Virus record (IMG/VR): IMGVR_UViG_3300050025_000126 | Span: 1 to 64,000 of that record | DNA from: a virus | DNA length: 64,000 nucleotides | Direction: 5' to 3' (one strand) | Part shown: positions 1 through 64,000 of the stretch, one piece after another | Position numbering within the stretch: position 1 is the stretch's first letter | Layout of the letters: each line of letters opens with the position of its first letter | Notes under the pieces: generated by a model | Databases searched by the model: none | What the model saw: the letters and a program-made list of their open reading frames with translations, nothing else | What the model was told of the DNA's origin: nothing | Made by a program: the position numbers and the translations under genes

Positions 1-681
1 GGCTCAGGCCATCTACCCTCTACAGGAGGAGAACAAGAAACAGGAGCCACACAGTCTACCCGTGAAGCCTGTTTTTATGCTGTAGCTCAAGCCTGGGGCC
101 TGGGAGAATATATTCCCGAATGTCACTTACTTTTGATTGATGGCAAAGAATACGCCGGTATGCGCTTCCTCCCCAATTCATTTAAGAATTTCAACGACTT
201 GAAGGTGCATGACGCTAATTTACCTAAGCGCCTTCTCAGTCTGTATATAAAAGACGCAGTGTTACACAAGTGGGGCGCCATGGATTTTATTTTAGGTAAT
301 GCCGACCGTAACGCAGGCAACCTAATGGCGTCTGGGGACCGGGTAGTTCTTATAGACCATGGTAGCTCTATGGCTGGACCTTCCTTTAATCCACCGATAG
401 ATGGAGTATCGTTTGTCCCTTATTACCTACGCGCTGGTGTTGCCGATTTCAGCAAAATGACGACCAATGACAAGCTAAGGTGTATGCCTAGGCTAAATGA
501 AGAGAACGGTTTAAAGCTTAAGAAATGGCTTCTAGGGCTATCTCCTCAAATTATGGGGCAGATTATGACTCAATACGGTATTGACCCTGCTCCAGAGGTT
601 GCTAGGCTTGAAAAACTACAACAGGCCTGTTCATACCAGACTGCGGATTTGGCGATTTTATCAATGTGGACGGTCGGATAG
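1..681 (+). CDS. HipA/PI3-PI4-kinase-like protein kinase domain (5'-truncated by window edge)
   Basis: Frame is open from base 1 (…TREACFYAVAQAWGLGEYIP…); catalytic loop DFILGNADRNAGNL and metal-binding LIDHG motif. Confidence 0.8.
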   Translation, partial: GSGHLPSTGGEQETGATQSTREACFYAVAQAWGLGEYIPECHLLLIDGKEYAGMRFLPNSFKNFNDLKVHDANLPKRLLSLYIKDAVLHKWGAMDFILGNADRNAGNLMASGDRVVLIDHGSSMAGPSFNPPIDGVSFVPYYLRAGVADFSKMTTNDKLRCMPRLNEENGLKLKKWLLGLSPQIMGQIMTQYGIDPAPEVARLEKLQQACSYQTADLAILSMWTVG

Positions 682-683
682 CG

Positions 684-815
684 ATGTTGTTAGAGGCCCC
701 TCTTAGTAAGATTTGTCCTGGGTGTAAATTAGACCTGCCCATGGATGCATATTATGATGCAAAAACTCGTAAGTGGGGCAAGGCTCGTTCCAGGTGCTTT
801 TCGCATACAACATAA
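684..815 (+). pseudogene. Zn-ribbon remnant of an HNH/EndoVII homing endonuclease N-terminus
   Basis: 43-aa ORF MLLEAPLSKICPGCKLDLPMDAYY…RSRC resembles the KxCxxC…C repeats of 15968, 19988 and 48585 but stops with no nuclease domain. Confidence 0.55.
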
Positions 816-914
816 CCTTCCTTTGAGGAAGCCTTGCAGTAAGGACAGCGGTTCTTTCGTTTGAATAGGGAGATGAAAAATGGGCTCATGTGACCTCTTT
901 TGTATCTGGAGTAG

Positions 915-921
915 CAATCTT
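915..921 (+). promoter_or_regulatory. putative late promoter motif CAATCTT
   Basis: Same heptamer found upstream of most + strand virion gene blocks. Confidence 0.65.
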
Positions 922-955
922 AGCGTGTAGAAGGATTTTTGTCAACAGGAGAAAC

Positions 956-1345
956 ATGATCAAGAATACAGTAGATTTCAGCATCGATTGTCGCGGTGAG
1001 TTAAGTGGTAATCAGTATACAGGGGCGTTCACGGCGCGAACCAAGTTGTCGTTAAGAGACTCACTAAAACAAGACGAGCTGTATCGTAGCATCTTGGGAG
1101 CCAATAGTCAAGATGCTAGTCCTAGTTCTAAAAGTATTGCTGCGGCAATTGCTTATCTTTCCACACATATCCTTACCTCTCCAGATTGGTGGCGGGCACT
1201 CGATTCTGGCTTGAAGTGCGAAGATGTTAATTTACTCGCTGCAATAAACAATGCATGCCAGGATAAAATTGATCTAGAATATAAAGCTTTGGCTGAAGAG
1301 GGCTCCAAAGCAGAAGAGTTGTTGAAGGCTATCCCAGGAGCGTAA
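956..1345 (+). CDS. putative tail assembly chaperone
   Basis: ATG 956 with AGGAGA RBS; 129 aa; position upstream of the tape-measure-like gene. Confidence 0.55.
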   Translation: MIKNTVDFSIDCRGELSGNQYTGAFTARTKLSLRDSLKQDELYRSILGANSQDASPSSKSIAAAIAYLSTHILTSPDWWRALDSGLKCEDVNLLAAINNACQDKIDLEYKALAEEGSKAEELLKAIPGA

Positions 1346-1839
1346 TGGACAACGTTAGGGCGATTAAGCTTGTCGCTCTCAAAGACGTAATGTGCGAACC
1401 ATCAACTGACGCACAATGGTATAAGCTTATTAGATGGTATTCTAGAACCTTTGCCACACCCTTACACGAAGTAGATGATTTGCCTAGATTAGACATTCTA
1501 AGGGCTTATTTTTCTGAACATTATGAGAACATGGACGAAGGCGAGTTACACCAAGAGCTACAAGACCTACTCAAGCCCGAAGATAAGCTACAGGATAGCC
1601 TCAACAAGGCCAAAGACGAGTCTGATGTAGACGACCTGGTGAAAGCCGCAGAAGCAGAAAACAAGGCCTTAAAAGCGAAGAGGAGCAGCCAGGTTAAAGC
1701 TGCCCCTCCAAAAGAGAATATGACTAAGGGTATGTTAGAAGCTATTGAAGGTCTTGGTGCGGCAATTACCAATATCAAGGATGCGATGCCCGAAGATGAT
1801 AAGAGCTTCGGGCTTGATTTCTCAGCTGATAGCCTTTGA
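1345..1839 (+). CDS. hypothetical acidic protein, possible second tail chaperone
   Basis: TAATG coupling to previous gene; RWYSRTFATPLHEVDDLP region; synteny. Confidence 0.5.
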   Translation: MDNVRAIKLVALKDVMCEPSTDAQWYKLIRWYSRTFATPLHEVDDLPRLDILRAYFSEHYENMDEGELHQELQDLLKPEDKLQDSLNKAKDESDVDDLVKAAEAENKALKAKRSSQVKAAPPKENMTKGMLEAIEGLGAAITNIKDAMPEDDKSFGLDFSADSL

Positions 1840-2292
1840 GACTGCTTCTAGCTTGAGCTTCAGAGCCGTGACATCTCCCTTAAGGGCTTTGTTTTCGTTG
1901 ATTAGCCTACGGACTTTGGAAACTACATTTAGGGTCTTTGTCTCCAGGAGGTCTTGCAGTTCACCGTAACAAACTTGGGCTCCATCAGCGTCGATAAGGT
2001 ACTGTCTGACTTCACAGGAACTTCCTTGGTTGGTTGTGCCGCCTTGCGTCGATAAAGGGAGCTGTTTTTGGTAATACGATCTCCGCTCCAGCTAGTGAGC
2101 AGGGCGGTAGAACTTGAGATTGCCATCAATAAGCTGCTGTACGTCACAGTCCCTCCATCCTACTGTAACCCTCGCCTTTTCATCGGAGTAGCAGACAAGG
2201 TCCCCTTCCTGTACAACATCGCCGGCCTTAAGCCAGCGTCCTTCGGGAAGGGTTTCGGTAACCTGTGTCGTGTAAGTGTGCGTGTTTTCCAT
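1822..2292 (-). pseudogene. RRK-module protein with C-terminal coiled coil, interrupted (TAG at 2092-2094)
   Basis: Leaderless ATG 2292; module LPEGRWLKAGDVVQEGD…FYRP; same frame reopens after TAG to TGA at 1822; a YRRK linker lies in another frame. Confidence 0.6.
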
Positions 2293-2299
2293 AAAGGGC

Positions 2300-2337
2300 A
2301 CTTTAACATATTCCTAAACCAAGTCAACAACAATCTT
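2300..2337. promoter_or_regulatory. back-to-back early(-)/late(+) promoter junction
   Basis: Minus: TTGACT-16-TAAAGT; plus: CAATCTT; contains GTCAACAACAATCTT. Confidence 0.75.
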
Positions 2338-2368
2338 TCAAGGGATGGAGTCAAAGGGATAACGCACG

Positions 2369-4969
2369 ATGCCAGACATTAAGATCTCAGCTAGTCCCGA
2401 CGTGTCATCTTTCCGTTCGGTGGACAACCTCCTGAAGGGCCTTATTGTAACCGTTGATCGACTCAACGAGTCAATGAAAGGCCTGGGTAGCTCCATATCC
2501 AAGATCCAAACCGGTGGCATCCAACAAGGCAACGTCTCAGCTATCAAGACCCAAAAGCAAGACAAAGGAGGTGGCATTGGGGCAGTTATCCTTGGAGATA
2601 CAAGCGACATTCAGCAAAGGGCCAACAAGGTCCTGGCAGCTATTGAGTCTATTGATAGGGGTGTAAAGACCAAGGCCGGTAGTATTTCCCAAAGCGTTGC
2701 TTCAATTTCAACTTCCCTTAGGTCTGTTGGCAGCGGTGGTGGGGATGGGGATGCAAGTGACGTATTTGCCAGGAATGGAGCTGTAGGGGCAGCTCACCTT
2801 GGAGCCGGTGGCAGAGCTAGGCCTACAGCTCCCTCAGGCGCTCCTACAAATCAGATTGTACCATCTTTGTATCCTACGGCCAATAAACCCAGTTCTGGTG
2901 GAGGAGGTGGGGGAATAGGGATAGGGGGTCTTGTCGGAGGTGTGGCAGGAGGGGCAGAGGCTTTAATGTCTGGCAACATGAGTGGCTTCTTTGGCTCCAC
3001 ACTTGGTAGGTTGGGAGTGGCTGGAGCCGTTGCCTATGGGGCATATAGATTAGCCGATGCTGGTTCTGGGTATGCAAATAACGTAAGGTCGGCAAATCTC
3101 GACTACCAGGTCAACTTCCCCTTAACTCAGATGCAGACAACAGCAGATGCTATGGCCCCGTTTAAGCAAATAGGCAGAGACGGCTTGGGGTGGAACATCC
3201 TTGGAATGTCGGGGATGCGCGGAGCAATGCAGAGCGATGCATATAGGACTATTATAGATCCTGTAAAGCGTAAGGAGATGGTTGCTGCCAAGCTTAAGGA
3301 TTGGACCCTGTCTGGTAGATTGGCCAATGAATTTTCCGTTGCCGTAGATCCTCATGCCGGTAAATTGTTTGGGGCTGTGGTCAATGCCCTAGCTACCCCG
3401 ATGCCTTCTAATATTGGTGGGATGATTCCTATGGCTGGTATTACTTCGACCGCCTTGATAAACACGAGTGCTTCGAATGGGGATATCGCAAGGTATGATA
3501 TAGCTCGAAAGAAAGCTGAAGCCGAGGCCATTTCTGAATCAGCAGCTGGTATTGTGTCAGTTAAGGATAGTGTCATTAGGCAGAAGACATCCTTGGACGA
3601 GTATTATGAGAATGCTTTTTCTGGTGGTGGAGCTTTGAGCCGTGTAAAGACTATGAGGTCTTTTGGCAGAAGTACAGCTCCTATTAAGTTTAGGGATGGT
3701 TCTTCGGCTGAGGCTTATGAGTGGACCCAAGCGCAGGCGTTAGCCCAAGGGCGAGATTTTGGGGATATGGCTCAAGAATACCATCAGGTGCAATTAGGTA
3801 TTGGTAGAGGATATAACAAGGTCTTTGGTGGATATGGGGCTGTGTCAGCCGGGGAAGCTGGGTTTGGTAATATAACGCAGATTGCCAAGATTGCTGGTAT
3901 GATTACCGGTAGTACAGGTGGGGCAGGCACGATTATCGATAACATCCAAGGGATGACCAACGGTAAGAATGGTATTGATGTGGCCGTCAGTAGGGATTTG
4001 TTCCAAACATTAGCGCAGAATGCTTTGAATTCTGGAATGTCCGGTGCTAGTTCTTTCAACCAAGTTAATAGGATGGTGGGCACTTATGTGAGCGCCGGTG
4101 GATCAAATGTTGCCACACAGCAACGTAATGCTTACGGGTATGGGTTAGGTGGTCAATTAGAGCAATCTTATACTTCAGGGTCTAGGTCTCCTTTTGATAA
4201 GATTTCTTCTTGGCAAGATTCTATCTATGGTACTGGAGGCGTGTTTGATGGTGGAACAATAAGGTTGCAGGAGATGGGAGCTACAGACCCCAGACTATTG
4301 GCTTCTATTGCTTATGGTGGAGCCAAGGTCCCAACGTGGGCAGTCGGCCTTATTGATCAAAACTCAGCTAGAATCTACCTAGAACAATCACGTAAACGTC
4401 CATTTGCTACAGTTGTGGATGAGTTATGGGCTAACAGGCCTAAGCAGGCATCTATATTAAGCAAAATTCGTGAAGGTGGTGGAGACCCTAATTCTTTCTT
4501 TGAGAGTAGATTGAGTGGTTTAAAGCGGGGGAGTACCGAATGGTGGGAGGCTGAAGCCACTGCCGCTGAGGAAGCTGGAGGTATCTTGGGCGGCAACAAG
4601 ATGGCCAACGCCAAGATGTTGTCGGAGCAATATCTTAGGACGCAGACCTTAGACAGGCCTACTGGACCTGGTGCCCATTCGCCAGGGGCAGCTGATTATG
4701 AAGACATTGTATTAAAGAATGCTTCAATCTATCAAAAGGAAGTAGCCAAAGCGGCCAAGGCCAAAGGCGGGCCTCTTTCTGACAAAGCCAAAGATGATAT
4801 TGCTAAGGGGCTTCACCTCAAAGACCACCTAATGGCAGAAGAGGCTTTAAAGAGTGTTGGAGGAGACATACCCGCTTTGTCAGACGCTTTCGTAAAGGCG
4901 GCTTCTGATTTGGCTACTGCTATTAAGAGCAGGGCAGCCAAGAATCCTAGTACAGCAAGAGCACCATAA
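2369..4969 (+). CDS. tape measure protein-like
   Basis: 866 aa Gly/Ala-rich helical protein between chaperone-like genes and baseplate hub. Confidence 0.6.
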   Translation: MPDIKISASPDVSSFRSVDNLLKGLIVTVDRLNESMKGLGSSISKIQTGGIQQGNVSAIKTQKQDKGGGIGAVILGDTSDIQQRANKVLAAIESIDRGVKTKAGSISQSVASISTSLRSVGSGGGDGDASDVFARNGAVGAAHLGAGGRARPTAPSGAPTNQIVPSLYPTANKPSSGGGGGGIGIGGLVGGVAGGAEALMSGNMSGFFGSTLGRLGVAGAVAYGAYRLADAGSGYANNVRSANLDYQVNFPLTQMQTTADAMAPFKQIGRDGLGWNILGMSGMRGAMQSDAYRTIIDPVKRKEMVAAKLKDWTLSGRLANEFSVAVDPHAGKLFGAVVNALATPMPSNIGGMIPMAGITSTALINTSASNGDIARYDIARKKAEAEAISESAAGIVSVKDSVIRQKTSLDEYYENAFSGGGALSRVKTMRSFGRSTAPIKFRDGSSAEAYEWTQAQALAQGRDFGDMAQEYHQVQLGIGRGYNKVFGGYGAVSAGEAGFGNITQIAKIAGMITGSTGGAGTIIDNIQGMTNGKNGIDVAVSRDLFQTLAQNALNSGMSGASSFNQVNRMVGTYVSAGGSNVATQQRNAYGYGLGGQLEQSYTSGSRSPFDKISSWQDSIYGTGGVFDGGTIRLQEMGATDPRLLASIAYGGAKVPTWAVGLIDQNSARIYLEQSRKRPFATVVDELWANRPKQASILSKIREGGGDPNSFFESRLSGLKRGSTEWWEAEATAAEEAGGILGGNKMANAKMLSEQYLRTQTLDRPTGPGAHSPGAADYEDIVLKNASIYQKEVAKAAKAKGGPLSDKAKDDIAKGLHLKDHLMAEEALKSVGGDIPALSDAFVKAASDLATAIKSRAAKNPSTARAP

Positions 4970-6969
4970 TGGCGACTTCCCTTGATCCATTAAACCTATT
5001 AGGTAATGCCTATGACAATAGGTTTGTGGGTGTTGATGAGCTATTGCCTGGTGCTTTTAGTAAGCCTGAGAATAATATAACTGAAACGGTTCCCTTGCCT
5101 AAAATTGAGCAAGGGGTGGTATATGATGTAGGTAAGGACTATGGTAAAGAAGGCGAAACCGATCTTTCTTCAAGCCCCTCTTGGTGTATAGCTATATTCC
5201 GTTTGGGGACACCCGTTACCTATTCTAGATTTGAGTCTAAGTCGATATCTTCTGTGACCGTACTGGGCGGTGTCATTAGTAGAAAAGAGGCTCCTTTAAT
5301 TATTACTAGTGAATGTATACAGATGCAGGTTTCTTGCACCAAAGAGAGTTGTACTAAGACTCTTAACGCAACTTTAAAGGGCGATACCAACTACCTGTCT
5401 GCCAACACTGTTCTTCCTGGGGACTGGTTGATGGCATGGATGCATACTAATAGTAATGATACTAAAAGAATAATAAAGTCTTTACAAAGTGGTGCGGCTG
5501 CCAATGATTTTAACTCTGGTTTAAAGTTTGTCGGTAGGGTTCACGATATCAGGAAGAATCTTAGGGTAGACGCTAACGGAGCTAAGACTGTTACCTATAA
5601 CTTGCAAGGCGTAGGGTTTGATGAACTTTCCACTATGTTCTTTTATGATCCTGCTTTAGCTACAGCTGAGTCATTAACCGATATATGGCAGTTTTTGGCT
5701 CATATCAGTCAGGATATAAACGCCTGGATTAGCAAGGTTAGTCCTAGTGCTGGACAAATTAAAGACAACGCCGAGGCTTTGGTTGTTGGGTTTTTAGATT
5801 TGATAGTAGGTAAATCGACATCTTCAATTATCAATAGACCTGGGGCTAGAACCGGTCTTGACTCTGATTTGAAGGTTTCGCCTCAGGTAAGTGGAGAGGC
5901 ACCTTATGCATATTTAGTACCTGTAAGTGTAGCAACTACATTAGGCAGAACGATTGTCGATTCTAAAAAGGGCGACGGGTTCAGCCATCAAGCATTCGGA
6001 TACGCAGACCTGCTTACACTGCTGACGGGTGTTCAAAAGTATAAACCTGTCGATGACGAATTCCACCATGGGTTTGTGCCAGACAATATTGATTTTAGTA
6101 AATCGACCAAGGGCCGTCTTAGATGTTCAGATTCAATTAAAGGCACGTATATACCTATTGAGCAATGTTTTATCAATACTCCATTGTGGGGATTGTTGAA
6201 CCAGTTTAAGAACCCTACCATTAACGAGATGTACACTTGTATTAGGCCAGATGTTTTTGGCGATCTGATGCCAACGATTGTGTTTAGGCAAATGCCGTTT
6301 AGTTCTAACTCAATACAAGAAGACTCTTCCATGCCTTTGACCAGGTTTTTGGGCATGCCTAGGTGGAAGATACCAGCGGCTTTGATTACTAATTTAGATT
6401 TGGGTCGGTCCAATACCGCTCACTGGAATTTTATTCATGTTTACGGCAATCTAAACCTATATCATCCTGAGTCAGAAACCAGCATTGCTGCTCAAATGTT
6501 AAAAAACCCTCCCATTGCTGACTATGTTGATATGGCCAGATCGGGGATGAAACCGTTTATGTCTGTCGTATCTCAATCCATAGAGGACGCTTCTATTCCT
6601 GGTAGAGGTAGAAAGTGGATGGAGGCTATTGCTGATTGGACTATGGGCGTTCAGTTTACCTTGAACGGTACAGTAAATTGTTTTGGTATTCAAAGCCCCA
6701 TTGCAGAAGGCGACAATATCGAAGTAGACGGAATAGCTCTTCACATAGATAGTTTGACGCATAGCTGTGGAATTAACGGCAACTATAAATACTTCAATAC
6801 AACGCTTAATGTCACACATGGTATGCCCATAGACCAAGGTGAAGCTAGCCCAATTGCTCCTAGATACCCAGGCATGGCCCCAATCGTCTTTAGCAACGAT
6901 TTAAGGCAGTCTGGGGACGACAAGGTAGCAACTACTTATAACCCAGGGACGACGGTGGAGAAGGGCTAA
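4969..6969 (+). CDS. baseplate hub/tail protein
   Basis: 666 aa; KFVGRV…YNLQG N-terminal motif and C-terminal LNGTVNCFG…IDSLTHS…TTLNVTHG typical of hub (gp27/gp44-like) proteins; follows TMP. Confidence 0.65.
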   Translation: MATSLDPLNLLGNAYDNRFVGVDELLPGAFSKPENNITETVPLPKIEQGVVYDVGKDYGKEGETDLSSSPSWCIAIFRLGTPVTYSRFESKSISSVTVLGGVISRKEAPLIITSECIQMQVSCTKESCTKTLNATLKGDTNYLSANTVLPGDWLMAWMHTNSNDTKRIIKSLQSGAAANDFNSGLKFVGRVHDIRKNLRVDANGAKTVTYNLQGVGFDELSTMFFYDPALATAESLTDIWQFLAHISQDINAWISKVSPSAGQIKDNAEALVVGFLDLIVGKSTSSIINRPGARTGLDSDLKVSPQVSGEAPYAYLVPVSVATTLGRTIVDSKKGDGFSHQAFGYADLLTLLTGVQKYKPVDDEFHHGFVPDNIDFSKSTKGRLRCSDSIKGTYIPIEQCFINTPLWGLLNQFKNPTINEMYTCIRPDVFGDLMPTIVFRQMPFSSNSIQEDSSMPLTRFLGMPRWKIPAALITNLDLGRSNTAHWNFIHVYGNLNLYHPESETSIAAQMLKNPPIADYVDMARSGMKPFMSVVSQSIEDASIPGRGRKWMEAIADWTMGVQFTLNGTVNCFGIQSPIAEGDNIEVDGIALHIDSLTHSCGINGNYKYFNTTLNVTHGMPIDQGEASPIAPRYPGMAPIVFSNDLRQSGDDKVATTYNPGTTVEKG

Positions 6970-7117
6970 CCTTCCTTCGGAAGTAATCAACCGAAGTATC
7001 CTCTAGCTTTTGACCAATACAACAGTTAACCGGCCTCCATGTCTTGTCGTTTAACGAACAAAACTGATCTGTGTCTTTGATTCGTTCTCCCAATTTTAGC
7101 ATTCTGTATTCTGGCAT
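6932..7117 (-). CDS. single RRK-module protein
   Basis: PEYRMLKLGERIKDTDQF…W…IG…YFRRKV; AGGAG RBS. Confidence 0.75.
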   Translation of the reverse strand: MPEYRMLKLGERIKDTDQFCSLNDKTWRPVNCCIGQKLEDTSVDYFRRKVSPSPPSSLGYK

Positions 7118-7126
7118 GGTAGCTCC

Positions 7127-7351
7127 TTATTCATGTGGACAATATGAGATAGCTGTTCCATCATTTAGAACATCTATCACAAAGAAAGTGTTTGACGCAA
7201 AAGGATATTCATATACGGTGCTGTCCAGGACTTCTTTATCGTAGGCCATGTTTTCAACGACTTTGTACAGAGGCACCGAGTTAGTCAGCCCTGGGCGCTT
7301 TAACCTAGGCCGGTTCTTGCTTTTTAAAAATGTATTAAGAGAGCTTTTCAT
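7127..7351 (-). CDS. hypothetical protein, paralog of 54840-55040
   Basis: AAGGA RBS; shared MKxxLxxFL start and DVLxDGTAI[ST]YxP end. Confidence 0.7.
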   Translation of the reverse strand: MKSSLNTFLKSKNRPRLKRPGLTNSVPLYKVVENMAYDKEVLDSTVYEYPFASNTFFVIDVLNDGTAISYCPHE

Positions 7352-7374
7352 GTTTCCTTTGTTAAGTTTTTGAG

Positions 7375-7487
7375 TAAAAATTGCCAGGATTCACGCCTTA
7401 CCTGGCATGGCGCTTCCTTACTAGACTAAGCTCGGAAGGTGTTGGTGTTTTCCGTTGAAAAGTTCCGACAAATCAATCGACCAACAA
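7375..7487 (-). ncRNA. putative structured small RNA / attenuating leader
   Basis: Directly downstream of TTGACA promoter; stems TGTTGGT/ACCAACA, CTTCC/GGAAG and TGCCAGG/CCTGGCA followed by ATTTTT. Confidence 0.4.
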
Positions 7488-7492
7488 AACCA

Positions 7493-7531
7493 ATGGTATC
7501 ACGTTTCAGAAAACTGTCAAGTAGCAATCTT
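7493..7531. promoter_or_regulatory. back-to-back early(-)/late(+) promoter junction
   Basis: Minus: TTGACA-16-TACCAT with TG extension; plus: CAATCTT 6 nt before GTG 7538. Confidence 0.75.
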
Positions 7532-7537
7532 AAGTAA

Positions 7538-8455
7538 GTGCCAGAGACGATTCCTTCTATATACAGCGTGTCATCTATAGGTGGTGGCCATCATGGCGGA
7601 ACCTTACCCAACGACAATGTGCGTCTAAGATTTGGCGAAGTCAAGAGAGAAATCCTACCTAATAGTAAGGAGTCGTATTCCAAGCTGTACCGCGAATATG
7701 AAGTCTTAGTGCAGCATTATGAAGGCGGTTCTGCAACGCACCGCATGTATCATCACTGCATGGTGTTAAACTCTCTTTGCGGCCTTGGAGACCATTCGGA
7801 TATGGCCCTTAGGACCTCTGATAAACCAGACTTTCATTTGGGCAATGGCTCTAGGGTGTTCTTGTTGTGTGTAGAAGGGAACGACGCTAGGGCAATTATA
7901 ATTGGTGGACCACAGCAAAGGTTGGATGATTCTCCAAAAGGGTTGCACAAGGAATTAGAATACAATGGCGTCAACCTTCAAATCAATGATGATGGGTCTT
8001 GGACGTTGGTTAACAAGGGCAAGACTAATTCAGACGGCTCTATGAGTGATAAGGCGGATAGTGAAGGTGCAGGGACAACTGTAAAAGTAGAGTCTAATGG
8101 TAATTTTATTGTTAATACCCAGAATGGTAAATGTATTATCAATGTGAACCACAAGTCAGGCGCTATTGACGTTCAGGCCTCGGATACTATTACTATTAAA
8201 ACTACTAATGTTTCGGTTGAGGCCGATACAATTGATTTGAAGTCAACCTCTACTAATATCAATTCTGACTCTGTTGGCGTTGGCTCTAATGCCGTTTCCC
8301 CTGCGGTCCTTGGAGACAAACTTGCCGCTATCTTAAGTGAAGCCTTTGGAGTCATTGGACCTACATTACCTACATCTCCACAACAAGCCGCTGTAGCCGC
8401 CGCCGCAGCTCAACTTGTTACCGCATTGTCTTCCTCAGTTAGGGTGGCTCAATAA
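7538..8455 (+). CDS. baseplate central spike (gpV/gp5-like)
   Basis: N-terminal OB-fold-like GSRVFLLCVEGND…IIG; C-terminal beta-strand repeats and AVLGDKL. Confidence 0.7.
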   Translation: MPETIPSIYSVSSIGGGHHGGTLPNDNVRLRFGEVKREILPNSKESYSKLYREYEVLVQHYEGGSATHRMYHHCMVLNSLCGLGDHSDMALRTSDKPDFHLGNGSRVFLLCVEGNDARAIIIGGPQQRLDDSPKGLHKELEYNGVNLQINDDGSWTLVNKGKTNSDGSMSDKADSEGAGTTVKVESNGNFIVNTQNGKCIINVNHKSGAIDVQASDTITIKTTNVSVEADTIDLKSTSTNINSDSVGVGSNAVSPAVLGDKLAAILSEAFGVIGPTLPTSPQQAAVAAAAAQLVTALSSSVRVAQ

Positions 8456-11400
8456 TGGCTATAGACCCAATTGCCCTAAGAAACAAAATCCTGTGGTATC
8501 TTAATCAAGCCAACCACAACAACAACCAAATAACGAGCGACATGTGGCTCGCTGTGGCAAAAGCCCTGTCAGACATGTTTGGCGATGGCGCAGGAGACCA
8601 CAGAAATCTATCCCATCGTTCAGATCCAGACCAACACCCCGCGTCAGCTATTTCAGCCGATACCTCGACCTTTAACCACAACCTAAGCAACCTAGATATA
8701 AACGTCCAGCATGCGCTAGAAACGCTCGATGACCTTGTCCTAGGGGTAGACGACCACAAAGTAAAAGCAGACGCCCCAGACGGCTCCCCAGACTACCTAC
8801 AAGGCAAGATAAAGGATGGAGCACACATAGCTTGGACGATTGACACTACCGGGGGAATAAGGAAGCTAAGGGGGGATGTTACCTGGCCTACTATTCCTTC
8901 TGGTCCGACTGCATCATTAGAGATACCCTTACCCGATGGAGTAGGAGACCCAGGCGACACATCTAGCAATGAATATGCCGCCAAAAGACACGTTCACCCT
9001 GCTCTAACTCCAGCAGCCGCTGCATCTACTTTATACACTGCGCAAAAACTAGACCCTAATGACCATGGTCAAGTGGTTAGCGTATTTATCTCTTATACTT
9101 CATGTACTCCGTCTTTGTGGGCTGGCTGGACCGAGATATCCCCTGGGGTAATGCAAAAAAATACTACAGGATGGTTGTCTTCGGCTCAGTTTGACGGGAC
9201 AATGGTTATTCCTCCAGCTGGCTTGATTTCTGATCTAGTAGGCAAGACCGTATTGGCTTATGCTGGTCCAGGTGAATCAACCTATGACCAAGCATTGAGC
9301 GGTCCTTACGTTGTTGAAGATGCTGGGGGAAGTTGGGTGTGGACTCTTGATATCCCAACAAGCACTTACTATTGGTTGTATGTGCCTACTTATGCCAGAA
9401 TGCGTCGTGCTCCTGGATACGATGCAGCGGCTGGCTTTGTTCAAAACATGACCTTCCAGACTCAAACCGGAAATGTCTACGGCACCGGCTTCTTTACCCT
9501 TACTACACCTCAACCAATTACTTTAGATGTTACCCCTCTTGCTTGGACATTCACCCCAGGCCCTACATATCCTTGGGTCCTTACCAAAGAGCTTCTTACT
9601 AATAGTCAATTGGTTTCAGAAGGTGTTAGCAATGCTACCCTGTCGATATCTAAATCTATAGGAGGGTTAGGCAACGCTGCTTTTGATGGTTTTCCAACGT
9701 TAGTAGGGACGCCTGGATTGTCTAGTCTGCCTGCTGGACCTTGGAAGTTTGATTTTGAGGGTGTTTGGTTGGATGCAGATATCGGTGGCAGCACAGCCAT
9801 ATCAGTAGAGGCTTATCGAGTTTCTGGAACTAGTGGGACTCTGTTCACTACCCCTGGTACCATTATACACAACACCGTTGCTGCTCCGCTATCGATAATT
9901 TACAACGCTCCTTCTTTTGCTTGGTCTCCTACAGACCAATTAGTATTTATTGCTCACGTTCAAAATACTGTAGACACTGGATCTAGTCTGGTTACGGCTA
10001 ATTTTATTTACAACAGTGCATCAAGGCTCACTAGGGTTACCGTTCCTTTTGATATGGCCGGTGGAACAAGTGGAGACCACAGATTCTTATCTCATCGTAA
10101 TGACCCTAGTCAGCACTTAGCAACAGCTGTAGATACCGATACCGGTTCTTTTACTAATAACCTATCGGGCGCAGATACAACTGTCCAACACGCTTTAAAC
10201 ACTTTAGACGCTCTTACGTTTTCTTCGTCTTTGCCAGCTCCTTATTATTCTATTGGCGGCAAGGCTTCTATTGGTAATCCTAGTGGGGCTGTAGAGCTAT
10301 TTAACGTAGGTACAACTGGACAATTTACAGTTACGTCAGCTGGTGTTGTAGCCGCGCCTAATATCACTGCAACTCCAGGCGTTGCTAAGACACCTATTTC
10401 AGATGGTTCAGCGACATTGAATTCTTGGGTAACCAATGCTCCAGCTGGGTCAATCGTTACTTCTACAACAAATGTCACAATTGGTTCTACGGCTCCTAGT
10501 GGTATCGGACAGACTTTAGTAACGACTTCTACGACCAATGCAACTTGGCAAAGTATTGTATTAGCTTCTTCGGTCAGTGGAACGACCAATTACGTATCTA
10601 AATTTGTTTCTGCTTCGGCTATTGGTAATTCGCAGATTTTTGACGATGGTACACATGTAAGTATAGGTAATACATCTACCACCGCTTTATTAAACGTGGG
10701 TACAGCTGGCCAATTTACGGTTACATCAGCTGGCGTTGTAGGGGCAGCTAATATTACAGCTACTCCTTCTGCTACTAGAATTCCTATCTCGGATGTTTCT
10801 GGTACATTAAACAGTTGGGTTACCTCTGCCCCCGCTTCTTCGTTTGTGACCTCCACCACAAATGTTACAATTAGTTCTACAGCACCATCGGGAGCGAGCC
10901 AGGCTTTAGTAACTACCTCTACCACTAATGCAACATGGCAAGTCGTAGCCACGTTGTCTAGCTCTACCCCAAGCGCATTAGTCTATGGAGGGGCAGGTAA
11001 TGCTGGTTCTGGGACATCTGCATCAAAGTTTGACCACGTCCACCCACTCCCACAAATAACGCAATCCCAAATAATAACCGCCTTGGGCTCTATCGTCTCC
11101 CCTGGCACTTATACTAAAGTAACCGTTGATGCAGCTGGACTAGTTACTGTAGGCGGCTCAATATCTCTTATCGATGTGACTACAGCTCTAGGGTATACTC
11201 CTGTCTCTACCACTTCGGGCACTACCAATTTCTTGCCTAAGTATTACGCCGTTACTTCTCTTACTCCGTCTCAGGTTTCTGATGATGGCGTTACTATTAC
11301 AATGGGTACAGTTGCCAATGCCACGCTAAGGGTTAATGGCGGGACGGCGTCTATGTACATTGGGCAGTTGTCCGATAATACAGGATATTCCGGTCTGGCT

Positions 11401-12036
11401 GTTTCTTCTGGTATATCTACTTCTAATTTTTGTTTCGCTGCCGACGTAACTGCTGGAACTGTTGTAAATGCCAATGCAGGGAAGACGGTATTTTTCAACG
11501 TAGGGAACGTTAATTATGCTTCGGTTACTAATACTGGTATTGCCGCGTCAAATATTTCAGCTACTCCAGGAGCTGGTACTATACCTAAGGCAGATGGAAG
11601 TGCAACTCTTAATAGTTGGGTAACAGGCCGTGTGATATCGGCTGGGGCACAACAGTTTACTTCTGGTTTAATTGTAAATCCGGATAGCACTTGGCACGAT
11701 GTTGTTTCCACGTCTATTACATATGTAACAGGGGAGACAATTATCTTAGACGCATCTATTCAATTTAGTACCGTTTATTCTAATTCTTCGGTAGGAGTAA
11801 GTATTTGGATTTCTGCAAATGGTGGAGCTTATGTTTTTTATGGATTAAGCAATTTGTGTGTGTGCTCTACTTTAATTGGAGGGGGTTATTATGCTACAGG
11901 GTATGCTCATGCGATTTTAACAGGGGCAGCGCCAGGAACAATGAGCATTGTTGCTAGGGCGCTGTCTTATAACAATTCGGTTACGGTACCAGCTGGATCA
12001 AATTACGCCGAGCTTCGTATTCAAATAGTGAAATAA
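8455..12036 (+). CDS. tail fibre protein
   Basis: 1193 aa Thr/Ser/Gly-rich; HVHP motifs, GTYTKVTVDAAGLVT fibre repeat, SGTTNYVSKF…SQIFDDG repeats, internal duplications. Confidence 0.8.
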   Translation: MAIDPIALRNKILWYLNQANHNNNQITSDMWLAVAKALSDMFGDGAGDHRNLSHRSDPDQHPASAISADTSTFNHNLSNLDINVQHALETLDDLVLGVDDHKVKADAPDGSPDYLQGKIKDGAHIAWTIDTTGGIRKLRGDVTWPTIPSGPTASLEIPLPDGVGDPGDTSSNEYAAKRHVHPALTPAAAASTLYTAQKLDPNDHGQVVSVFISYTSCTPSLWAGWTEISPGVMQKNTTGWLSSAQFDGTMVIPPAGLISDLVGKTVLAYAGPGESTYDQALSGPYVVEDAGGSWVWTLDIPTSTYYWLYVPTYARMRRAPGYDAAAGFVQNMTFQTQTGNVYGTGFFTLTTPQPITLDVTPLAWTFTPGPTYPWVLTKELLTNSQLVSEGVSNATLSISKSIGGLGNAAFDGFPTLVGTPGLSSLPAGPWKFDFEGVWLDADIGGSTAISVEAYRVSGTSGTLFTTPGTIIHNTVAAPLSIIYNAPSFAWSPTDQLVFIAHVQNTVDTGSSLVTANFIYNSASRLTRVTVPFDMAGGTSGDHRFLSHRNDPSQHLATAVDTDTGSFTNNLSGADTTVQHALNTLDALTFSSSLPAPYYSIGGKASIGNPSGAVELFNVGTTGQFTVTSAGVVAAPNITATPGVAKTPISDGSATLNSWVTNAPAGSIVTSTTNVTIGSTAPSGIGQTLVTTSTTNATWQSIVLASSVSGTTNYVSKFVSASAIGNSQIFDDGTHVSIGNTSTTALLNVGTAGQFTVTSAGVVGAANITATPSATRIPISDVSGTLNSWVTSAPASSFVTSTTNVTISSTAPSGASQALVTTSTTNATWQVVATLSSSTPSALVYGGAGNAGSGTSASKFDHVHPLPQITQSQIITALGSIVSPGTYTKVTVDAAGLVTVGGSISLIDVTTALGYTPVSTTSGTTNFLPKYYAVTSLTPSQVSDDGVTITMGTVANATLRVNGGTASMYIGQLSDNTGYSGLAVSSGISTSNFCFAADVTAGTVVNANAGKTVFFNVGNVNYASVTNTGIAASNISATPGAGTIPKADGSATLNSWVTGRVISAGAQQFTSGLIVNPDSTWHDVVSTSITYVTGETIILDASIQFSTVYSNSSVGVSIWISANGGAYVFYGLSNLCVCSTLIGGGYYATGYAHAILTGAAPGTMSIVARALSYNNSVTVPAGSNYAELRIQIVK

Positions 12037-12039
12037 TCC

Positions 12040-12068
12040 TTGACTTTCTTCAAGGTCTATGGTATCAT
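12040..12068 (+). promoter_or_regulatory. sigma70-type promoter
   Basis: TTGACT-17-TATCAT with TG extension. Confidence 0.7.
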
Positions 12069-12089
12069 AAGGGTTTTGAAAGGATACGA

Positions 12090-12485
12090 ATGATCAAAGT
12101 AACTCTAAAACAGCTCAATTACGCAGTGACCACAAACGCCTGGGACGCTTTCCTAAACGCTAAGAAGCCTATTTCTGTCAAGCTGGCTAACAGGAAGATG
12201 CCTGAGGAAGTAACCGAGGCCCTACAAATGTTTAATGACGAGAAGCTTCGATTAGCCAGAGAGCTAGGCGTTGAAAACAAGGAAACGCAGCGTTACGAAC
12301 GTATTCCAGAGAACAAAGCGTTGTACGACAAAATTGCAGAGCTTGAACAGCAAACCGTAGACCTAACTGGCAATCCGGTAGATTTTAATGATTTGAAGGC
12401 TTTTGACCAAGAGACCAAGCAAGATGGTCCTTGGAATCCAGATGAAAGAGTGCTAGGCGCCTTAGAGTCTTTTATCAAGTTTTAA
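12090..12485 (+). CDS. hypothetical protein (resembles small helical proteins found after tail fibre genes)
   Basis: AAGGA RBS, 131 aa ORF. Confidence 0.6.
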   Translation: MIKVTLKQLNYAVTTNAWDAFLNAKKPISVKLANRKMPEEVTEALQMFNDEKLRLARELGVENKETQRYERIPENKALYDKIAELEQQTVDLTGNPVDFNDLKAFDQETKQDGPWNPDERVLGALESFIKF

Positions 12486-12765
12486 TTGTAATATACCATG
12501 CTTATCCGGTTGACGCACACCACTGAAACGATAGGAGAACAGTGATGGAGATAGCTCTTTGTATTGGGGTGGCTACTGTCGGAGTTGTAGCGCTTATGGT
12601 GTGTGCAGCCATGGCGCTTTGGCCAATAAAATCAACACCTCTTCCGCCTTTACCGTCTACGGGAGATCCATGGAAGGACGCTGCGCAGGAATGGGACCGC
12701 GCTGCTAAGTTGTGGCGCGAGGTTGGCTGAAATAGGCGTCAACCGGATAGGCATGTAATATACAA
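12486..12765. repeat. ~30-bp imperfect inverted repeats flanking a small ORF
   Basis: CATGCTTATCCGGTTGACGC (12497-12516) vs reverse complement of 12736-12755 = 19/20 identity; outer TTGTA/TACAA also match. Confidence 0.85.
12542..12730 (+). CDS. small single-pass membrane protein
   Basis: AGGAGA RBS; hydrophobic N-terminus, Pro-rich linker. Confidence 0.6.
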   Translation: MMEIALCIGVATVGVVALMVCAAMALWPIKSTPLPPLPSTGDPWKDAAQEWDRAAKLWREVG

Positions 12766-12803
12766 AACGTCGGTCTTTGTTGATAAGTACCGACGTTTTG
12801 TAT
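12760..12803. terminator. bidirectional hairpin terminator
   Basis: 15-bp perfect stem ATACAAAACGTCGGT/ACCGACGTTTTGTAT between convergent genes. Confidence 0.7.
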
Positions 12804-12807
12804 TGCG

Positions 12808-13338
12808 TTAATTACTTCTTTGTGTGTAGGCGACGGCGGAAAGTATTGTCTTCTGCAATACTCTGTGGAACAACTCGACGATAGACGGTCCTACCTTATT
12901 CCAGCCGCCATTATACTGCGTCTCGTCACCTTTCTTTACGGTTTCTCCCTCTTGGAGGAAACGGTATCGAGGAGCAGCTTTGATCTTGCGGCGGTAGGTA
13001 AAGCTCACGTGACCAGCGTTTTGACCTACGTAACAAGTAGACTCCCAGCCCCGCCGCCCCCAAAGCTCGTCTCCTTCTTTAAGAGTCTCGTCCTTAAGCA
13101 AATACCGATATCCTTCTGGTGGGGTAGCTGGTGCTCCACGGAAGATTTCGGGCTTGGCAATATAAACGGAGGTAGGGCGACTATACTTGGCATCAAAGTT
13201 GCCACTTGGGATACCGTGGTGGTCCTTACAGAATTCTTCGATCTCCGCAAGGAAGGGGTTAATTTTCCCTTCTCCCAGGGGAATGGTCCAGTAAAGGTCA
13301 AGAAACTTTTGGAACTCGGGAGTGAACTTTTGCGTCAT
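12808..13338 (-). CDS. RRK-module protein (2 modules; last one frameshifted near 12880)
   Basis: PEGYRYLLKDETLKEGDE…YRRKI and PRYRFLQEGETVKKGDE…; consensus ending FRRRL lies in another frame stopping at 12812. Confidence 0.75.
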   Translation of the reverse strand: MTQKFTPEFQKFLDLYWTIPLGEGKINPFLAEIEEFCKDHHGIPSGNFDAKYSRPTSVYIAKPEIFRGAPATPPEGYRYLLKDETLKEGDELWGRRGWESTCYVGQNAGHVSFTYRRKIKAAPRYRFLQEGETVKKGDETQYNGGWNKVGPSIVELFHRVLQKTILSAVAYTQRSN

Positions 13339-13365
13339 TTGTTTATCTCCTAATTGTTAAACCGT

Positions 13366-13403
13366 ATAATATCATTTTCCCAGGTTTTGTCAACATCAAT
13401 CTT
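13366..13403. promoter_or_regulatory. back-to-back early(-)/late(+) promoter junction
   Basis: Minus: TTGACA-16-TATTAT; plus: CAATCTT 6 nt before GTG 13410. Confidence 0.75.
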
Positions 13404-13409
13404 TAGAGG

Positions 13410-15971
13410 GTGGCGTCTCCTTCTACGAATGTAAGTATAGCTTCTAACGCAGCACCCAAAGGAACCTGGGAGGGAGCTACGCCCGTTGAAGGCCCGGTTA
13501 CAGTAGACCAAAATTTAAGACTTGCGTCAGACAATGAACAAGACATCTATGTAGAGGACAGCTTTTGGCCTAGGCCCAATTTGGACCCTACAAAGTGGGA
13601 CCGCCTGTGTCCATATCAGCTTTTAGTAGTCCAAGTCAAGAGAGATAAAACGTATTCTCCTTATAGGGATTGGCAATACACCCTCCCTCTCCCCCCGGAG
13701 TCAATGCAAATATCGACTCCTTTTGCTGTCCAGGGAACCGTGACGCTAGATGGCTATGTAGAAGAACATAACGCAGCGCCCATTAGACACATCGTGTTTA
13801 GAGGGACTACCGGTTTCTTGCCAGCCAGAGATACAGGCGCTTCTAGAGGTGGTACTGGTGCGTTAGGCAAATTAGAAGACCAAGTGACTTCTATCTTTGC
13901 TGGTACGGCTGGGGTCGATAGAGCTATTACCAATGGTGTCAAGCAAGCCTACAACTCAATTACTAATTCTTCCCCTCAAGCCTATAACGTACACCAAACA
14001 GCCGAATTCAATGTTACTACCCAAAATAACCTGTTAGTAAACACAACTGGCTTTGCCCAAATAGCCTTGTTGAGAGACTTCCTAGAATCCTATGTAGCCT
14101 TCAAAAAGAAGAACACCGAGATAGCTAAGACTCTTAGGCTGGCTGTTGCTATATGGAAAGACAATCAGGTCTTCCTAGTAACCCCTCTTTCGTTTGATGT
14201 ATCTAAAGACGCTTCTTCGCCATTGGAATACAAATACTCGTTGGCCTTCAAGGCTTTCAAGCGAATACAATTAGAAGCAGGTAACTTCCTAGACGAATCA
14301 CCTACACCTATCAGGCACTCTCCAAACCTAATTGCTAGAGCTATTAACACTCTTACCAACGCTAGAAGAGCTGTACAGGCTATTGGCACTCTTAACCAGG
14401 CTGTCTTAGGGGATATTGATTATATCTTCAAGCCTTTCCACGATACTATTCTTTTAGGCAAGGATATCCTTGGGGCTACTTTGTCTGTAGAAGATATTCC
14501 TTCAGCCGTTAAAGAGCGGGTCAAGGTAAATATTGTTAATCTCAAGTATGATTCTAATCAACTGTGGAATCAAATTAGCTCTGGTCAAACCTCAAAAGAT
14601 TCGGCTAACTCAGTCAAGACCTATGTATCTGCCAAGCTAAAGGATTTGCCTAGTGGTAGTCCTGATAACCGGTCATCTCAAAGTAACGCGGTTGGTAATA
14701 GGGGTAAGGTAGCTTTAAAGGACATTCCTAATGACTTAGCTAGTCAAATACCTTTGTCCGCCTTGGCCTTGTCTCCTGCAATTACTACCATTATCCTTAA
14801 TGACGTCAAAAGGGTCAGAACACTTAGACGCAAAGACTTTGAAGATTACGCTAATACAATTAGAAACACTGCTGACAAGATAGCTTTCCTTGTAGGAGCT
14901 GGCGACCCTACTTATGCCGAAACCTATGGCATCAATGTGGCTCCTATTAAATCAGAGCCTACTCAAAGCGATTGGGATAACCTCAACGCTTTAAATGACT
15001 CGATAGCTATTATGCAACAGTTTGCTGCTACAGCCGATGGAGAGCCTACCCAAGGCCCAACTTACCTAGAACAATTCGGCGGGCTTGCTGTGGCATCTGG
15101 GATAGCCTGGACGCAACCTGTATCTAAGTTTGCCATTCCATTCCCTTATGGTGGAACGTTGGAGAATTTGGCTTCTACGTATTTGAATGACCCCAATCGA
15201 TTTATGGAGATTGTGGCGTTGAACGGGTTGAGGACGCCTTATGTGGACGAGGTAGGGTATACGATTCCTTTGAATGTAAATGGAAACGGTAAGTCAATTA
15301 TAATACCGTTTAACGCAGATCTATATGTAGGCAAGACGGTTTGGCTTTCTTCTAATGCGTCAAATAGAAATCAGTACACCATCGAAAGTATTCAAACCGT
15401 CCAAGACGTTTCGACTATCAAATTGAATGATACGGTTGATTCCTACAAGACCGCCGACAATGCTCGCCTAGAAGCGTTCCTAAGCGGCACAGTTTGCTCT
15501 AGGAACCTCATTTGGATACCCTCGGATGTAGAACCCCTAGACCCTGAGTCGGTGGTCACAAAAGACATCCCAGGCGTAGACGTGACTGACCCAATGGTTT
15601 CGATTGGGGGAGTTGATTTGATGCTGGGGCCAGACTTGGATTTGGTGCTGGTGGATAATGAGTTGCGTTATAGCGTTGGGTTGGCTAATATTGTGCAGTG
15701 GGTTAGAAGCGTGTTGTCAATTGAAAAAGGCGAATTGCTCCAGCACAAAGACTTGGGCATGCCTCTATCGATTGGCATGTCTCTTGCAGACTTTAACGCC
15801 CAAGACGTCGTAACAGCAATTCGTAAGCAGCTATCCCAGGATTCAACCTTTAGCCGTATTGATAAAATCGTTGTTACTCAAAACGGCCCAGGAGTTAGCA
15901 TCGATATTTCAGCTTTGGTTAGCGGAACGTCTGTCCCCCTTCCTCTGTCATTTGGAATGAGACTATCGTGA
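13410..15971 (+). CDS. multidomain baseplate protein: tube-initiator-like + LysM-like + gp25/GPW-like
   Basis: N-term LPPESMQISTP…TLDGYVEEH…FRGTTG; GTLENLASTYLNDPNRFMEIVALNGL (LysM-like); C-term GLANIVQ…EKGELLQHKDLG…LSQD (gp25-like). Confidence 0.65.
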   Translation: MASPSTNVSIASNAAPKGTWEGATPVEGPVTVDQNLRLASDNEQDIYVEDSFWPRPNLDPTKWDRLCPYQLLVVQVKRDKTYSPYRDWQYTLPLPPESMQISTPFAVQGTVTLDGYVEEHNAAPIRHIVFRGTTGFLPARDTGASRGGTGALGKLEDQVTSIFAGTAGVDRAITNGVKQAYNSITNSSPQAYNVHQTAEFNVTTQNNLLVNTTGFAQIALLRDFLESYVAFKKKNTEIAKTLRLAVAIWKDNQVFLVTPLSFDVSKDASSPLEYKYSLAFKAFKRIQLEAGNFLDESPTPIRHSPNLIARAINTLTNARRAVQAIGTLNQAVLGDIDYIFKPFHDTILLGKDILGATLSVEDIPSAVKERVKVNIVNLKYDSNQLWNQISSGQTSKDSANSVKTYVSAKLKDLPSGSPDNRSSQSNAVGNRGKVALKDIPNDLASQIPLSALALSPAITTIILNDVKRVRTLRRKDFEDYANTIRNTADKIAFLVGAGDPTYAETYGINVAPIKSEPTQSDWDNLNALNDSIAIMQQFAATADGEPTQGPTYLEQFGGLAVASGIAWTQPVSKFAIPFPYGGTLENLASTYLNDPNRFMEIVALNGLRTPYVDEVGYTIPLNVNGNGKSIIIPFNADLYVGKTVWLSSNASNRNQYTIESIQTVQDVSTIKLNDTVDSYKTADNARLEAFLSGTVCSRNLIWIPSDVEPLDPESVVTKDIPGVDVTDPMVSIGGVDLMLGPDLDLVLVDNELRYSVGLANIVQWVRSVLSIEKGELLQHKDLGMPLSIGMSLADFNAQDVVTAIRKQLSQDSTFSRIDKIVVTQNGPGVSIDISALVSGTSVPLPLSFGMRLS

Positions 15972-16273
15972 TCTCTAAAACTTGCAGCAAGTGCCATTTC
16001 ACTAAGGATGTTGAAGATTTTTGTAACGACAAAAATAGAAAGGATGGGAAATACCCCCAATGTAGATCTTGCCGCAGCGATGGGTCTAAAAGTAGGAGCA
16101 AGAGCAATTCGGCAAGAGAGTTAATCACCGTACCCGTAGAGAAAAGATGCCCAAAGTGTAAATCCGTAAAAACCAGCGACCAGTTTGATAGATGTAGAAG
16201 CAAACCGGACGGACTCAAGGGCATCTGCAAGGTATGCTGTCGGGATTGGGTAAATTTAAAGACAATCCGTTAG
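15968..16273 (+). CDS. two Zn-ribbon repeats, truncated homing-endonuclease-like protein
   Basis: KTCSKC…CRSC and KRCPKC…CKVC; no nuclease domain. Confidence 0.6.
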   Translation: MISKTCSKCHFTKDVEDFCNDKNRKDGKYPQCRSCRSDGSKSRSKSNSARELITVPVEKRCPKCKSVKTSDQFDRCRSKPDGLKGICKVCCRDWVNLKTIR

Positions 16274-16312
16274 CCTTACAAGGAGTTATTAATTATTTAA
16301 AGAAGCACGACC

Positions 16313-17023
16313 CTACTTTGCTTTCCTGCGGAAGCGATAAGTTGGTTGCTCCTTGACCTTGTAGCCCTCAAAGCCGTCGTTTATAGCTATGTTAAACCAG
16401 CCCCTAGTTACAGAATCATAAGCTTGGTCTCCCTTGCGAACGACTTCATTGTTCTTCAAGGTGCGGTACTTGGGCTCTGGCTTCTTGACTGGTGGTGTTG
16501 TGATTAGACGGCGCCTGGACCTTTCAGCCCCCTGCTGTTGGTTGGTTGTTTTACCAACTTCAACAGACGGTCGCCATCCAAGGCCGGTAATTACTTCGTC
16601 GCCCTTTTCTACAACGTCTCCATCAACCAAGTAGTAATAATGCGGATCGTTAGCTCCTGGTATCTTTACATTTGGGTAGACTTCTTCCTTGGGCTCTTCG
16701 ACAAGGGCCAATTCATTAATCTGAAACATTCCAACCGTTGCGTCATCTGCGCTTGCATATTTAATTGCCTTCTTTACAATTGGGTCCGGGCGGTAGCAAA
16801 GGTTCTTGTGCCAGTGACCGGGGATGTCTTTACCTACTGAACAAACATGCAGCTCGGCATCGTCTTGAACTACAGTCTTCGCCTTTTTGTCTATATACAA
16901 ATAAAGGTCCGTTTCTTGAAGGATTTCTCCCGCCTTAAGAAACCTTCCTGGTGGCAAAACTTGCTTGTGCTTCTTTCCGTTGATGTCTGTGTATCGATGG
17001 TACTTCTTGGTTGCTTGCGTCAT
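16313..17023 (-). CDS. RRK-module protein (3 modules)
   Basis: LPPGRFLKAGE…YRP; YYYLVDGDVVEKGDE…RRRL; KYRTLKNNEVVRKGDQ…FRRK. Confidence 0.8.
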   Translation of the reverse strand: MTQATKKYHRYTDINGKKHKQVLPPGRFLKAGEILQETDLYLYIDKKAKTVVQDDAELHVCSVGKDIPGHWHKNLCYRPDPIVKKAIKYASADDATVGMFQINELALVEEPKEEVYPNVKIPGANDPHYYYLVDGDVVEKGDEVITGLGWRPSVEVGKTTNQQQGAERSRRRLITTPPVKKPEPKYRTLKNNEVVRKGDQAYDSVTRGWFNIAINDGFEGYKVKEQPTYRFRRKAK

Positions 17024-17304
17024 TAATATCTCCTCGGGTCATAAAGGGTTTCTCGAATCTTTAGATATGAAAGTCTACCACAACCTGGGCACGTATGGCA
17101 ATGAACTTCGCCTTGCTTTAGACAAATCATTGAAGGCGGGTTGTGGTCTGGATGGGAACAGGGGCGACAATCCCATTTAATGGGCTTTGGGTCAGAGGGT
17201 CCATCGGGTCTTGTGAAGGGGCCTTTTACACCATTAGCTATTTCTTCATACGAAGGCAGCTCTGGTACGCCATTCTTACCGTGGGTTTGCTTGAGTGGGT
17301 TCAT
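17023..17304 (-). CDS. hypothetical Cys/His-rich protein
   Basis: CSHPDHNPP…HTCPGCG; overlapping stop/start with neighbours. Confidence 0.6.
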   Translation of the reverse strand: MNPLKQTHGKNGVPELPSYEEIANGVKGPFTRPDGPSDPKPIKWDCRPCSHPDHNPPSMICLKQGEVHCHTCPGCGRLSYLKIRETLYDPRRY

Positions 17305-17543
17305 TGGTCTAAATACTCCTGCGAATAGTCTTTATTGGGAAAAACGAAATCTGCTAATTTTATCCAAAGGTTGACGATTTTAGTGTCATCTATCTTTATG
17401 TTTGGTCTTATAAAATCTGTGTCTATCCAGGAGATTATTACCACAGGGATAAGCGTCACCGCTAAGGCGCAAGCCCCTAAAACCTGTGCAACAAACTTAC
17501 TAACATATTTTAAGATACTTAGTGTTAATCTTCCGCGTTTCAT
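17301..17543 (-). CDS. small membrane protein
   Basis: One hydrophobic segment; ATGA overlap; AGGA RBS. Confidence 0.55.
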   Translation of the reverse strand: MKRGRLTLSILKYVSKFVAQVLGACALAVTLIPVVIISWIDTDFIRPNIKIDDTKIVNLWIKLADFVFPNKDYSQEYLDQ

Positions 17544-17552
17544 TTCGATATC

Positions 17553-18362
17553 CTACTTCATCTTCGACGCTACATCTACGAAGAAGCTCGTACCACCAAT
17601 AGGCTTAACCCATGCACGCAAGGCCCCTCCGAAGCAGCAGCCGCCGTCGCAAGCAATGGTATTGTTTAGAACCTGCGGCTGCCAGTAGACAGCGTGCCCA
17701 AAACACACCGTCCATCGTCCATCCCAATAGTGATACCAGGGATAAGAACCTTCCGGTACCCACCACACGTCGTCAATTTCTATGCTTTTTACTGGAGTAA
17801 GGCGATTATCCTTGACATTCCTGGTAAAGTATCTGTTGCGTATGAATGCGTTAACTTCTTGCTTGAACAAAGAAGGAGCCAGGCCTGCATGTAGACATAC
17901 CACGTCATAGGGTTCCTGGGTGCCTTCCTTTGTAAAATACACCGCATGAGGACAAGAAGCCATAAACTCCAGGCTTGAATGTGACAGCTGGTTGTAAGAT
18001 GGCGGGCAGCGCATGGGAATTTTGTAAGACGGGTCCAAAAGGTTCTTGAGAACGTGGTAGTGGTATCTTGTATGCTTAGAATCGTGGTTCCCGACGACGC
18101 AATACGTTGGACTAGTTGCAGCATATTCTTTAACGAATTGCACCACACCTTCAGGGTCTGGGCCGCGATCTACCAGGTCCCCAAGCAACACAACCGAATC
18201 GTCCATAGTAGGCTTTAACTTGTCCCAAAGCTCCTTAAGCTCCTCTAGACAGCCATGGACGTCCCCAATTGCAATTACCCTACCCTTAGGCATGGGCAAA
18301 TGCTTTACAATTACGGTTTTAGATGCTTTGAATTGGGTTGGGTCAGTCATGGGGTCTTTCAA
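17553..18362 (-). CDS. calcineurin-like metallophosphoesterase (PPP/ApaH-like)
   Basis: GDVHG, GDLVDRG, GNHD, HAG, FGH and DGGC motifs. Confidence 0.9.
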   Translation of the reverse strand: MKDPMTDPTQFKASKTVIVKHLPMPKGRVIAIGDVHGCLEELKELWDKLKPTMDDSVVLLGDLVDRGPDPEGVVQFVKEYAATSPTYCVVGNHDSKHTRYHYHVLKNLLDPSYKIPMRCPPSYNQLSHSSLEFMASCPHAVYFTKEGTQEPYDVVCLHAGLAPSLFKQEVNAFIRNRYFTRNVKDNRLTPVKSIEIDDVWWVPEGSYPWYHYWDGRWTVCFGHAVYWQPQVLNNTIACDGGCCFGGALRAWVKPIGGTSFFVDVASKMK

Positions 18363-18630
18363 GTTCTCTAATCATAAAGGCAATCGCCCCAGAAGTCCAG
18401 GTAAAGGAATCGCAAGTCATTTCAGCTAGATAATTTCTAGAGAATCTAGCACAATATTTCCTAGCAGTCTTTAAGCCATACTCATTAAAAAGGATTAACC
18501 ATGCTGTTGTCATGGCGCTTTTCCCGTACCAACCCCACGATGCGTCTTCACCTGAAGCGATTGTGTATCCTTTGCTTGTTACGGTTCTGGCACCGTCCCT
18601 AGTCGAAAATCTGTAAACATTAGACTCCAT
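18343..18630 (-). CDS. hypothetical protein (DUF6166-like)
   Basis: SWGWYGKSAMTTAWLIL motif; leaderless after promoter TTGACA-17-TAATAT at 18637-18665. Confidence 0.5.
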   Translation of the reverse strand: MESNVYRFSTRDGARTVTSKGYTIASGEDASWGWYGKSAMTTAWLILFNEYGLKTARKYCARFSRNYLAEMTCDSFTWTSGAIAFMIRELERPHD

Positions 18631-18648
18631 ATATAAATATTAGCCTAC

Positions 18649-19206
18649 TTATACTTCGGTGTCAATATTAAAATGCTCGATATTGTGTTCCCGGCAAAAG
18701 CGATTGAGCTTCAAAACGTTGTCTGTGTCATTCAGGCGTTGATACATGCCTCGAATGGTCTTTTCGGGAACCTGGTGGACGTTGCGCTTTAAGGAGGTTT
18801 CGACGCTGATGTTTAGCGTTACGATTACGGTTTTGTAGCCATATGCGTCGGCAATCTTAACGTAATGCGAAAACTCTGATATAGTGGTGTTGGTGTTGTC
18901 GAGGAAGATGCAGGAGTACTTAATTATATTCCACACTCCATTATATAGAGGTGGCCAGTACCCCTGGACACAACTGATAAAACGCCTTAGGCAAGATTGG
19001 TGAGCGAGGCCAATCATAGAGCGGTCAAAGTTATAGGTCCCGGCCTGAATAAAATAACTATCAGCGCTACAATCATTGTACGGGCCTGTAGTTCTTGAAT
19101 ATATCATTTGCTCAATCGTGCTCTTCCCCGCCCCAGGAATTCCTCTCAAAATGAAGACGGTTGGCTTATCGAATTTGACTTGCTGCAAAAATTCTTCTTT
19201 GGTCAT
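18649..19206 (-). CDS. P-loop kinase (AAA_33, N4BP2/PNK-like)
   Basis: LRGIPGAGKST Walker A, CSADSYF, LDNTN, RNVHQVP; likely start ATG 19206. Confidence 0.85.
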   Translation of the reverse strand: MTKEEFLQQVKFDKPTVFILRGIPGAGKSTIEQMIYSRTTGPYNDCSADSYFIQAGTYNFDRSMIGLAHQSCLRRFISCVQGYWPPLYNGVWNIIKYSCIFLDNTNTTISEFSHYVKIADAYGYKTVIVTLNISVETSLKRNVHQVPEKTIRGMYQRLNDTDNVLKLNRFCREHNIEHFNIDTEV

Positions 19207-19207
19207 T

Positions 19208-19936
19208 TTAACCCTTATTGATTTGGCGGCGGTAGACGTCAGCTTTAAAAGTCTTGGCGTTAGTATACCCACTCTTTACCCATTGCTTTCCCCGGAGGTA
19301 TTCGTCTCCTTCCAGGATAACTTCGCCTACGTTCAAAAAGATATAGCATGGGCGATTGACATTAGCAACCTTTTCTTCCTTCACCGGTTGCGTGATCTTG
19401 CGGCGGCAATGACCTACATTGTTCTCCCACAGGGTGTTACCGTCCCACATACCCTGAACCTTCCACCCACCATTCCCGATATTCCATTCGTCAGTTCCTC
19501 GGATCTTGTCTCCCTCTTGGAGGTAATAGTAACCGTTGTTCTTGGCAGGCTTTTGTTTGACTTCAGGCGTCTTAACTTCTACCTTGCGGCGAACGACGAA
19601 GCGCTCACTATAAGTAGAGGCCTCCTTTCCGATTTGGCTGGAGCAACCCATCCAAAAGGCCTCACTGGCGCTAGGGGCAACCTTATAATTAAATTCGTCG
19701 CCCTTTTTAACAATTTCATCGGGCTTCACAACGCGGTAGCCCTTGCCTACATTAAGAGTCTTGACGCGCTTGGCCTTAGACTTGATGGGGCGGCGGTAAC
19801 GGCAGGCTTGGCTATCGTCCAGAACAACTCCTATCATGCTAAGGCACTCTTCATAAATCCCATCAGAACCGGCCCATTCATCGCCCTTACGAATGGTGTC
19901 ACCAGCGGTCAATGTCTTGTATTGTTTGTTTGCCAT
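19208..19936 (-). CDS. RRK-module protein (4 modules)
   Basis: Leaderless ATG 19936 seven nt after -10 box; four GDE…RR[KPQ] modules. Confidence 0.8.
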   Translation of the reverse strand: MANKQYKTLTAGDTIRKGDEWAGSDGIYEECLSMIGVVLDDSQACRYRRPIKSKAKRVKTLNVGKGYRVVKPDEIVKKGDEFNYKVAPSASEAFWMGCSSQIGKEASTYSERFVVRRKVEVKTPEVKQKPAKNNGYYYLQEGDKIRGTDEWNIGNGGWKVQGMWDGNTLWENNVGHCRRKITQPVKEEKVANVNRPCYIFLNVGEVILEGDEYLRGKQWVKSGYTNAKTFKADVYRRQINKG

Positions 19937-19943
19937 GGAAGAC

Positions 19944-19981
19944 ACTTTATCATATTCAGAAACGAAGTCAACAACAATCTT
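19944..19981. promoter_or_regulatory. back-to-back early(-)/late(+) promoter junction
   Basis: Minus: TTGACT-16-TAAAGT; plus: CAATCTT 6 nt before ATG 19988; identical 15-mer. Confidence 0.75.
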
Positions 19982-19987
19982 ATGTGT

Positions 19988-20716
19988 ATGCTCGGCTTCG
20001 TAACCCAAGAACAACCCAATGCGTTAAGGATAGATTATAACTCGAAAGAGTTCTTGAATCTACACAAATCTTTTCCTGTTTTGACACTAGTTGTTAAGAA
20101 GGTTTGTGTGGGGTGTGGAGTTGAAAAGCCTCTGGAAGAATTCTCCCTTCAAAAACTAGGCAAGCTAGGAAGAAGGTCCAGATGTAAAGATTGCATCAGT
20201 CAAGAAAGGTCCGCCTATCTTTTGGAAAATTTAGATAGCGAAAGGGCAAAAAAAAGGAGCTACGCAGCAGCCCACAAAGAACAAGGTAGACTAAGAGGTA
20301 AGAGGTTCCGGGAAAGCAATCCTGATCGACGGCTGGCTATTAGAAAAAAATCGGAGGATAAGTGTAGAGCGTCTAGGAATGAAAGAAACAGATTCAGAAC
20401 AAAAACCGATATTGCCTTTAGATTGAGAAAGGCTATCAGAGGTAGGGTAAACAAATGGGTTAAGGGCATAGGCAAGGCCGGTTCTGGAGTTAAAGATATT
20501 GGTTGCACTATGGAGTTTTTTAAAGGATACATTGAGTCGAAATTTCTTCCCGGAATGAGTTGGGATAACTATGGGTTGAGAGGATGGCACATAGACCATA
20601 TCGAACCTTTAATTAATTTTGATCCTACAGACAGGGGGCAATTTCTTAAGGCGTGCCACTACACTAACCTACAGCCCTTGTGGTGGCTGGAGAACCTTTC
20701 TAAGGGGAGTAAATAA
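19988..20716 (+). CDS. HNH-family homing endonuclease
   Basis: Zn ribbon KVCVGC…CKDC; GMSWDNYG…WHIDHIEP…HYTNLQPLW…NLSKG; start reassigned from 19076. Confidence 0.85.
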   Translation: MLGFVTQEQPNALRIDYNSKEFLNLHKSFPVLTLVVKKVCVGCGVEKPLEEFSLQKLGKLGRRSRCKDCISQERSAYLLENLDSERAKKRSYAAAHKEQGRLRGKRFRESNPDRRLAIRKKSEDKCRASRNERNRFRTKTDIAFRLRKAIRGRVNKWVKGIGKAGSGVKDIGCTMEFFKGYIESKFLPGMSWDNYGLRGWHIDHIEPLINFDPTDRGQFLKACHYTNLQPLWWLENLSKGSK

Positions 20717-22882
20717 GTGGCAGTGGTGTTTGTAGCGTGGGACGGCGACTTTATTGGCAAGCTGATAGGCCAAGCCCGCCTTCACGATGACCCAGATGCG
20801 CTTAGAAAGGTCGCCTCTTCTATCGATAGAGGTAACCAGCTTTTTAACAATTGGGCTGTAAACCACGGTGGAACAGCTATCAGCGCTGGTGGAGACGAGG
20901 GAATAGTAAGCGTTCCAGCTACAGCTCTTGCTGACTTACAAGACATCAAGTCAAAGTATGAAGATGCCCTTACCGTAACTGTTTCGATTGGCGTGGGGAT
21001 GCGTATGAGCCAGGCTTTCACCGCGCTTCTAGCTTCTAAGTTAAGAGGTAAGAATAGGGTGACAATGTACGATAAAGACGTACAGGACGAAGTAAACGAA
21101 GCCTCAAAGAGCGAAGACACAGAAAAACAAAAACTAGCCAAAGAATACCTATCAAAAGCCCAAACCATAACACACACAGGCGATGGCGGCAAACCAAGTA
21201 GCTATCAAGTCCAGGAACAGTCTGCTAATCCCGAAATACAGCAGCAACAGGACCTAGAAGGCTTTAAGCACCAAGTACCAGAAGATATCAATAATTTTGA
21301 AGCAGAATTCCACAAGATAGCCGCTGAATCAGAAAAGAAAGACCAAGCCTTCAAAGCCTCTAAATCGACTGACCTAAAAGCCCTTAAGCAAAAGGTCGCT
21401 CAATCGCTACAGGCTATCCATCAACAGCTACCTCAATTAGCAGAAATCAAGCAAGCCGCTCCTGAAACCTATGCAGCCGTAATAGGGGTTGTACAGGGTC
21501 TAATAGCAATGGGCAGGCAGCTACAGCAAAACGACCAACAATTAGCAAAAGCTATTGGTGTAAAAAGAAAGGCTTGGACCGGTGGAGGAGCTACTATTCC
21601 TGCTTACGGTACTCCTGAACGAGCTAAGTGGGAAAACAATTATAAACAGGCTGTAGCCAATTACTTTACTGAAGGCCAAGCCCACAAGCTTAAACTAGTC
21701 AAATTCCCTATTGATAAAGTTGACCGGTCTCATGCTGTATTTGGTAATGAAGCCAAGACTCGATTATATCATAGGATGGTCGTTGGTGGTGATCGGTTGC
21801 CTCCTTCTTATGGAGCTGTGCGTAACGGACGTCTTAGAATCGTAGACGGTAATCGCAGGCTAGATGTTGCTTTAGCTAACAAACTACCCCATATCGAGGC
21901 TTATGTTCAAAAATCGGAAGTAAACGTAACCCACAATGATAGTCTACCTCCAGCTGGTATGACCGCTACTTCTACAGGTGGCTTTGAGAATTATGATTTG
22001 GGGATGGATAAGGCGGATTTAATGCCAGGCGGTCTAGCTGATAATCTAAGGCCTGAAAACTTCGACCAAGAGCAATTAGCAATAGGGGAACAACACGAGC
22101 TAGAACATACGAATGACCCCCAATTAGCTTGTGAAATTGCTATGGATCATCTGGCAGAAGATCCTGATTACTACAAGCAGGATGAAGATTTAGACAAAGA
22201 GCCGTTGCAGAAGATGGCCCTTATTCATAATGACCCTAACAAGCCAATGACGGTTTATAGGGTACAGAATGCTAATGGTGAGGGGCCGTATAGTCCTACT
22301 GATAGGCACGACGTTCCTATGAATACTCCCAAAGGAAGTAGCCCTTTACCAGAAGACGATTTTTCTGCGAATGATTGGGGTATTCAAACGGGGGAACACC
22401 GGTTTGGCTTTGAGAAACCGGAACACGCAAAAAAGTGGTTTGGCGAGGACATCCTTAACCGATTGGGCACTCGCGGGTTTGCGTTAGAACCGGTGAAGGC
22501 AAGAAGGGTCTATCGCAGCAAGTCTGGAAGGCAAGTCTTCTTCCTCCCTCACGAATCTGAGACCAAACTTCAAATGGCTAAATCAGATTGGCCTATGTCT
22601 GAAGACAAAGAAGAGCTTGACCCTTCCCAGCCAGTAAAAGAAAGCAAAGTCTTGGACAAGGGCGTTATGCCAGAGCACATTGCGTCAATGAAAGCCAAAC
22701 ACAAATTAGTGCCTGGCGAAATTTTAGATTCGAGGCATTTGGTAGGAGTTTCGCCTAGTGGAAAAAACGTGGTAAGAGAGGTCAGCGCGGGAATGCAACG
22801 CGACCTGTCAGAGACCAGCAACACAACAGGACCAGGCGAAGGACAGCCTACCTCCGCTAGGAACCGGCCAAGCAGGACTTAA
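20717..22882 (+). CDS. polyprotein: mCpol-like cyclase + ParB-like + DUF5661-like + C-terminal phage domain
   Basis: DGDFIG…GGDEG…TVSIGVG…ALLASKLRGKN (mCpol-like palm); IVDGNRR (ParB/Srx); GEQHELEHT…IAMDHLAEDPDYY; VYRVQNANGEGPY…RFGF. Confidence 0.75.
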   Translation: MAVVFVAWDGDFIGKLIGQARLHDDPDALRKVASSIDRGNQLFNNWAVNHGGTAISAGGDEGIVSVPATALADLQDIKSKYEDALTVTVSIGVGMRMSQAFTALLASKLRGKNRVTMYDKDVQDEVNEASKSEDTEKQKLAKEYLSKAQTITHTGDGGKPSSYQVQEQSANPEIQQQQDLEGFKHQVPEDINNFEAEFHKIAAESEKKDQAFKASKSTDLKALKQKVAQSLQAIHQQLPQLAEIKQAAPETYAAVIGVVQGLIAMGRQLQQNDQQLAKAIGVKRKAWTGGGATIPAYGTPERAKWENNYKQAVANYFTEGQAHKLKLVKFPIDKVDRSHAVFGNEAKTRLYHRMVVGGDRLPPSYGAVRNGRLRIVDGNRRLDVALANKLPHIEAYVQKSEVNVTHNDSLPPAGMTATSTGGFENYDLGMDKADLMPGGLADNLRPENFDQEQLAIGEQHELEHTNDPQLACEIAMDHLAEDPDYYKQDEDLDKEPLQKMALIHNDPNKPMTVYRVQNANGEGPYSPTDRHDVPMNTPKGSSPLPEDDFSANDWGIQTGEHRFGFEKPEHAKKWFGEDILNRLGTRGFALEPVKARRVYRSKSGRQVFFLPHESETKLQMAKSDWPMSEDKEELDPSQPVKESKVLDKGVMPEHIASMKAKHKLVPGEILDSRHLVGVSPSGKNVVREVSAGMQRDLSETSNTTGPGEGQPTSARNRPSRT

Positions 22883-23399
22883 TCGTCTCGAAAGCTTCAG
22901 TAAGCTTCTCCAGCTTCTCTTTAAGTTCCTTGTTTTCTTGGCGCAGTCTGTTAAGTTCTTCCTGTACTGCGCAATTCGTTGCCGGTTCCTTTTCGGCTGC
23001 TTCTGCCTTCGGCTTATTCTCAGCCGCACTTGAGCCGCTTACTTCGGTGGTTGTGTTTCCTTTATAGACCCGAGCGTCCCCATAGACCCGAGCGTTCCCA
23101 GAGACCCGAGCGTTCCCATAGACCCGAGCGTCCCCATAGACCCAAGCGTTCCCAGAGACCCAAGCGTTCCCATAGACCCAAGCGTCCCCATAGACCCAAG
23201 CGTTCCCAGAGACCCAAGCGTCCCCATAGACCCAAGCGTTCCCAGAGTGGTCTAGATTTCGCTCCGCTTCAATAAATCCGCCTGGTTCGCCCTTTTTAAC
23301 ATCGCCAAACGCGCGCAGCGCGACAATGCGATGTAAGATGGCGCCGTAATGATCGACAGTTTCTTTTGTGAACTTGTACTTCTTTTGGGGCTTTGCCAT
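22857..23399 (-). CDS. hexapeptide-repeat (left-handed beta-helix) phage protein with C-terminal coiled coil
   Basis: KKYKF…RIVALRAFGDVKKGEPGGFIE followed by 10 x G[ND]A[WR]V[YS]; AAGGA RBS; promoter TTGACT-17-TAGACT at 23446-23474. Confidence 0.85.
   Translation of the reverse strand: MAKPQKKYKFTKETVDHYGAILHRIVALRAFGDVKKGEPGGFIEAERNLDHSGNAWVYGDAWVSGNAWVYGDAWVYGNAWVSGNAWVYGDARVYGNARVSGNARVYGDARVYKGNTTTEVSGSSAAENKPKAEAAEKEPATNCAVQEELNRLRQENKELKEKLEKLTEAFETIKSCLAGS
23064..23243. repeat. 18-bp tandem repeat x10
   Basis: Unit A(T/G)AGACCC(G/A)AGCGT(C/T)CCC encoding the hexapeptide. Confidence 0.95.
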
Positions 23400-23481
23400 G
23401 TTTGGGTCCTTTGCTAGAGTTTGCTTAATCTTTGAAAGTGAAACTAGTCTATACCGGGTCTGGGGAAGAGTCAATCTTTAT

Positions 23482-24258
23482 TTAGGCAGTAAGCTGTCGG
23501 GGAGCCGCTCCTAGACTAGGCTTAGCTCCTCCCAGATTGATTTTAGAGCCCGCTTCTTTGCCTTGGGTATGTGCATCCCGGTTAATGTAAGACTTGCTCT
23601 GTGCGACGTTCTTAAGGGCTGGCTTGATTTGGTTAAAATACTTCTCGACTTCCTTGTGGTCTTGACGCACCAGAACCATTGCCTTGGAATCGGTGACTGA
23701 TTCAACCTTCTCTGCCGCAACCTGTTCAATCAAGCGGCGGTAAATTTCATTTGACGCACCAAGGAAGAACGAATTCTTGTAATGTTTCCCGTGGATTCGG
23801 TTGGCTTCCACAGGAGAAAAGGCATTAAAATTAAGCCATGCGTTATTAGCCAGTCGTTCAATCTCTTTCTCCAGGTAAAGGTACATATAATTGGCGGTCT
23901 GAACGTTAGCGCGACGACCCACAACCTTGAAACGATTGTGCTTGGTACGGTTGGGATACTCGCCCTCGATAACGTAGGTGTACCAGCCGTGGCAGTGGAA
24001 GGCCTTGATAAGACCCATGAGGATGTTGCTCTTCCAGGTAATAACACGCTGGCCATTGACGCCGTCCCAAAAGATATTATCAATCGGGTCAGAGTTTGAT
24101 GCACCGCTTTCAACCCTCAAATCGGCCTCTTCAAGCTCATAGTCGGCCATCATCTGGGCAGCCTTACCAGCAGCCGCAGCAGCTTCGTTAGCGTTAGAGC
24201 TGGTGGAAAGGGCCAAGAGCTTCTTGATTCGGTCAATGATTTTTGAAGTGTTTTCCAT
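23482..24258 (-). CDS. DUF2786-domain protein
   Basis: KIIDRIKKLLALS…NEAAAAAGKAAQMM N-terminus; leaderless start. Confidence 0.8.
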   Translation of the reverse strand: MENTSKIIDRIKKLLALSTSSNANEAAAAAGKAAQMMADYELEEADLRVESGASNSDPIDNIFWDGVNGQRVITWKSNILMGLIKAFHCHGWYTYVIEGEYPNRTKHNRFKVVGRRANVQTANYMYLYLEKEIERLANNAWLNFNAFSPVEANRIHGKHYKNSFFLGASNEIYRRLIEQVAAEKVESVTDSKAMVLVRQDHKEVEKYFNQIKPALKNVAQSKSYINRDAHTQGKEAGSKINLGGAKPSLGAAPRQLTA

Positions 24259-24265
24259 GGAAGAG

Positions 24266-24304
24266 ACCTTAGCTCAGGAGCCAAAACAAGTCAACAACAA
24301 TCTT
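24266..24304. promoter_or_regulatory. back-to-back early(-)/late(+) promoter junction
   Basis: Minus: TTGACT-17-TAAGGT; plus: CAATCTT 6 nt before GTG 24311; identical 15-mer. Confidence 0.75.
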
Positions 24305-24310
24305 TTTAAA

Positions 24311-25369
24311 GTGCCACTAGACGCATTGTCACCAAAAATAAGGCCTCGGGATGGGGCGGATGTAACCGAGGCTTTTGGTATATTCTCGGGGGATATCCTT
24401 ATTATGAATGCGTTGCGCTATGGGTTACAAGACCTTCGTGACAACCCGTGGCAATTAACTTTAGTCTTTGCGTCATTGTTAAACGATCCTCTTACCGCAG
24501 AAGCCTACGGACAGAAAGAGGCCCAGAAGGCAATTGATTGGTTTCTAAAGACGAGCGTGCCAGTTATTCTTGACGCAACTCTTACTAATAGTCCAGCAAT
24601 GCCCTGTGTCATTGTCGGCCTGCAAGACTCCAACGAAGCTCAGGCCACTCTTGCCGATCTGCATTATGTACCCCATCAAACCGTTGAAAGCGAATGGGAG
24701 CCTCTAACACAGAAATTCTCGGCTGTTTACGATCCTTCTACAGGCCTAGTTATCCCTTCTGTCCCCGTAATCGTCAACAATCAAATGGTCCTGTTTGATA
24801 AGAACGGTTCTACCTTTCCTGTTCTAGACACTCAAATAGATATCAACGGTAATGAAAACTTCCTGATTACTAAAAATGCTCCTAATGCTGATTTTAGTCA
24901 ATGTGTATTGAAATGGGCCACCAATAGGGTGTCGGTTCAGTTAGAGTCTTTGGTCTTTAGCGAGACTTATAACATAGTGTGTAATACCAAAGGCGAGCCT
25001 AGTTATACGTTATATCTTTATTCTATAATTAAGTATATCCTCCTGAGGTACAAGAAAACATTGCTTGAGGGTCGAGGATTTGAGAACACCACGATTAAAT
25101 GTAGTCGACTCATGCCTAACAACACCCTAGGTCCTGCTGGTTCAGAAAATATCTGGACACGGGTAATTACTATTACAGGTCTCGTTCGTGAATCCTGGGC
25201 GACTACAACTTCAGAACGTATTACCCAAGCCTCTTATAACAACGCTGGCCCCGATGGTTTACTTGTCTCTCAAAAAGATTTCTTGCCAAGCGGATTTAAA
25301 GCAGACCCAGCTCAATCAGACCCTTCATATTTGGCGGGCCTTGGCGATGGAATAGGAGTTAAGTTGTAA
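24311..25369 (+). CDS. putative neck/tail-completion protein
   Basis: Start reassigned to GTG 24311; PCVIVGLQDSNE and C-terminal ETYNIVC…WTRVITITG pattern; upstream of sheath. Confidence 0.5.
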   Translation: MPLDALSPKIRPRDGADVTEAFGIFSGDILIMNALRYGLQDLRDNPWQLTLVFASLLNDPLTAEAYGQKEAQKAIDWFLKTSVPVILDATLTNSPAMPCVIVGLQDSNEAQATLADLHYVPHQTVESEWEPLTQKFSAVYDPSTGLVIPSVPVIVNNQMVLFDKNGSTFPVLDTQIDINGNENFLITKNAPNADFSQCVLKWATNRVSVQLESLVFSETYNIVCNTKGEPSYTLYLYSIIKYILLRYKKTLLEGRGFENTTIKCSRLMPNNTLGPAGSENIWTRVITITGLVRESWATTTSERITQASYNNAGPDGLLVSQKDFLPSGFKADPAQSDPSYLAGLGDGIGVKL

Positions 25370-25956
25370 TGGACCTACCAGAGTATCAAGAAACAGTTCC
25401 ACACCTAGCTGACCATCCGTTATTTAACGGTAGTCAATCTGTAGGCATGATTAGTGGTGAAAGTCCAAAATGGATATCGAAATTGCCACTGTCCCAACAA
25501 GAGCCAATTAAAAACTATGGACACCAAATGTTAGGTAAAGACCTACAGCATATGGGGCTAAGACATGAGGCAACTGAAGGTAGTTATGGTAGTCCAGAGA
25601 AATCTTATATCGTCTATGGAGCGTCGAAAGACCAGCTACACAATTTAGCTAACAAATATGGTCAAGATTCGTATATTCATGCTGCGAATGGTCATAAATC
25701 TGCCAAGATGCATTATAGTGACTTAGCCCAAGATGAAGCTGGCAATTCCTTAAGAGGCTTTCATGTGCCCAGTAAGGGTAGTTACGCTTTTCATCCAACC
25801 GAGAAGCCAGACGACTACTACACAAAATTGCCTGGCAAAGGTTATATGCGCTTAAATCTAGATTTCGAGCATCCTCCAGTAAGTGATGGCCCAGTGACCA
25901 AATCAGAGTTAAAGCAAAAACTACTAATTGCATTGAAGAAAGCTATGAAACAGTAG
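25369..25956 (+). CDS. hypothetical head-associated protein (DUF3293-like)
   Basis: EGSYGSPEKSYIV…LANKYGQDSYI motif; TAATG coupling. Confidence 0.5.
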   Translation: MDLPEYQETVPHLADHPLFNGSQSVGMISGESPKWISKLPLSQQEPIKNYGHQMLGKDLQHMGLRHEATEGSYGSPEKSYIVYGASKDQLHNLANKYGQDSYIHAANGHKSAKMHYSDLAQDEAGNSLRGFHVPSKGSYAFHPTEKPDDYYTKLPGKGYMRLNLDFEHPPVSDGPVTKSELKQKLLIALKKAMKQ

Positions 25957-26008
25957 CTATTTGTATCTTTGTGACGTTAATCTTAAATAGGAATACAAAA
26001 AGGACACA

Positions 26009-27862
26009 ATGACTAAAGAGTTCAACGCCAGTCTAGCCAAAGCCATTAAAGACGGAATTTCCAAATTCCAATCAACTATCGCCAAGAACCAAGCCAAAGA
26101 AAAGAATGGCCTGGCTAAGCTAAGTAAAACTCTTGGGGGACAAGATCCTGCCTTAACTGGTGCTGGCGGCGATTTAAGTGCTGGCAGTGCTATGACGGAA
26201 GTCCCCAATTTGGCTAGGGCAAGCTCCGATTTAATGCGGTCTGCTGCTTCAGCTAGGGAAGCTTCCAGGTCGGCTAGGGTGAAAGGTAATGGGGAGGGGA
26301 ATCAGGCTACGTATTTACACGGCGGCAACCCAACAGACGAGGGTAACGAGCGTGCTGTAGCTAAAGACAAAAAAGCCAAGAAAAACAATACCAGAGCTGA
26401 ACATGAAGCCTCTAAAGTAGAAAAGGGCGCTTTGCCCGAAGGTGGAGGACCAGGTGTCCCAGGTGGTGTTGGCGACATGAATAGTAATGCTGATGCTGGC
26501 TTTGGCGCTTCTGAAAAGGATATGAACAAAGACGAATTAGGCATGGATAGCCCTGGTTGTGGCGCTTGCGGTTCTAATTCTATTGTTCCGATGGGTATGC
26601 TTGGCAATACTAATTACGTAAAGTGTATGGGTTGCGGCAATATCGGTACTACTCCTAGAGAAGAAAATACCGAAGCTAAGGAGGTTGTTGATCCTACTGT
26701 GGCGAAGGCTGTCATTCCCTTCAATAAGCCAAAGAAGAAGGGGCCAGGTGAGGGCTGGATTACTACAAGAAACAATCCTGCTAACAATCACTTTCTTGCT
26801 TTTAGTAGTTATCAGATTCCCAAAGACGTAGAAAGAGCAAAGAAAAACAACACCAGAGCAGAGCATGAAGCCTCTAAAGTAGAAAAGAGCATGGCCAAGT
26901 TACCTGATGGTTCTGGTTGCGCTACTGGGGTAGTTAAGTCTGAACCCCTAGCCACAATGAGAACAACCAAGATGAAGGGTATTTCTGGTCTACCTGCTCC
27001 TAAGAGCAAAATGGTTGTTAAGGCTGAATTAGAGAAAGTAGCCCCTCCTGGTGAAGAAAGATTGGTCCATAAACTAAAGAATGAATATGGTCATGACACA
27101 GCTGGCAAAAAGAAAGCGTTTGCTACAGCTTGGGCTATTCATAATAAGACCGTAAACAAGGCTGAACTAATTTCTAACAAGGAATCAGAGCAAGTCGGTA
27201 CAGTTGCTGCCAAGAATGTAAAAGGCGCCAAGGACGGTTCTGAAAAGGTTCCTGAGGCAAAGAAGACTGATGATTCTGGGGATGTAAGTAAAGGTAAGAT
27301 TGAAAAAGGCGCAATGGTAGACCATATCAAAGCGGCTTCTGCTAAGGCTGGCGTTCCTGTTAAGTCTGTTCTTGGCTATCAACCCCCAAAGACACTAGCT
27401 GCTGTTAAACCAGCTCCTACGCCTGCTTTTAATAAGTCTACGATTCCTATGGTTGGTGTAGCTAGGGAAATGGCTGTAAAGACTGGTAAGCCGGTTATTC
27501 CAGGTCGTCCAATGGTTACTAAGCTAACAGGCGGCGTACAGGGCCAAATTGCGGCTCAAAAGAACCCCTTGATCCCAATGGTTAATAAAGGGGTTGTGGC
27601 GAAGGGGGAGAATGACTTTAGCTATGGCAGACCAACAAAAGGTAAGATTCAGTTAGGCTATGACGCAACCAAGGATTCAAAAACAGAAACATTGTTTGGG
27701 AAAGAGCCCAAGGTTCTTCATCCTTCTGACAAAAAGAAAGTAACCAAAGCCGAACCAACAATGGCTAAGCCGGTAACTAAATCCCCTGGTTCTGCTCCTG
27801 CCGCTAAGACTGCTGCCCCCAAGGCTCCAGTCGCAATGAAAACCCAAGCACCAAAACTTTAA
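26009..27862 (+). CDS. Lys/Ala-rich low-complexity late protein (internal head/scaffold-like)
   Basis: TAATCTT at 25978, AAGGA RBS; many [VILM]xK[ASG] motifs; duplicated AKKNNTRAEHEASKVEK. Confidence 0.55.
   Translation: MTKEFNASLAKAIKDGISKFQSTIAKNQAKEKNGLAKLSKTLGGQDPALTGAGGDLSAGSAMTEVPNLARASSDLMRSAASAREASRSARVKGNGEGNQATYLHGGNPTDEGNERAVAKDKKAKKNNTRAEHEASKVEKGALPEGGGPGVPGGVGDMNSNADAGFGASEKDMNKDELGMDSPGCGACGSNSIVPMGMLGNTNYVKCMGCGNIGTTPREENTEAKEVVDPTVAKAVIPFNKPKKKGPGEGWITTRNNPANNHFLAFSSYQIPKDVERAKKNNTRAEHEASKVEKSMAKLPDGSGCATGVVKSEPLATMRTTKMKGISGLPAPKSKMVVKAELEKVAPPGEERLVHKLKNEYGHDTAGKKKAFATAWAIHNKTVNKAELISNKESEQVGTVAAKNVKGAKDGSEKVPEAKKTDDSGDVSKGKIEKGAMVDHIKAASAKAGVPVKSVLGYQPPKTLAAVKPAPTPAFNKSTIPMVGVAREMAVKTGKPVIPGRPMVTKLTGGVQGQIAAQKNPLIPMVNKGVVAKGENDFSYGRPTKGKIQLGYDATKDSKTETLFGKEPKVLHPSDKKKVTKAEPTMAKPVTKSPGSAPAAKTAAPKAPVAMKTQAPKL
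26375..26887 (+). repeat. 51-bp direct repeat (26375-26425 and 26837-26887)
   Basis: Both encode AKKNNTRAEHEASKVEK, differing only at synonymous sites. Confidence 0.9.
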
Positions 27863-27894
27863 TGAATACCAATCTTAAGATGGAGAACGAATAA

Positions 27895-30423
27895 ATGGCA
27901 CTTCAATACACAACTTCAAATGGTCAGACCCTAATCGTACCTGGTGGATATGCCGATTCTCAGGTAGTAGCTACCCCTTCGCAGGTTGCTGCTAATGGTA
28001 TTCTAATGGTAGTGGGTGAAGCTGATTCTGGTCCTTCATATGCAGAAGAGCTAGACATCACCCAGAATGCCTTTGGTCCTGATCAAAAATCGGATATCAT
28101 TGCTAAGTATGGTTCCGGTCAACTTGTAGATGCTTTCGTAGGGGCTGTAACTGCTTCTAATGATAATCGTATCAAGGGTGCTTTTACTCGATTTGTAGTC
28201 GCTAAGACCAACACATCTGTAAAGTCGTCTACCTTGCTACCTGCTATTGGTGGTGGTACTTATGCTAACGTTGTAGCTAAGTCAGCTGGTAAGCCAGGCA
28301 ATCTAATTACAAGGGCGGTAACAGCGGCTAAGGTTGAAATTGGGCCTGTTGTAGGTCCAGCTGTTCTAGCTTCTCCTCAGGTTGTTACAGATGTGACAGC
28401 CCGCATTAGTGGTGGAGCTGCTCTTACAATTGGCGGAAGTCATCTAGCTGTAGGTGCAACTCCCACAGCTCTTGTATCCGCCCTAGGCGCCCTTACTGGC
28501 GTCACCACTTCTGGCGGTGCAGCAAGAGGCCTAATCGGTACTACACGAAACGTAACTGTAGGTAACATTTCGGGGTTATCGGCTACTTTAATCGCTACTA
28601 CAAATTGGGCAGCTCTTCCAGTTGTAGGCGATATTCTTTATCTCCCTGCGGCTTCTGCGTTTAATGCAGCAAATCACGGTACCTGGGTTGTCACTTCAGT
28701 AAGCTCTAGCGGTATCTCTGCTCTAAAAGTAATGGACGCTACTGGCGCTGGTTTTGACCGTGCAGCTCCTTTTGCTGAAACAGTTGCAGCAGCTGCTCCT
28801 GCTGATATGGAAAGTTACAGCCCAGTTACAATCGGTCTAACTGTAGCTGGCGGTGGTGGGTCTCCTGGTCTAGGTCGTTCGCTTGAACTAGCCGATAACA
28901 GCCTTGTTGCTGGTTTGTTCTCTAATCTACTTTGGTCATACAGCCCAACTCTATTAACTGTAAAGCGCTATGGAGCTGTCTCTACTTCTGTTACTCCGGT
29001 TGTTGTTTCTTCTTCACAAGAATACGAAGTAGACCTTAACCTAGTACGTCAAAAAGACGGTATTTCCGAAAATATCGTTGTAGGTGGAAGTCCTGTTCTT
29101 AGCCTTGGTTACGCTGGGACAACTGCTCAAGCTGTAATCAACAATGGAACGATGGTTCTTACCTTGACTGGTGGAGCTTCGGTTTCGTTGTCGCCTATTA
29201 CAATTACTTTGAACGACTTCCCAACTATTGGCGACTTGTGTCAATATCTAAAGGCTTTCGGTGGTTTTACTGCCGCGCCAAGTCTAGCTACCTTCTCCTC
29301 AATCAGTCCAACCCGCCTTGACCCTGGTACCTACAACTTCGGTACCACTTGGGGCGCTATGACTGGTCGTATTAAGACAGACGGCGCAGATTTCCTAGAC
29401 GCCGTTAACTCCCAATCGGTCCTAGTTAACGTAACTCCTCCAAATGTCGCAAGTGTCCTTGTTGGTCTACCCGATATCGCTTCTCTAGGCTTCCTATCTG
29501 GCGGTTCTAGGGGCGGTACGAGCAACGCCAGTATCCAGGGCGCTCTAGATAGTTTGCAGGCCGTAAAGGGCAACCTGGTTATTCCGCTGTTTTCAAATGA
29601 TTCGACAGTAGATGTTGCAGATGGTTCAACCGACCCAAGTTCTGTTTATGACATTGCGTCAATTAATACAGCGGTAAGGGCACATTGTCTCCAAATGTCG
29701 CAGCTGAAGATTAGGAAGCGCCGCATTGGTATGCTTTCAAATCGTGACACGTTTAGTAACAACAAGACCAACGCCTCCAACATCGCTAATTCGCGTTGCG
29801 TTATGACCTTCCAAGACGTAAAAGACAACAACGCTCTAGGTAGCCTAGTTTCTTTCAAGCCCTGGATGGCCGCTATCAAAGCAGGCGGTATGCAAGCTGC
29901 TGGGTTCTACAAAGACATTACCCACAAATACACTACGGTTAGTTCTGCAACTGTTCCTGGTGGTGGCTTTACTTACAATATCAATTCTAATCTAGAAGAT
30001 GCCCTAACTTCAGGTCTACTACCTCTTATTTTTGATGGCAGTGGCTTTAAGTGGGTTTCTGACCAGACTACTTACTCCGTTGACGACAATTTCGTTTTCA
30101 ACTCATTGCAAGCAATGTACGCCCTCGATATTATCATGGCTACAAGCGAACAACGTATGGAACGGGCGTTCACTGGTGAATCATTAGCGGACGTTTCAGC
30201 TACTACAGCTGTTACAGTCTTTGGCGCTATTATGGACGATTTAATGCGTCTAAAGTTAATTGCTCCTTCAGACGATGCCCCTCGTGGTTTCAAGAATGTC
30301 GTTATCAAGATTGTAAACGGCAATGCGATGGTTGTAGGGGCAGAAATCAAGCTTGCTACTTCAATTAAGTTTGAAAGCATCTTATTCATGGTGTCGGCGA
30401 TCCAACAAGTAGCTCAAGGTTAA
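27895..30423 (+). CDS. contractile tail sheath protein
   Basis: IVPGGY…VVGEADSGP N-term; FLSGGSRG; C-term DQTTY…; CAATCTT at 27870; followed by tube. Confidence 0.9.
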   Translation: MALQYTTSNGQTLIVPGGYADSQVVATPSQVAANGILMVVGEADSGPSYAEELDITQNAFGPDQKSDIIAKYGSGQLVDAFVGAVTASNDNRIKGAFTRFVVAKTNTSVKSSTLLPAIGGGTYANVVAKSAGKPGNLITRAVTAAKVEIGPVVGPAVLASPQVVTDVTARISGGAALTIGGSHLAVGATPTALVSALGALTGVTTSGGAARGLIGTTRNVTVGNISGLSATLIATTNWAALPVVGDILYLPAASAFNAANHGTWVVTSVSSSGISALKVMDATGAGFDRAAPFAETVAAAAPADMESYSPVTIGLTVAGGGGSPGLGRSLELADNSLVAGLFSNLLWSYSPTLLTVKRYGAVSTSVTPVVVSSSQEYEVDLNLVRQKDGISENIVVGGSPVLSLGYAGTTAQAVINNGTMVLTLTGGASVSLSPITITLNDFPTIGDLCQYLKAFGGFTAAPSLATFSSISPTRLDPGTYNFGTTWGAMTGRIKTDGADFLDAVNSQSVLVNVTPPNVASVLVGLPDIASLGFLSGGSRGGTSNASIQGALDSLQAVKGNLVIPLFSNDSTVDVADGSTDPSSVYDIASINTAVRAHCLQMSQLKIRKRRIGMLSNRDTFSNNKTNASNIANSRCVMTFQDVKDNNALGSLVSFKPWMAAIKAGGMQAAGFYKDITHKYTTVSSATVPGGGFTYNINSNLEDALTSGLLPLIFDGSGFKWVSDQTTYSVDDNFVFNSLQAMYALDIIMATSEQRMERAFTGESLADVSATTAVTVFGAIMDDLMRLKLIAPSDDAPRGFKNVVIKIVNGNAMVVGAEIKLATSIKFESILFMVSAIQQVAQG

Positions 30424-30443
30424 TTAAAAGGAAGAAATAACAC

Positions 30444-30911
30444 ATGCCAGCAAAAGTTTTAAGTGGTGCAAGGGCCGTTATGGGGTTTTACGATGGGACC
30501 AATTTCAGTCCTGTTGGTATCTTCTCGGATTGCTCGTTTGGCGTAACGTACGATGTGCAGCCTGCATGGATATTGGGCAGATATAGTGCGGCATCTTTAG
30601 ACTATACAGCACTTGAAATTTGTCACGTCACAGCTAACGGCTACCGTATAGTCGATCACGGCTGGTTTAATGACGCACAGTTTCCATCATTGTCCGAATT
30701 GATGGCGTTCAATCCAATTACTATTCAGGTAGTTGATAGGCAGACTAAATCCATAATAGCAAGAATTGACCAAGTAATGCCAACTGCTGCAACTGGAGGG
30801 TTCAGCGCCCGACAGTTGTCTACATCCACCCACACATACCAAGGGATTTTGGTTTCAGACGAAAGTCAGCCTAACAATACAGAATCCCCTGGAGCTATGA
30901 ACCTGCCGTAG
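30444..30911 (+). CDS. tail tube protein
   Basis: 155 aa directly after sheath; VLSGARA…YDVQPAWILGRY. Confidence 0.85.
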   Translation: MPAKVLSGARAVMGFYDGTNFSPVGIFSDCSFGVTYDVQPAWILGRYSAASLDYTALEICHVTANGYRIVDHGWFNDAQFPSLSELMAFNPITIQVVDRQTKSIIARIDQVMPTAATGGFSARQLSTSTHTYQGILVSDESQPNNTESPGAMNLP

Positions 30912-30939
30912 ACTTAGCTGACTTACAAAGAGTAGAAAC

Positions 30940-30983
30940 AGCAACGAGGCCTTAGTGATAATAGCTAGGGCCTTTTGCTTTTG
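30940..30983 (+). terminator. intrinsic terminator after tube gene
   Basis: AGCAACGAGGCCTTAG…CTAGGGCCTTTTGCT hairpin plus T tract. Confidence 0.7.
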
Positions 30984-31067
30984 TATCCCGACAGATTTAA
31001 TCTTCTATACTAGCAGACACGAAGCCATATTGCTTCACAGCCTGGTTTTCTTTCATAGGTGTGCTAG

Positions 31068-31136
31068 ATGTATATCGGCGGCGGTCTGAGTCTACTTATT
31101 ATTGTTTTAATTGTTCTTATTTTGGTGCGGGCCTAA
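31068..31136 (+). CDS. 22-aa membrane micropeptide
   Basis: MYIGGGLSLLIIVLIVLILVRA; AGGTG upstream; TAATG coupling to next gene; TAATCTT at 30998. Confidence 0.5.
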   Translation: MYIGGGLSLLIIVLIVLILVRA

Positions 31137-31309
31137 TGTATTTTTCGTGGAGCCCATTGGTGTTCTTCCTTATTGGTATGATTATGTGGTTACCAAATTG
31201 GAAGTACGGTAAAATTGTTGAATTTGGAGGTTGGATGGTACTGTCGGCTATTCTTACTTTTTGTGTTGGAATAGCGTCGCATTACGGTTGGCACAAGGTT
31301 AACTGGTAA
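31136..31309 (+). CDS. small two-TM membrane protein
   Basis: MYFSWSPLVFFLIG…; two hydrophobic segments. Confidence 0.55.
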   Translation: MYFSWSPLVFFLIGMIMWLPNWKYGKIVEFGGWMVLSAILTFCVGIASHYGWHKVNW

Positions 31310-31912
31310 TTACACTGCCTTCAACAATTTTCTAGAAACAATTACGGCCTGTAGCCCTAGAATCGGCTTGTCTGGCCAAAGGATACAATTATCCTTGCCT
31401 TCAAGTTCTAGAACAGTACCAGAGCCTTTTAGAGAAGTCAAGGAAGAAAGATCGAAATCGACTCTGGAGCCTGGCTTGAGGGGCTTAACAGGTGGGCGCT
31501 TGTAGATACGCCAATCTTTTTCCATTGCCTTCATTGGCGGGTAGTATTCACAGCCTTGAACGACGCATCCTTGTGGAAAGGTTTTAGAAAACCAGATATC
31601 TCCGTCTTGGACAATCTCTTCTGGCTTCAAGGTTCTGTAACCAGCTAGAGGGCCTTTGGAATTCTCCTTCTTGGCACGCTTCTTGCTAGGGCGGTAAAAG
31701 TATTCTTTCTCGTAACTGTAAATAACATACCCGACAGGATAGAGGAAAGAGTTAATTTTCTTTCCTCCCACGACATCCGGTTTAGCGTCTGAATAAATCC
31801 TAAGATCGCCCTTACGAATCTTCTCTCCCACGTCTAGATAACGTCCCTCGGGGAGCCTTGCGCGGTGCTTCTTATTTTTCTTGTCTTCGTATGTGATAAA
31901 ATGTGCTTTCAT
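31310..31912 (-). CDS. RRK-module protein (2 modules + SH3/KOW-like domain)
   Basis: LPEGRYLDVGEKIRKGD…YRP; GYRTLKPEEIVQDGD…YKRP; LKPGSRV…GTVL. Confidence 0.8.
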   Translation of the reverse strand: MKAHFITYEDKKNKKHRARLPEGRYLDVGEKIRKGDLRIYSDAKPDVVGGKKINSFLYPVGYVIYSYEKEYFYRPSKKRAKKENSKGPLAGYRTLKPEEIVQDGDIWFSKTFPQGCVVQGCEYYPPMKAMEKDWRIYKRPPVKPLKPGSRVDFDLSSLTSLKGSGTVLELEGKDNCILWPDKPILGLQAVIVSRKLLKAV

Positions 31913-31919
31913 GTTTTGT

Positions 31920-31957
31920 ATCTTAGCACGTTATAAAAAGATGTCAACAACAATCTT
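31920..31957. promoter_or_regulatory. back-to-back early(-)/late(+) promoter junction
   Basis: Minus: TTGACA-16-TAAGAT, ATG 7 nt later; plus: CAATCTT, ATG 6 nt later; identical 15-mer. Confidence 0.8.
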
Positions 31958-31963
31958 TAAGCT

Positions 31964-32275
31964 ATGCCGGATATCTTAGTAGGAGCAGTTGCGCCAGAGT
32001 CCCTTAAGGTTATTATTAATCAGGGTAGCTCTGGAGTTGATCTTACTACTGCCACGGCGGTTCAGTTGGTGGTGATCAAAAAAGGTGATAACACTAGACA
32101 GTCTTGGACGGGGTGTGTTATAAACTCTCAAACCTTAACAACCCTGGCTGTAACTCATACTTTTCAACCAGGGGATGTTGGTAGGGAAGGCGTATATTCA
32201 GTTATAGCTATGGTCACTATTCCTAGCGGTACGGTGAGGGCTCGGTGCGGTACCTTTAGGGTGGTCGGTGTTTAA
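31964..32275 (+). CDS. virion protein, BppU N-terminal-like Ig fold
   Basis: VDLTTATAVQL…HTFQPGDVGREGVY pattern. Confidence 0.55.
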   Translation: MPDILVGAVAPESLKVIINQGSSGVDLTTATAVQLVVIKKGDNTRQSWTGCVINSQTLTTLAVTHTFQPGDVGREGVYSVIAMVTIPSGTVRARCGTFRVVGV

Positions 32276-32309
32276 CAACAATCTTTATAGGACAAACAGG
32301 AGATAAACT

Positions 32310-32729
32310 ATGGGCTCGTTCTCAGACTACGCAGAAGCAAAAGTTTTGGATTACGTTTTCGGTGGAGCCACCTTCGCCTCGCCAGCTACACTATACGTAG
32401 CTCTTTATACAGCAAACCCAACCGATGCAGGCGGCGGTACAGAGCTTACTATTGGCTCGCTTGGATATACTAGAGCGGTCGTTACCAACAACGCAACCAA
32501 CTTCCCAGCTTCTACAGGCACTACCCCCACTACCAAATCTAATGGTACAGCTATTACGTTTGCGGCTAACACTACCACTGACTGGGGTACTATTACAGGC
32601 GTAGCCTTGTTTGACGCTGCTTCTGCTGGTAATATGATTGCTTGGACCGCTCTGACTGTGTCTAAGCCAGTAATGGTTGGTGATACTGCTTCTTTTGCTA
32701 TTGGAGCACTTACCTTTACTCTGGACTAA
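32310..32729 (+). CDS. virion structural protein (fibre/decoration-associated)
   Basis: FSDYAE…LYVALYTANPTDAG…WGTITGVALFDAASAGN motif widespread in phages; CAATCTT at 32279. Confidence 0.75.
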   Translation: MGSFSDYAEAKVLDYVFGGATFASPATLYVALYTANPTDAGGGTELTIGSLGYTRAVVTNNATNFPASTGTTPTTKSNGTAITFAANTTTDWGTITGVALFDAASAGNMIAWTALTVSKPVMVGDTASFAIGALTFTLD

Positions 32730-32732
32730 GCT

Positions 32733-33179
32733 ATGGCTTGGTACGAAATAGGATTTACCACTACAGCCACAACAACGGGAGCCCCTGTAGCTGCGTTTAG
32801 GGCGCCTACCAGGACATCTAGGTTGTGGGAAATAGGTTGGTCTTGTAACGCCGCGACAGCCTCTACCGCTACCATTCTAAGAAACACTAATGGTTCTTAT
32901 GCCGCTTCTACTTCTACTTCAGTAGGGCAACAGACAAACCCCCTTTGGGCTAACGGTACTTCTTTAGTCGATACCGCTTGGACTACCGCACCTACAATTA
33001 CAGCCGCTTCAAGGCTAAGAAGAGGACAGCTACCGGCTTCTATTGGTGCTCAGTGGGTTTGGACATTTAGGGATGGCTTGTGGGTAAGGTCGGCAACAGC
33101 TACAGATATCGTTGTTCTTTGGAACGAAGGCGCTTCTACCAACTCGGTACTGAACGGTTACGCAGTCTGGGAGGAATAA
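32733..33179 (+). CDS. virion structural protein
   Basis: Thr/Ala-rich 148 aa in late block. Confidence 0.55.
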   Translation: MAWYEIGFTTTATTTGAPVAAFRAPTRTSRLWEIGWSCNAATASTATILRNTNGSYAASTSTSVGQQTNPLWANGTSLVDTAWTTAPTITAASRLRRGQLPASIGAQWVWTFRDGLWVRSATATDIVVLWNEGASTNSVLNGYAVWEE

Positions 33180-35249
33180 GTGTCGTATTTGTCTGGCCCT
33201 TGTGGGGCAGGCGCAGCGGCTCAGGTACCAAACGGTCTGTTTGACAGTGGTCCCACCCTTGCTATAAACCCTGGGACCGAAGCACCAGGCGAAGACCCTA
33301 ATGGAGTCTACGACAACAACCTTTTCGCAACTTCTTATCCAAGTAGTTTATTAGTAGGAGATCCAAGGCAATCTTCGCCAGATCTTTTTGCTGTTTCTGT
33401 AGGTCAATCTAGTGCTACTGGGGCTTTAATTGAAGCCAAGAATATAGTTGGTTTGTCCGTTTTTTCTTCAAGTTTATTAGCCTCTACAAAAATAAGCAAA
33501 AGTCTCAGCGGGGTTACAGCAGGTTTTGTTAGTGGGGCTAGCGCTAGCGAAAAAGTTGCCCGAGCCTTAGGTGCTATTAGTGTTGGTCAGCTTTCGTTTA
33601 CAACCAGCACTCTTGGAAGAATAAAGATACTGCAAGGGTCTATTAGTCTTTTGTCTAGCCTGTCTGTTGCTTCCAACATTTCAAAGAGGATAGCCGGTAC
33701 GAGTGCTGGAGTTTTTAATCTATCCGCCTCTACAAAAATAAGCAAAGCTATTGGAGGCTCTTCGACATTTGTCTCAAGTGTAACAGCTAACGAAAGAACA
33801 GCTAGAAGTTTCTTAGGGAGCACTGCTTTTGTGTCTAGCTTCCCTTCGGTCAATCAAAAAATAGCACGCAGTGTCAAAGGGGCTTTTGTTCTTCAATCTA
33901 GTTTAACGGCCACCGAAAAGGTTCTAAGAACCATTGTGGGGCCGGTTGTTCTTCAGTCGAATGTAACGGCGACAAAACAAAACGTAGCCCGTACAGTTCA
34001 AGGCTTAAGCCAGGCTACTTCCTCCTTAACTATAAGCAAACCGAACGTAAGCCGTAAATTCGTTGGGAGCATTCCTTTTCAGTCTTCTGTTGCAGGGGCT
34101 TCTAAAGTTTCTAGACCAATAGCAGGAAGCGTTATAGTTGTTTCAAGTGTTGTCGGTTCTGGGGCTATTAAGAGAAACCTTGGGGGTAGCGTTCAAGGGC
34201 AGTCTAGCTTAGTTTTGCCAATAAGGGTAGCTAGAAGGTTTTCCTCTTCTGTGGCTGATATTCTTTCTATGTCAGGTACGCTTAGTGTTCAGGAATTGGC
34301 CAAGCTACTTGTTGCACAGATAGACCTTGTGTCTTTGGTCGTCGCTAACATCAAAATACAGAAAGCAATGAAAGGCACCGTTGCTGATAGCCTAGGGGTG
34401 TTTGGGTCCGCAAGCTTGAGCAAGAGACTGGTCGGGGTTTCTAGCGCCGTAAGTCAATTTAGCGCAACTAGACAAAATATAACACGTCTGGTTGTTGGCT
34501 CTTCAGCATTCCACCTAGGTGTAACTGGTAGCATCAAAGAGAATAAGGCCCTTTACTCCTCCTTTGGCGCCTCTAGTACCTTTGTCTCTACATCAAACTT
34601 AAGCCGTAAACTTGCCGCTAACGCTTCTTCTTTACTGTCTATCTCTGCCTCTCCAAGGGTTTTAAGAGCGACTAGGGGTAATGTGACAGCTTCCCTTCAA
34701 GTGGCCTCCAATGCTTCCGTAAAGTTTTCTATGAAAGGGTTCGTTTCGTCTGCGTTAGGGGTGGTTTCTAATATTGCCCTCAACAAGAGACTGTTTGGAA
34801 ATGGTACAGGGTTTTCCCATGTAGAAGGTAATGTTGGGGCGCGTCGGGGGCTTTTTGGTAGAACAGACCTATTTTTGGTCTCAAGCAGTTCTTTTGTAGT
34901 TTTGCGTCACTTAGAAGGCGCTAGCAGTGGCCAATTCACTTTTGATACTAAACCCTTCGACAATCAAGTAGTAATAGTAATAGATACCATTACTGGAGAC
35001 GTTGTCGATGTCTTTTACGTTTTGAACAGTAATTTAGACAACTCCTTGGACGATTCCTTGGGAGGAGACATAGATATATACACAGAACTCGTGGGAGACG
35101 TAGAGGACCGGGATGTTGTAGTTGGTAGTATAGAGCCTAAATCTTCTCTAGAGGGAGAGATTATTCCTTTGATCTATCCTCTAATTACTTCTGTAATATT
35201 GGCCCCAAACAGTTCTATTAAAGGGGACATCGATCTCAGCTTGAGATAA
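33180..35249 (+). CDS. repetitive beta-fibre-like virion protein
   Basis: About 20-aa periodic [KR]x[LI]xG….SS repeats, acidic C-terminus. Confidence 0.6.
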   Translation: MSYLSGPCGAGAAAQVPNGLFDSGPTLAINPGTEAPGEDPNGVYDNNLFATSYPSSLLVGDPRQSSPDLFAVSVGQSSATGALIEAKNIVGLSVFSSSLLASTKISKSLSGVTAGFVSGASASEKVARALGAISVGQLSFTTSTLGRIKILQGSISLLSSLSVASNISKRIAGTSAGVFNLSASTKISKAIGGSSTFVSSVTANERTARSFLGSTAFVSSFPSVNQKIARSVKGAFVLQSSLTATEKVLRTIVGPVVLQSNVTATKQNVARTVQGLSQATSSLTISKPNVSRKFVGSIPFQSSVAGASKVSRPIAGSVIVVSSVVGSGAIKRNLGGSVQGQSSLVLPIRVARRFSSSVADILSMSGTLSVQELAKLLVAQIDLVSLVVANIKIQKAMKGTVADSLGVFGSASLSKRLVGVSSAVSQFSATRQNITRLVVGSSAFHLGVTGSIKENKALYSSFGASSTFVSTSNLSRKLAANASSLLSISASPRVLRATRGNVTASLQVASNASVKFSMKGFVSSALGVVSNIALNKRLFGNGTGFSHVEGNVGARRGLFGRTDLFLVSSSSFVVLRHLEGASSGQFTFDTKPFDNQVVIVIDTITGDVVDVFYVLNSNLDNSLDDSLGGDIDIYTELVGDVEDRDVVVGSIEPKSSLEGEIIPLIYPLITSVILAPNSSIKGDIDLSLR

Positions 35250-35259
35250 ATAAATCTTT

Positions 35260-35754
35260 TTAGATATCATACGTATTAAACCCAAACCCACCCATAGAAT
35301 AATAGCGCGGCTTAGAATCGCTCCTGGGAGTCAATAGGACCATCACAGAAGTAAGCAAATCTTGGCTTGGCTTAGGCGTATCTTTCTCAAAATAGAAGAC
35401 AACCGGCAAAGAGAACTTCTTTAATGTATTGAGCCATTTAGAAGGTTGAGTTAGCTTCAACTTGATTCCAGGGTGTCGTTTAATAGCTCGCTTAGCTTTG
35501 TGGTTGAGCCTAGGAGCGTAGTTTGGGTTGAGTCTGGAGGTTATCTCCTGCCTGAATTCATCGACGCTTAAATCGCTTTTGGCTTGGTTACAATCATAAC
35601 ACGCTGGGTTGAGATTTCTAATTTTCCAAGTGCCACCTTGAGCTTCGGGTTTAATGTGGTCTAACGTAAGAAGGGTAGATGGCTCACCGCAGTAAGCGCA
35701 TCTACCCTCGTACTTATTGTATATCTTTTGTCTTTTTGTCTGGCCTGGTTTCAT
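35260..35754 (-). CDS. HNH endonuclease
   Basis: CAYCG…TLDHIKP…GG…NLNPACYDCNQAK; leaderless after TTGACT-16-TACCAT (35762-35789). Confidence 0.9.
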   Translation of the reverse strand: MKPGQTKRQKIYNKYEGRCAYCGEPSTLLTLDHIKPEAQGGTWKIRNLNPACYDCNQAKSDLSVDEFRQEITSRLNPNYAPRLNHKAKRAIKRHPGIKLKLTQPSKWLNTLKKFSLPVVFYFEKDTPKPSQDLLTSVMVLLTPRSDSKPRYYSMGGFGFNTYDI

Positions 35755-35795
35755 TCCCTATATGGTAACACAAACCAGGCTTTAGTCAATTACTA

Positions 35796-36998
35796 TTATA
35801 CCTTTCGGCGGAACTTCTTGAACTTGGCATTAAAGGGGCCTACGACGCAGCTATAATAGGTTCGATCTAGAGGTCCCCAAACCGGTTCTTCTTCGTTAAA
35901 ACCAACAACCTGTTCATCTGAAATTCTAAGGGGTTCATTCTCAATAAGAAATCGATACCCATCTCCTACCTTACGCCGTGCAACAAGACTACCTCCGCAG
36001 TCTCCAGGTGTATCTTCCGCAAGTCCACCAACAGCTATCCAGCTGCTGTTACCCATTGCGGCAAAAATAATTTCATCGGTCTTTTTCATCTTCTCGTCCT
36101 GTCCTAGGCGTCGATATCCCTTGCCAACATCGAAGCCATCGTAAGGAATGGGCTCTACGGGCATAGCTTGCTTGTCTTCGGTGCGTTCAAGCTCAGTGGC
36201 CCAGAACCAGGAATGAGTGTACTTTTCCTTTTCTTGCGGTACGTCATACTTGACACGACACGCCTTATTGGCTAGCTTGTTATAATATCTGTAATCCACA
36301 ATGACGCCCGTAGCTCCAAGGAATCGAGAATATTTGCTCGACACCTTAACCCTATCGTGGGATTGAACAACGCTGGCAGGCTTTGCTGGCTGTTCATATT
36401 TGTAATCGTTTGGCACCTTGCGGCGATATTCAAACCCAGAAAAACCCAGCATATTGGTCTGACACCCTACCCAATGGGGGCGAACGTCTAGCCACTCATT
36501 GGAAAGATTCTTGTCGAAATATTCATCCCCAGTTTCCAGCTTCTCTCCAGCCTTCAGTGGGCGATACTTTTGAACCGGTGTGACAATCTTGCGGCGGTAA
36601 TAGCTCCAGGATGTGTCTCTTGCATTAACCAGACAGCCTACACGGTCAGAAGGACGCCAGGTATTGTCAAGGGCAAGCCATTCGTCACCCTTTTCGATAG
36701 TCTCGCCTTTAACCATATACCTATAACCCGCGTCACAGGCTTTGGGCAATGGACTAACCGGCTCTGGCTTGACTTCAGGTGCCTTAACCTCCACCTTGCG
36801 GCGGAACGTAACGCCTTTCATTTCTCCAATTTTGTTTCCAATGCAGGCGTGAGCGTGGATGAAGTGTGGCTTATTTTTGTATTCTCCATTACTAAAATCA
36901 ACGTCCCAAACAAATTCGTCCCCTTCCTTAACGACCTCTCCCTTACGAAGCCATCGGTAACCTGGTGCGCACTTTGGTCTACGGGTCTTTGTACTCAT
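35796..36998 (-). CDS. RRK-module protein (5 modules + SH3/KOW-like domain)
   Basis: Five YRxLxxGE…[GTS]DE…RRK[VI] modules; DRVKV…GATGVIV…WFWATELE insert; AAGGAG RBS. Confidence 0.85.
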   Translation of the reverse strand: MSTKTRRPKCAPGYRWLRKGEVVKEGDEFVWDVDFSNGEYKNKPHFIHAHACIGNKIGEMKGVTFRRKVEVKAPEVKPEPVSPLPKACDAGYRYMVKGETIEKGDEWLALDNTWRPSDRVGCLVNARDTSWSYYRRKIVTPVQKYRPLKAGEKLETGDEYFDKNLSNEWLDVRPHWVGCQTNMLGFSGFEYRRKVPNDYKYEQPAKPASVVQSHDRVKVSSKYSRFLGATGVIVDYRYYNKLANKACRVKYDVPQEKEKYTHSWFWATELERTEDKQAMPVEPIPYDGFDVGKGYRRLGQDEKMKKTDEIIFAAMGNSSWIAVGGLAEDTPGDCGGSLVARRKVGDGYRFLIENEPLRISDEQVVGFNEEEPVWGPLDRTYYSCVVGPFNAKFKKFRRKV

Positions 36999-37033
36999 GT
37001 GTTATCTCCTTTGGTTTTTGAAACTGTAAACGA

Positions 37034-37103
37034 ATACTAACATATCTTAAAAAGTTGTCAATACTTTATTTTAGGTTGACTTTAAATTAAAGTATGGTAA
37101 GAT
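37034..37103. promoter_or_regulatory. divergent pair of sigma70-type promoters
   Basis: Minus TTGACA-16-TAGTAT; plus TTGACT-16-TAAGAT with ATG 37112 eight nt later. Confidence 0.75.
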
Positions 37104-37111
37104 GGTTGGTC

Positions 37112-37720
37112 ATGGAAACTTTTAAGAAAATTCGTAGGTGGTATGAAGGTTGGCACGTTGGGCCACTTAAACACGTGAGCCGGTTCTTGTATTGGCTTAG
37201 AACCCATACCTATAATAGATATCACATGTTGAACTTAAAGAATAGTAGAAACGGTTATGCCTGGGGATATTTAGACAAGTCTGAGGGCATTCTTTTTGCT
37301 AATATGGCGATTTTGGTTGACTTTGTTGAAAAAGAAAAAGCCTTTGATTGTCACGTAGATTGGCGTAGTGCGGCGGAATGTAACGCCAACGGAGAAAACG
37401 AAAACGACCCATCTAGTGATGCCAATCGTGATGCCCATGCAGCGGCCAAGAAAGAAATACTTGAAATTTATAATTGGTGGGTCAAGGGGCGTAAAGAAGA
37501 ACACGATGCGTTGGATAAGATGTCCGATGACGCATACCAACACACCTCTTTCAAATTAGAGCCATCTAAAGACCACCCTAAAATGTTTGATATGGTAACA
37601 GCTAACCGTCCTTCCAGCGACGTGGTAGAAGACCTTTGGAACCGCGAATCCGCTCTAGAAGAAAAAGATAAAGAAATGATGATTCGGCTTATCAAGGTCT
37701 CTGGATTTATGTGGACCTAA
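37112..37720 (+). CDS. hypothetical phage protein
   Basis: Leaderless start; ILVDFVEKE…EIYNWW…MMIRLIKVSGFMWT. Confidence 0.65.
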   Translation: METFKKIRRWYEGWHVGPLKHVSRFLYWLRTHTYNRYHMLNLKNSRNGYAWGYLDKSEGILFANMAILVDFVEKEKAFDCHVDWRSAAECNANGENENDPSSDANRDAHAAAKKEILEIYNWWVKGRKEEHDALDKMSDDAYQHTSFKLEPSKDHPKMFDMVTANRPSSDVVEDLWNRESALEEKDKEMMIRLIKVSGFMWT

Positions 37721-37748
37721 ACGCAATCTTTTGTATCGGAGGAAAGAA

Positions 37749-38090
37749 ATGAAAACACGCAAGATACCATATGTTTGTCCAGTTTGCAATGGAAGCGGAG
37801 AAGGCAACGTTCTATCTACTTCTATGAGTAATACCCTGCCGCCTAAATGTAAAGCCTGCAAAGGCGAATGTGTGCTGTGGGGCGAGGAAACAGACGACAG
37901 CGTTGATTTCAGCAAGATTACGATTAACCCCGCACCTTTAACAGTTCCTAGTGACTATATTCCTTGGTATGAACCTTATAGCCCCTGGAGACAGATTGAA
38001 CCTTATACACCTCCCACGGTTGCCCCTTATCTTTGGCCTAATATCACCTGGTGTTGTAACAATACAGGCTGTCCTAACTTCGGTTTCTGA
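37749..38090 (+). CDS. small Zn-finger (CPVCNGSG…CKACKG) protein
   Basis: GGAGG RBS; CAATCTT at 37724. Confidence 0.6.
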   Translation: MKTRKIPYVCPVCNGSGEGNVLSTSMSNTLPPKCKACKGECVLWGEETDDSVDFSKITINPAPLTVPSDYIPWYEPYSPWRQIEPYTPPTVAPYLWPNITWCCNNTGCPNFGF

Positions 38091-38380
38091 TGGCCGAAAA
38101 GGTGTTGCAAATTTGTCCTTGTCCTAAAGAAGTCAGGATTGCCTGGTATAACGCTGGGCGCATTGACTTACACAAACCTACATGTCTAGCAATTGTAGAA
38201 AGAGGCCTCACCCAGGAAGTAGTCTACCTAGAAACAGTTGACAACGTAATCGAAAGGGTAGATACTGAAGATAAAAATTTCTTGGGGTTTGTAGAGATTG
38301 ACGACTCTCAAGAAATAGCAAGACTTACCCAACAGGTCCAAGAACAATACCAAAAGGAACAAAGTGTCAAATCAAAGTAA
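38090..38380 (+). CDS. hypothetical protein
   Basis: TGATG coupling. Confidence 0.55.
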   Translation: MAEKVLQICPCPKEVRIAWYNAGRIDLHKPTCLAIVERGLTQEVVYLETVDNVIERVDTEDKNFLGFVEIDDSQEIARLTQQVQEQYQKEQSVKSK

Positions 38381-38990
38381 CGACTTTTGCACGCCACCCG
38401 AATTAGTACAGCCAATTAAAGAGTTTTTCGGAGGGAAGATAGACCTAGACCCATGTAGTAATAAGAACAGCTTGGTTAAGGCTTGTACGGAGCTGATGTT
38501 GCCAACCAATTCATTAATGCAGAATTGGTGCAAACTTGGAACAACTGTATTTGTAAATCCTCCTTATGCTCCTTACTATTTGAGTGAAGACGGAACGCTT
38601 TGTCTTTCTGCTTCTGAGCGTAAGGAATATACAGGCCCGGCCCACTTAATTCGTTATACAATTAAGACCTGGCTGTGGAAAGGGAAAGAGGAGGCTAAGA
38701 ATGGCTGCGAATTGATTTATCTTATTCCGGCTAGGGGAGCAGGCAGTTTGGTTTGGCAGGATATCATCTTCCCATATTCTGACGCTATTTGCTATTTAAA
38801 GAAGCGTACTCCATTTTGGGAGAATGGAGAGCCCTGCAAGGGTCCAGATGGTACAGTCAACCCTGGCACATTTGATTGTGCTCTGGTATACTTTGGGCCG
38901 CAGTATTGGGAATTTAAGAAACACTTCAGTAAGTTGGGGTACGTCTTAATTCAGGATATGGCTCTCCCAGAGGAAAGGCTAAACTCATGA
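38364..38990 (+). CDS. phage DNA N6-adenine methyltransferase (Dam-like)
   Basis: DFCTPPE, DLDPCS, FVNPPY, LIPAR motifs. Confidence 0.85.
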   Translation: MSNQSNDFCTPPELVQPIKEFFGGKIDLDPCSNKNSLVKACTELMLPTNSLMQNWCKLGTTVFVNPPYAPYYLSEDGTLCLSASERKEYTGPAHLIRYTIKTWLWKGKEEAKNGCELIYLIPARGAGSLVWQDIIFPYSDAICYLKKRTPFWENGEPCKGPDGTVNPGTFDCALVYFGPQYWEFKKHFSKLGYVLIQDMALPEERLNS

Positions 38991-39196
38991 AGGGCTGGAT
39001 TTACGTTGTTAATTGTCCCGAAGATTGGTCTAATACCGCTGGCGGACATAATTATCAAATTCTAGACGCACCGCATGTTATGGCGCAAAACAAAGACCCT
39101 AAGTGGGAATGTACTGAATGTAAAGCTATCATATCCGGAGTCGGATTGGACCCACCCGATCAGTGCTACAGCTGTATGGACAAGTGGCTAAAGTAG
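38987..39196 (+). CDS. small Cys-rich hypothetical protein
   Basis: CTEC…CYSC; ATGA overlap. Confidence 0.55.
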   Translation: MKGWIYVVNCPEDWSNTAGGHNYQILDAPHVMAQNKDPKWECTECKAIISGVGLDPPDQCYSCMDKWLK

Positions 39197-39254
39197 TCGT
39201 TCCTATGACAATTGATTCAAAACTAAGAACCCTAGATACCACCTGGAGAAACCG

Positions 39255-39497
39255 ATGAACTGTAACCGATGTGGAACCGAGTTAAGCGATTACAAAACGC
39301 TATGCATCAACTGTGGAAACGTAAATCAATCGCCTTACCAATACTTTAGGGTAGACGCCCAGAACGGTATTAGGTATTGGATTGAACAAATGCGTACTCA
39401 AAACGTAGAAGAGGCTATGAAGTTCATCGAAAAATACAAGCAGGACTACAAGGGCGTTCCTGTAAGGCTCAAGAAGGTGACAGAGGAAGAAGTATGA
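39255..39497 (+). CDS. Zn-ribbon hypothetical protein
   Basis: CNRCG…CINCG; GGAG RBS. Confidence 0.6.
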   Translation: MNCNRCGTELSDYKTLCINCGNVNQSPYQYFRVDAQNGIRYWIEQMRTQNVEEAMKFIEKYKQDYKGVPVRLKKVTEEEV

Positions 39498-39805
39498 AAT
39501 ATTACCACATTGCGTTCAATACTCCTTTTGGGCCAGGGACTTACTTTTACCGAGGGGAAAGTCATCCGTTTATGCCTAAAGCCTATGAAGAAAGTACCGG
39601 CAAGCTTGCTTCCAAATTAAATATTCAATACGCCACCAATGTATCTCCAGCGGCTATTACTTATGCTTCTGTTAATGAACTGCCTTTGGAAGTGGCTAAG
39701 GCCCGGTGGCCTGAGGATTTTGTGGAACCTGAAAAAGAAGAGTGTCCTCAATGTAAACTACTTACTAGTACACAATGTTGTACGGCATGCGGAAAGGGGT
39801 TTTAA
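39494..39805 (+). CDS. hypothetical protein
   Basis: ATGA overlap; GAGG RBS; C-terminal CxxC pair. Confidence 0.55.
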   Translation: MKYYHIAFNTPFGPGTYFYRGESHPFMPKAYEESTGKLASKLNIQYATNVSPAAITYASVNELPLEVAKARWPEDFVEPEKEECPQCKLLTSTQCCTACGKGF

Positions 39806-40050
39806 TGATTGATAAATATTCTGAGGCTGAAATGGACAAGGCTGGGAAAGTTGATGTGAAAAAAGTGTGGGTAGACTCAGAAGGATGGGTCTGGATGGAA
39901 TATATCTTACCATTCCCCCTTACATACATCTCAACGGTATTTTATGTAGCGGGAGAAAAAGAATTACCATCTCACCCCAATCTATGTAAGGCTGGGTGCG
40001 GCAATGAGACTGCGGAAAGATCTAAGGCTATTGTACGAGATTGCGTTTGA
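39805..40050 (+). CDS. hypothetical protein
   Basis: TAATG coupling at 39805. Confidence 0.45.
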   Translation: MIDKYSEAEMDKAGKVDVKKVWVDSEGWVWMEYILPFPLTYISTVFYVAGEKELPSHPNLCKAGCGNETAERSKAIVRDCV

Positions 40051-40270
40051 AATTCGCACATATAAATGTGTAGGTCTACCCAACGCCTTAAGCGGTTCAA
40101 TTAAAACTAAAAGAGGTAAGTTTGTCGCTTCGTTGCTTGAAGAGTTGTCTGAAAAGCTAATTAAAGATAGCGCTACAGCCCAAATGAAGATAGAGGTCCT
40201 AGAGGAAGAGATAGACGGATTGCGTAATGAAAATCAACAATTGACGGACCAGTTGTTAGATAATCTTTAG
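40004..40270 (+). CDS. coiled-coil hypothetical protein
   Basis: Heptad-rich C-terminus. Confidence 0.45.
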   Translation: MRLRKDLRLLYEIAFEIRTYKCVGLPNALSGSIKTKRGKFVASLLEELSEKLIKDSATAQMKIEVLEEEIDGLRNENQQLTDQLLDNL

Positions 40271-40300
40271 TATCTGTCTGGCATCAATCTTAGAGGTGCT

Positions 40301-40876
40301 ATGAATAATGGTGAAGTACAAGACGAGTTCGACCTGAGCATTACCAAACCTCTACCTAAAAAAGTAGAAGGTAACGCGGTTGGTCGTTTTTGGCCTGACA
40401 TGCTCTTGCCGCTTCGCGTCTTATATTCCCCTCTCCTTAGACTTCGCTTCCGCTCTACCTTTGCCTGCTGTGCTCACCAGGTTAACCTAGCCTGCCATAG
40501 AATGATTCTAAGTGACCCCGAAGAGGCCCCTAATCGCTTAGCAGTGGAATTTGAGCAGTTCGACCTAGTTCCCGGCCTTGGTATTGTTTACGTGCAGGAT
40601 TCGCAATGGCGTAAAGCCACACGAGGTGCTGTGCAGTTGTTTGAGGACGAGCAAGGGGTTTTAGCTTCTGCAATTGTAAGACTACCTGAGTCAGAAGACT
40701 CACCGCATCTAACGTTAGGCATTACGATGCATGAGATTGGACACTTGCTAGGATTGACGCATGGAGACGATCCTGGAAGTGTGATGTACTCGAATCCCAA
40801 GGTCAGACCACAAATTCTTTCAGACAAGGACGCCGATATCCTAAAAAGAATCTACGGTGGTAATACCAATCTTTAA
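40301..40876 (+). CDS. matrixin (M10)-type zinc metallopeptidase
   Basis: HEIGHLLGLTH plus Met-turn SVMY and LSDKD; CAATCTT at 40285. Confidence 0.85.
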   Translation: MNNGEVQDEFDLSITKPLPKKVEGNAVGRFWPDMLLPLRVLYSPLLRLRFRSTFACCAHQVNLACHRMILSDPEEAPNRLAVEFEQFDLVPGLGIVYVQDSQWRKATRGAVQLFEDEQGVLASAIVRLPESEDSPHLTLGITMHEIGHLLGLTHGDDPGSVMYSNPKVRPQILSDKDADILKRIYGGNTNL

Positions 40877-40891
40877 TATGTAGTACTTGAC

Positions 40892-41383
40892 ATGACACCA
40901 CCACGTACAGCCATCCCGTTAGGGCCTATTAGAGACGAAGAGTCTGGAACGATTTTAGTAACAGATACTATTCGGAGGCTAGGTAGATTGGAAGAGCAGC
41001 AAAATGAAATGTTACCAATCTTGGGCAAGGTCGCCGAGGCTGTCGACAACCTTACTACAGCTGTGGGCGACATCAAATCCGACGTCAAAACCATAGGTAG
41101 TGGATTTATTGCCTTTAGAATTGAGACCTCTGGATATGGCGGTCGGCTCCAGGTATTAGAAAACTTCCAAAATCGTCACGACACAATGAAATTAGACGAG
41201 CTTGAAAAGGCCCGCCTAAAAGCGGAAGCTGTATTAGAAAAAGATCGTATTGAAGCTGTCGCCATTTTAGAAACCAACCGCAAAGAACGAGTTGATCGCA
41301 GGAATAGAATTCTACAAACCGTTGGAACTGCTGTTAGCGGTTTCTTGGTTGCTCTTATCCTTGCTTGGCTTGGCTTGAAGTAG
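40892..41383 (+). CDS. coiled-coil protein with C-terminal TM (lysis-associated?)
   Basis: Coiled coil plus one C-terminal hydrophobic helix; CAATCTT at 40867. Confidence 0.55.
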   Translation: MTPPRTAIPLGPIRDEESGTILVTDTIRRLGRLEEQQNEMLPILGKVAEAVDNLTTAVGDIKSDVKTIGSGFIAFRIETSGYGGRLQVLENFQNRHDTMKLDELEKARLKAEAVLEKDRIEAVAILETNRKERVDRRNRILQTVGTAVSGFLVALILAWLGLK

Positions 41384-41407
41384 GCCTCCGACCCTAATCT
41401 TTAGGGT

Positions 41408-41722
41408 ATGTGCGACAACAAGAATTCGACAGCCGTAGACGGTGGTTTTTGGTCTAGAAAATTACTTTTTGCCTTGTTCAGCTCTATTATGATTTTGGCG
41501 GCATCTAAAATATGCCCTGGAGCTGGTCTTGGAGAGGTTGTTGTAGGGCTAGTTAGCGTATGTTCTTTATATTTGGGAGCAAATACTGTTGTCAAATGGA
41601 GGGCCGCTGACATTGAGAAGGCTAAAAATGAGCTTCCCGGCATGTTAGGTAAAATGGTAGACAAAGCAGTTGAAATCGCTGATAAAAAAGAAGACGCCGA
41701 GGACAAGGATAAAAATGACTAA
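41408..41722 (+). CDS. holin-like two-TM protein
   Basis: SRKLLFAL…YLGANTVVKW; TAATCTT 6 nt upstream; charged C-terminus. Confidence 0.6.
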   Translation: MCDNKNSTAVDGGFWSRKLLFALFSSIMILAASKICPGAGLGEVVVGLVSVCSLYLGANTVVKWRAADIEKAKNELPGMLGKMVDKAVEIADKKEDAEDKDKND

Positions 41723-42395
41723 TCAAGACAAAACAAATAAGGCCATAGCCCTTGGTAAGAAATTCTGTCCTGATTACAATGTCAAGCTAAAAAGTTCTAG
41801 CTGGGTACAAAAGGCTATCGGGTGGGTTCTAGGTAAAATTGGTAATAAAGATTACATGAATAGTTACTGTACCACGATGGGTCAAACCACCTACGTGCCC
41901 AATATGGACGGTGACTACTTGTGGGCAACTCTCCTACACGAAATCCAACACGCCAAAGACGCCCAAAAGATTAGTAACACCCTATTCGGTACAGCTTACC
42001 TTATGCCTCAGTTGCTCGGTATCCTGGGTGTCTTCTATACCCTCGTGGTTAGCATTGGCTGCGTGTTTGGCTGGCCTTTGGCGCTTCTATGGGGCTGTAC
42101 CTCTCTTTTATGTCTAGCGCCTCTACCGGCATTTGGGCGGGCCTATATTGAGGTAAGAGGTTATACCGTTTCCTTGGCTGTTTATTTTTGGGCCGGTGTG
42201 TTACAAGACGAACAGGCCTACATCGAATTCCTTGTTAATACTTTTAGTAGCGGGGCTTACTATTTTATGTGGCCGTTTAAATCTTGGGTTCGCTCCTACT
42301 TCCAACAGAAGCTCCAGGAGCTTAAGACCGGGCAGTTTCAATTAGACGCTTATCTGGCAGCGTGTAAGGTCCTGGCCAAAGATTTAGCCAACTAG
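41715..42395 (+). CDS. membrane HExxH metallopeptidase-like protein
   Basis: TTMGQTTY…LLHEIQH…two TM…EVRGY; AAGGA RBS. Confidence 0.65.
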   Translation: MTNQDKTNKAIALGKKFCPDYNVKLKSSSWVQKAIGWVLGKIGNKDYMNSYCTTMGQTTYVPNMDGDYLWATLLHEIQHAKDAQKISNTLFGTAYLMPQLLGILGVFYTLVVSIGCVFGWPLALLWGCTSLLCLAPLPAFGRAYIEVRGYTVSLAVYFWAGVLQDEQAYIEFLVNTFSSGAYYFMWPFKSWVRSYFQQKLQELKTGQFQLDAYLAACKVLAKDLAN

Positions 42396-43415
42396 AGCTG
42401 CCTCCTTTACAATTGATTGAACTACCGTATTAATTTCTTTCAGGTTCGGACTACTAGGCAGCAAGGTCTTTTTCAGAGCCAGTTGAATTAGGCTTTCTGC
42501 ATCGCTAGCCCAAGCCTCTATCTTTTCAAAAGGCCAAGAGCCTTCGCGGATTTCAATAAGTTCTTTTGCGTCTGGACGTTTGATGATTAGTGTACCAGTT
42601 TCAAGGCACTCTAGACATTCTCTATAGAGTCTAACCAAATGCATTAAATGCTTGGAGTCATATCCGCATTTCTCTTCCAACAGCTTTCGCTTAGGGTTTC
42701 TGGACTTAGCCCAATTATCGTAAGCTTCCTTTTGACTTACTAGAGCACTGTACCTCTTCTCCTTATACAAAAGCTCTACGAAGTTGGTTTCAAAGCCCAG
42801 GCCCTTGGCGGCTTCTTTGTATAAATCTAGCTGTTGGGTTTTGTCAATAGCCCAGTCGCCAGCCATCATATCCAGGACCTTTGTCACAGAGGCATCTGCT
42901 GCGTGGAGCTTGGGTACCATACTTCTAGCGGGCAGGCCGAATTCTTCGCGGGTGGGAATTTGAAGCACTGGGTTAAGAAGGTAGCCGCGATGCGTCCTGA
43001 TTTTATGGAGTTGGCCCTTTGCGTAACCGGCAAATGTAGCGGCAATTCTCTTAGACAAGAACGAGCGCCTAATGCTCCTAATCCTCTCCCACTGCGGAGT
43101 AGTCAATAGGATATCTGATTCGTCAACAAACAAAAGCTCTAAAATATTAGGATTGTTGTCATACGCCAGCTTGGCGAATTTCAACAAAGAAAACACCTCA
43201 AAATCATAAGGCTCTTTACCTTGAGCCTGGTCGAATTTTTCTACGAAACCAAACACAACCTCGGGCGGCAAAGTGGCTACACCTTTGATATCAACGTCCG
43301 ACCCTTCTATGTTTGTGTTATAGCAGTGACTACCAGCCAAGGTCAAAAAAATAACGTGTTCTTTCAACCATTTTGGATTTTGTGGATATTGAAGTGTGTC
43401 TAGATCTATTTTCAC
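42384..43415 (-). CDS. RlaP/YcgL-type (Pol-beta superfamily) nucleotidyltransferase
   Basis: AGSHCY…SDVDIKG, NNPNILELLF, GYDSKHLMHLVRL. Confidence 0.85.
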   Translation of the reverse strand: MKIDLDTLQYPQNPKWLKEHVIFLTLAGSHCYNTNIEGSDVDIKGVATLPPEVVFGFVEKFDQAQGKEPYDFEVFSLLKFAKLAYDNNPNILELLFVDESDILLTTPQWERIRSIRRSFLSKRIAATFAGYAKGQLHKIRTHRGYLLNPVLQIPTREEFGLPARSMVPKLHAADASVTKVLDMMAGDWAIDKTQQLDLYKEAAKGLGFETNFVELLYKEKRYSALVSQKEAYDNWAKSRNPKRKLLEEKCGYDSKHLMHLVRLYRECLECLETGTLIIKRPDAKELIEIREGSWPFEKIEAWASDAESLIQLALKKTLLPSSPNLKEINTVVQSIVKEAALVG

Positions 43416-44110
43416 TTAAGCCCCGCTTCTATCTGTCCCCTAGTCTTAGACCTATCCTTGGTCAAAGCCCAGTAAATATCTAATAGGTCGCCAGCGTTTT
43501 CAGGAATATAATGAACGTCTACCGCCTTTAACTGATCTAGGAAGTCCTTATAGTCAGTAAAACCTCGTTTGGTCAAATCAGCCAAGACAGAAATGGTCAT
43601 GTTGGTCGACTCTCTGCGGCCTAAACCAATCTTCTTGACTACCTTGGGAATTCTAATTAAAGAAGACAAAGGATAGTTAGAGCCCGTATAAGATGTAGTT
43701 TGCAAGGCCATATCCCGCTGAAAGCCCTCTGAACAATAAAAAGCTGTCAGGTCGTTCTCAAGGTTCATCCAAACCCCAATTTGGCAATGCGTAAAGTCAA
43801 AGCTGTCAACGAGAGCCCTTAAAGTAGGTTTGAAGTATTTACACAATTGGACCTTCTTGTCATCAATTGTAATTGTAGCGGCATTAAGGTCGTTCTTTTT
43901 GACCCCCAGCACATCGTTAGCCACTAATTCAAATACGGTTTGGGATTGTTGGGTTGGGTAAAGGTCTAAGTCATCGAATTCCTTAAGTAACCCTCCACCA
44001 GCCAAAACGACCGACCTGATGTGCTTGGATAGAAGATAATCCTTAACTGCCCCTCTTACCCTTTGTATCGCTCTTAGTCGGAATTCTTGCTTTAGCTTGT
44101 TGTCCATCAC
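43412..44110 (-). CDS. nucleotidyltransferase, CCA/poly(A) polymerase head-like
   Basis: LAGG…DDLDLY and SFDFTHCQ motifs. Confidence 0.7.
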   Translation of the reverse strand: MMDNKLKQEFRLRAIQRVRGAVKDYLLSKHIRSVVLAGGGLLKEFDDLDLYPTQQSQTVFELVANDVLGVKKNDLNAATITIDDKKVQLCKYFKPTLRALVDSFDFTHCQIGVWMNLENDLTAFYCSEGFQRDMALQTTSYTGSNYPLSSLIRIPKVVKKIGLGRRESTNMTISVLADLTKRGFTDYKDFLDQLKAVDVHYIPENAGDLLDIYWALTKDRSKTRGQIEAGLK

Positions 44111-44364
44111 TTCACAGCCTCAGGTAGGTGCTTCTTCCAAAACTCCGTCATAGCCTGGGCAATCAAAACGCCCACTGTATCCTGCAATTGCTCTGGATAC
44201 TGCATATAAGAAATTCTACCCCAGCCACGAACCCTAAGGGCAGCGTCGGTATCTTTCAATACGCCGTCTGCTACCATATTGTCCTTTGCGTCATAGATAT
44301 ACCCATGAACATATCGGAATGGTGGGTGATACAACGTCAGGGCTACTTTAGTGATTTCGTTCAT
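44107..44364 (-). CDS. hypothetical phage protein
   Basis: PPFRY…RVRGWGRI; promoter TTGACT-17-TATAAC at 44371-44399. Confidence 0.6.
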   Translation of the reverse strand: MNEITKVALTLYHPPFRYVHGYIYDAKDNMVADGVLKDTDAALRVRGWGRISYMQYPEQLQDTVGVLIAQAMTEFWKKHLPEAVK

Positions 44365-44400
44365 TTCTTGGTTATACCCTTCTTCTCCTAAATAGTCAAC

Positions 44401-44742
44401 TTAAAACGGAGCCTTTTCTACTTCTGGCTCTTTGCCTTTTCGGATGGCCCCGTAGTACCTTTGGTTAATTCCGCCATCTTTACAATTACAATCGTGACAA
44501 AGCAAGGATAATTTACCGTTTCCGTAGTCTTCTTCATATCGCGTCATCCTCATTTGAGGACTTAGCTTCCTAGCCTCGTATTCCTTGCCAAAGGGATGGT
44601 CGAATTCTAAATTTTCGCTGGACCCACACTTTCGGCACTTACCACCTAGCTTTATGATAAGAAACCCACACCTAATATCAAGTCTGGCTTTTGTTTTTAG
44701 CCATTCTTTATGATAGTTGCGTTTTCTTTTGTTTTGCGTCAT
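44401..44742 (-). CDS. small HNH endonuclease
   Basis: LGGKCRKCG…LEFDH…LLCHDCN. Confidence 0.8.
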   Translation of the reverse strand: MTQNKRKRNYHKEWLKTKARLDIRCGFLIIKLGGKCRKCGSSENLEFDHPFGKEYEARKLSPQMRMTRYEEDYGNGKLSLLCHDCNCKDGGINQRYYGAIRKGKEPEVEKAPF

Positions 44743-44820
44743 AATTAAGTTCGTCGGTAGAATCTCCTGGTCTCTCCGACACCCGTCTCAGCCCTAGTAG
44801 CCAGGCCTTGGTCTGAAACA

Positions 44821-45198
44821 TTGCAGACATATTATCACATCGGGTTTTTAAGTCAAGAAGTAATCTTAGGGGTAGGAAAGGCGGGTAGCCAAATCATAAT
44901 CCCTTCAGATGAAATTGTGTCCAAAAGCATCGTAGGAAAACTTGGGAACAAGGTCCTATGGGCGGTTTCAACCATTGGAGGACTTTTTCTAGTAGAATCT
45001 AGATCTCCAGACGGGTCCAAAACTGTCTTAGGAGCTGGTTCGCACCGAGGTGTCGCTCGCATGGTGGCTAAAAGACTACAGCCCGATATCGAATGGACGG
45101 TTTTAGAGAAAAACCAAGAAATTGATGAACGCGATGTCGAAGATATTTTACCGTTCTGGATTCAAGTCGTAGAGATGGCCCAAAAGAAACTAAGCTAA
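44821..45198 (+). CDS. hypothetical late protein (true start uncertain)
   Basis: ORF abuts 45199; annotated TTG lies upstream of the late motif. Confidence 0.5.
   Translation: MQTYYHIGFLSQEVILGVGKAGSQIIIPSDEIVSKSIVGKLGNKVLWAVSTIGGLFLVESRSPDGSKTVLGAGSHRGVARMVAKRLQPDIEWTVLEKNQEIDERDVEDILPFWIQVVEMAQKKLS
44829..44867. promoter_or_regulatory. back-to-back early(-)/late(+) promoter junction
   Basis: Minus: TTGACT-16-TAATAT; plus: TAATCTT. Confidence 0.65.
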
Positions 45199-46026
45199 AT
45201 GGAATCTCCTGGTCTAAAGCCTACAGTCAACAGTATTCGTTTCCCTACAGCTACTAGCGTCGCGTTTGACCTACAGGCTTTCAACGATGGTATTGCCGCT
45301 CACGGATTACTTTTTATTCATCTCCGAGCCATGCGTGACCCCGTTGGTTTAATTGATAAATTTGACGCCCGAAGGCCTAATCCTAGTAGTAAGGAAGCTC
45401 TTAATGGATGTATTCATACTCGGGCAGGCATAGTCAGAGCGTTGTGTCTTGGTAACACTAAAGAAACAAAAGCTTCCGATGCAGGACTAACTGACTCGGC
45501 TCAGGCTCAATTCACCCCATTGAGTCAATATGAAGACACAGGTAAAAGAGTGTTCCTGGCCCCTTATGACCGATTGCTATTGCAAGAAGAATCGGTTTTG
45601 GTGACGAGACACGAATTGATAGAAGCTTCCCCCACTGGTATTGACCGTCCAAAATTCCCGGCTGTGGAGATACTAGACTGTATCGACGCTAACAGCATCA
45701 GGTATCACCAGGGTACCGATTTTGAGATTACTCAAGACGGATTAATTGTATGGAAAGATAGAAGGCCTGGACAAGATGTATCCTCTGGGAAAGGAATTGT
45801 TTTTGGAATTAGGTACGTCTATAGACCGTTTTGGATTGTCGCTAGGATGATTCACGAAATTAGAATGGTACAATGCGATAATTTTCTAACTGGCGAACGT
45901 ACCATGGTCCAAGCGCCTCAATCAGCATTGATCTATCGCGAATTCTATTTTGAAAGCGAAGCCGCTGATTCTGGCACTAGAGCGTCAGAAGAAGGCCCTT
46001 CCAACGGGCAAATAACTGCTCAATAG
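45199..46026 (+). CDS. putative neck/head-closure protein
   Basis: YHQGTDFEI…GIRYVYRPFWIV…HEIR pattern recalled from large-myovirus neck proteins. Confidence 0.5.
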   Translation: MESPGLKPTVNSIRFPTATSVAFDLQAFNDGIAAHGLLFIHLRAMRDPVGLIDKFDARRPNPSSKEALNGCIHTRAGIVRALCLGNTKETKASDAGLTDSAQAQFTPLSQYEDTGKRVFLAPYDRLLLQEESVLVTRHELIEASPTGIDRPKFPAVEILDCIDANSIRYHQGTDFEITQDGLIVWKDRRPGQDVSSGKGIVFGIRYVYRPFWIVARMIHEIRMVQCDNFLTGERTMVQAPQSALIYREFYFESEAADSGTRASEEGPSNGQITAQ

Positions 46027-46054
46027 CAATCTTCCTAAATAGGAGAAATACAAA

Positions 46055-46507
46055 ATGACTGACATCGTAGCCACCGTAGAAAATGCAGTAAAAGCCGCTG
46101 AACCCGTAGTTGTAGCAGAAGCCGCAAAGGTCGAAGCCGCAGTCGCCCCTGTTGTAGCTGTTGTAGAGACTAAAGCTCAAGAAGTCGCCAAGACTCTATC
46201 TGATATGGCTGTAGAAGCTGTTAAGGCCGCTGAAAAAGAACTAGAAGTAGCTAAGGCCAAGGCTGCTACTGTAAAGGCTGACCTGGAAGCTTCCCTAGCT
46301 AAAGAAGCAGACCGCGTTAAATCGGAGCTTGCTAAGATTCAGGCAATTACAGAAGTCAAGAAAGTAGAACAAGCTGTTGCCTCCGTAGCCAAAGAAGTGG
46401 TGGCCGAAGAAGCAACAGTTGTTAAAGGTCATCCTAATCTAGTAGCGCTTGTAATTGCTGTAGTAAGTCTAGCTATTGGTGTTGTCGGTACCTTGATTCT
46501 AAAGTAA
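46055..46507 (+). CDS. Ala/Val/Glu/Lys-rich coiled coil with C-terminal TM
   Basis: CAATCTT at 46027, AGGAGA RBS. Confidence 0.65.
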   Translation: MTDIVATVENAVKAAEPVVVAEAAKVEAAVAPVVAVVETKAQEVAKTLSDMAVEAVKAAEKELEVAKAKAATVKADLEASLAKEADRVKSELAKIQAITEVKKVEQAVASVAKEVVAEEATVVKGHPNLVALVIAVVSLAIGVVGTLILK

Positions 46508-47278
46508 TTACGACACCTTGCGGCGGAAGCGTCTCCCCGGAGTGGTGCTACCGGTGCAACTTGGCCAAATAACAGGAATATAACCAACAGAAGCCTTCAC
46601 CTTCTTCCATCCGCGCTTACACGTATAATACTGGTCATTTTCCTTAATAACCTCTGTAGGCTCCAATTCTCGATACTTAGAGGCCTTCTTTGCTGGCTTC
46701 TTTTCAACCACATCTACCAATTCCAACTCATGGTCGGCATACTTAGGCGTATCTCCTCCGACTACCAAAACAAAGTTGCGCCATGATTCTGGGGCGTCTT
46801 TCTCTAGGACCTTAAAGACCTTACCAATTTCGCCCTTGCGTCCTGCGTGAAGAATCTTGACACTTTGACCAACCTTGAACTTGGTTTCAACGGGCTTAAC
46901 AATCTTGCGGCGACACCGACCTGCGTTACAAGCTGACAAGTGTTCTGTTCCCGGCTGCGTACAACCGTGGTCATAGGTATGCCACTCCTTATGGTCGTCT
47001 GTCCACTGATCTCCTTTTTGAATGACGTCGCCCACCTTCAAATAATAGTAATCATTATTGGTAGGGTCTGGGCGGTACCAGTTCCGACAAATCTCTTCAT
47101 CCCGCAGAACGTTATTGCCAACATTCCTAGAAATGACCGGCTCTGACTTGGCATACTTGTAGAGCCAAAGGTCGCCTTCCTTGATAACATCTCCATACTT
47201 AAGGAAGCGTCCTGGGGGCAAAACTTCTCGTACTTGCTCTGTCTTGGTGATTTCGCGGGTCCACACATGTTCGTTCAT
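46508..47278 (-). CDS. RRK-module protein (3 modules + KOW-like domain)
   Basis: LPPGRFLKYGD…YRP; YYYLKVGD…CRRKI; FKVGQSVKI…GEIGKV; KYRELEPTE…FRRKV. Confidence 0.85.
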   Translation of the reverse strand: MNEHVWTREITKTEQVREVLPPGRFLKYGDVIKEGDLWLYKYAKSEPVISRNVGNNVLRDEEICRNWYRPDPTNNDYYYLKVGDVIQKGDQWTDDHKEWHTYDHGCTQPGTEHLSACNAGRCRRKIVKPVETKFKVGQSVKILHAGRKGEIGKVFKVLEKDAPESWRNFVLVVGGDTPKYADHELELVDVVEKKPAKKASKYRELEPTEVIKENDQYYTCKRGWKKVKASVGYIPVIWPSCTGSTTPGRRFRRKVS

Positions 47279-47305
47279 TGATATTCTCCTGAGTTGTTAA
47301 AAGTA

Positions 47306-47344
47306 ATAATACCAAAGGTTCGTAGGCGAGTCAACAACAATCTT
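47306..47344. promoter_or_regulatory. back-to-back early(-)/late(+) promoter junction
   Basis: Minus: TTGACT-17-TATTAT; plus: CAATCTT; identical 15-mer. Confidence 0.75.
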
Positions 47345-47354
47345 TTCTTTAAAG

Positions 47355-48107
47355 ATGTTACCGTCATTTTTCAAGGAAATTTTAGGAGAGCAAGGCGCCT
47401 CAGTAATGATGCAATTGGCCAAGACGTCTAAAGAGCTTGGGGCCTATCTTACTCCTCGCATCATAGTTAGCTGGCTTAGGCAATCTGAATATGGGGCTAT
47501 GCCTATTCCCGCTGGTTGCCCTCTTACTTCTTTGACTAAAAACGGATACGGCTATTCTGGCACAAGCAATATCCTAGGTCAAGATTATTCTTTTAAAAAT
47601 TCATCGGAAGAACACATTGCAGCAGTTATTGCAGTTGCGTCAAATCAGAAGATAGAGCCGGTCGAGGTCAAAGATGTCGACCTAGCGAGACTAGCTAAAA
47701 CCATTGACCTATTGTGTAAAATTGCTTTAAAGGCTCCTAACGACCAACACGAACGCACCCAGACCGCCTCTAATATCCAGCCCGAAGAGCCTATCCAACC
47801 AGTCCTAAAGCAACCTGCTCAGAATCAAACCAAGACGCCTGTTAAGAGTAGAATCCCTAAGATAAAGAAGCCGTTAGTTAATATTCAAAAGCCCTTGAAG
47901 GTAACCAAGAGCGAATCGGAGAGTCTTTGTTTGGTGTGTGGCGGCAAGATGTTTCAAAAGGGTATTTTCGTTGGTTGCACTTGTTTTAAGCCGATGGCCA
48001 AGAGCGTGAAGACTTCTGTAAGTGGTGGTGGGTATTTACTTACGTTTGATGATGAGTGGGATATGGACGCACATTTAGCTTTGATTGGAGCTTTGAAACG
48101 TGGATAA
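47355..48107 (+). CDS. hypothetical late protein with C-terminal CxxC…CxC
   Basis: ORF after late motif; VTKSE and MAKS motifs. Confidence 0.55.
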   Translation: MLPSFFKEILGEQGASVMMQLAKTSKELGAYLTPRIIVSWLRQSEYGAMPIPAGCPLTSLTKNGYGYSGTSNILGQDYSFKNSSEEHIAAVIAVASNQKIEPVEVKDVDLARLAKTIDLLCKIALKAPNDQHERTQTASNIQPEEPIQPVLKQPAQNQTKTPVKSRIPKIKKPLVNIQKPLKVTKSESESLCLVCGGKMFQKGIFVGCTCFKPMAKSVKTSVSGGGYLLTFDDEWDMDAHLALIGALKRG

Positions 48108-48579
48108 CCAAGAAAAACCAAAATGGCGCAACGTATACGAAACTCTTAAACCAGAGGACCACGACCAATTAGAAGCAAATTCTGCCATTAACGAGTTTAG
48201 GGGTGGACTTCCAAAAGAGGAAGCCGAATCCAAAGCACACCAAGACTACCTCAAGAACCACGCTATGGATAGTGCAGCTTTTCACTATATCGGGATGCGC
48301 GCTGCAACAGCCGCTCAACACGAACCAGCCGCCAAAAAACACGGGGCCGCATACTCCTTGGCTATGAAGCACCTCGGTTTAAACCCGCTAGATGCTCCAC
48401 CCAAAGAAATACTAGATCGCGTGAAGGATGTTGAAAAGTCTCCGTATAAATTCTCTCCACATAGTGCAGATGAATTTTTTGTCCCTAAAATGCCACAACT
48501 TCCAGAGCCAACAGAAGAACAAAAAACTCTAGAGCTAGTTGAAAAGCTTAAATCTATGCGAACAAACAGTCCTAAATAA
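48100..48579 (+). CDS. hypothetical late protein
   Basis: EANSAINEFRGGLPKEEAE motif. Confidence 0.55.
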   Translation: MDNQEKPKWRNVYETLKPEDHDQLEANSAINEFRGGLPKEEAESKAHQDYLKNHAMDSAAFHYIGMRAATAAQHEPAAKKHGAAYSLAMKHLGLNPLDAPPKEILDRVKDVEKSPYKFSPHSADEFFVPKMPQLPEPTEEQKTLELVEKLKSMRTNSPK

Positions 48580-48584
48580 CACAA

Positions 48585-49565
48585 ATGTCGCTCTCAGAAA
48601 CTCCAACGTTTAAAACATGTCCAGACTGTAAAACAAAGAAGCCAAGTTCCGCCTTTAACAAAAATGGAAACAAGCTTCAAGACTATTGTAAAGACTGTCA
48701 CTCAAAACGTCAAAAAGCCTCACGCGAAAAAAACAGCAATAGAAAGAACATTGTAATACCAGATTTTAAAACATGCTCTAACTGTGGCGTTGAAAAACCG
48801 TCTTCATGTTTTTGTAGGTCTAGGGGCAATAGAAGCGGCCTTGGCTCTTTTTGTAAGGACTGTCAGTCCAAACACCAGAAGCGCTCATACGGGAAGAACA
48901 AAGCTAGAAAGTATATTTTAATCCCAGACTTTAAGACATGTCCGGGATGTAACATAGAGAAACCGGGTTGTGTTTTTGGGCAATCTAGGGGCTCGAAGGA
49001 TGGACTTGGTGTATACTGCAAGGTATGCTCGGCTATTCATAACAGAAAGCGTAGATACGGTGTCACGGAAGAGTGGTACCAGGCAATCTTACTCGCACAA
49101 AATTACTCTTGTGCTATTTGTAAAACCAAGACACCTGGTGGTAAGGGCACTTGGCACACAGACCACAACCATTTAACGGGTGAAGTTCGCGGACTGTTAT
49201 GTAACAACTGTAATTCGGCAATCGGTTGTTTTAAAGATTCTACCTTTTTAATCGATAAAGCAATTAAATATCTAAGCCTTCCTATGTCGGGTATTGTCTA
49301 CAAAAAAGCTTCGGCTAAAAACATAAGTGCCGCATTTTTAAAGGCCCAAAACGGTTTGTGTAAAGTCTGCCTAACTGACCTATCTATAAAGGGCTCTTGT
49401 TTAGACCACTGTCACTTAACTGGAATAGTTAGAGGCTGTCTTTGTAGATTTTGTAATTTAGGGTTAGGGCGTTTTGGGGATTTTGGGGATTCAGCATCAG
49501 TAATGCAAAGTGCTATCGAGTATCTAATTAAGTTTGAATCCCTTAAGGTCGCTCCGAAAGTTTAA
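48585..49565 (+). CDS. endonuclease VII-family homing endonuclease with tandem nuclease domains
   Basis: Three FKTCxxC Zn ribbons; two CxxC…DHxHxTGxVRGxLCxxCN domains. Confidence 0.85.
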   Translation: MSLSETPTFKTCPDCKTKKPSSAFNKNGNKLQDYCKDCHSKRQKASREKNSNRKNIVIPDFKTCSNCGVEKPSSCFCRSRGNRSGLGSFCKDCQSKHQKRSYGKNKARKYILIPDFKTCPGCNIEKPGCVFGQSRGSKDGLGVYCKVCSAIHNRKRRYGVTEEWYQAILLAQNYSCAICKTKTPGGKGTWHTDHNHLTGEVRGLLCNNCNSAIGCFKDSTFLIDKAIKYLSLPMSGIVYKKASAKNISAAFLKAQNGLCKVCLTDLSIKGSCLDHCHLTGIVRGCLCRFCNLGLGRFGDFGDSASVMQSAIEYLIKFESLKVAPKV

Positions 49566-49701
49566 TAACCTCCGCGTACCTCTTAGCTGTCATCTTTTTG
49601 CCCTTAGCTAATCCTAGGGCTAATAGGTGTCGTTCTTGCCGCCTACGACGTTCAAGAGTAGGATTAGAATTCTTGAACCGTGTTCTGGTGCGCTTAGACA
49701 T
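49543..49701 (-). CDS. small basic protein
   Basis: MSKRTRTRF…; AAGGA RBS. Confidence 0.45.
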   Translation of the reverse strand: MSKRTRTRFKNSNPTLERRRRQERHLLALGLAKGKKMTAKRYAEVIKLSERP

Positions 49702-50674
49702 TAGTCTTATCCTTGCTGTACCATTCTGTGCGAGCCTTGACTGCACCATCAAAGGCCTTAAGGCAATTCGCTAGATACTTGGCCAAAATATAATCCGGTG
49801 TGTCACTGCCGTTTTCGAGGGTATACTTCTTAATAAGCAGCTTTAGCTCATGGGTGAAGGTAGTTGACTTTTCTTCTACTTTGGATTCTACTGGCTTGAC
49901 GTCTGGAATTGTGGTCTCCTTCTTTACCACACTAGTAATCTTGCGACGATAACGGTCTCCCCCTTTCCCAAATCCCGAATCTCCTACTTTGGCATTGTAA
50001 GGCGTATAATGTCCTGAGGACCCCATCCAGTCGTCACGACGGTATTCAAACTGGTCTCCTTCAATCAACTTCTCCCCAATGTCCAAATAGCGATGCGTTG
50101 CGTCTTGCATACGAATAGGACGACGAATCTCTCCATTCTTTACCCAACTCTTCCCTACAACCATGCCATGCGCCCCAGGGCTAGTAACGGCTTCCCACAC
50201 GCCCCTATTATTCTTCCACTGGTCAGTAGTCGTAGTCGCTACTTCGCCCTCTGCAAGAATACGATATTCAATCTTTTCAACCGGTTTAGCTACAGGTTCA
50301 GAGGTCTTAACCTCAACAACAGGCTTGGTAACTCGCGGGCGACGGTATTGGGCCTCTAGAATGTCTTTCTTTTCTAGAGCTTCCCCGTAAGACGACACAA
50401 TCTTTTGCCACTCCTTTTGATTCCTACACCGGTATTCGTCACCCTTACGCAGCTTGTCACCAGTGCGTAGCTTGATGTAGGGCGAAAGAGTCTTTGGCAC
50501 AGGACGGCGAAACCGGAATCGCAATACTCCACTGTTTTTCCACTTGTTGGGAGTGTTGATTCCATCTCCGGTCCACTTATTTACATCTTCCCACTTATCC
50601 TTAAATGGGTATGCCCACTGGTCTCCAAGCTTAATGGCTTCGTCTGCTCCTAAAATTCTATACTTTGTCTTCAT
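49694..50674 (-). CDS. RRK-module protein (4 modules + C-terminal helical phage domain)
   Basis: Four modules; C-term ELKLLIKKYTLENGSDTPDYILAKYL. Confidence 0.8.
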   Translation of the reverse strand: MKTKYRILGADEAIKLGDQWAYPFKDKWEDVNKWTGDGINTPNKWKNSGVLRFRFRRPVPKTLSPYIKLRTGDKLRKGDEYRCRNQKEWQKIVSSYGEALEKKDILEAQYRRPRVTKPVVEVKTSEPVAKPVEKIEYRILAEGEVATTTTDQWKNNRGVWEAVTSPGAHGMVVGKSWVKNGEIRRPIRMQDATHRYLDIGEKLIEGDQFEYRRDDWMGSSGHYTPYNAKVGDSGFGKGGDRYRRKITSVVKKETTIPDVKPVESKVEEKSTTFTHELKLLIKKYTLENGSDTPDYILAKYLANCLKAFDGAVKARTEWYSKDKTNV

Positions 50675-51084
50675 TGTAGCGGTACCTCGTTCCTTGTGTC
50701 TGCTCGTTTGTATTGTTCCGCTATTGAATTACTACATAAATCAACCAGGTCCTTAATGCACTCCGCTGCGGCATATCGAAATGCTGGATAGCTGATTGGT
50801 TTTACCGTTAGCATAATCGCTTGGATTAGCTCATTGATTTTGTCTGTTTCATCCTTGATTACATTTAGAATAGTAGCAGGCCGGGCTTGGTAAGCTTCTC
50901 TAAGCATAGAGATTGCTTGGCTTTTGAAAGTCTCCATACGGGCCTCAACTTTTTCATTCAAGGCTGTCATTAATTCAGTGTAGTCTTCTTCAAACGCCTT
51001 AGCCTTAGCTGCTGTGGGTTCTTCCTGGGCCTTGATATGGCCAGTCATTTTAATGTTTCTACGTTGTTTCTTGTTCAATGCCAT
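50671..51084 (-). CDS. hypothetical protein (start may be the second Met)
   Basis: Promoter TTGACC-16-TATAAT at 51086-51113 lies 1 nt from first ATG. Confidence 0.55.
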   Translation of the reverse strand: MALNKKQRRNIKMTGHIKAQEEPTAAKAKAFEEDYTELMTALNEKVEARMETFKSQAISMLREAYQARPATILNVIKDETDKINELIQAIMLTVKPISYPAFRYAAAECIKDLVDLCSNSIAEQYKRADTRNEVPLQ

Positions 51085-51093
51085 TATTATACC

Positions 51094-51879
51094 TTAATTT
51101 GAGGAAAGGTCAAGGTTTAAGTTTTTGTATATCAGTTTTACCAGTTCTAAGAAGTCCTCATAAGACATAGCCAACTTGGCGCGATTGCATCTTCCACAAC
51201 AGGAAACACAATTATCGATCTCGTAACCCTTAGAGTTATCTTTTCTGTCTATACCATTGTAGATGTATATTGATTTTTCTATGCCTCTAGCGGTTACGGT
51301 ATTTCCGCTTGATTTAATTATTTGTGAGGGCTCTTTCCCGCAATACCAACACGGCTGCTTTGACAGCCATTTGATGTCGTCAATGCCTAAAGAAAACGTC
51401 AGACTACGTCTTATAGCGTTAGCTTTATAGCTTCGACACAGCCTACGGAAGCTGGATTCTCCATCTGGAAGAGTCCAATTTGCCATTCTATTACAGCCAC
51501 AAGATATTCTTCGCCCTTTTCTTAAACAAAAACCAGTTACTAAGACTTCTTTGCCGCAAAAACACTGACAAATCCATTCGTATGATTTTTGGGAAGATTT
51601 TGATTGACCTATTACTTTAAGATATCCAAAAACAGATCCTATCTTTATAGGTATTTTGTTCTGTTTGCCAACCTTTCTCATTGTTTCAGATTTAATACAT
51701 CCACAAGAGGTCCTTTTATGATCTCTTAGGCTTTTGCTTGTAGCCTCTAACGTTTTATCACTACCACACTCACACCTGCAAAGCCACAGTATTTTATTGC
51801 GGGCAGACCTCTTACCGGTTTTATTTAAAACCCTAAGACGACCATATAGATGTCCTGTAATATCTATTTCAGGTGGCAT
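51094..51879 (-). CDS. HNH homing endonuclease
   Basis: Two GxLxV…WxCxCxCG…SCGC repeats; NGIDRKDNSKGY…NCVSCCGRCNRAK. Confidence 0.85.
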   Translation of the reverse strand: MPPEIDITGHLYGRLRVLNKTGKRSARNKILWLCRCECGSDKTLEATSKSLRDHKRTSCGCIKSETMRKVGKQNKIPIKIGSVFGYLKVIGQSKSSQKSYEWICQCFCGKEVLVTGFCLRKGRRISCGCNRMANWTLPDGESSFRRLCRSYKANAIRRSLTFSLGIDDIKWLSKQPCWYCGKEPSQIIKSSGNTVTARGIEKSIYIYNGIDRKDNSKGYEIDNCVSCCGRCNRAKLAMSYEDFLELVKLIYKNLNLDLSSN

Positions 51880-53040
51880 TTAATCATAATCTCGGATGCT
51901 TTTTCCAATAGGGAACCGAGGAATTCCATAGGCGGTAAGTTGCTGATACTTTATTGTAAGTAACTTGTTTTTCCACTGTTTTGGTTCGTTAAACAACTCC
52001 CTGCGCCTCTCATAAGTAGCCCTTAGGCGTGCTTTAAATTCCGATCCATCCTTGGTCTTACATACAAATGCCCCAACCGTTCCGGCGTCCTTACCTCGGC
52101 CCTCTTCTGCACCAATTATAGGCCACTCGGCTTCCTCAAAATTCTTTAGTTTTTGTAAATAGTAAGAGCGCTTGCCTCCTTCGTAAGGGCCATCTCCGCG
52201 AACCATAGATCCTTCAAAGTTTCCTTCAAGGTTTTTCTCGTGACACGCCATAATTTCATCGTCATTATGACAGATAGCCGTTTCTACAGGAACAAGTGGG
52301 CCACCAAAGCAATTGTAATTATCCTTTAGCCATCTGTCTCTAACAGAAAAAGTACCTTTATTACTTGGTACGTCATAGATATGATAATCCACCTTCTCAT
52401 GACCTGGTCCAGGTTCACTTTGGCGGATAAGACTCATAAGTTCTTCAAATTGATCGTGATACTTGACTGAATAAGCCTCTCCATCAAGAACCAGATCGGG
52501 ATACTTTTTGCCAAAACGTTCTTCAACGGCTTTGACAATATGTGGCAAGGAATTCACCTGTTTTCTGGTGCGACTCCACAGTGTACACTTACCGTTGCTC
52601 AAAACGGCCACTAGACGCGAACCATCATATTTGCTCTGTACGTAAACAGGAAACGTAAGCTTGTGCTTAAAGGTAGGATAGATTTTAGACGGGGCAAGCA
52701 TAACATCAACCCCACCTAAAATAACAGTAGAATCAATCTCTCCGTTTTCTGCATCCTCAAGGCTTTCGACGTATTTCTTCTTTTTTTGTTTGGTCCACCT
52801 CGCTTCTGCCTCTGCCAGAGCCTGTTGTGCCGCCGTGGTCGCATTGGCCCTGCCCTGGTTCTTGCCCGACTTAATCGTCTCAGTGGCTACCTGAATAGCC
52901 CCACCAAGTTGACCATGGCTTACCGTGATTTGGTCTCCATTAACCTGAATCTGCCAGGTTTGAATAGCTCCCGTAGACGACTTTTTATAGAGAATCGGGA
53001 GAGTGTTTGTGTTTACGCCGTTTTTTAGTTCTTGAAACAT
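51880..53040 (-). CDS. ATP-dependent DNA ligase with N-terminal WGR-like domain
   Basis: KYDGSR motif I, LDGE, EGSMVR, LQKLK, OB-fold PRFP. Confidence 0.92.
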   Translation of the reverse strand: MFQELKNGVNTNTLPILYKKSSTGAIQTWQIQVNGDQITVSHGQLGGAIQVATETIKSGKNQGRANATTAAQQALAEAEARWTKQKKKKYVESLEDAENGEIDSTVILGGVDVMLAPSKIYPTFKHKLTFPVYVQSKYDGSRLVAVLSNGKCTLWSRTRKQVNSLPHIVKAVEERFGKKYPDLVLDGEAYSVKYHDQFEELMSLIRQSEPGPGHEKVDYHIYDVPSNKGTFSVRDRWLKDNYNCFGGPLVPVETAICHNDDEIMACHEKNLEGNFEGSMVRGDGPYEGGKRSYYLQKLKNFEEAEWPIIGAEEGRGKDAGTVGAFVCKTKDGSEFKARLRATYERRRELFNEPKQWKNKLLTIKYQQLTAYGIPRFPIGKSIRDYD

Positions 53041-53052
53041 ATGTCCTTTATA

Positions 53053-53529
53053 CTACTTCTTGTTCTTTTTGGCAAGCAATTTCTTTGTACGCTTTGTGAT
53101 TTCTAGGTCTACGAACAACCTGGCCATACGTAGCCGCTTGGGTTCTTCAAATGCGTCAAAAAACCACAAATAAAACAAGGCCTTCTCAATGTTCCTAGGT
53201 GCCTTCCCTACGATGGCGACAATCTTATTACCGCTCTGGTGGTTAAGGCACGAAGAGTCTTGCTTCCAGCGATTCTTTTTGTCTCCCTTACGGAACCTAA
53301 GGGTCTTTCCTGTCTGTTGAAAGTATTCCCTATTGACATACCAACGGGCCTTCTTCAAATCCTCTAGGGGGCTCCATTTGTTTTCAAAACGGAACAGATA
53401 CTTAAAGGCGTTCCCAGGATTAAATCCCATATATCCACACATTTCAATTGCTTCTATACCAGAAGGGTGCGAGGTATAATGCGCTGGGTGGTTTACGGGA
53501 TTGTTGACGAGCTTAGACTTTTTGGCCAT
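53053..53529 (-). CDS. DUF3310 (SaV-like) protein
   Basis: VNHPAHYT…GNAFKYLFR…EDLKKARWY; leaderless after TTTACA-16-TATAAT (53537-53564). Confidence 0.85.
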   Translation of the reverse strand: MAKKSKLVNNPVNHPAHYTSHPSGIEAIEMCGYMGFNPGNAFKYLFRFENKWSPLEDLKKARWYVNREYFQQTGKTLRFRKGDKKNRWKQDSSCLNHQSGNKIVAIVGKAPRNIEKALFYLWFFDAFEEPKRLRMARLFVDLEITKRTKKLLAKKNKK

Positions 53530-53569
53530 ACTGGTAATTATACTCCGTTTGTTGAAATTGTAAAGCAAA

Positions 53570-53720
53570 AGCCTGAGGTAGGGATTGCACCTACACCGTC
53601 GTCGGTTCTGGCCTACGCCTTGATTGGATACTTGGGCCGAGGCCTTGCGCCTGTCAAGGTTGGTAGGATTACTAAGACGAAAGTTCCCTTAAGCCGCTAG
53701 CAGCACTTCGGAACTCAGTT
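53570..53720 (-). ncRNA. tRNA-like RNA (T arm + acceptor-like closure, long body)
   Basis: GTAGG-TGCAATC-CCTAC T arm followed by CTCAGGC; 5' ACTGAG partly complementary. Confidence 0.45.
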
Positions 53721-53722
53721 CG

Positions 53723-53844
53723 TGTACAGGTTTGGAATCGAACCAAAAATTCCACCGGTTCAAGGTGGTGATTTACCTCTGCGTATCTGTAGATGTGGGT
53801 GACTATAGATTCCACAACCCAGATTATCTTTAATCTACCTGCAC
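53723..53844 (-). tRNA. aberrant tRNA with ~50-nt D-loop insertion (anticodon GAA by register, ambiguous)
   Basis: Acceptor GTGCAGG/CCTGTAC, D stem GATT/AATC, anticodon arm CCACC-TTGAACC-GGTGG, T arm TTTGG-TTCGATT-CCAAA. Confidence 0.65.
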
Positions 53845-53853
53845 GTATTAAAT

Positions 53854-53915
53854 TGGTGCGGAACAGCGTCTTATACGGGGCGATAGCGCCTATCTCATAT
53901 AGGTCCGATGTTCCG
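53854..53915 (-). ncRNA. 62-nt acceptor-stem mimic ending ACCA
   Basis: CGGAACA/TGTTCCG stem then CACCA; inner CCTAT/ATAGG hairpin; no T loop. Confidence 0.4.
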
Positions 53916-53917
53916 TT

Positions 53918-54018
53918 TGGGCAGGAGGAAGGAATCGAACCTTCGGTAGAGCGTATTCGTTAGAATCTTGCTCTGGCGGTCGTAATGCTGCTGTGTCTAC
54001 CACTTCACCACTCCTGCC
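53918..54018 (-). tRNA. degenerate class II tRNA-like gene
   Basis: GGCAGGAG/CTCCTGCC acceptor, Leu-type D arm GTGAAGTGGTAGACAC, T arm GAAGG-TTCGATT-CCTTC, long variable arm, defective anticodon arm. Confidence 0.6.
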
Positions 54019-54022
54019 ATAT

Positions 54023-54155
54023 TTGCCCTCTTGTAGCTTTTTATCCGGATTAGTTATGCTACGACTGTAAGGTCGGTAAACGTCATTCCTTACTGTTCTG
54101 CGGATGCTCTCCAGCTGTCAATGACCGACTGGCATATCTACCACCGCAGGGGCAA
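54023..54155 (-). ncRNA. multi-stem structured RNA
   Basis: Closing TTGCCC/GGGCAA; internal CTGCGG/CCGCAG, GTAAGG/CCTTAC, GTAGC/GCTAC stems. Confidence 0.5.
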
Positions 54156-54161
54156 TGTTAA

Positions 54162-54410
54162 TTACTTCTTTGCAATCGGATTAAACAGACTGAACCCAAT
54201 AAAGTAAATAGGTACAACTACCGTCTCTACCAAAAGAGCTGTCCAAATAATATTTCCTACGCTTACCTCATAGCGGATTGTGGGGTCTTTGTTTTCGTCC
54301 TTGTTCAGTAGGCCATATGTAGGCTGACACTTACCTTCGATTACCTTTGGTTCTCCACACCCAACCATTAGACAGGCGCTTAGAACCACGGCAGCAATCA
54401 ACTTCTTCAT
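54162..54410 (-). CDS. small lipoprotein
   Basis: MKK signal, LMVGC lipobox, C-terminal TM. Confidence 0.7.
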   Translation of the reverse strand: MKKLIAAVVLSACLMVGCGEPKVIEGKCQPTYGLLNKDENKDPTIRYEVSVGNIIWTALLVETVVVPIYFIGFSLFNPIAKK

Positions 54411-54628
54411 TACTCTACCACCGGCTCTTCCACAACCTTCTTGGCCCGTGTCTTGACAGGCACTCCAGTTGCTGCACTGCGAAGCTCATACATCCTCTTG
54501 AGGCCCATACGGCTACCATGCTTGAGAGCCAGGGCTTCGTTGACGTCCTTTACAGAGCCGCCAGCCTTAAACGCCGCTAGGGCTTCTGCTTCTCGTTCTT
54601 CTACTACATTCTTTGCTAATCGTCCCAT
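54410..54628 (-). CDS. small putative DNA-binding protein
   Basis: Basic helical 72 aa; promoter TTGACA-16-TATAAT at 54651-54678. Confidence 0.55.
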   Translation of the reverse strand: MGRLAKNVVEEREAEALAAFKAGGSVKDVNEALALKHGSRMGLKRMYELRSAATGVPVKTRAKKVVEEPVVE

Positions 54629-54674
54629 TTTACTTCCTTTCGATTTTGTAATTATATCAGGTTTCTTTTTGTTG

Positions 54675-54830
54675 TCAACCTACGTTTTCGGATTCAGCCG
54701 CCAGCACCTTAGTACCGAGCATTGCGTCAAGCTGGGCCTGTTGCTCCTTGGTTAAGGGTTCTCCTAGCTTTGGAAAACATCGCAAAACATCGTTCTTCTT
54801 TAGGTTCTTTGGTACACTTGTTTTTCCCAT
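54675..54830 (-). CDS. hypothetical 51-aa protein
   Basis: AAGGAG RBS; MGKTSVPKNLKKND…; below ORF-track cutoff. Confidence 0.55.
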   Translation of the reverse strand: MGKTSVPKNLKKNDVLRCFPKLGEPLTKEQQAQLDAMLGTKVLAAESENVG

Positions 54831-54839
54831 TTCGCTCCT

Positions 54840-55040
54840 TCAATTAAGCCACGGATAATAAGTAATGGCCGTTCCATCTTCTAGAACGTCCACAAACCAT
54901 GATTCTTCCCCTGGGTTTACGTCACGTAATACGCCAGCGGTCTTGTCAGATACAATCGCATCCAACATTTTGGCCCCAGGAAGACATCCTCCGTTGAAGC
55001 CAAGCTCTCCGTTCAAAAAGTTCTTTAGATTTGCTTTCAT
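54840..55040 (-). CDS. hypothetical protein, paralog of 7127-7351
   Basis: WFVDVLEDGTAITYYP vs FVIDVLNDGTAISYCP. Confidence 0.7.
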   Translation of the reverse strand: MKANLKNFLNGELGFNGGCLPGAKMLDAIVSDKTAGVLRDVNPGEESWFVDVLEDGTAITYYPWLN

Positions 55041-55062
55041 ATGTTTCCCTTTCGATTTTGTA

Positions 55063-55100
55063 ATTGTATCATATTTTTAAACCACGTCAACAACAATCTT
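55063..55100. promoter_or_regulatory. back-to-back early(-)/late(+) promoter junction
   Basis: Minus: TTGACG-16-TACAAT; plus: CAATCTT 7 nt before ATG 55108; identical 15-mer. Confidence 0.75.
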
Positions 55101-55107
55101 TAAAACG

Positions 55108-58100
55108 ATGAGTATTTCGTCGACACCAACGCCCCAGTCGTATCAGCAAATTTTAGGTGCTCAGCTTAACACTGTGCGTAGTAGACTTGGGTTAAGGAAA
55201 TTCAAACCAGGTGGCCAATTCCTCACGATTTTCGAGGCTTCTGCCCAAAGTGACGCCCGTATTTCCGCCGACGTTTTCAAAGGTTTACTATCACAGGACC
55301 TGGATGCGTCAGAAGGCATTGTTCTAGACCGTATTGGTAATAGCGAAGGTGTGCCACGACGCAGCAAGAAAGCTTCTCAGGGTCAGATTACAGTTACCGA
55401 CCCATCGTTTCAAAAAGTTTCGTCTACTGTATATCATGGTAAGCCAGCTCCTATCGTTGGCTCAGTGTCGGTATATGTAAGCAAAGGTAGTACGTTTGAT
55501 TTAGCCCCTCCCACAGGTCAAGTTTACCTAGGCCGAGGAACAGTTAATTACGAAGGGCCTCTAAGCTATTCAGCTAAAACAGATTCTGGATCTTGCTGGA
55601 CTCTGACCCTTTCGTCAACTACTAAATTCCACAACCAAGGCGAATCTGTAATCTTAGCTCAGGGCGGCAATAGGCCTATCCAAATTGGTCAAATCGTTTC
55701 AACTACCCAAGGCGCCTCGACTGCCCCCGTCACCTTTACAACTGCCCAAGCCGCCGCTGTAGCCGATGGTGAAGTACAAATAGACCTAGTCCCTATTACT
55801 TGTACGGTCGATGGCATTGCCGGTAACCTAGCTCCTAATAGCATCGTCTCGTTTGGCGACTCTCCTCCATTTACAAACGCAACAGTTACCAACCCCAAGG
55901 CTATTAGCTTCGGTAGAGATGTAGAACAAGACAACGATTACAGAGATAGAATTAGGCAGGCAAGAGCTGACAAGCAAAGAGGGACAGCTACCGCCATTAA
56001 AGGCGCCGTTATTGATATAACTACCTCCGATGAAACCTCTTCTGTTCTTTCAGCTAATGTAGTCAAACGCAAAGACAAGCCTACCGTTCTATATATTGAT
56101 GATGGTAATGGATATGAAGAAAAGTCTGATGGTGTAGGTTATGAAACCGTTGTAGACCAAGCTGCTGGTGGAGAGACAGATTTTCTATCTATTATGTCTC
56201 CTATTGCTCAGGCCTATGTAGAAGCAACTAACCAAGCTCCTTATACAATTCTAGACGGAACAACTCTTACAATTAGAGTTGGTGGAGTAAGTTCTACCCA
56301 CTACTTTGATTCAGCTACTTTTACTTCACCTCTATCTGCGTCATCTTTTGATGTGGTGTCGTCTGTAAATGCTAATTCAAGCCTTCTATTCCAGGCTAGA
56401 CTTGCTCAAAACACAGCTTCAGTTGCTTTCTACGCAAAGTCAGAAACCAATGATGACCTACAGGTTATTCTGGCTCCAGACCCTACTATGGATGCGGCAG
56501 TTGTATTGGGATTAAGTACCGCTCCAGTCTACACTACTTCTCTGTATAGAAACGACGTTCTTCTTTCTAAGGATGGTCTTTTAGCTCAAGTCGTATCGAA
56601 TCCTTTCTCTACTTGGTCGCCTTTGTTTACTTCTGAAACCCTTATCGTAAACACTGACGCAACAGGTAATATCACCGTTACAATTAATGACACGGATTTT
56701 CAAAACCTTGGATACCCAGCCCTAAGCAACGCCGACCCTAAGACTTGGGCTGACGTATTGTCCCATAAAATCCCAGGCGTAACCGCTACAGACGAAATCG
56801 ACAAAGTAATCCTTACCTCTAACAAAGGCCGCTCTTCGTTAGCGTCTGTTTCTATTATAGGAGGTACTCTTGTAACCAAGGGCGTATTTGCTCCTTCTTC
56901 TAGTTTTGGTGTTTCTAACGACTATAGCGTAGACCGTTCAGTCGGAGCGATTGCTATAAACACATCTTTGATTCAGGACGACCTTTTAAGCCTTGGTACT
57001 CAATGGTCAGAAGCCTTTATTGAAACCGACTTCGGCTATAACTTTATCGACCTTACCTCTGACGCTTCTTATTATCTAATTGTTGACGATAATACCTCCG
57101 AGATAATCCCAACCAGTATGTTTAGAGCCGGTCTCTTTACGGCACAGCGTTTTGAAAGTTCTCCCCTCTTTACCTCTTTTGATATTTGTGATGGAACTGC
57201 TCCTGGCCCTATTCTTCCAGATATTACAGTTCCTGGCGCAGCTGATGGTGATTGGGTTTTGTTGACTGACCCTGCTTTTGATCCTACTTGGAAAGGTGTT
57301 TACAGGAACAGCGCAGACAACCTAATTAGAATTATCAAAGACGCAGATACAGCTACTAGAATTGGTCATACTTCTACAGCTCTGGATGGCACTGCTTCTC
57401 TGTTTGTGTTAATTTGCGGCGGGTTAACTACTATTCAAAGCGGCGTTGGTTTGCCTGGGGCCATTAAGGGACGTGGCGTCACGGGGAATTGTCGTCTATA
57501 TGATGCTAATTTAGGTGCGTGGATTCAACTACCCGATTTGATTACTCCTAGAGCTTACCACACCGCAACTCTTTTGCCAAGTGGTAAGGTGTGGATTACT
57601 GGCGGATTTGACGCATCTGGCAATCCGTTGGCGTCAACCGAAACTTTCGACCCAACCACAAGAACCTTTACTGCTGGGCCTCCTCTTCCTATTAGCTCTG
57701 TAGACCTTACTCCTCAACCCAGAGTCCACCATACGGCGACCTTGTTGACAAATGGTCAGGTGGTTGTTGTAGGTGGATGTAAGACAACCGCTTTGGGTGA
57801 CTCAGCCCTAAACACAAGCGTTCAATACGAACCAATCACAGGAACCTATCTCCACGACGGCACCCTCCATGTCGCTAGATATGGGCACCAGGCTCTATTA
57901 GACGTCACCCAAGACCTTGTTATTGTTTTTGGGGGTGTCTCTACCATTGCAGCCCCTGCCACGCCTATAACGAGCGTAGAGAGCTATACAGACACTGTCT
58001 CCACTTGGTTTAATAGAGTCCCCATGACCAGTGGCAGGGCGTTCTTTGGTGCTGAAAAGATTCTTGGGGGAGCTAATAGTAAAATCGTTGTAGCCGGTGG

Positions 58101-61100
58101 CTCGCTGCATCTATTTTCAGACAACTCTGTAACCACTACGGCAGCTACAGGTACGTATCAAACCTATACTCCTGCTACCGACAGCTGGACTACAGAAAGC
58201 AATATCAACACAAACGTTCCTACTATAACTATAAATTTTGCTCAAAGCGACCTGGTAAGAACTTATACAACAAATACCGTTATCTTAGGCGGACTTGCTA
58301 GCCAGCTTCTAAAATACAACAATTCAACGGACGCTTGGGACGCTTTAAGTGCCGACCCAGGTATCAGCCTTTATATTGTCAGTAGGGAAGGGTTTACAGC
58401 ATCAGCCCCTATAAGTGGTGGTCCTAAGGGCGATAACTGTGCCTGGTTTGGTGGAGCTATTCCAAACTCGACTTCAGAACAGAGCTTCCAAGGCATCGCT
58501 AACGTAGACTTTTTGGATACGGTGGTAAACCTAAGAAACCATCCATATCCTGTGTTTGCTTCTCTAGCTCTAACAAATGGTCGAGTTACCGTTGTAAGAA
58601 GCGAAACTCCTCCAGATGTAATTACTGTGCCTGCTAATGGTGGAACTTTCTATACAGCAGATTCCTTTGCTCCAGCCATTAACTTAATCGCTCAAAACGA
58701 AGTAGCAAAAGTAAAAGACACTACCAAGGTAAGGCTGTCAACTCTATCTACCGACGGGTCTATTTCTATTGTTGACCAAGACACGACCCTACCTGTATTC
58801 GCACCTAAGAAGACAGTTGTAAGTCAAAGGTCCCAGCACGCTATCGTTGTTTCTGGTAGCGATATCTCTGTTCCTTCTGGATTCCAACTACGCACTGTTT
58901 CATCTAAGACGGCCAACTCAACCGGGTTACCTCAATCCGTCATTCTTCCAGACTATGGCCCTGAATTAGACTTAGGACACATCCCAGAACCGCTAAATAT
59001 TAACGGTAAGGTTGTAGGACTAAAAAATATTCCGTTTGGTGGTCCGCCAGTAATTTCCAGATCAACCGATTTTGGCTTTGGCGACGCTAAAGGTGTTACT
59101 TCGCTTATTGGTAGTTTTAGCAGCCCAGGAGTTTTTGAAGAGACCTCAACCTCTACAGTTTCTTCTTTGGGTTCTTACCTTGGTCTTCGGTCTGCTTTGC
59201 CTGTGACCGTTGGTAACCCCGTTTATGTAGCAGAGCCTTTCAAGTTCTCAGTGTCTGACTTTCTGGACATAACCGTTGATGGAGACAGCTCTACAAAGCG
59301 ATTCTCTGTTCCTATGGCTAGAAAGATGACTACTGTTGGTAGCTATCAATCTCCCCTAACGCTTAAAGACGCCGACAATTCTAATTCTACGATTGCCACT
59401 GCCTTTGGGACTGACTATAGCTTTGACGACTTTGCTATTCTTTCAAGGGCTAGGGTAATTTCAGACCCAGCTGATGTTAGCAAGCGGGCCTTGTGGCGAT
59501 ATTACCGATACGGTGAAGAGGGCAACTATGCCTCTGTAAGGTACGTTTGGCCAACAGGACCCAACCAACCTATATCCGTGTCTGCTAGTTCTGTTCAAAA
59601 GCCCTCGGACTTTTCTTATTATAAAGGCCTCCCCAAGGCAACTACCGATATCAATATTGGAAGCGGAGCATTGCGCAAAAACCGTAATATTTCTCTTAAT
59701 ACCAGAATTGGTGTAGGTAAAGGTAGCGTAATCCTTACAAGCAACAACATTTGGACAGTTACATTACAAGTAGGCTTCACAGTTGTTAATGCTAGTCGAC
59801 TTGTTCTCAATGGAGACACAACCCTTAATATTACCACTCTGTTTGGTCCAGGTCTACCCGGCCCAGGTCTAAATCCTGGCGATGTTTTATGGTTTGAGGG
59901 AAGTTCTCCGGCTTCTTCTACTTTGCAAACCGGGCAGTTTGTAATTAAAACCATCGCTCCAGCAGGGCCTCCGGGGGCATGGACAATCACTATCAACTCC
60001 ATGATGTTGAATGATGGTACGATTTGGCCTCTTACAGCCAATCCCGGTACGATTAGCACAGACCCAAATCAAAAAGCTAAGTTTGACGATGAAGTTCTTG
60101 TAGGAGATTTGATCTCCTTTAATGATCCTACTGGCAATCTGACAAGTGAAGTTATGGCTATTTCGGTTATTGACCCAAATCGTCAATACATTGAATGTAA
60201 CGCCGTAAACTTCAACCCAACTCCTGTAAGCACATTAGCTTACGGAACGATGCCCAAGCTAACCGACCTACAAATCTTTGCTCCAGCTTCAAATACAATT
60301 ACTTCTGTCGTAGCTGCCGTTAACGCCAATCCTAATAGCCCCATCCAAGGAACTGTGACGGGTACGGGCGCAGGCATTATCAATACCGCTAGTTGGGTTT
60401 CTGGTTCCAACGCAGATTTTAGGTACAATCTAAGCGACGGTATCAATTACGTAGCAAACACCAACAAGCCCGCTAACCCAACCATCCAAACCACGTTCTA
60501 CCTTAAGTTGCCGGTAACAGGTTCCTTAACAACAAACAACGATTTCGCAAATGAAACGTTTTACGTCATTCCTCAATTAGCTTCATCGGTTGTTAAGTGG
60601 CTAAACACTCCACCCGTAACGGGTTTGTGGTCAGTTGCGTCAATAACTACTTGCGCGGATGGTAGCAAGGTCCAAATTAAATCCAACACTGCCGGAAGCG
60701 CCGGGTCAATTCTTGTTGAAGGCGGCACTGCAAATCTAAAAACTGCCGCAGTAATCGGTCAGGCCACAGAAAGTCAATTTAACAGCAACCTAACCAGCGG
60801 CTTAGTCATTACCACCACAGCCGCTGAAGCTGAAGGGTTTTGCGGCAACTCTTGGGTAGAGCTTAATAATACCGAAAGACTTCCCAAGCTAGTCGATACT
60901 TCTCCTAATTGGTCTGGAAATACAATTACGTCGATTTCTCCTGGTGGTCTAATCACATTTTCAGCTCCTCCCTATTACCTTTCTGATCTTGGAAGTGGCT
61001 CGCCGGTATTCTTCACTGTAGAAAAAGTAGGCAAATACGTAACTATAAACCTCCTTAAGTCATTCTGCGATATTTCTCTATTTCACGCCCCTACAGACTG

Positions 61101-62049
61101 GATATGGTTACAGGATTCAATTATATCGGGTATCTTCAAAATCCTTAGAGTTTCTCAGACCGAATCGGCCTATACATATTGGATTGATTATCCAGAAGCA
61201 ATTGAATCCACAGCTGGTCATAGCCTAGTCCATACGATTTCTGGATATAGCCCTATCCCAGGCGATACACTATCTATTAATAGCAACGTTTTTGGTGAAG
61301 CAAATCGTGGTAGTTGGATTGTTACTAACGTAGGCAATGGGTACACGGACAATACTCTAAAGGTGTCTGTGGTTGACAAACCTCTTGTTGCCTTTTCGGG
61401 TAGTGTATCTACAAAAGTAAAAGATGTCTCTGTTGTAGAAAAACTTCCTTTGACAGCAATCAAGAAATTGTTGTCCGTATCGCCAAATTCTGCGAACACA
61501 GAAAACGCAGACCTTCTCTTGGACGATGCGTCAAACATTGAAAGCTGGAGCCAATCTGCTGGCACCGTGTTGACATCTCTAAGCAAGCTGTCCTTCCCAA
61601 ATACAATTCAAGTGGGCAATGATGCCTATCGTTTCAATACCGGTCTAATCGCAGAGTCAAAGCGCGTCATTTACGGAGACAGCGCAGACGTTGATAACTA
61701 CCCAGGTTACGTATCAGATGGAGCAAGAGTCCTAATTCAAGGTCCAACTATCAAGCAAATAAAGCTAATTCTTCAGGTAAGACTCCAAAGCAACGATATT
61801 ACATCTGCTGATATCGTAGGGTCTATAAAGTCTGCTGTAGCTGGAGTCGTAAATTCTTCCCCTGTTGGATTCCCGATTGCTATTTCAGACATCGTCTCAG
61901 CTGCACAAGCCATTAGCGGCGTTATTGCCGTTAGCGTGGTTTCTCCCGCTTACAGCTCTGTGCAAGACCAGATTCCAGTAAGAGGTCAAGAAAAGGCTAT
62001 GGTTGTTGACCTTGATAATGATATCAAAATCCTAATCGTAGGTAACTAA
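55108..62049 (+). CDS. giant baseplate wedge (J-like) protein with inserted Kelch propeller
   Basis: N-term LDRIG…GIAGN…GRDVEQDNDYRDRI; C-term NSSPVGFPIAISDIV…ISGV; central RxxHTATLL..G.V.I.GG Kelch repeats. Confidence 0.8.
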   Translation: MSISSTPTPQSYQQILGAQLNTVRSRLGLRKFKPGGQFLTIFEASAQSDARISADVFKGLLSQDLDASEGIVLDRIGNSEGVPRRSKKASQGQITVTDPSFQKVSSTVYHGKPAPIVGSVSVYVSKGSTFDLAPPTGQVYLGRGTVNYEGPLSYSAKTDSGSCWTLTLSSTTKFHNQGESVILAQGGNRPIQIGQIVSTTQGASTAPVTFTTAQAAAVADGEVQIDLVPITCTVDGIAGNLAPNSIVSFGDSPPFTNATVTNPKAISFGRDVEQDNDYRDRIRQARADKQRGTATAIKGAVIDITTSDETSSVLSANVVKRKDKPTVLYIDDGNGYEEKSDGVGYETVVDQAAGGETDFLSIMSPIAQAYVEATNQAPYTILDGTTLTIRVGGVSSTHYFDSATFTSPLSASSFDVVSSVNANSSLLFQARLAQNTASVAFYAKSETNDDLQVILAPDPTMDAAVVLGLSTAPVYTTSLYRNDVLLSKDGLLAQVVSNPFSTWSPLFTSETLIVNTDATGNITVTINDTDFQNLGYPALSNADPKTWADVLSHKIPGVTATDEIDKVILTSNKGRSSLASVSIIGGTLVTKGVFAPSSSFGVSNDYSVDRSVGAIAINTSLIQDDLLSLGTQWSEAFIETDFGYNFIDLTSDASYYLIVDDNTSEIIPTSMFRAGLFTAQRFESSPLFTSFDICDGTAPGPILPDITVPGAADGDWVLLTDPAFDPTWKGVYRNSADNLIRIIKDADTATRIGHTSTALDGTASLFVLICGGLTTIQSGVGLPGAIKGRGVTGNCRLYDANLGAWIQLPDLITPRAYHTATLLPSGKVWITGGFDASGNPLASTETFDPTTRTFTAGPPLPISSVDLTPQPRVHHTATLLTNGQVVVVGGCKTTALGDSALNTSVQYEPITGTYLHDGTLHVARYGHQALLDVTQDLVIVFGGVSTIAAPATPITSVESYTDTVSTWFNRVPMTSGRAFFGAEKILGGANSKIVVAGGSLHLFSDNSVTTTAATGTYQTYTPATDSWTTESNINTNVPTITINFAQSDLVRTYTTNTVILGGLASQLLKYNNSTDAWDALSADPGISLYIVSREGFTASAPISGGPKGDNCAWFGGAIPNSTSEQSFQGIANVDFLDTVVNLRNHPYPVFASLALTNGRVTVVRSETPPDVITVPANGGTFYTADSFAPAINLIAQNEVAKVKDTTKVRLSTLSTDGSISIVDQDTTLPVFAPKKTVVSQRSQHAIVVSGSDISVPSGFQLRTVSSKTANSTGLPQSVILPDYGPELDLGHIPEPLNINGKVVGLKNIPFGGPPVISRSTDFGFGDAKGVTSLIGSFSSPGVFEETSTSTVSSLGSYLGLRSALPVTVGNPVYVAEPFKFSVSDFLDITVDGDSSTKRFSVPMARKMTTVGSYQSPLTLKDADNSNSTIATAFGTDYSFDDFAILSRARVISDPADVSKRALWRYYRYGEEGNYASVRYVWPTGPNQPISVSASSVQKPSDFSYYKGLPKATTDINIGSGALRKNRNISLNTRIGVGKGSVILTSNNIWTVTLQVGFTVVNASRLVLNGDTTLNITTLFGPGLPGPGLNPGDVLWFEGSSPASSTLQTGQFVIKTIAPAGPPGAWTITINSMMLNDGTIWPLTANPGTISTDPNQKAKFDDEVLVGDLISFNDPTGNLTSEVMAISVIDPNRQYIECNAVNFNPTPVSTLAYGTMPKLTDLQIFAPASNTITSVVAAVNANPNSPIQGTVTGTGAGIINTASWVSGSNADFRYNLSDGINYVANTNKPANPTIQTTFYLKLPVTGSLTTNNDFANETFYVIPQLASSVVKWLNTPPVTGLWSVASITTCADGSKVQIKSNTAGSAGSILVEGGTANLKTAAVIGQATESQFNSNLTSGLVITTTAAEAEGFCGNSWVELNNTERLPKLVDTSPNWSGNTITSISPGGLITFSAPPYYLSDLGSGSPVFFTVEKVGKYVTINLLKSFCDISLFHAPTDWIWLQDSIISGIFKILRVSQTESAYTYWIDYPEAIESTAGHSLVHTISGYSPIPGDTLSINSNVFGEANRGSWIVTNVGNGYTDNTLKVSVVDKPLVAFSGSVSTKVKDVSVVEKLPLTAIKKLLSVSPNSANTENADLLLDDASNIESWSQSAGTVLTSLSKLSFPNTIQVGNDAYRFNTGLIAESKRVIYGDSADVDNYPGYVSDGARVLIQGPTIKQIKLILQVRLQSNDITSADIVGSIKSAVAGVVNSSPVGFPIAISDIVSAAQAISGVIAVSVVSPAYSSVQDQIPVRGQEKAMVVDLDNDIKILIVGN

Positions 62050-63329
62050 TGTTAGCTATACAAGATGTAGCAAATAGTAATGGTCCAGCCACCATTGGGA
62101 CAGATTTCTTACTTAGCTCTATTGAACTGGTAGACGATCAAACTCTTTTGGTTTGGTTTACGAGAAATACCACTGGGGCAACCACTACCAGCAACTATAC
62201 TGTGACTGGACCCTCTGCCAGATCTGTAATCTTAGCCCAACAAAATGACCTAAACGGAGCTAGGATATATCTAGATCTACCGCTAACGGTAGGCCAATGG
62301 ACTCTATCCGTAACCTCTATCACATCAAACGACCCAGACGCTTTAACCCTTCCATCAGACACTAAAGTAATTTTCGATTTGGTAGATAAGTCTACTCAAG
62401 ATACTGTAGGCACCAATCTAGTCGAAGCTCCTGTATCAAAATTCATCCCCAAGGAGTTTAGGAACAAGAAGGTAGTAGGAGCTATCATCGCTGGCTTAGA
62501 AACCGGTGACGCTATTGTTAGAGATCAGACCCGCCTAGCTTTTGACCAAAGCTTCTTGTCTACGGCTAGCGGCAAATATCTAAACACCAAGGCAAGTGAT
62601 AGAGGCGTTCCTAAGCCGACGAAACTAGGATTGTCTGACACACAATTCAGAAAACTAGCAATAGATATAACAAACAGTAAATTGACCAATGCCGCTCTTT
62701 TGTCAGTTTTGGAAACTATGTATGGCGAAGATTCAGTAAGAGCCTATGTAGAGACAGAGATGTCGGGACCTTTCCAATTATTCGACCAAGGATATCTGGA
62801 TTTTTTTGTAGACGGCAAACATTCCTTTAGATTTGTAGCAAATATTTCAGGTTACACAACACCGACAGCCGTAACATCTGTTGAGTTGTGTAATTCTTTG
62901 AACTTTGCTTTTGATAAAAACAGCTTTCCAGCGCATGCAATTATAAAAAGAGAAAAGGTTAGGGTTTACAGTAATACGACAGGCATCCAGTCTAAAATAT
63001 CAATAAAAGGTGGAACACTACAGCCTTACGTCGGATTTGATTTAGATGTTTTTGAAGGAACGGGTTCCTTAAACCAACTTTCCAGTGCTTCCTGGACCCT
63101 TACCAACCCAAGACCAGGGATAGTAAGATTTACGTTGGTAAACCCAGAGCCTGCTCTCCCAGGAGTTCTAGCTTTCGTTACAGAAAAAGACTATGTTACT
63201 GTAATTGGTAGTGAATTCCCACTACCATTAAGGGGTAGCTACAATCTTGTTGCCGTAAACTGGACACAAACCTCTCCAACCGTTTGTGTTCAGTGGTTTG
63301 AGATTGAATCTTCCTATGTGGTAGTCTAA
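62049..63329 (+). CDS. baseplate wedge subunit with N-terminal Ig-like domain
   Basis: FLSTASGKYL…GV…LSDTQFRKL motif; follows J-like gene with TAATG. Confidence 0.65.
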   Translation: MLAIQDVANSNGPATIGTDFLLSSIELVDDQTLLVWFTRNTTGATTTSNYTVTGPSARSVILAQQNDLNGARIYLDLPLTVGQWTLSVTSITSNDPDALTLPSDTKVIFDLVDKSTQDTVGTNLVEAPVSKFIPKEFRNKKVVGAIIAGLETGDAIVRDQTRLAFDQSFLSTASGKYLNTKASDRGVPKPTKLGLSDTQFRKLAIDITNSKLTNAALLSVLETMYGEDSVRAYVETEMSGPFQLFDQGYLDFFVDGKHSFRFVANISGYTTPTAVTSVELCNSLNFAFDKNSFPAHAIIKREKVRVYSNTTGIQSKISIKGGTLQPYVGFDLDVFEGTGSLNQLSSASWTLTNPRPGIVRFTLVNPEPALPGVLAFVTEKDYVTVIGSEFPLPLRGSYNLVAVNWTQTSPTVCVQWFEIESSYVVV

Positions 63330-64000
63330 TGAGCATCAACCAAACCTATTTAAAAGATCTGTGGTTCTGGAACCCTAAGACCAAAAGAATCTTCGATAAC
63401 GATTTGTGGGCCTCTGTAACTCAAATAGACGGCGTAGCCAAGGTTTCTATTCCCGCGACCTCTCAAGCCGTAAACAGAACAAACGGATTTGCAGCATATT
63501 TAAGGTATCCTTTCTATGTAGAGCCAACTATTGCAATTAGCCCCGCGCCAAGTCAGGTAACCAGATCTTCTCAGGCTTATTCTGACGCAGAAGGTAATGT
63601 TCAACCCAGAATCTCTGCTATTTATTCAGCATCTGCGTTAATTGTAACTTCTGATGGCAACCCCTCCCCGGCCCCTGGCTTAGATGTAGGTAGCGTTCTA
63701 TTAGTCGAGGGATCTGTTAATAACGGCCCTAGGGGTTCTACTGCCGCTACTGTCTATCCAGTCGCCCCAGCGGCCTATAAACCTCACGTAGGCGCTTTGG
63801 GACAGGCGGTAGTAGGCCGTTCTACGACTTCTAATACTCAAAACATGTGGTTTGTTGGTGGGAACGCTAGCTTTGGCTCAGCGTCTTTATATTCTCCTAA
63901 AACAGGCGTTGATTTTGTCCAAGTTACCTTGAATGACGATAGCTCCTTGACGGTTACAGATAGCCTAGTTGGTACCGTAAATAACCTATTCCCGTCTTGT
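63329..64000 (+). CDS. virion/baseplate protein (3'-truncated by window edge)
   Basis: TAATG start; frame MSINQTYLKDLWFWNP… open to base 64000. Confidence 0.65.
   Translation, partial: MSINQTYLKDLWFWNPKTKRIFDNDLWASVTQIDGVAKVSIPATSQAVNRTNGFAAYLRYPFYVEPTIAISPAPSQVTRSSQAYSDAEGNVQPRISAIYSASALIVTSDGNPSPAPGLDVGSVLLVEGSVNNGPRGSTAATVYPVAPAAYKPHVGALGQAVVGRSTTSNTQNMWFVGGNASFGSASLYSPKTGVDFVQVTLNDDSSLTVTDSLVGTVNNLFPSC

Follow-up and report, generated by a model that had tools for sequence, protein, structure and literature searches.

What is the short module that recurs in nine minus-strand genes scattered over this 64,000-nt window of viral DNA (the whole stretch that was analyzed), and what might proteins built almost entirely from such modules do for the phage? 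A sequence-only reading of the window had proposed that the genes form a combinatorial repertoire of binding domains expressed early in infection, perhaps as anti-defense inhibitors, ligand sponges or host-takeover adaptors. The window belongs to a 107-kb contig that is approximately 65% complete, and sequencing runs with matching DNA derive from peat and permafrost metagenomes.

Sequence and predicted fold of the module

An HMM built from 18 modules places 25 modules in the nine window genes (1, 1, 2, 3, 4, 2, 5, 3 and 4 domains, in order of position), and these per-gene counts are identical to those of the sequence-only reading. The modules align significantly, in that HMMs built with one gene left out at a time regain every window gene at E-values of 1.3e-7 to 5.7e-30, whereas residue-shuffled six-frame translations give a best E-value of only 3. 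Beyond the window, the profile finds a tenth gene with three modules at contig positions 84230-84991 on the minus strand (E 1.2e-23), which is absent from the seed set and brings the phage total to ten genes and 28 module copies.

The module is about 48 residues long and follows the pattern G-Y-R-x-L-x-x-G-E-x-I-x-x-G-D-E…W…G…[YF]-R-R-[KP]-[VI], with framework positions Y2-R3-L5-G8-E9-G14-D15-E16-W25-G-[YF]48-R49-R50. Both the module alignment and a consensus of 350 modules from 152 proteins confirm that a conserved framework surrounds a hypervariable center. Framework residues are kept at 83-100%, the most invariant being D15 (100%), R50 (97%) and R49, W25 and L5 (96% each), and the W25-Y48 stretches vary freely in length and sequence, with module sizes of 41-61 aa. 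Residues R3 and E9 covary (odds ratio 67, p 2e-29) and form the top MIp pair, which suggests that some of the conserved charges are structural rather than part of a ligand site; the variable loops would then be left as the likely contact surface. Single modules vary in charge (median pI 8.0, interquartile range 5.6-9.2). For whole window proteins the pI lies at 8.9-9.6 in eight cases and at 4.9 in the ninth, the 66-aa product of 2095-2292. A second module type, the LPxGR...YRP subtype, shares its relationship with the main module in alignment columns 1-18 only (hhalign probability 94%, E 1.4e-7) and, as had been claimed, always comes first, being N-terminal in all four genes that carry it. The linkers that join the modules can be read straight from the sequences and contain Glu in addition to the Lys, Pro and Val originally described.

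AF2 gives the natural 61-aa single-module protein encoded by 6932-7117 a confident four-stranded fold (pLDDT 84.6), and as modeled in this protein the module is an independent folding unit. The full-length model of the 35796-36998 protein has separate domains and disordered linkers (pTM 0.30). Searches bear out the earlier statement that the module is not recognizable as a named family. No match in Pfam or PHROGs covers a module in the nine window proteins, nor does one in NCBIfam for the eight proteins searched (2095-2292 left out), and among 150 homologs and 72 IMG/VR ORFs family matches fall on flanking domains only. Catalytic families in these three databases likewise have no match on the window module proteins. 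A profile search of all PDB sequences returned nothing below E 0.07, its rows being at chance level, and against solved structures the single-module model reached at best a Foldseek E of 2 and a VIA Z of 3.7; the ESM Atlas search gave no usable match. The best structural neighbor, a weak one found in BFVD, is A0A0U2UUX5 (Foldseek E 5e-3, probability 1.00, TM 0.66), an uncharacterized 80-aa protein of Pseudomonas phage SM1, for which homology is unproven because the identity is 20% and tblastn searches of GenBank phages were negative. In those searches, three module proteins from the window and its homologs gave nothing at E 1e-2 or 1e-3 against 50,697 GenBank phage records, and two single-module queries, including the 61-aa protein, gave chance-level matches only at E<=10. 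A 20-kb portion of the window had no megablast match among cultured phages, and literature on a YRRK motif in phages yielded unrelated gene names only.

Organization of the module genes and their promoters

The module genes lie in non-structural units on the minus strand, and the virion genes are on the opposite plus strand. The first of them, annotated as 1822-2292, does contain a module but is not a single ORF, given that an in-frame TAG at 2092-2094 closes a 66-aa ORF (2095-2292) with one LPxGR...YRP-subtype module (HMM E 6.4e-5). Past this TAG the same frame remains open at 1822-2091, where its translation has coiled-coil character and may be the severed C-terminal part of the gene; 4 nt at 1822 are missing from other sequencing runs. 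The gene for the 61-aa protein (6932-7117; HMM E 1.5e-19) is second in its transcription unit. Translation and HMM domains show that 12808-13338 encodes 176 aa, comprising a helical N-terminal part, a full module and a module without the RRK end, and that 16313-17023 encodes 236 aa with two modules behind an N-terminal one of the LPxGR subtype. The latter gene closes the operon opened by the leaderless gene 19208-19936 (242 aa, four modules). A plus-strand ORF (19076-20716) overlaps 19208-19936, and only its last ~210 aa are conserved. The leaderless gene 31310-31912 encodes 200 aa with an LPxGR subtype module, a module and a C-terminal beta domain.

That modules are mixed with SH3/KOW-like domains is borne out by the 400-aa product of 35796-36998, in which HMM, model and ortholog alignment identify five modules and, in the center of the protein, a KOW/SH3-like barrel (aa 208-276) with Z-scores of 9.2 to Spt5 KOW (rmsd 1.4 over 55 residues) and 8.3 to NusG KOW. 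The 256-aa product of 46508-47278 combines three modules, the first of them of the LPxGR subtype, with a KOW-like insert, which weakly matches an L24 KOW region (E 0.035). Finally, 49694-50674 encodes a 326-aa protein in which four modules are accompanied by a helical domain at the C-terminus (aa 272-320) that PHROGs assigns to phrog_31227, a family without assigned function. Companion domains in this phage include KOW/SH3-like barrels and coiled coils.

Six module genes had been described as first behind their own sigma70-type promoter, and a TTGAC-N16/17-TAnnnT promoter, mostly with a TG extension, is indeed found directly upstream of all six, three of which are leaderless. On the minus strand at 2300-2337, AAGATTGTTG is followed by TTGACT-N16-TAAAGT with the ATG 7 nt further on, and the other two leaderless genes follow TTGACT-N16-TAAAGT at 19944-19981 and TTGACA-N16-TAAGAT at 31920-31957, also on the minus strand. 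The minus-strand promoters at 13366-13403 (TTGACA-N16-TATTAT) and 47306-47344 (TTGACT-N17-TATTAT) are each followed by a 27-nt leader with AGGAG, and the one that precedes 35796-36998 (37034-37061, minus strand; TTGACA-N16-TAGTAT) is without the 15-mer upstream half. Gene 49694-50674 is the last of an eight-gene operon that starts from a minus-strand promoter at 55063-55100. Operon partners of the module genes include DNA ligase, an AAA_33 kinase, a metallophosphatase, HNH and RlaP. This arrangement of promoters and units fits early or middle expression of the module genes.

Distribution, fusions and divergence of the family

At a cutoff of E<=1e-3 the number of representative proteins with the module is 1,356, and at E<=1e-10 it is 322; most of them have three to five modules each. 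The HMM confirms all 77 IMG/VR loci found by pattern and 6 of 16 such loci in prokaryote genomes, one of these six being also an IMG/VR viral contig. Judged by this distribution, the module is phage-borne, widespread among uncultured phages and hitherto unnamed, and its carriers come from very different habitats and have very different G+C content. Five other phages of 75-175 kb have one module gene per genome each, and the expansion to ten genes appears specific to the peat-phage lineage.

In 20 of the 72 module-bearing IMG/VR ORFs, one or two modules follow PF18909 (dGTP_diPhyd_N), the N-terminal domain of a MazG-like phage dATP/dGTP diphosphohydrolase. The module is appended to this enzyme and lies outside the enzyme family itself, and the PF18909 domain is absent from all window genes. 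The fusions form four clusters with identities down to 29%, but 16 of the 20 fall into one cluster at 70% identity and independent fusion events are therefore few. Other fusion partners are DUF6378, DUF4406, Nuc_deoxyrib_tr, RNase_T, AAA_5 and GATase_6. Repeated fusion to enzymes of nucleotide metabolism suggests a general accessory domain for binding or tethering and not a purpose-built inhibitor repertoire. Nor is the module particular to this phage, given the many proteins that carry it, usually as one gene per phage.

A related-locus search with ortholog alignment located one relative, and a single-protein query located none. Positional orthologs of the module genes in the syntenic relative G001 are 34-41% identical, compared with a median of 66% over 46 syntenic pairs, and the module genes rank within the six most divergent of these pairs; four positional orthologs are retained despite this deep divergence. 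One site in G001 carries a promoter-plus-gene cassette that is missing from the corresponding G000 site. Module number is unequal between orthologs, with both gain and loss seen in the ortholog alignment of 35796-36998, and two paralogs share a 44-nt linker segment with 84% DNA identity, which fits shuffling at linkers. The sequence-only interpretation is thus supported in part. The 44-nt segment is the sole DNA repeat between module genes, and the idea that they are targets of a diversity-generating retroelement (DGR) was rejected for this DNA, with no RVT_1 match in the 107-kb, ~65% complete contig. Contig joints that skip 159 and 465 nt within 16313-17023, 390 nt within 19208-19936 and 589 nt across 12808-13338 are a hint of polymorphism in module number or gene presence. 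They were not used as evidence, as the sequence on either side measures just 23-81 nt with low depth and joints of this kind can arise from repeats.

Possible roles of the module arrays

The module proteins are non-enzymatic, with their modules strung like beads on the linkers. The explanation that we prefer, and to which we assign somewhat less than an even chance, is that they are tethering or adaptor arrays, made from host-type promoters, directed at a ubiquitous intracellular target and amplified from one ancestral gene. Host RNA polymerase would transcribe the genes early or mid-infection, and the arrays would then serve as multivalent tethers or adaptors whose preferred target would be nucleic acid, a nucleoprotein machine (RNA polymerase, ribosome or replisome) or a nucleotide. 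In the peat-phage lineage, amplification of one ancestral gene with reshuffling at linkers would have given ten or more fast-evolving paralogs. We prefer a ubiquitous target because the module occurs across diverse habitats and G+C contents and is recurrently fused to nucleotide and DNA enzymes. Simple polyanion binding, however, is a poor fit, since E9, D15 and E16 are acidic and all among the best-conserved module residues, and lineage-specific protein targets fit equally well given the apparently structural charges and the rapid divergence.

Tandem KOW, Tudor and Agenet arrays, such as KOW1-7 of Spt5/DSIF, the NusG KOW and tandem Tudor readers, bind nucleic acids or nucleoproteins multivalently. 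Like the module proteins, these arrays are strings of 50-60-aa beta domains on flexible linkers, and Spt5 chains are the top Foldseek rows for the full-length 35796-36998 model (E 4e-3 to 0.1). The module alone, however, is unmatched by KOW, Tudor or SH3 domains (Foldseek E>=2; VIA Z<=3.7), is predicted to have four strands whereas KOW/SH3-like domains are five-stranded barrels, and is not the site of any Pfam KOW or Tudor match.

Whatever the target, more than a thousand uncultured-phage protein clusters carry the module without a name, a solved-structure match or an assigned function. The phage provides a natural dissection kit, consisting of a 61-aa single module, proteins in which two to five modules are arrayed, and paralogs with different partner domains, with most of the genes behind defined host-type promoters. 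The binding target of the module, once found, would allow a large portion of viral dark matter to be annotated and would also explain why the module is found on dNTP pyrophosphohydrolases of other phages.

A possible but clearly less probable alternative to tethering arrays is that the modules are loop-variable protein-binding scaffolds in which the W25-Y48 region grips differing host proteins, the ten genes constituting a takeover or anti-defense repertoire. The fixed framework and variable loops, the apparently structural charges, the lineage-specific expansion, the presence of a cassette in G001 but not at the matching G000 site, and the host-type promoters, with a module gene often first in its unit, are all consistent with this explanation. 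Rapid divergence from orthologs also favors it, although unconstrained loops would evolve fast as well; moreover, no known anti-defense family matches, and occurrence in many habitats together with housekeeping-type enzyme fusions would be unusual for an inhibitor of a single host protein. None of the tests that were run points specifically to anti-defense or sponge activity. A bolder version, which we regard as unlikely, is that the module represents a small fold of a new kind and acts as a programmable binder, with a salt-bridged beta framework and a hypervariable loop, so that the phage would have an antibody-like repertoire against many host defense and housekeeping proteins. If the loops do set specificity, the module could be used as a very small binder scaffold.

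Slightly less likely still is the view that the modules are nucleotide or second-messenger sponges, soaking up defense signals or dNTPs through Y/W stacking, Arg-phosphate and Asp/Glu-ribose contacts, with the module delivering or sensing substrate in the enzyme fusions. Residues Y2, W25, Y48, R49, R50, E9, D15 and E16 are of the kinds found in nucleotide pockets, and fusions to dNTP pyrophosphohydrolase-like and deoxyribosyltransferase-like domains recur. On the other hand, a 48-aa four-stranded sheet alone offers little pocket volume, R3-E9 is apparently an internal contact, and the searches showed no likeness of the module, in sequence or fold, to Tad1, Tad2 or Acb2, or to nucleotide-binding domains of solved structure; no Tad1, Tad2 or Acb2 chain appeared in the fold searches, and no PDB sequence scored below E 0.07, although a member of such a family may lack a fold match. 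Selfish or near-neutral, moron-like cargo, in which promoter-plus-gene cassettes spread between structural genes and divergence reflects weak selection, could account for the differing cassette presence in G000 and G001, for the stop codon at 2092-2094 that shortens one copy, for the module without an RRK end and for weak contig-level deletions in other peat sequencing runs, but it is highly improbable in view of the 83-100% retention of the framework, the four positional orthologs kept across deep divergence, the long open frames and the strong, conserved promoters.

Amplification from one ancestral gene, as the preferred tether or adaptor explanation has it, resembles what is seen in giant viruses, where ankyrin, MORN and FNIP/IP22 repeat domains form multigene families. 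These families share with the module genes a lineage-specific amplification, dispersed paralogs and variable repeat number, but they differ in fold, host domain and sequence, the module genes being those of a tailed phage with bacterial sigma70-type promoters.

The module family and its predicted structure

The RRK module, a repeat that the sequence-only reading had placed in nine minus-strand genes, is directly visible when those nine intervals are translated. We built an HMM from 18 unambiguous modules, extracted by regular expression and then aligned, and searched it against the six-frame segments of the entire contig. All nine genes are matched, and the domain counts (1, 1, 2, 3, 4, 2, 5, 3 and 4; 25 in total) agree with those first proposed. 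A tenth gene, beyond the window at contig 84230-84991 (-), carries three modules that were absent from the seed set (E 1.2e-23). The remaining six-frame segments score E 0.9 or worse, residue-shuffled control segments reach a best E of only 3, and HMMs built with one gene left out still recover each gene (E 1.3e-7 to 5.7e-30). The original observation is therefore confirmed with one coordinate correction, and its interpretation is partly supported. The correction concerns 1822-2292, taken earlier as one gene: an in-frame TAG at 2092-2094 leaves a module ORF of 66 aa at 2095-2292, and the same frame beyond the TAG (1822-2091) is open and coiled-coil-like. Three other peat runs give contigs in which 4 nt of the window are missing at position 1822, through either strain variation or an assembly error.

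Modules have a median length of 48 aa (range 41-61). The consensus of 350 full-length modules, drawn from 152 proteins, is G-Y(.89)-R(.83)-x-L(.96)-x-x-G(.69)-E(.85)-x-[IVL]-x-x-G(.86)-D(1.00)-E(.81) ... W(.96) ... G ... [VI]-G ... [YF]-R(.96)-R(.97)-[KP]-[VI]. Positions 3 and 9 covary: an R at 3 is accompanied by an E at 9, a Y, I or K at 3 by a D (odds ratio 67, Fisher p 2e-29 for 336 distinct modules with phylogeny ignored), and are the top pair by corrected mutual information; from this covariation we read R3-E9 as a putative direct contact. The LPxGR...YRP subtype is, as claimed, N-terminal in all four of its genes. These four units can be aligned with one another and with an orthologue in G001 (the syntenic relative IMGVR_UViG_3300045800_000023), and their kinship to the main module is limited to the first hairpin (18 columns; hhalign probability 94%, E 1.4e-7).

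In the window proteins (eight of the nine for NCBIfam), in 150 homologues and in 72 IMG/VR ORFs, the module lies outside every Pfam, PHROG and NCBIfam match, and the module profile has no match among PDB sequences, in keeping with the earlier failure to recognise a named family; nor does any family of mundane function match, and the modules can be aligned and share a predicted fold. With the window's own modules supplied as the alignment, AlphaFold2 predicts four strands for the natural single-module protein 6932-7117 (-), at a pLDDT of 84.6 overall and ~90 across residues 1-50. Comparison of this model with solved structures gives a best Foldseek E of 2 and a best VIA-align Z of 3.7 (48,161 chains), which for a domain of 50 residues means that no match is found, short of a proven new fold. 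The nearest BFVD model is that of an uncharacterised 80-aa protein of Pseudomonas phage SM1 (E 5e-3, TM 0.66). In the model of the full 400-aa product of 35796-36998 (-), disordered linkers set the individual domains apart (pTM 0.30), and the insert at aa 208-276 forms a clear KOW/SH3-like barrel resembling Spt5 KOW6-7 (Z 9.2), NusG (Z 8.3), and PsaE and Tudor (Z 8.0-8.6). The barrel confirms the SH3/KOW-like partners proposed from the sequence.

Promoters and transcription units

Six module genes had been said to stand behind their own sigma70-type promoter, and TTGAC[AT]-N16/17-TAnnnT does lie directly ahead of six, in 6/6 cases with an upstream TG that a single base separates from the -10 hexamer. 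Five of these promoters have in common the 15-mer AAGATTGTTGTTGAC, found nine times in the contig at <=1 mismatch and on the minus strand without exception (2323-2337, 13389-13403, 19967-19981, 24290-24304, 31943-31957, 47330-47344 and 55086-55100, and contig 70160 and 79310); at <=3 mismatches the window holds 12 matches against 2.7 expected by chance. G001 keeps the same 15-mer although its module orthologues are only 34-41% identical. At most sites the complement, GTCAACAACAATCTT, lies 0-10 nt ahead of a divergent plus-strand start codon (for example 13410, 31964, 47355 and 55108). No Shine-Dalgarno sequence lies between GTCAACAACAATCTT and these adjoining starts, and the exact conservation of the 15-mer may thus serve both strands.

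The ATG of 2095-2292, 19208-19936 and 31310-31912 (all minus strand) lies exactly 7 nt past the -10 hexamer (promoters 2300-2337, 19944-19981 and 31920-31957), as does the ATG behind promoter 24266-24304, a spacing that would imply leaderless mRNAs; the remaining sister promoters have 22-35-nt leaders with AGGAG. The minus-strand units also encode DNA ligase, AAA_33 kinase, metallophosphatase, HNH nuclease, DUF3310, RlaP and DUF2786/DUF7168 proteins, and the virion parts of this myovirus-like phage, including tail sheath, baseplate proteins and a 2,313-aa baseplate-wedge-like protein, are plus-strand genes. Given the promoter type and this division of non-virion and virion genes between strands, standard phage logic suggests that the module genes are transcribed early or middle by the host polymerase. 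Minus-strand units at 42384-43415 (-) and 17553-19272 (-) contain an RlaP-family RNA-repair nucleotidyltransferase, an AAA_33 kinase and a calcineurin-like phosphoesterase.

Distribution and divergence

The window makes up the opening 64 kb of an IMG/VR viral contig of 107,276 bp (CheckV completeness ~65%); near-identical DNA is present in peat and permafrost metagenomes, and a megablast search with 20 kb of the window matches none of 50,697 GenBank phage records at the DNA level. Searched against 1.84 billion representative proteins, a 19-module profile detects 1,356 at E<=1e-3; the count falls to 322 at E<=1e-10 and to 21 at E<=1e-30. The best 150 of the 1,356 mostly have 3-5 modules (maximum 9), and the few source names read 'hypothetical', bar one unreliable-looking IMG label. 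Loci that match a degenerate DNA version of Y-R-x-L-x-x-G-E-x-[IV]-x-x-G-D-E number 77 in IMG/VR, and prokaryote genomes (596 Gb) contain 16. Since the HMM confirms 77/77 viral loci versus 6/16 genomic ones, the module is essentially phage-borne; one of the six shares a contig with a prophage-like IMG/VR record (Kaistia granuli). Module-bearing sequences differ greatly in G+C content. A single module gene, with 1-3 modules, is present in each of five further large phage records (75-175 kb, three complete), whereas G001 (66 kb) has 14-16 modules across five genes on a single strand, and thus the expansion is a trait of the window phage's lineage.

The window phage and G001 are collinear across ~65 kb, with a median identity of 66% for 46 ORF pairs aligned over >=120 aa. 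The four module-gene pairs (34, 38, 39 and 41%) are all among the six lowest. Two module-free genes, 43412-44110 (-) and contig 69396-70109 (-), are similarly divergent (29% and 40%). Alignment reveals that 35796-36998 orthologues differ by gain or loss of whole modules, and G001 has a promoter-plus-module-gene cassette (gene 31200-31586, promoter 31914-31928) at a site that is empty in the window phage. The linkers of 19208-19936 and 35796-36998 have 44 nt in common (84% identity), which would be compatible with exchange at linkers; no other pair of family members shares a repeat at the DNA level. A DGR is rejected as the source of variability, there being no reverse transcriptase or template repeat in the 107-kb contig (~65% complete). 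Elsewhere, at 23030-23281, ~13 tandem copies of the 18-nt unit AGACCCGAGCGTYCCCAK within minus-strand ORF 22857-23474 predict a hexapeptide repeat.

What the module arrays might bind

The module is autonomous, unnamed and widespread; it occurs in arrays behind host-type promoters, diverges rapidly and is amplified in a lineage-specific manner. The family is new, and its usage, as tandem arrays of small domains in a multigene family, is familiar. We infer that the arrays act by non-catalytic, multivalent binding. We lean towards a ubiquitous target, which would be nucleic acid, a nucleoprotein machine or a nucleotide, because many phage lineages carry the module and it is appended to enzymes acting on nucleotides or DNA, and because it occurs in basic window proteins (8/9, pI 8.9-9.6) with KOW-like and coiled-coil partners. 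PF18909 dGTP_diPhyd_N, a MazG-like phage dATP/dGTP diphosphohydrolase domain, begins 20 of the 72 module ORFs (best E 4e-30); these 20 form four clusters at 70% identity, with pairwise identity down to 29%. DUF6378, DUF4406, Nuc_deoxyrib_tr, RNase_T, AAA_5, GATase_6, Peptidase_M28 and a Lar-like domain each occur once as fusion partners, and none of the window module genes is fused to such an enzyme domain.

Basicity, however, is not shared by all single modules, acidic residues occupy three of the conserved positions, and the R3-E9 pair seems to be structural. These features count against a ubiquitous target and in favour of the rival explanation, that the variable loops are the contact surface and the modules are loop-specified protein binders for host takeover or anti-defence. 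Nucleotide sponging, one form of the ligand sponging proposed earlier, is conceivable, but no finding positively supports it. Among the fusion proteins, the dGTP_diPhyd_N domain of L096:4189-5826:+, on an IMG/VR contig, is interrupted by a ~210-aa insertion that is missing from close relatives and may be an intein or homing element.

Follow-up and report, generated by a model that had tools for sequence, protein, structure and literature searches.

A repeated 15-mer as a probable two-way promoter joint of accessory cassettes in the tail region of a peat phage

The window analyzed here, a stretch of 64,000 nucleotides (positions 1 to 64,000 of the IMG/VR virus record IMGVR_UViG_3300050025_000126), comes from a phage of an uncultured myovirus clade found in peat and permafrost. 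The clade is a distant relation of Myxococcus phage Mx1, the only match found for the sheath protein of this phage (41%). Minus-strand cassettes fragment the tail module, and one short sequence recurs where the coding strand switches from minus to plus. What is the role of this sequence, and how could the structural genes to its right stay expressed? With a probability of roughly 70%, we consider the 15-mer to be a composite two-way promoter joint that belongs to the cassette. Leftward, an ordinary promoter of the host sigma70 type would drive the accessory ("early") cassette. Rightward, a phage late promoter would restart transcription of the structural operon, often as leaderless mRNA. An antisense early gene would enter the spacer of a few bases that separates two late genes, bringing along its own early promoter and a late promoter that serves what lies downstream. 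Because each cassette brings such a late promoter, the tail module should stay expressed in spite of its fragmentation.

By exact count, GTCAACAACAATCTT occurred six times in the window, compared with 0.00 copies expected from 100 dinucleotide shuffles, and eight times in the 107,276-bp contig, of which it was the top-ranked repeated 15-mer. All eight copies lie on the plus strand and every one falls in a minus-to-plus gap; the two beyond the window are at 70160 and 79310. The first-pass annotation had placed GTCAA 3 to 4 nt from a (C/T)AATCTT motif at 2323, 7516, 13389, 19967, 24290, 31943, 44852, 47330 and 55086, with an identical 15-mer at six of these positions. All nine positions were right, the six identical copies were borne out, and the gap was 3 nt at seven sites and 4 nt at 7516 and 44852. 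The three remaining joints are variants of the 15-mer, and with 70160 and 79310 the fused joints number 11 genome-wide. The nine joints of the window, none of them assigned to a single strand, are as follows.

2300..2337: joint 1; minus-strand -10 TAAAGT at 2300-2305 and -35 TTGACT at 2322-2327, late motif AACAACAATCTT at 2326-2337; leaderless minus gene 2092-2292 starting 7 nt past the -10, plus gene from 2369
7493..7531: joint 2, the 4-nt variant GTCAAGTAGCAATCTT; -10 TACCAT, -35 TTGACA; plus gene with GTG start at 7538, 6 nt past AATCTT
13366..13403: joint 3, GTCAACATCAATCTT; -10 TATTAT, -35 TTGACA; minus gene 12808-13338 with a leader carrying an AGGAGA ribosome-binding site; plus gene a baseplate gene, GTG at 13410, 6 nt past AATCTT
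19944..19981: joint 4; minus gene leaderless, plus gene an HNH/EndoVII-like endonuclease (19982/19988-20716)
24266..24304: joint 5; minus gene 23482-24258 leaderless, plus gene with GTG at 24311
31920..31957: joint 6; gap of 51 bp with leaderless genes on both strands (31912, 31964)
44829..44867: joint 7, variant GTCAAGAAGTAATCTT; leaderless 40-codon minus ORF to the left
47306..47344: joint 8; forms an 847-bp block with minus gene 46508-47278
55063..55100: joint 9; precedes a 2313-aa baseplate-like gene with ATG at 55108, 7 nt past AATCTT

At joint 7, the codon of the plus gene that aligns to the ATG of a relative is ATC, and the predicted start is uncertain. The 2313-aa gene at joint 9 had no match in GenBank phages by blastn.

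The earlier statement that the element marks each cassette boundary holds for the nine minus-to-plus switches listed above, but was too broad as a rule, as one divergent junction of the window carries no late motif.

37041..37104, both strands, between 36998 and 37094: divergent junction with two sigma70-type promoters (-35 boxes at 37056-37061 on the minus and 37076-37081 on the plus strand) and no late motif

Beyond the window, the divergent junction at about 75983 has the late motif and a weaker -35 (GCAAG).

On the opposite strand, GTCAA reads as a -35 box of the sigma70 type. At all 11 fused sites of the genome, the minus strand reads TTGACn, a spacer of 16-17 nt and a TAnnnT -10 box, and the minus genes start 6-7 nt downstream of the predicted promoter (leaderless) or behind an AGGAG leader. 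The arm thus has the TTGACA-like -35, the TATAAT-like -10 at a distance of 16-18 bp and the downstream gene by which sigma70-type promoters are recognized. Promoters of the TTGACn/TAnnnT type occurred 42 times genome-wide, 33 of them on the minus strand, compared with 13.8 +/- 4 in shuffles. An independent promoter scanner also reported 2327, 7520, 13393 and 19971. This evidence supports the minus arm as a predicted promoter for the leftward accessory cassettes. The terms "early" and "late" are class assignments that we derive from gene content.

The last 12 bases of the 15-mer, AACAACAATCTT, are a motif found ahead of structural genes. [CT]AATCTT within 40 nt upstream of plus-strand starts was present in 17 of 62 cases, compared with 1.2 expected (p = 1e-15), and the genes downstream encode sheath, baseplate, head and virion proteins. 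Start codons without a ribosome-binding site follow AATCTT at 6-7 nt, in a sharp peak, and those with GGAG at 14-27 nt. The motif also occurs between co-directional plus genes, where it lacks GTC.

27865..27876, plus strand: late motif without GTC before the tail sheath gene, with a GGAG site and ATG at 27895; in the same place in four relatives
25978, 32279, 37724, 40285, 40867, 41395 and 46027: other late-motif sites of this kind

The consensus of the co-directional sites is AA(C/T)A(A/G/C)CAATCTT, and further upstream of AAYAV-CAATCTT nothing is conserved in them. A conserved motif in the -10 region, the absence of a -35 and structural genes downstream are what one would find at a late promoter of the -10-only kind. 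These features support the plus arm as a predicted late promoter of the phage's own, with a -10-like AATCTT (A at -11, T at -7) and an AAYAV extension. Two other functions were considered for the motif and rejected. An RNA-processing site would need an upstream plus transcript, which is impossible where the motif heads operons in divergent gaps; a substitute ribosome-binding site does not account for its presence upstream of ordinary GGAG sites at variable distance.

T4 late promoters read TATAAATA and are recognized by gp55 with gp33 and the gp45 clamp. The plus arm resembles them in consisting of a -10-type box alone, with the -35 absent, upstream of myovirus structural genes, but differs in its AAYAV-CAATCTT sequence and in the many transcripts predicted to be leaderless, and no gp55-like factor was found in this contig, which is about 65% complete. 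Searches of the 107 kb (completeness estimated by CheckV, with about 165 kb expected for the whole genome) turned up neither a phage RNA polymerase nor a sigma-like factor: the models TIGR02937 and PF04542 of the sigma70 family gave only a weak 11-bit match at 98093-98209, and no sigma factor was among the PHROG matches of 20 minus-strand proteins. Whichever polymerase uses the late arm would presumably depend on a phage or host sigma-like factor that escaped detection.

The two arms do not occur independently. GTCAA was present at the fixed offset in 24 of 25 divergent late promoters and in none of 26 co-directional ones (p = 1e-13; six contigs). In this phage's own contig of the comparison set (G000), the corresponding fractions were 11/12 and 0/11 (p = 1e-5). 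The early -35 box occupies positions -22 to -17 of the late promoter, and the bases common to both arms are an AA/TT pair. Motifs, spacing, dependence on context and conservation are all direct observations; together, the sequence statistics and the conservation in relatives support the earlier proposal of back-to-back promoters with common bases. The predicted starts of the two arms are 51-52 bp apart, so that two polymerase footprints would overlap, as had also been proposed. With starts only about 52 bp apart, we infer that the arms would mutually exclude each other. Warman et al. (bioRxiv 10.1101/2020.01.31.928960) describe bidirectional bacterial promoters in which inherently symmetric key elements coincide on opposite strands and serve both of the divergent starts. 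The joint is similar to these promoters in that elements of opposite strands coincide in a short stretch and transcription would diverge. It differs from them in combining two promoter classes without symmetry, the overlap being confined to the early -35 and the upstream AA of the late motif.

Alternatively, the 15-mer might serve chiefly as operator for a phage regulator that covers the early -35 and recruits polymerase to the late promoter. The exact sequence would then be conserved for this protein as well as for the promoters, and such a regulator would be compatible with a two-way joint. The bases between GTCAA and CAATCTT are less variable in divergent sites (CAA in 17/25) than in co-directional sites, which have a mix of TAG, TAC and CAA, hinting at an extra constraint; the CAA bias could equally mark strong promoters at operon heads versus weaker internal ones. 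A precedent exists in phi29, in which the divergent early A2b/A2c and late A3 promoters are controlled by p4 and p6, and p4 sites overlap the -35 of A2b/A2c while p4 activates A3 (PMC3100819). Phi29 and the present joints have in common divergent early and late promoters in one control region and a late promoter without a good -35. In phi29, late activation is coupled to occupancy of the early -35; here the corresponding geometry is present, but neither a p4-like nor any other regulator was identified. Moreover, phi29 has one region of about 200 bp with known regulators, whereas this phage has about 11 copies per genome with starts 51-52 bp apart. The 15-mer has neither dyad symmetry nor a second half-site, and at about 26 co-directional sites the late motif is, judged by its position, functional without GTC. 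A role mainly as an operator is therefore unlikely.

Relatives were compared for empty and filled sites. An exact 15-mer scan of IMG/VR returned at least 116 single matches, mostly due to chance; only three of these contigs turned out to belong to relatives. Relatives with 68-76% sheath identity (about 70% protein identity) retain the exact 15-mer, whereas its 36-nt flanks mostly show no relationship (mean 12/36 identical, compared with 9 for random pairs). Joint 5 has an orthologue in relative L118 and, as a 4-nt variant, in relative G001, and the module of joint 6 is 26-28/36 identical in L037 and L118 despite different adjoining genes. The motif was absent from five distant relatives (G002, G003, L125-L127; 35-48% sheath identity), which also had no comparable repeated 10-mer. 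For 47355-48107, no relatives were found in IMG/VR.

Both empty and filled forms were seen. Relative G004 has no cassette and no joint at three window junctions, 1839|2369, 6969|7538 and 46507|47355. At the last of these, the 847-bp block consisting of gene 46508-47278 and joint 8 is absent, and the flanking late genes are separated by TTG alone. Junction 6969|7538 is empty in six of eight relatives, where the whole stretch 6970-7537 is missing. In the tree, every member of the sister clade of G000 (support 97/96) is empty, which indicates a gain of this predicted cassette in the lineage of the present phage. Conversely, G001 has a 5-kb cassette with the 15-mer where the window has neither. 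Cassettes and their joints have been gained and lost together.

The first-pass annotation had offered an insertion site, through which early cassettes are seeded upstream of late promoters, as one explanation. Cassettes do vary across relatives, in keeping with insertion, but the late promoter is not a pre-existing target. It is absent from two of the three empty G004 sites and from all six empty versions of 6969|7538, which argues that it is part of the insert and not a prior landing site. Junction 1839|2369, the only one that is empty in G004 yet holds a late promoter, is a misfit to the rule that the promoter always travels with the cassette. G004 also has a decayed joint, GTCAACTAAAATCGA, so the element is not always kept.

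Lambdoid phages have morons, self-contained accessory genes with their own promoter that sit in late operons and are variably present in relatives. Morons usually carry their own terminator and give the downstream host operon no promoter. The cassettes are likewise accessory genes with their own promoter, inserted in a late operon and variable among relatives, but differ in that the insert would restore late transcription by its second predicted promoter arm. Two cassettes of the tail region illustrate the range in size.

16313..19937, minus strand: largest minus-strand early cassette of the tail region, six ORFs
46508..47278, minus strand: single-gene early cassette, a member of a dispersed paralogue family

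The large cassette holds two members of the same paralogue family (16313-17023 and 19208-19930), and further members adjoin joints (2092-2292, 12808-13338, the same 19208-19930, and 31310-31912). The dispersed minus-strand family had no Pfam match. HNH-like genes or fragments flank the large cassette (15968-16273 and 19982-20716), and its left edge shows strain-level deletions. The left, convergent borders of the cassettes have no common motif and no shared hairpin, and several cassettes directly abut the neighboring gene there; for these reasons the mechanism of insertion is not visible. There was no conserved hairpin beside the element, and terminator-like sites were at shuffle level (18 versus 18.5).

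The gain, loss and swapping of cassettes right at the element raise the question of whether the 15-mer is instead a recombination or homing target, used by a site-specific or homing enzyme or by short-homology exchange as in PeSL cassettes, with a secondary role as promoter. The copies are all oriented alike, HNH/EndoVII-like genes directly follow the 15-mer at 19982, 79331 and, in G001, 12501, and further such genes stand at cassette edges (15968, 48585, 51094). Some modules are alike over about 55 bp: outside the 15-mer, the left-hand 36 nt of joints 4 and 1 (19967 and 2323) match at 27/36, and those of G001 25872 and 33726 at 30/36. Nevertheless, the element is not present as two copies flanking the inserts, left borders share nothing, and at 6969|7538 and 46507|47355 the empty forms offer no copy as a partner for recombination. 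Among cassette genes there was no integrase or transposase, and the assembled contigs revealed no recombinase, flanking repeat or circle. Fifteen bp are short for homologous exchange, and two promoter consensuses fully account for the sequence. We thus regard a primary role in recombination as distinctly improbable.

PeSL (promoter-early stem-loop) cassettes of T4-type phages combine a conserved motif with a strong sigma70-like early promoter and are repeated through plastic accessory regions (Arbiol et al., 2010, PMC2839356; Comeau et al., 2014, PMC4122927). In these phages, the motif bounds the insertions, deletions and replacements that distinguish relatives (PMC2839356, PMC4122927). PeSL copies also recombine into mini-circles. 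The phage studied here likewise repeats a conserved motif with a sigma70-like early promoter beside accessory genes of unassigned function, and its indels and replacements are bounded by the motif, albeit at the right border only. In PeSLs, a promoter and a terminator stem-loop stand between co-directional early genes, whereas the partner here is an opposing late promoter, no stem-loop is conserved, the cassettes are antisense within late structural operons, and the invariant part is limited to 15 bp.

Least of all do we expect that independent promoters were simply juxtaposed by short divergent gaps, with offset and identity as by-products: several gaps are indeed only 51-76 bp long with both genes leaderless, leaving little room otherwise, but the 3-4 nt offset is kept where room is to spare (a minus leader of about 135 nt at 7516, plus leaders of 31-40 nt at 2323 and 70160) and in 24/25 divergent sites of six contigs despite diverged flanks, and relative L147 has an unfused arrangement, so that fusion is not forced.

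If the composite joint belonging to the cassette is real, it would provide a rule for scattering accessory genes related to host takeover or defence through essential structural operons that stay unbroken, since each insert would bring a restart promoter. AAYAV-CAATCTT, mostly leaderless, would be a previously undescribed late-promoter motif that may serve to assign gene starts and timing classes when related metagenomic contigs are annotated. If the arms exclude each other, the joint would be a minimal, regulator-free early/late switch in many copies per genome. More tentatively, and with considerable doubt, it may act as a portable adaptor for insertions that carries its own timer: with it, any antisense accessory gene could be placed between late genes and leave those downstream unsilenced, host sigma70 polymerase and late polymerase would compete for the same stretch of about 50 bp, turning the cassette off as the late operon turns on, and the module, sometimes with free-standing HNH endonucleases, would drive accessory-gene turnover across the peat-phage clade.

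One contig joint, 23378 to 31941, which ends 2 nt before a 15-mer, was discarded because of a 20-nt side and a depth of 2.4. The public runs that matched this phage were DNA assemblies from peat, permafrost and lake, with no RNA run among them; in contigs of other peat and permafrost samples, the sequence breaks off or skips at the borders of cassettes.

The phage contig is 107,276 bp long (45% GC, completeness about 65% by CheckV estimate) and is classed as linear in its IMG/VR viral record, the window being its first 64 kb. It encodes a contractile tail, with sheath, baseplate, and head or virion proteins assigned by PHROGs. Myxococcus phage Mx1 was the sole GenBank phage match (41% over the sheath protein), and near-identical DNA was present in peat and permafrost metagenome assemblies.

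The first-pass annotation had proposed that a minus-strand early promoter and a plus-strand late promoter are fused back to back at each cassette boundary. The 15-mer GTCAACAACAATCTT was found exactly at 2323, 19967, 24290, 31943, 47330 and 55086, where shuffles give an expectation of 0, and variants at 7516, 13389 and 44852 complete the nine sites, confirming the observation. Counted genome-wide, it has 8 exact copies, all on the plus strand, and is the contig's most repeated 15-mer; every copy has a minus gene to its left and a plus gene to its right. The wording "each" proved slightly too broad. It holds for 9 of the 10 divergent junctions in the window, the exception being the junction 36998|37094, which has two sigma70-type promoters in place of the joint.

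On the minus strand, all 11 joints of the genome have the form TTGACn, 16-17 nt, TAnnnT, several with TG directly 5' of the -10 box. The genome has 42 promoters of this form where shuffles give 13.8 +/- 4, and the minus strand carries 33 of them. At joints 2323, 19967, 24290, 31943, 44852 and 79310, the ATG of the minus gene lies 6-7 nt past the -10 box, and leaderless mRNA is therefore predicted. The minus genes of joints 13389, 47330, 55086 and 70160 are preceded by a leader that contains an AGGAG-type ribosome-binding site.

The plus-strand motif [CT]AATCTT is strongly biased in strand (62 on plus versus 19) and occurs 17 times within 40 nt upstream of plus gene starts, versus 1.2 expected. 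In this contig and related ones, AATCTT and the start codon are most often 6-7 nt apart, a sharp peak of about 22 cases that all lack a ribosome-binding site; the other distances are 14-27 nt, with GGAG lying between. This spacing fits a promoter with a start site about 7 nt past a -10-like hexamer, and the key -10 positions (A at -11, T at -7) are retained. A role as a processing signal was ruled out, since in gaps down to 51 bp no plus-strand element other than AATCTT is conserved ahead of operons without upstream plus-strand transcription, so the motif must be a promoter. The genes downstream are structural, from which we infer the label "late" as a reasonable one. The plus gene of the seventh joint (window 44867-44900) has no obvious start codon: ATC stands where a relative has ATG, and the sole in-frame TTG is upstream of the promoter. 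A ClpP-like or head-maturation-protease homologue (genome 84995-85567, minus strand) is surrounded by replication genes and lacks an upstream late motif, which means that it is no head gene or that another promoter serves some late genes.

In order to examine the fusion of the two arms, 25 late motifs in divergent gaps were compared with 26 lying between co-directional genes, the sample being drawn from this contig plus six relatives of it. GTCAA at an offset of 3-4 nt accompanied 24/25 divergent versus 0/26 co-directional motifs (Fisher p = 1e-13); in this genome alone the counts were 11/12 versus 0/11 (p = 1e-5). The co-directional late consensus, AA(C/T)A(A/G/C)CAATCTT, keeps the AA, indicating that the late motif includes AA (the TT of TTGAC), whereas G1 and C3 belong to the minus promoter only. 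The promoters thus have two base pairs in common. Assuming start sites 7 nt past each hexamer, the predicted early and late starts are 51-52 bp apart at all 11 joints. Numbered from the late start, the early -35 box covers -22 to -17; numbered from the early start, the late hexamer covers about -45 to -40. From this predicted geometry the previously claimed overlap of polymerase footprints follows, and the two arms may be mutually exclusive. At the sequence level, the two-promoter reading of the joint is well supported.

The exact 15-mer or its variant with the 4-nt offset was retained at divergent junctions of the related contigs L118, L037, L119, G001/L120, L121 and L122 (sheath 68-76% identical), and likewise in G004 (a 57-kb contig, baseplate protein 67% identical). 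The late/15-mer motif was absent from more distant relatives (35-48% sheath identity). The 36 nt to the left of the 15-mer are mostly unrelated between modules (mean 12/36 identical versus 9 for random 36-mers, random maximum 22), which argues that the 15-mer is held by selection and not by recent copying alone. Exceptions are positions 25872 and 33726 of G001 (30/36), the modules of L037 and L118 that correspond in position to 31943 (26-28/36), and joints 2323 and 19967 (27/36), whose adjoining genes are paralogues. Five joint-adjoining genes belong to one dispersed family, which fits a gene duplicated together with its module. The family is without a Pfam match and built of repeated modules of the type PGRxL..GD..GDL...YRRP; members adjoin joints in G004, L037 and L122 too.

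Members of the dispersed paralogue family in the window
2092-2292, minus strand, family member
12808-13338, minus strand, family member
16313-17023, minus strand, family member
19208-19930, minus strand, family member
31310-31912, minus strand, family member
35796-36998, minus strand, family member
46508-47278, minus strand, family member
49694-50674, minus strand, family member

The cassettes vary among relatives, as the insertion-site proposal anticipated. G004 is empty at three junctions, each of which holds a minus gene and a joint in the window: a spacer of 19 nt lies between the orthologues of 1345-1839 and 2369-4969 (1839|2369), those of 4969-6969 and 7538-8455 overlap (TAATG; 6969|7538), and TTG alone separates those of 46055-46507 and 47355-48107 (46507|47355). 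In the reverse case, G001 carries a minus-strand cassette of 5 kb, with the 15-mer at its end, between its orthologues of 24311-25369 and 26009-27862; the window has no cassette at that place. In two regions, the G004 paralogue-family member stands one gene left of its window position. The content after the tail-tube gene also differs.

Content following the tail-tube gene
Window: 200-aa paralogue-family member
L037: 137-aa paralogue
L118: 35-aa remnant, then an unrelated plus gene
G001: beta-solenoid protein

At 6969|7538, eight relatives were compared, including six further contigs from a metagenome scan. The junction is empty in 6/8, among them the three closest (76-80% identity); in the other filled site, that of contig L147, the minus gene is unrelated and the promoters are unfused. 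In a maximum-likelihood tree of the downstream protein, this phage is sister (support 97/96) to an all-empty clade, with further empty contigs outside the pair. The most parsimonious interpretation is that this lineage gained the 568-bp block. All six empty sites lack the late promoter, so the late arm came with the cassette. The earlier proposal that cassettes were seeded upstream of existing late promoters therefore fails here and agrees only with 1839|2369, whose empty equivalent in G004 has the late promoter TTTGACAACAATCTT. Cassette insertion with the late arm arriving with the cassette is thus supported. Independent runs from peat and permafrost gave contigs that leave out 15978-16294 (depth 10) and 15977-16955 and that, at 30927 and 30969 just past the tube gene, diverge into unrelated sequence, with flanking late genes covered.

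No shared motif was found at the left cassette borders, several of which directly abut the neighbouring stop codon, and the cassettes contain no integrase or transposase. At least five HNH/EndoVII-like genes or fragments are present, several at cassette borders and two directly 3' of a 15-mer, making homing-endonuclease-driven repair a plausible candidate engine of cassette movement. A near-identical strain from a different peat sample lacks one fragment (15978-16294).

HNH/EndoVII-like genes or fragments
Window 15968-16273
Window 19982-20716
Window 48585-49565
Window 51094-51879
Genome 79331-79957

Among described systems, the PeSL cassette of T4-type phages comes closest, with repeated early-promoter motifs at sites of accessory-gene shuffling (PMC2839356, PMC4122927). 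The joint lacks the defining stem-loop and has a divergent late promoter in that position. For early/late hand-over at divergent promoters, the closest functional analogue is phi29 A2b/A3, a single, much longer and regulator-dependent region (PMC3100819). A symmetry-type bidirectional promoter was rejected because the arms use different elements, not common symmetric ones. What is specific to this phage is that promoters of two different classes are fused in an invariant 15-mer, and that there is direct evidence of its gain with a cassette.

Several neighbouring features deserve mention. Just 3' of joint 70160, GC content rises from the genomic 45% to about 60% in a 2.5-kb island (70500-73000, beyond the window; L141:6500-9000), which spans the 3' part of the plus-strand ORF 70214-71593 and an overlapping plus-strand ORF of 543 aa. 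The island resembles a distal tail-fibre or receptor-binding segment gained by horizontal transfer, and may point to a host of higher GC. The late gene set includes a 721-aa protein (window 20717-22882, plus strand) with an N-terminal mCpol/Cas10-palm-like domain (Pfam PF18182, E = 2e-12); its L118 and G001 orthologues are shorter. The minus-strand gene at window 22857-23474 encodes a protein of YdcK-type beta-solenoid repeats, which is multicopy in relatives with varying repeat number (G001 28613-29494, 31681-32469, 38513-39043), and short metagenome contigs accumulate on these repeats.

Follow-up and report, generated by a model that had tools for sequence, protein, structure and literature searches.

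A putative early operon of tRNA-shaped non-coding RNAs, probably without a working decoder, in a peat phage

The window analysed here is a stretch of 64,000 nucleotides and forms the first part of a viral record of 107,276 bases that is estimated to be 65% complete. The stretch is present in metagenome runs from peat and permafrost. On its minus strand, a gap of 635 bases (53527-54161) separates the stop codon of an 82-aa ORF (54162) from the ATG of a DUF3310 gene (53526). No credible ORF was found in this gap by an ORF check. It folds as five abutting minus-strand units, E1 to E5, with spacers of 5 nt (E1-E2), 3 nt (E2-E3), 9 nt (E3-E4) and 4 nt (E4-E5). The initial annotation had read the gap as a packed array of five structured, partly tRNA-like RNAs on this strand, and folding confirms that layout, with spacers of 3-9 nt. 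The features of the locus are listed in Table 1.

Table 1 Features of the RNA array locus, in minus-strand order (positions in the 64-kb window)
Feature	Position	Strand	Characteristics
First promoter, consensus sigma-70	54651..54678	-	TTGACA-16 nt-TGnTATAAT; 12/12 hexamer matches; heads the predicted orf72-orf82-RNA array unit
orf72, small conserved protein gene	54410..54628	-	Precedes the array in the window, L057 and L128
orf82	54162..54410	-	Lineage-specific insertion separating orf72 from the array; the 10-nt direct repeat CGGUGGUAGA lies on either side
E1, predicted multi-stem RNA	54023..54155	-	Outer helix UUGCCC/GGGCAA, inner 52-nt mini-cloverleaf, two hairpins
E2, class II tRNA-Leu-shaped RNA	53920..54017	-	Long conserved variable arm, non-decoding "anticodon" arm
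E3, 62-nt irregular hairpin	53854..53916	-	A1xC72 mismatch, 7-bp terminal helix, encoded A-CCA tail (ends GCACCA)
E4, tRNA-like RNA, lineage-specific	53723..53844	-	Acceptor, anticodon arm, T arm and an extra hairpin
E5, 147-nt tRNA-shaped four-way junction	53573..53718	-	5-bp closure stacked on the T arm
Second promoter	53537..53564	-	TTTACA-16 nt-TATAAT; directly after E5; predicted to drive DUF3310-DNA ligase
DUF3310 gene (Pfam PF11753)	53053..53526	-	Downstream anchor of the module; identity to the copy in L057 62%, in L128 86%

Relatives of the locus were searched for with exact patterns and protein anchors; nhmmer with single sequences was too insensitive. A blastn comparison of the array with 50,697 GenBank phages gave no match. 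The best match of the ligase to a cultured phage by tblastn has 35% identity, so that the phage has no cultured relative. Single-protein scans of viral contigs found nothing. Metagenome loci were collected with a profile of the ligase and IMG/VR loci with a profile of DUF3310. Three loci share the array locus, namely L128, L057 (ligase 46% identical to that of the window) and L004 (ligase 80%), whose contig is cut inside the array. In another match to the ligase profile, L003, no RNA array was found.

The module common to the window, L128 and L057 consists of a promoter, an orf72 homologue, the RNA array, a second promoter and the DUF3310 gene. An equivalent TTGACA/TATAAT pair lies upstream of the orf72 homologue in L128. 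The orf72 product is 65% identical to its counterpart in L057 (1556-1768) and 62% to that in L128 (1505-1714). It matched no Pfam or PHROG family; a helix-turn-helix is a weak lead only, with atlas leads scoring below 0.9. No orf82-like ORF was found in L128. In all three phages E5 is the last RNA of the array and is directly followed by a U-rich tract and the next promoter. The -10 element of this promoter is TACAAT in L128, and in L004 its counterpart follows a tRNA-Ile and has the -35 element TTTAAA. Downstream of the array and the DUF3310 gene, a DNA ligase and an HNH endonuclease are encoded. No good terminator was found between the two promoters. With a promoter at either side and no good terminator between them, the simplest reading is that the gap forms the distal portion of a transcription unit that is read early. 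The U-rich tract upstream of the second promoter may also serve to end the RNA transcript.

The array does not adjoin RNA-repair or defence-related genes. A second tRNA array lies outside the window at 82.1-83.0 kb of the record. It comprises three good tRNAs, among them a normal tRNA-Phe(GAA), and more look-alikes, and is followed by Rnl2- and Rnl1-type RNA ligases. No CCA-adding enzyme, RtcB or Ro60 is encoded in the 107-kb record (65% complete).

The contents of the array are fluid among the relatives. L057 has the order E2, E3, E5. L128 carries seven units, among which are canonical tRNAs for Asn and Tyr, a number of leucine-type look-alikes and a tRNA-like unit with the end GCACCAAC. In L004, the array ends with a canonical tRNA-Tyr and tRNA-Ile at the place taken by E5 in the window. 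As L004 is the closest relative by its ligase, no single RNA of the array appears to be indispensable. Homologues of E2 and E5 are found in two phages and of E3 in one, which shows that these three units do not owe their folds to chance. For E1 and E4, no homologue was found in L128, L057 or L004. The homologues were identified with covariance models R1 (E5), R2 (E3) and R3 (E2), each built from the window sequence and a hand-drawn structure; full-length homologues were found only in L128 and L057.

E2 scores 37.6 bits against the Rfam tRNA model RF00005, above its gathering score of 29. The alignment leaves 40 nt in place of the anticodon arm, in agreement with the annotation of a class II tRNA with a broken anticodon arm. 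The variable arm comprises 27 nt and the D arm is of the leucine-tRNA type. The anticodon stem contains an AxC mismatch, and the 8-nt loop CAUUACGA lacks U33. Model R3 finds two copies in L128 (2017-2116, 57.5 bits; 1905-2007, 46.4 bits) and one in L057 (2320-2412, 40.1 bits; 67% identical to E2). The family retains the helices of the acceptor, the D arm, the long variable arm and the T arm. The loop at the anticodon position is unlike in every copy (CAUUACGA, GUGAAAAA, AUUUA, ACUAA), and the elbow and loop motifs are degraded at different places in different phages. E2-type RNAs have the shape of a tRNA but are not selected for decoding.

E4 is the other unit close to a tRNA. Its acceptor helix is complete (7/7, GUGCAGG/CCUGUAC) with G3.U70 and A73. 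The anticodon arm is perfect, with the loop UUGAACC (GAA) and hence C37, and the T arm is perfect and canonical. Instead of a normal D arm there is a hairpin with 12 bp and about 40 nt, located at the D-arm end, and a G18-G19 D loop is absent; this is the tRNA with extra nucleotides in the D region that the initial annotation had recognized. As a plain tRNA, E4 scores 24.3 bits against RF00005, below the gathering score of 29. ARAGORN gives two calls in the array, one as Phe-gaa and one as Gly-acc or, with an intron, Leu-caa. Both are forced solutions. The intron of the tRNA-Leu(caa) reading of E2, i(35,13), removes part of a conserved arm, and the relatives give no support to it. A reading of E2 as a histidine-type tRNA with G-1:C73 was likewise rejected, the feature not being conserved in L057.

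It is conceivable that E2, E4 or both are unusual working adaptors that accept an amino acid and decode, for instance in the manner of frameshift or suppressor tRNAs. The 8-nt loops of E2 and its L128 orthologue would suit such a role, as would the L057 copy, which reads CUA and is called a suppressor-type tRNA by ARAGORN; E4 combines an intact GAA anticodon arm with an acceptor bearing G3.U70 and A73. However, neither E2 nor its L057 copy has U33, a C-G pair closes the loop of the latter to a pentaloop, and the loop sequence differs between all members of the family. E4 has C37 and lacks the G18-G19 D loop, and a normal tRNA-Phe(GAA) is already present in the second cluster. The ORFs of the window are open under the standard code. 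We consider a decoding role highly improbable.

E3 has the 7-bp terminal helix and C-ACCA end of the acceptor mimic described in the initial annotation, and its fold has a z-score of -2.45. Model R2 matches L057 at 2414-2475 (40.7 bits, E 4e-7). The two sequences share 86% nucleotide identity and their last 19 nt are identical; the likeness between the lineages may stem from recent exchange. In both phages the A1xC72 mismatch is followed by ACCA. A K-turn reading was considered for the tandem G.A of E3; its G is A in L057. A pattern scan of viral contigs returned 39 loci, all of them coding or chance matches except a normal tRNA-Leu(UAA) in L089. The 3' end of E3 resembles the acceptor strand, A73 and CCA of such a phage tRNA-Leu. 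In GTDB genomes the pattern gave four matches, none credible, and the only one inspected (L125) sits within an ORF resembling lysyl-tRNA synthetase. The canonical tRNAs of the genome do not encode CCA. The motif GCACCAAU occurs seven times on the array strand versus 1.6 expected, and three of the seven are at the ends of such tRNA-like RNAs. Bacterial RNase P makes contact with the 3'-RCCA of its substrates. Given this contact, E3, a helix without a T loop, may need its encoded CCA for processing.

E5 corresponds to the annotated RNA of about 150 nt with a T arm and an acceptor-like closure. Its T loop is UGCAAUC and a variable region is absent. At the position of the D arm stands a hairpin, H1, with the conserved palindromic loop GCUAGC. 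The anticodon arm is replaced by a 90-nt arm (P0-P1-P2-P3) with a variable tip and a conserved asymmetric internal loop, CGC opposite CAAGNAU. The strands of the internal loop pair via GG/CC, and via AC/GU in L128. Model R1 matches L128 at 2298-2448 (97.4 bits, E 4e-23) and L057 at 2481-2662 (43.1 bits, E 3e-8); E5 and the L057 copy are 62% identical. Invariant columns are more frequent among the unpaired (39/69) than among the paired positions (22/71). A pattern scan gave no matches in viral contigs or GTDB genomes. The conserved strand is complementary over 9-10 nt to the orf72 and orf82 mRNA. An antisense role was rejected: there is no counterpart in L057, and chance alone would give about one match of this kind.

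Compensatory changes were counted on two or three sequences per fold, in alignments fitted to the drawn structures, so that the following counts lean towards these structures and are not of R-scape grade: in the three phages 21 of the 38 pairs of E5 are changed on both sides, with 95.5% of cells paired and at most 4 in slid controls; in the E2 family the changes affect 19 of 24 pairs versus at most 7 in slid controls; and in E3, both strands of which are almost invariant, 1 of 20. These changes accumulated in genomes that are saturated at neutral sites. Third codon positions of DUF3310, which is the best-conserved gene in the flanks, show 32% identity between the window and L057. In a second strain (run X2), 12 differences were found in the 1.7 kb compared and none in the 635-base array.

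The array could also be the wreck of an ordinary phage tRNA cluster, its look-alikes being pseudogenes. Such decay would fit units of which none scores as a normal tRNA (E4 with 24.3 bits), the canonical tRNAs at the same locus in L004 (Tyr, Ile) and L128 (Asn, Tyr), the lack of homologues of E1 and E4, and a natural variant that truncates E1. It does not explain why E2, E3 and E5 were retained with compensatory changes across genomes saturated at neutral sites, why the unpaired motifs of E5 are more strongly conserved than its stems, or why the array is unchanged in a strain with 12 differences in the flanks. For E2, E3 and E5 decay is therefore rejected, and as an account of the whole array we regard it as very unlikely. 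The comparison of sequences indicates that these three RNAs are under selection for shape and are not decaying pseudogenes. The proposal of the initial annotation that the array is more than simple decay thus holds for them, borne out by the covariation in related phages, and does not extend to E1 and E4.

For these two units, the data do not distinguish a recent functional RNA from decay or chance. The predicted fold of E1 has an MFE z-score of -2.24, and 2 of 200 shuffled sequences fold equally well. A 10-nt direct repeat brackets orf82 together with the first 19 nt of E1. This segment is missing from a low-depth contig of run X4 that joins 54136 to 54414. In this deletion variant the 5' closing strands of E1 are gone and its two outer helices cannot form, which casts doubt on E1 as a unit. 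E4 is possibly a look-alike of recent origin or else a tRNA that has been damaged.

Taken together, the gap probably represents an operon, transcribed early, that encodes tRNA-derived non-coding RNAs. At least E2, E3 and E5 are selected for their shape and probably functional, and none of the five has the appearance of a working decoder. That none is a canonical tRNA had been noted before and is supported by the anticodon loops. Of the Rfam scores, that of E2 is above the tRNA threshold and that of E4 below it, and no other Rfam family matched at E-values up to 10, with E1, E3 and E5 giving no hit at all. A polycistron, also part of the initial annotation, is a reasonable inference from the consensus promoter upstream, the second promoter right after E5 and the lack of a terminator in between. 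Host RNA polymerase would start at the consensus promoter (54678) and continue through orf72 and orf82 as far as the RNA units.

Each unit ends in an acceptor-like helix, which in E2, E4 and E5 is predicted to stack on a T arm. With such ends, the units would be cut by host tRNA-processing enzymes, RNase P acting at the 5' sides and RNase E or RNase Z with exonucleases at the 3' sides. The 5' ends of E2 to E5 would then lie at 54017, 53916/53915, 53844 and 53718. In E3, which has no T arm, the encoded ACCA would supply the 3'-RCCA contact that a bare hairpin needs for bacterial RNase P. The freed RNAs could then act in trans as tRNA mimics that occupy tRNA-binding host proteins via their conserved loops.

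An alternative role would be that of processing punctuation. The units would only provide entry sites for RNase P and RNase Z and stable end-caps that mark and shield the ends of adjoining transcripts, with no function in trans, and E5 would double as a terminator-like end before the next promoter. Selection on the helices and not on the loops at the anticodon position is what this role predicts. It also suits the position of E5, which always abuts the next promoter and the conserved U-rich tract, and the different degradation of the E2 elbow and loop motifs among the phages. Yet five consecutive units are more than punctuation requires, and it leaves unexplained the 90-nt arm of E5 with its strictly conserved internal loop, the GCUAGC loop and the near-invariant strands of E3. 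We judge it unlikely. The conserved loops of E5 and the near-invariance of E3 point to sequence-specific partners.

Enzymes of tRNA-directed defence may be the targets of such trans-acting mimics, for instance anticodon nucleases or toxins modifying the CCA end. This is a guess, possible but not what we would bet on. The repair ligases elsewhere in the genome make a decoy role plausible, and the phage evidently lives with damage to tRNA.

Clusters of tRNA genes in phages are usually read as helpers in codon usage or as spares against anticodon nucleases. The present array resembles them in that relatives carry canonical tRNAs at the same locus and that E2 passes the Rfam tRNA threshold. It differs in that no unit combines a 7-nt anticodon loop with U33 and a purine at position 37, and in that the loops are not conserved. 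An array with apparently no working decoder and three shape-selected RNAs suggests that phages keep tRNA-derived RNAs for uses other than translation.

A tmRNA was found by ARAGORN neither in the window nor in the genome. The t-elements of plant mitochondria are tRNA-shaped signals for RNase P and RNase Z that do not decode. To our knowledge they are known from organelles and not from phages. A role of this kind does not account for the conserved loops of E5 or for the sequence constancy of E3.

Y RNAs of the YrlA type are likewise non-coding tRNA mimics with T-arm and acceptor-like elements. YrlA of M. smegmatis (RF02553) is cleaved by RNase P and gains CCA, and YrlA RNAs also occur in phages (PMC4201824). 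The array units could accordingly be imagined as scaffolds that hold a protein of RNA surveillance or repair, of the Ro60 type or another, and the RNA ligases beside the second array would fit this role. However, a search of the 107-kb record (65% complete) with PF05731 (TROVE/Ro60) gave no match, although control genomes were matched. No Rfam YrlA match (RF02553) was obtained at E-values up to 10. The GNCGAAG motif has 38 sites in the window and none within 53527-54161, where the form longer by one base was checked by eye. The array units follow the normal tRNA order and not the permuted order of YrlA, in which a T-closed acceptor stem precedes the D arm. A YrlA-like role is extremely improbable.

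The closest architectural parallel is found at the end of the tRNA operon of phage T4, where rnaD (species 2) and rnaC (species 1) are encoded (NC_000866, 70908-71171). There, a tRNA-Arg is followed by rnaD (119 nt, ending GGCGCACC-A, then AAUU) and rnaC (139 nt), with spacers of 1-6 nt. In both phages the RNAs are arranged head to tail within a tRNA operon and abut tRNA or tRNA-like genes, with spacers of 3-9 nt in the window. The T4 order of a tRNA, an RNA ending in GCACCA and a look-alike of about 140 nt is that of E2, E3 and E5 in L057, whereas in the window E3 and E5 are separated by E4. In the fold of T4 rnaC, a 7-bp acceptor-like closure stacks on a canonical T arm, and there are two long extra arms. 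E5 shares the closure on the T arm and has, like rnaC, large arms where a tRNA carries its D and anticodon arms.

Homology was not detected: model R1 scores 7.5 bits on rnaC (E 0.44), and R2 scores 7.4 bits on rnaD, aligning only the CGCACCAA tail. Rfam has no family for either T4 RNA. The likeness is therefore architectural. E3 has half the length of rnaD, and E5 differs from rnaC in the layout of its arms and in its T loop UGCAAUC. Whereas the T4 RNAs count as late, those of the window follow a host-type early promoter. The phage itself is unrelated to T4, its ligase having 35% identity to the best cultured-phage match.

The roles of the T4 RNAs, which have been open since the 1970s, are still unknown (PMC3014915, PMC9697503). 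The recurrence of a T4-like arrangement in a peat phage unrelated to T4 suggests that such RNAs form a general class, for which covarying sequences, conserved loops and defined helix ends are now available to guide experiments. It is possible, if unlikely, that E2-E3-E5 is the counterpart, in an unrelated lineage, of the tRNA-rnaD-rnaC tail of T4. A tRNA-shaped RNA that does not decode, a helix with a CCA tail and a giant cloverleaf would then make up an ancient and widespread module. It would imitate tRNA before host enzymes directed at tRNA and might, for example, absorb defence toxins that cleave anticodon loops or alter CCA ends. If true, this would at last give a function to RNAs that have been known for 50 years.

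The RNA operon is headed in every case, in the window and in the related uncultured phages L057 and L128, by the conserved protein of orf72. This protein has no family match in Pfam or PHROG, and its Atlas leads, to resolvase- and transposase-type helix-turn-helix domains, are weak (<0.9). It could be a partner or a regulator of the array RNAs. A conserved strand of E5, the last of the five abutting RNAs (CUUGACAGGCGC, window 53649-53658), finds a 10-nt complement in the orf72 mRNA (54452-54461) and a 9-nt complement in the mRNA of orf82, the next small ORF (54371-54379). This complementarity is probably due to chance, because a counterpart is absent from L057.

A perfect 10-nt direct repeat (TCTACCACCG, plus strand) encloses a segment made up of orf82 and the initial 19 nt of E1, the first RNA of the array. 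Window positions 54136 and 54414 are joined in a 158-nt contig of the metagenome run X4, and an ORF of the orf82 type is absent from L128. This arrangement suggests either the insertion of a small gene (moron) or a deletion between the repeats.

The arrays of the relatives and of the same genome outside the window are summarized in the table. In L057, the RNA array is divided in two by a 93-aa ORF that is flanked by an inverted repeat, and a single arm-like copy of this repeat is found in the related locus L004 (CAACCGGATAGGCATG). Repeat and ORF may represent a mobile cassette, or the repeat may form a long-range RNA helix. L004 also encodes a minihelix with the same end design as E3, the CCA-tailed hairpin of the window; it was missed by R2, the covariance model built from E3.

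Coordinates of array-associated features in the window, elsewhere in the same genome (locus L002) and in related phages
Feature	Location	Description
orf72 homologues	window 54410-54628; L057 1556-1768; L128 1505-1714	~70 aa, 62-65% identity
orf82 region	window 54137-54423	82-aa ORF, lipoprotein-like N-terminus
Inverted repeat	L057 1884-1899 and 2215-2230	perfect, 16 nt, GCATGCTTATCCGGTT; either side of 93-aa ORF
L128 array	L128 1715-2450	seven units
tRNA-like unit	L128 ~1722-1797	8-nt T loop, 3' end GCACCAAC
Leucine-type look-alikes (n=3)	L128 ~1799-1897, ~1905-2007, ~2017-2116	
tRNA-Asn(GUU)	within L128 1715-2450	83 nt, long variable arm
tRNA-Tyr, E5 orthologue	within L128 1715-2450	
CCA-tailed minihelix	L004 29-66	7-bp helix UUGUGCC/GGCAUGA, CxC mismatch, then ACCA
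Second tRNA array	genome 82110-82980 (L002 1610-2480)	minus strand, outside window; tRNA-Phe(GAA), tRNA-Arg(CCU), class II tRNA with anticodon UAU, degenerate tRNA; non-tRNA units with 3' end GCACCAAU
UAU-anticodon tRNAs (two, distinct)	L004 272-345; L002 1617-1704	

The second tRNA array is preceded by a promoter (TTGACA-17-TAGTAT) and followed by genes for two RNA ligases, one Rnl2-like (PF09414) and one Rnl1-like (PF09511). Both UAU tRNAs share the anticodon loop UCUAUAA, with C at position 33, where U is near-universal in tRNAs. In one of the two the variable arm is long, an atypical feature for an isoleucine tRNA.
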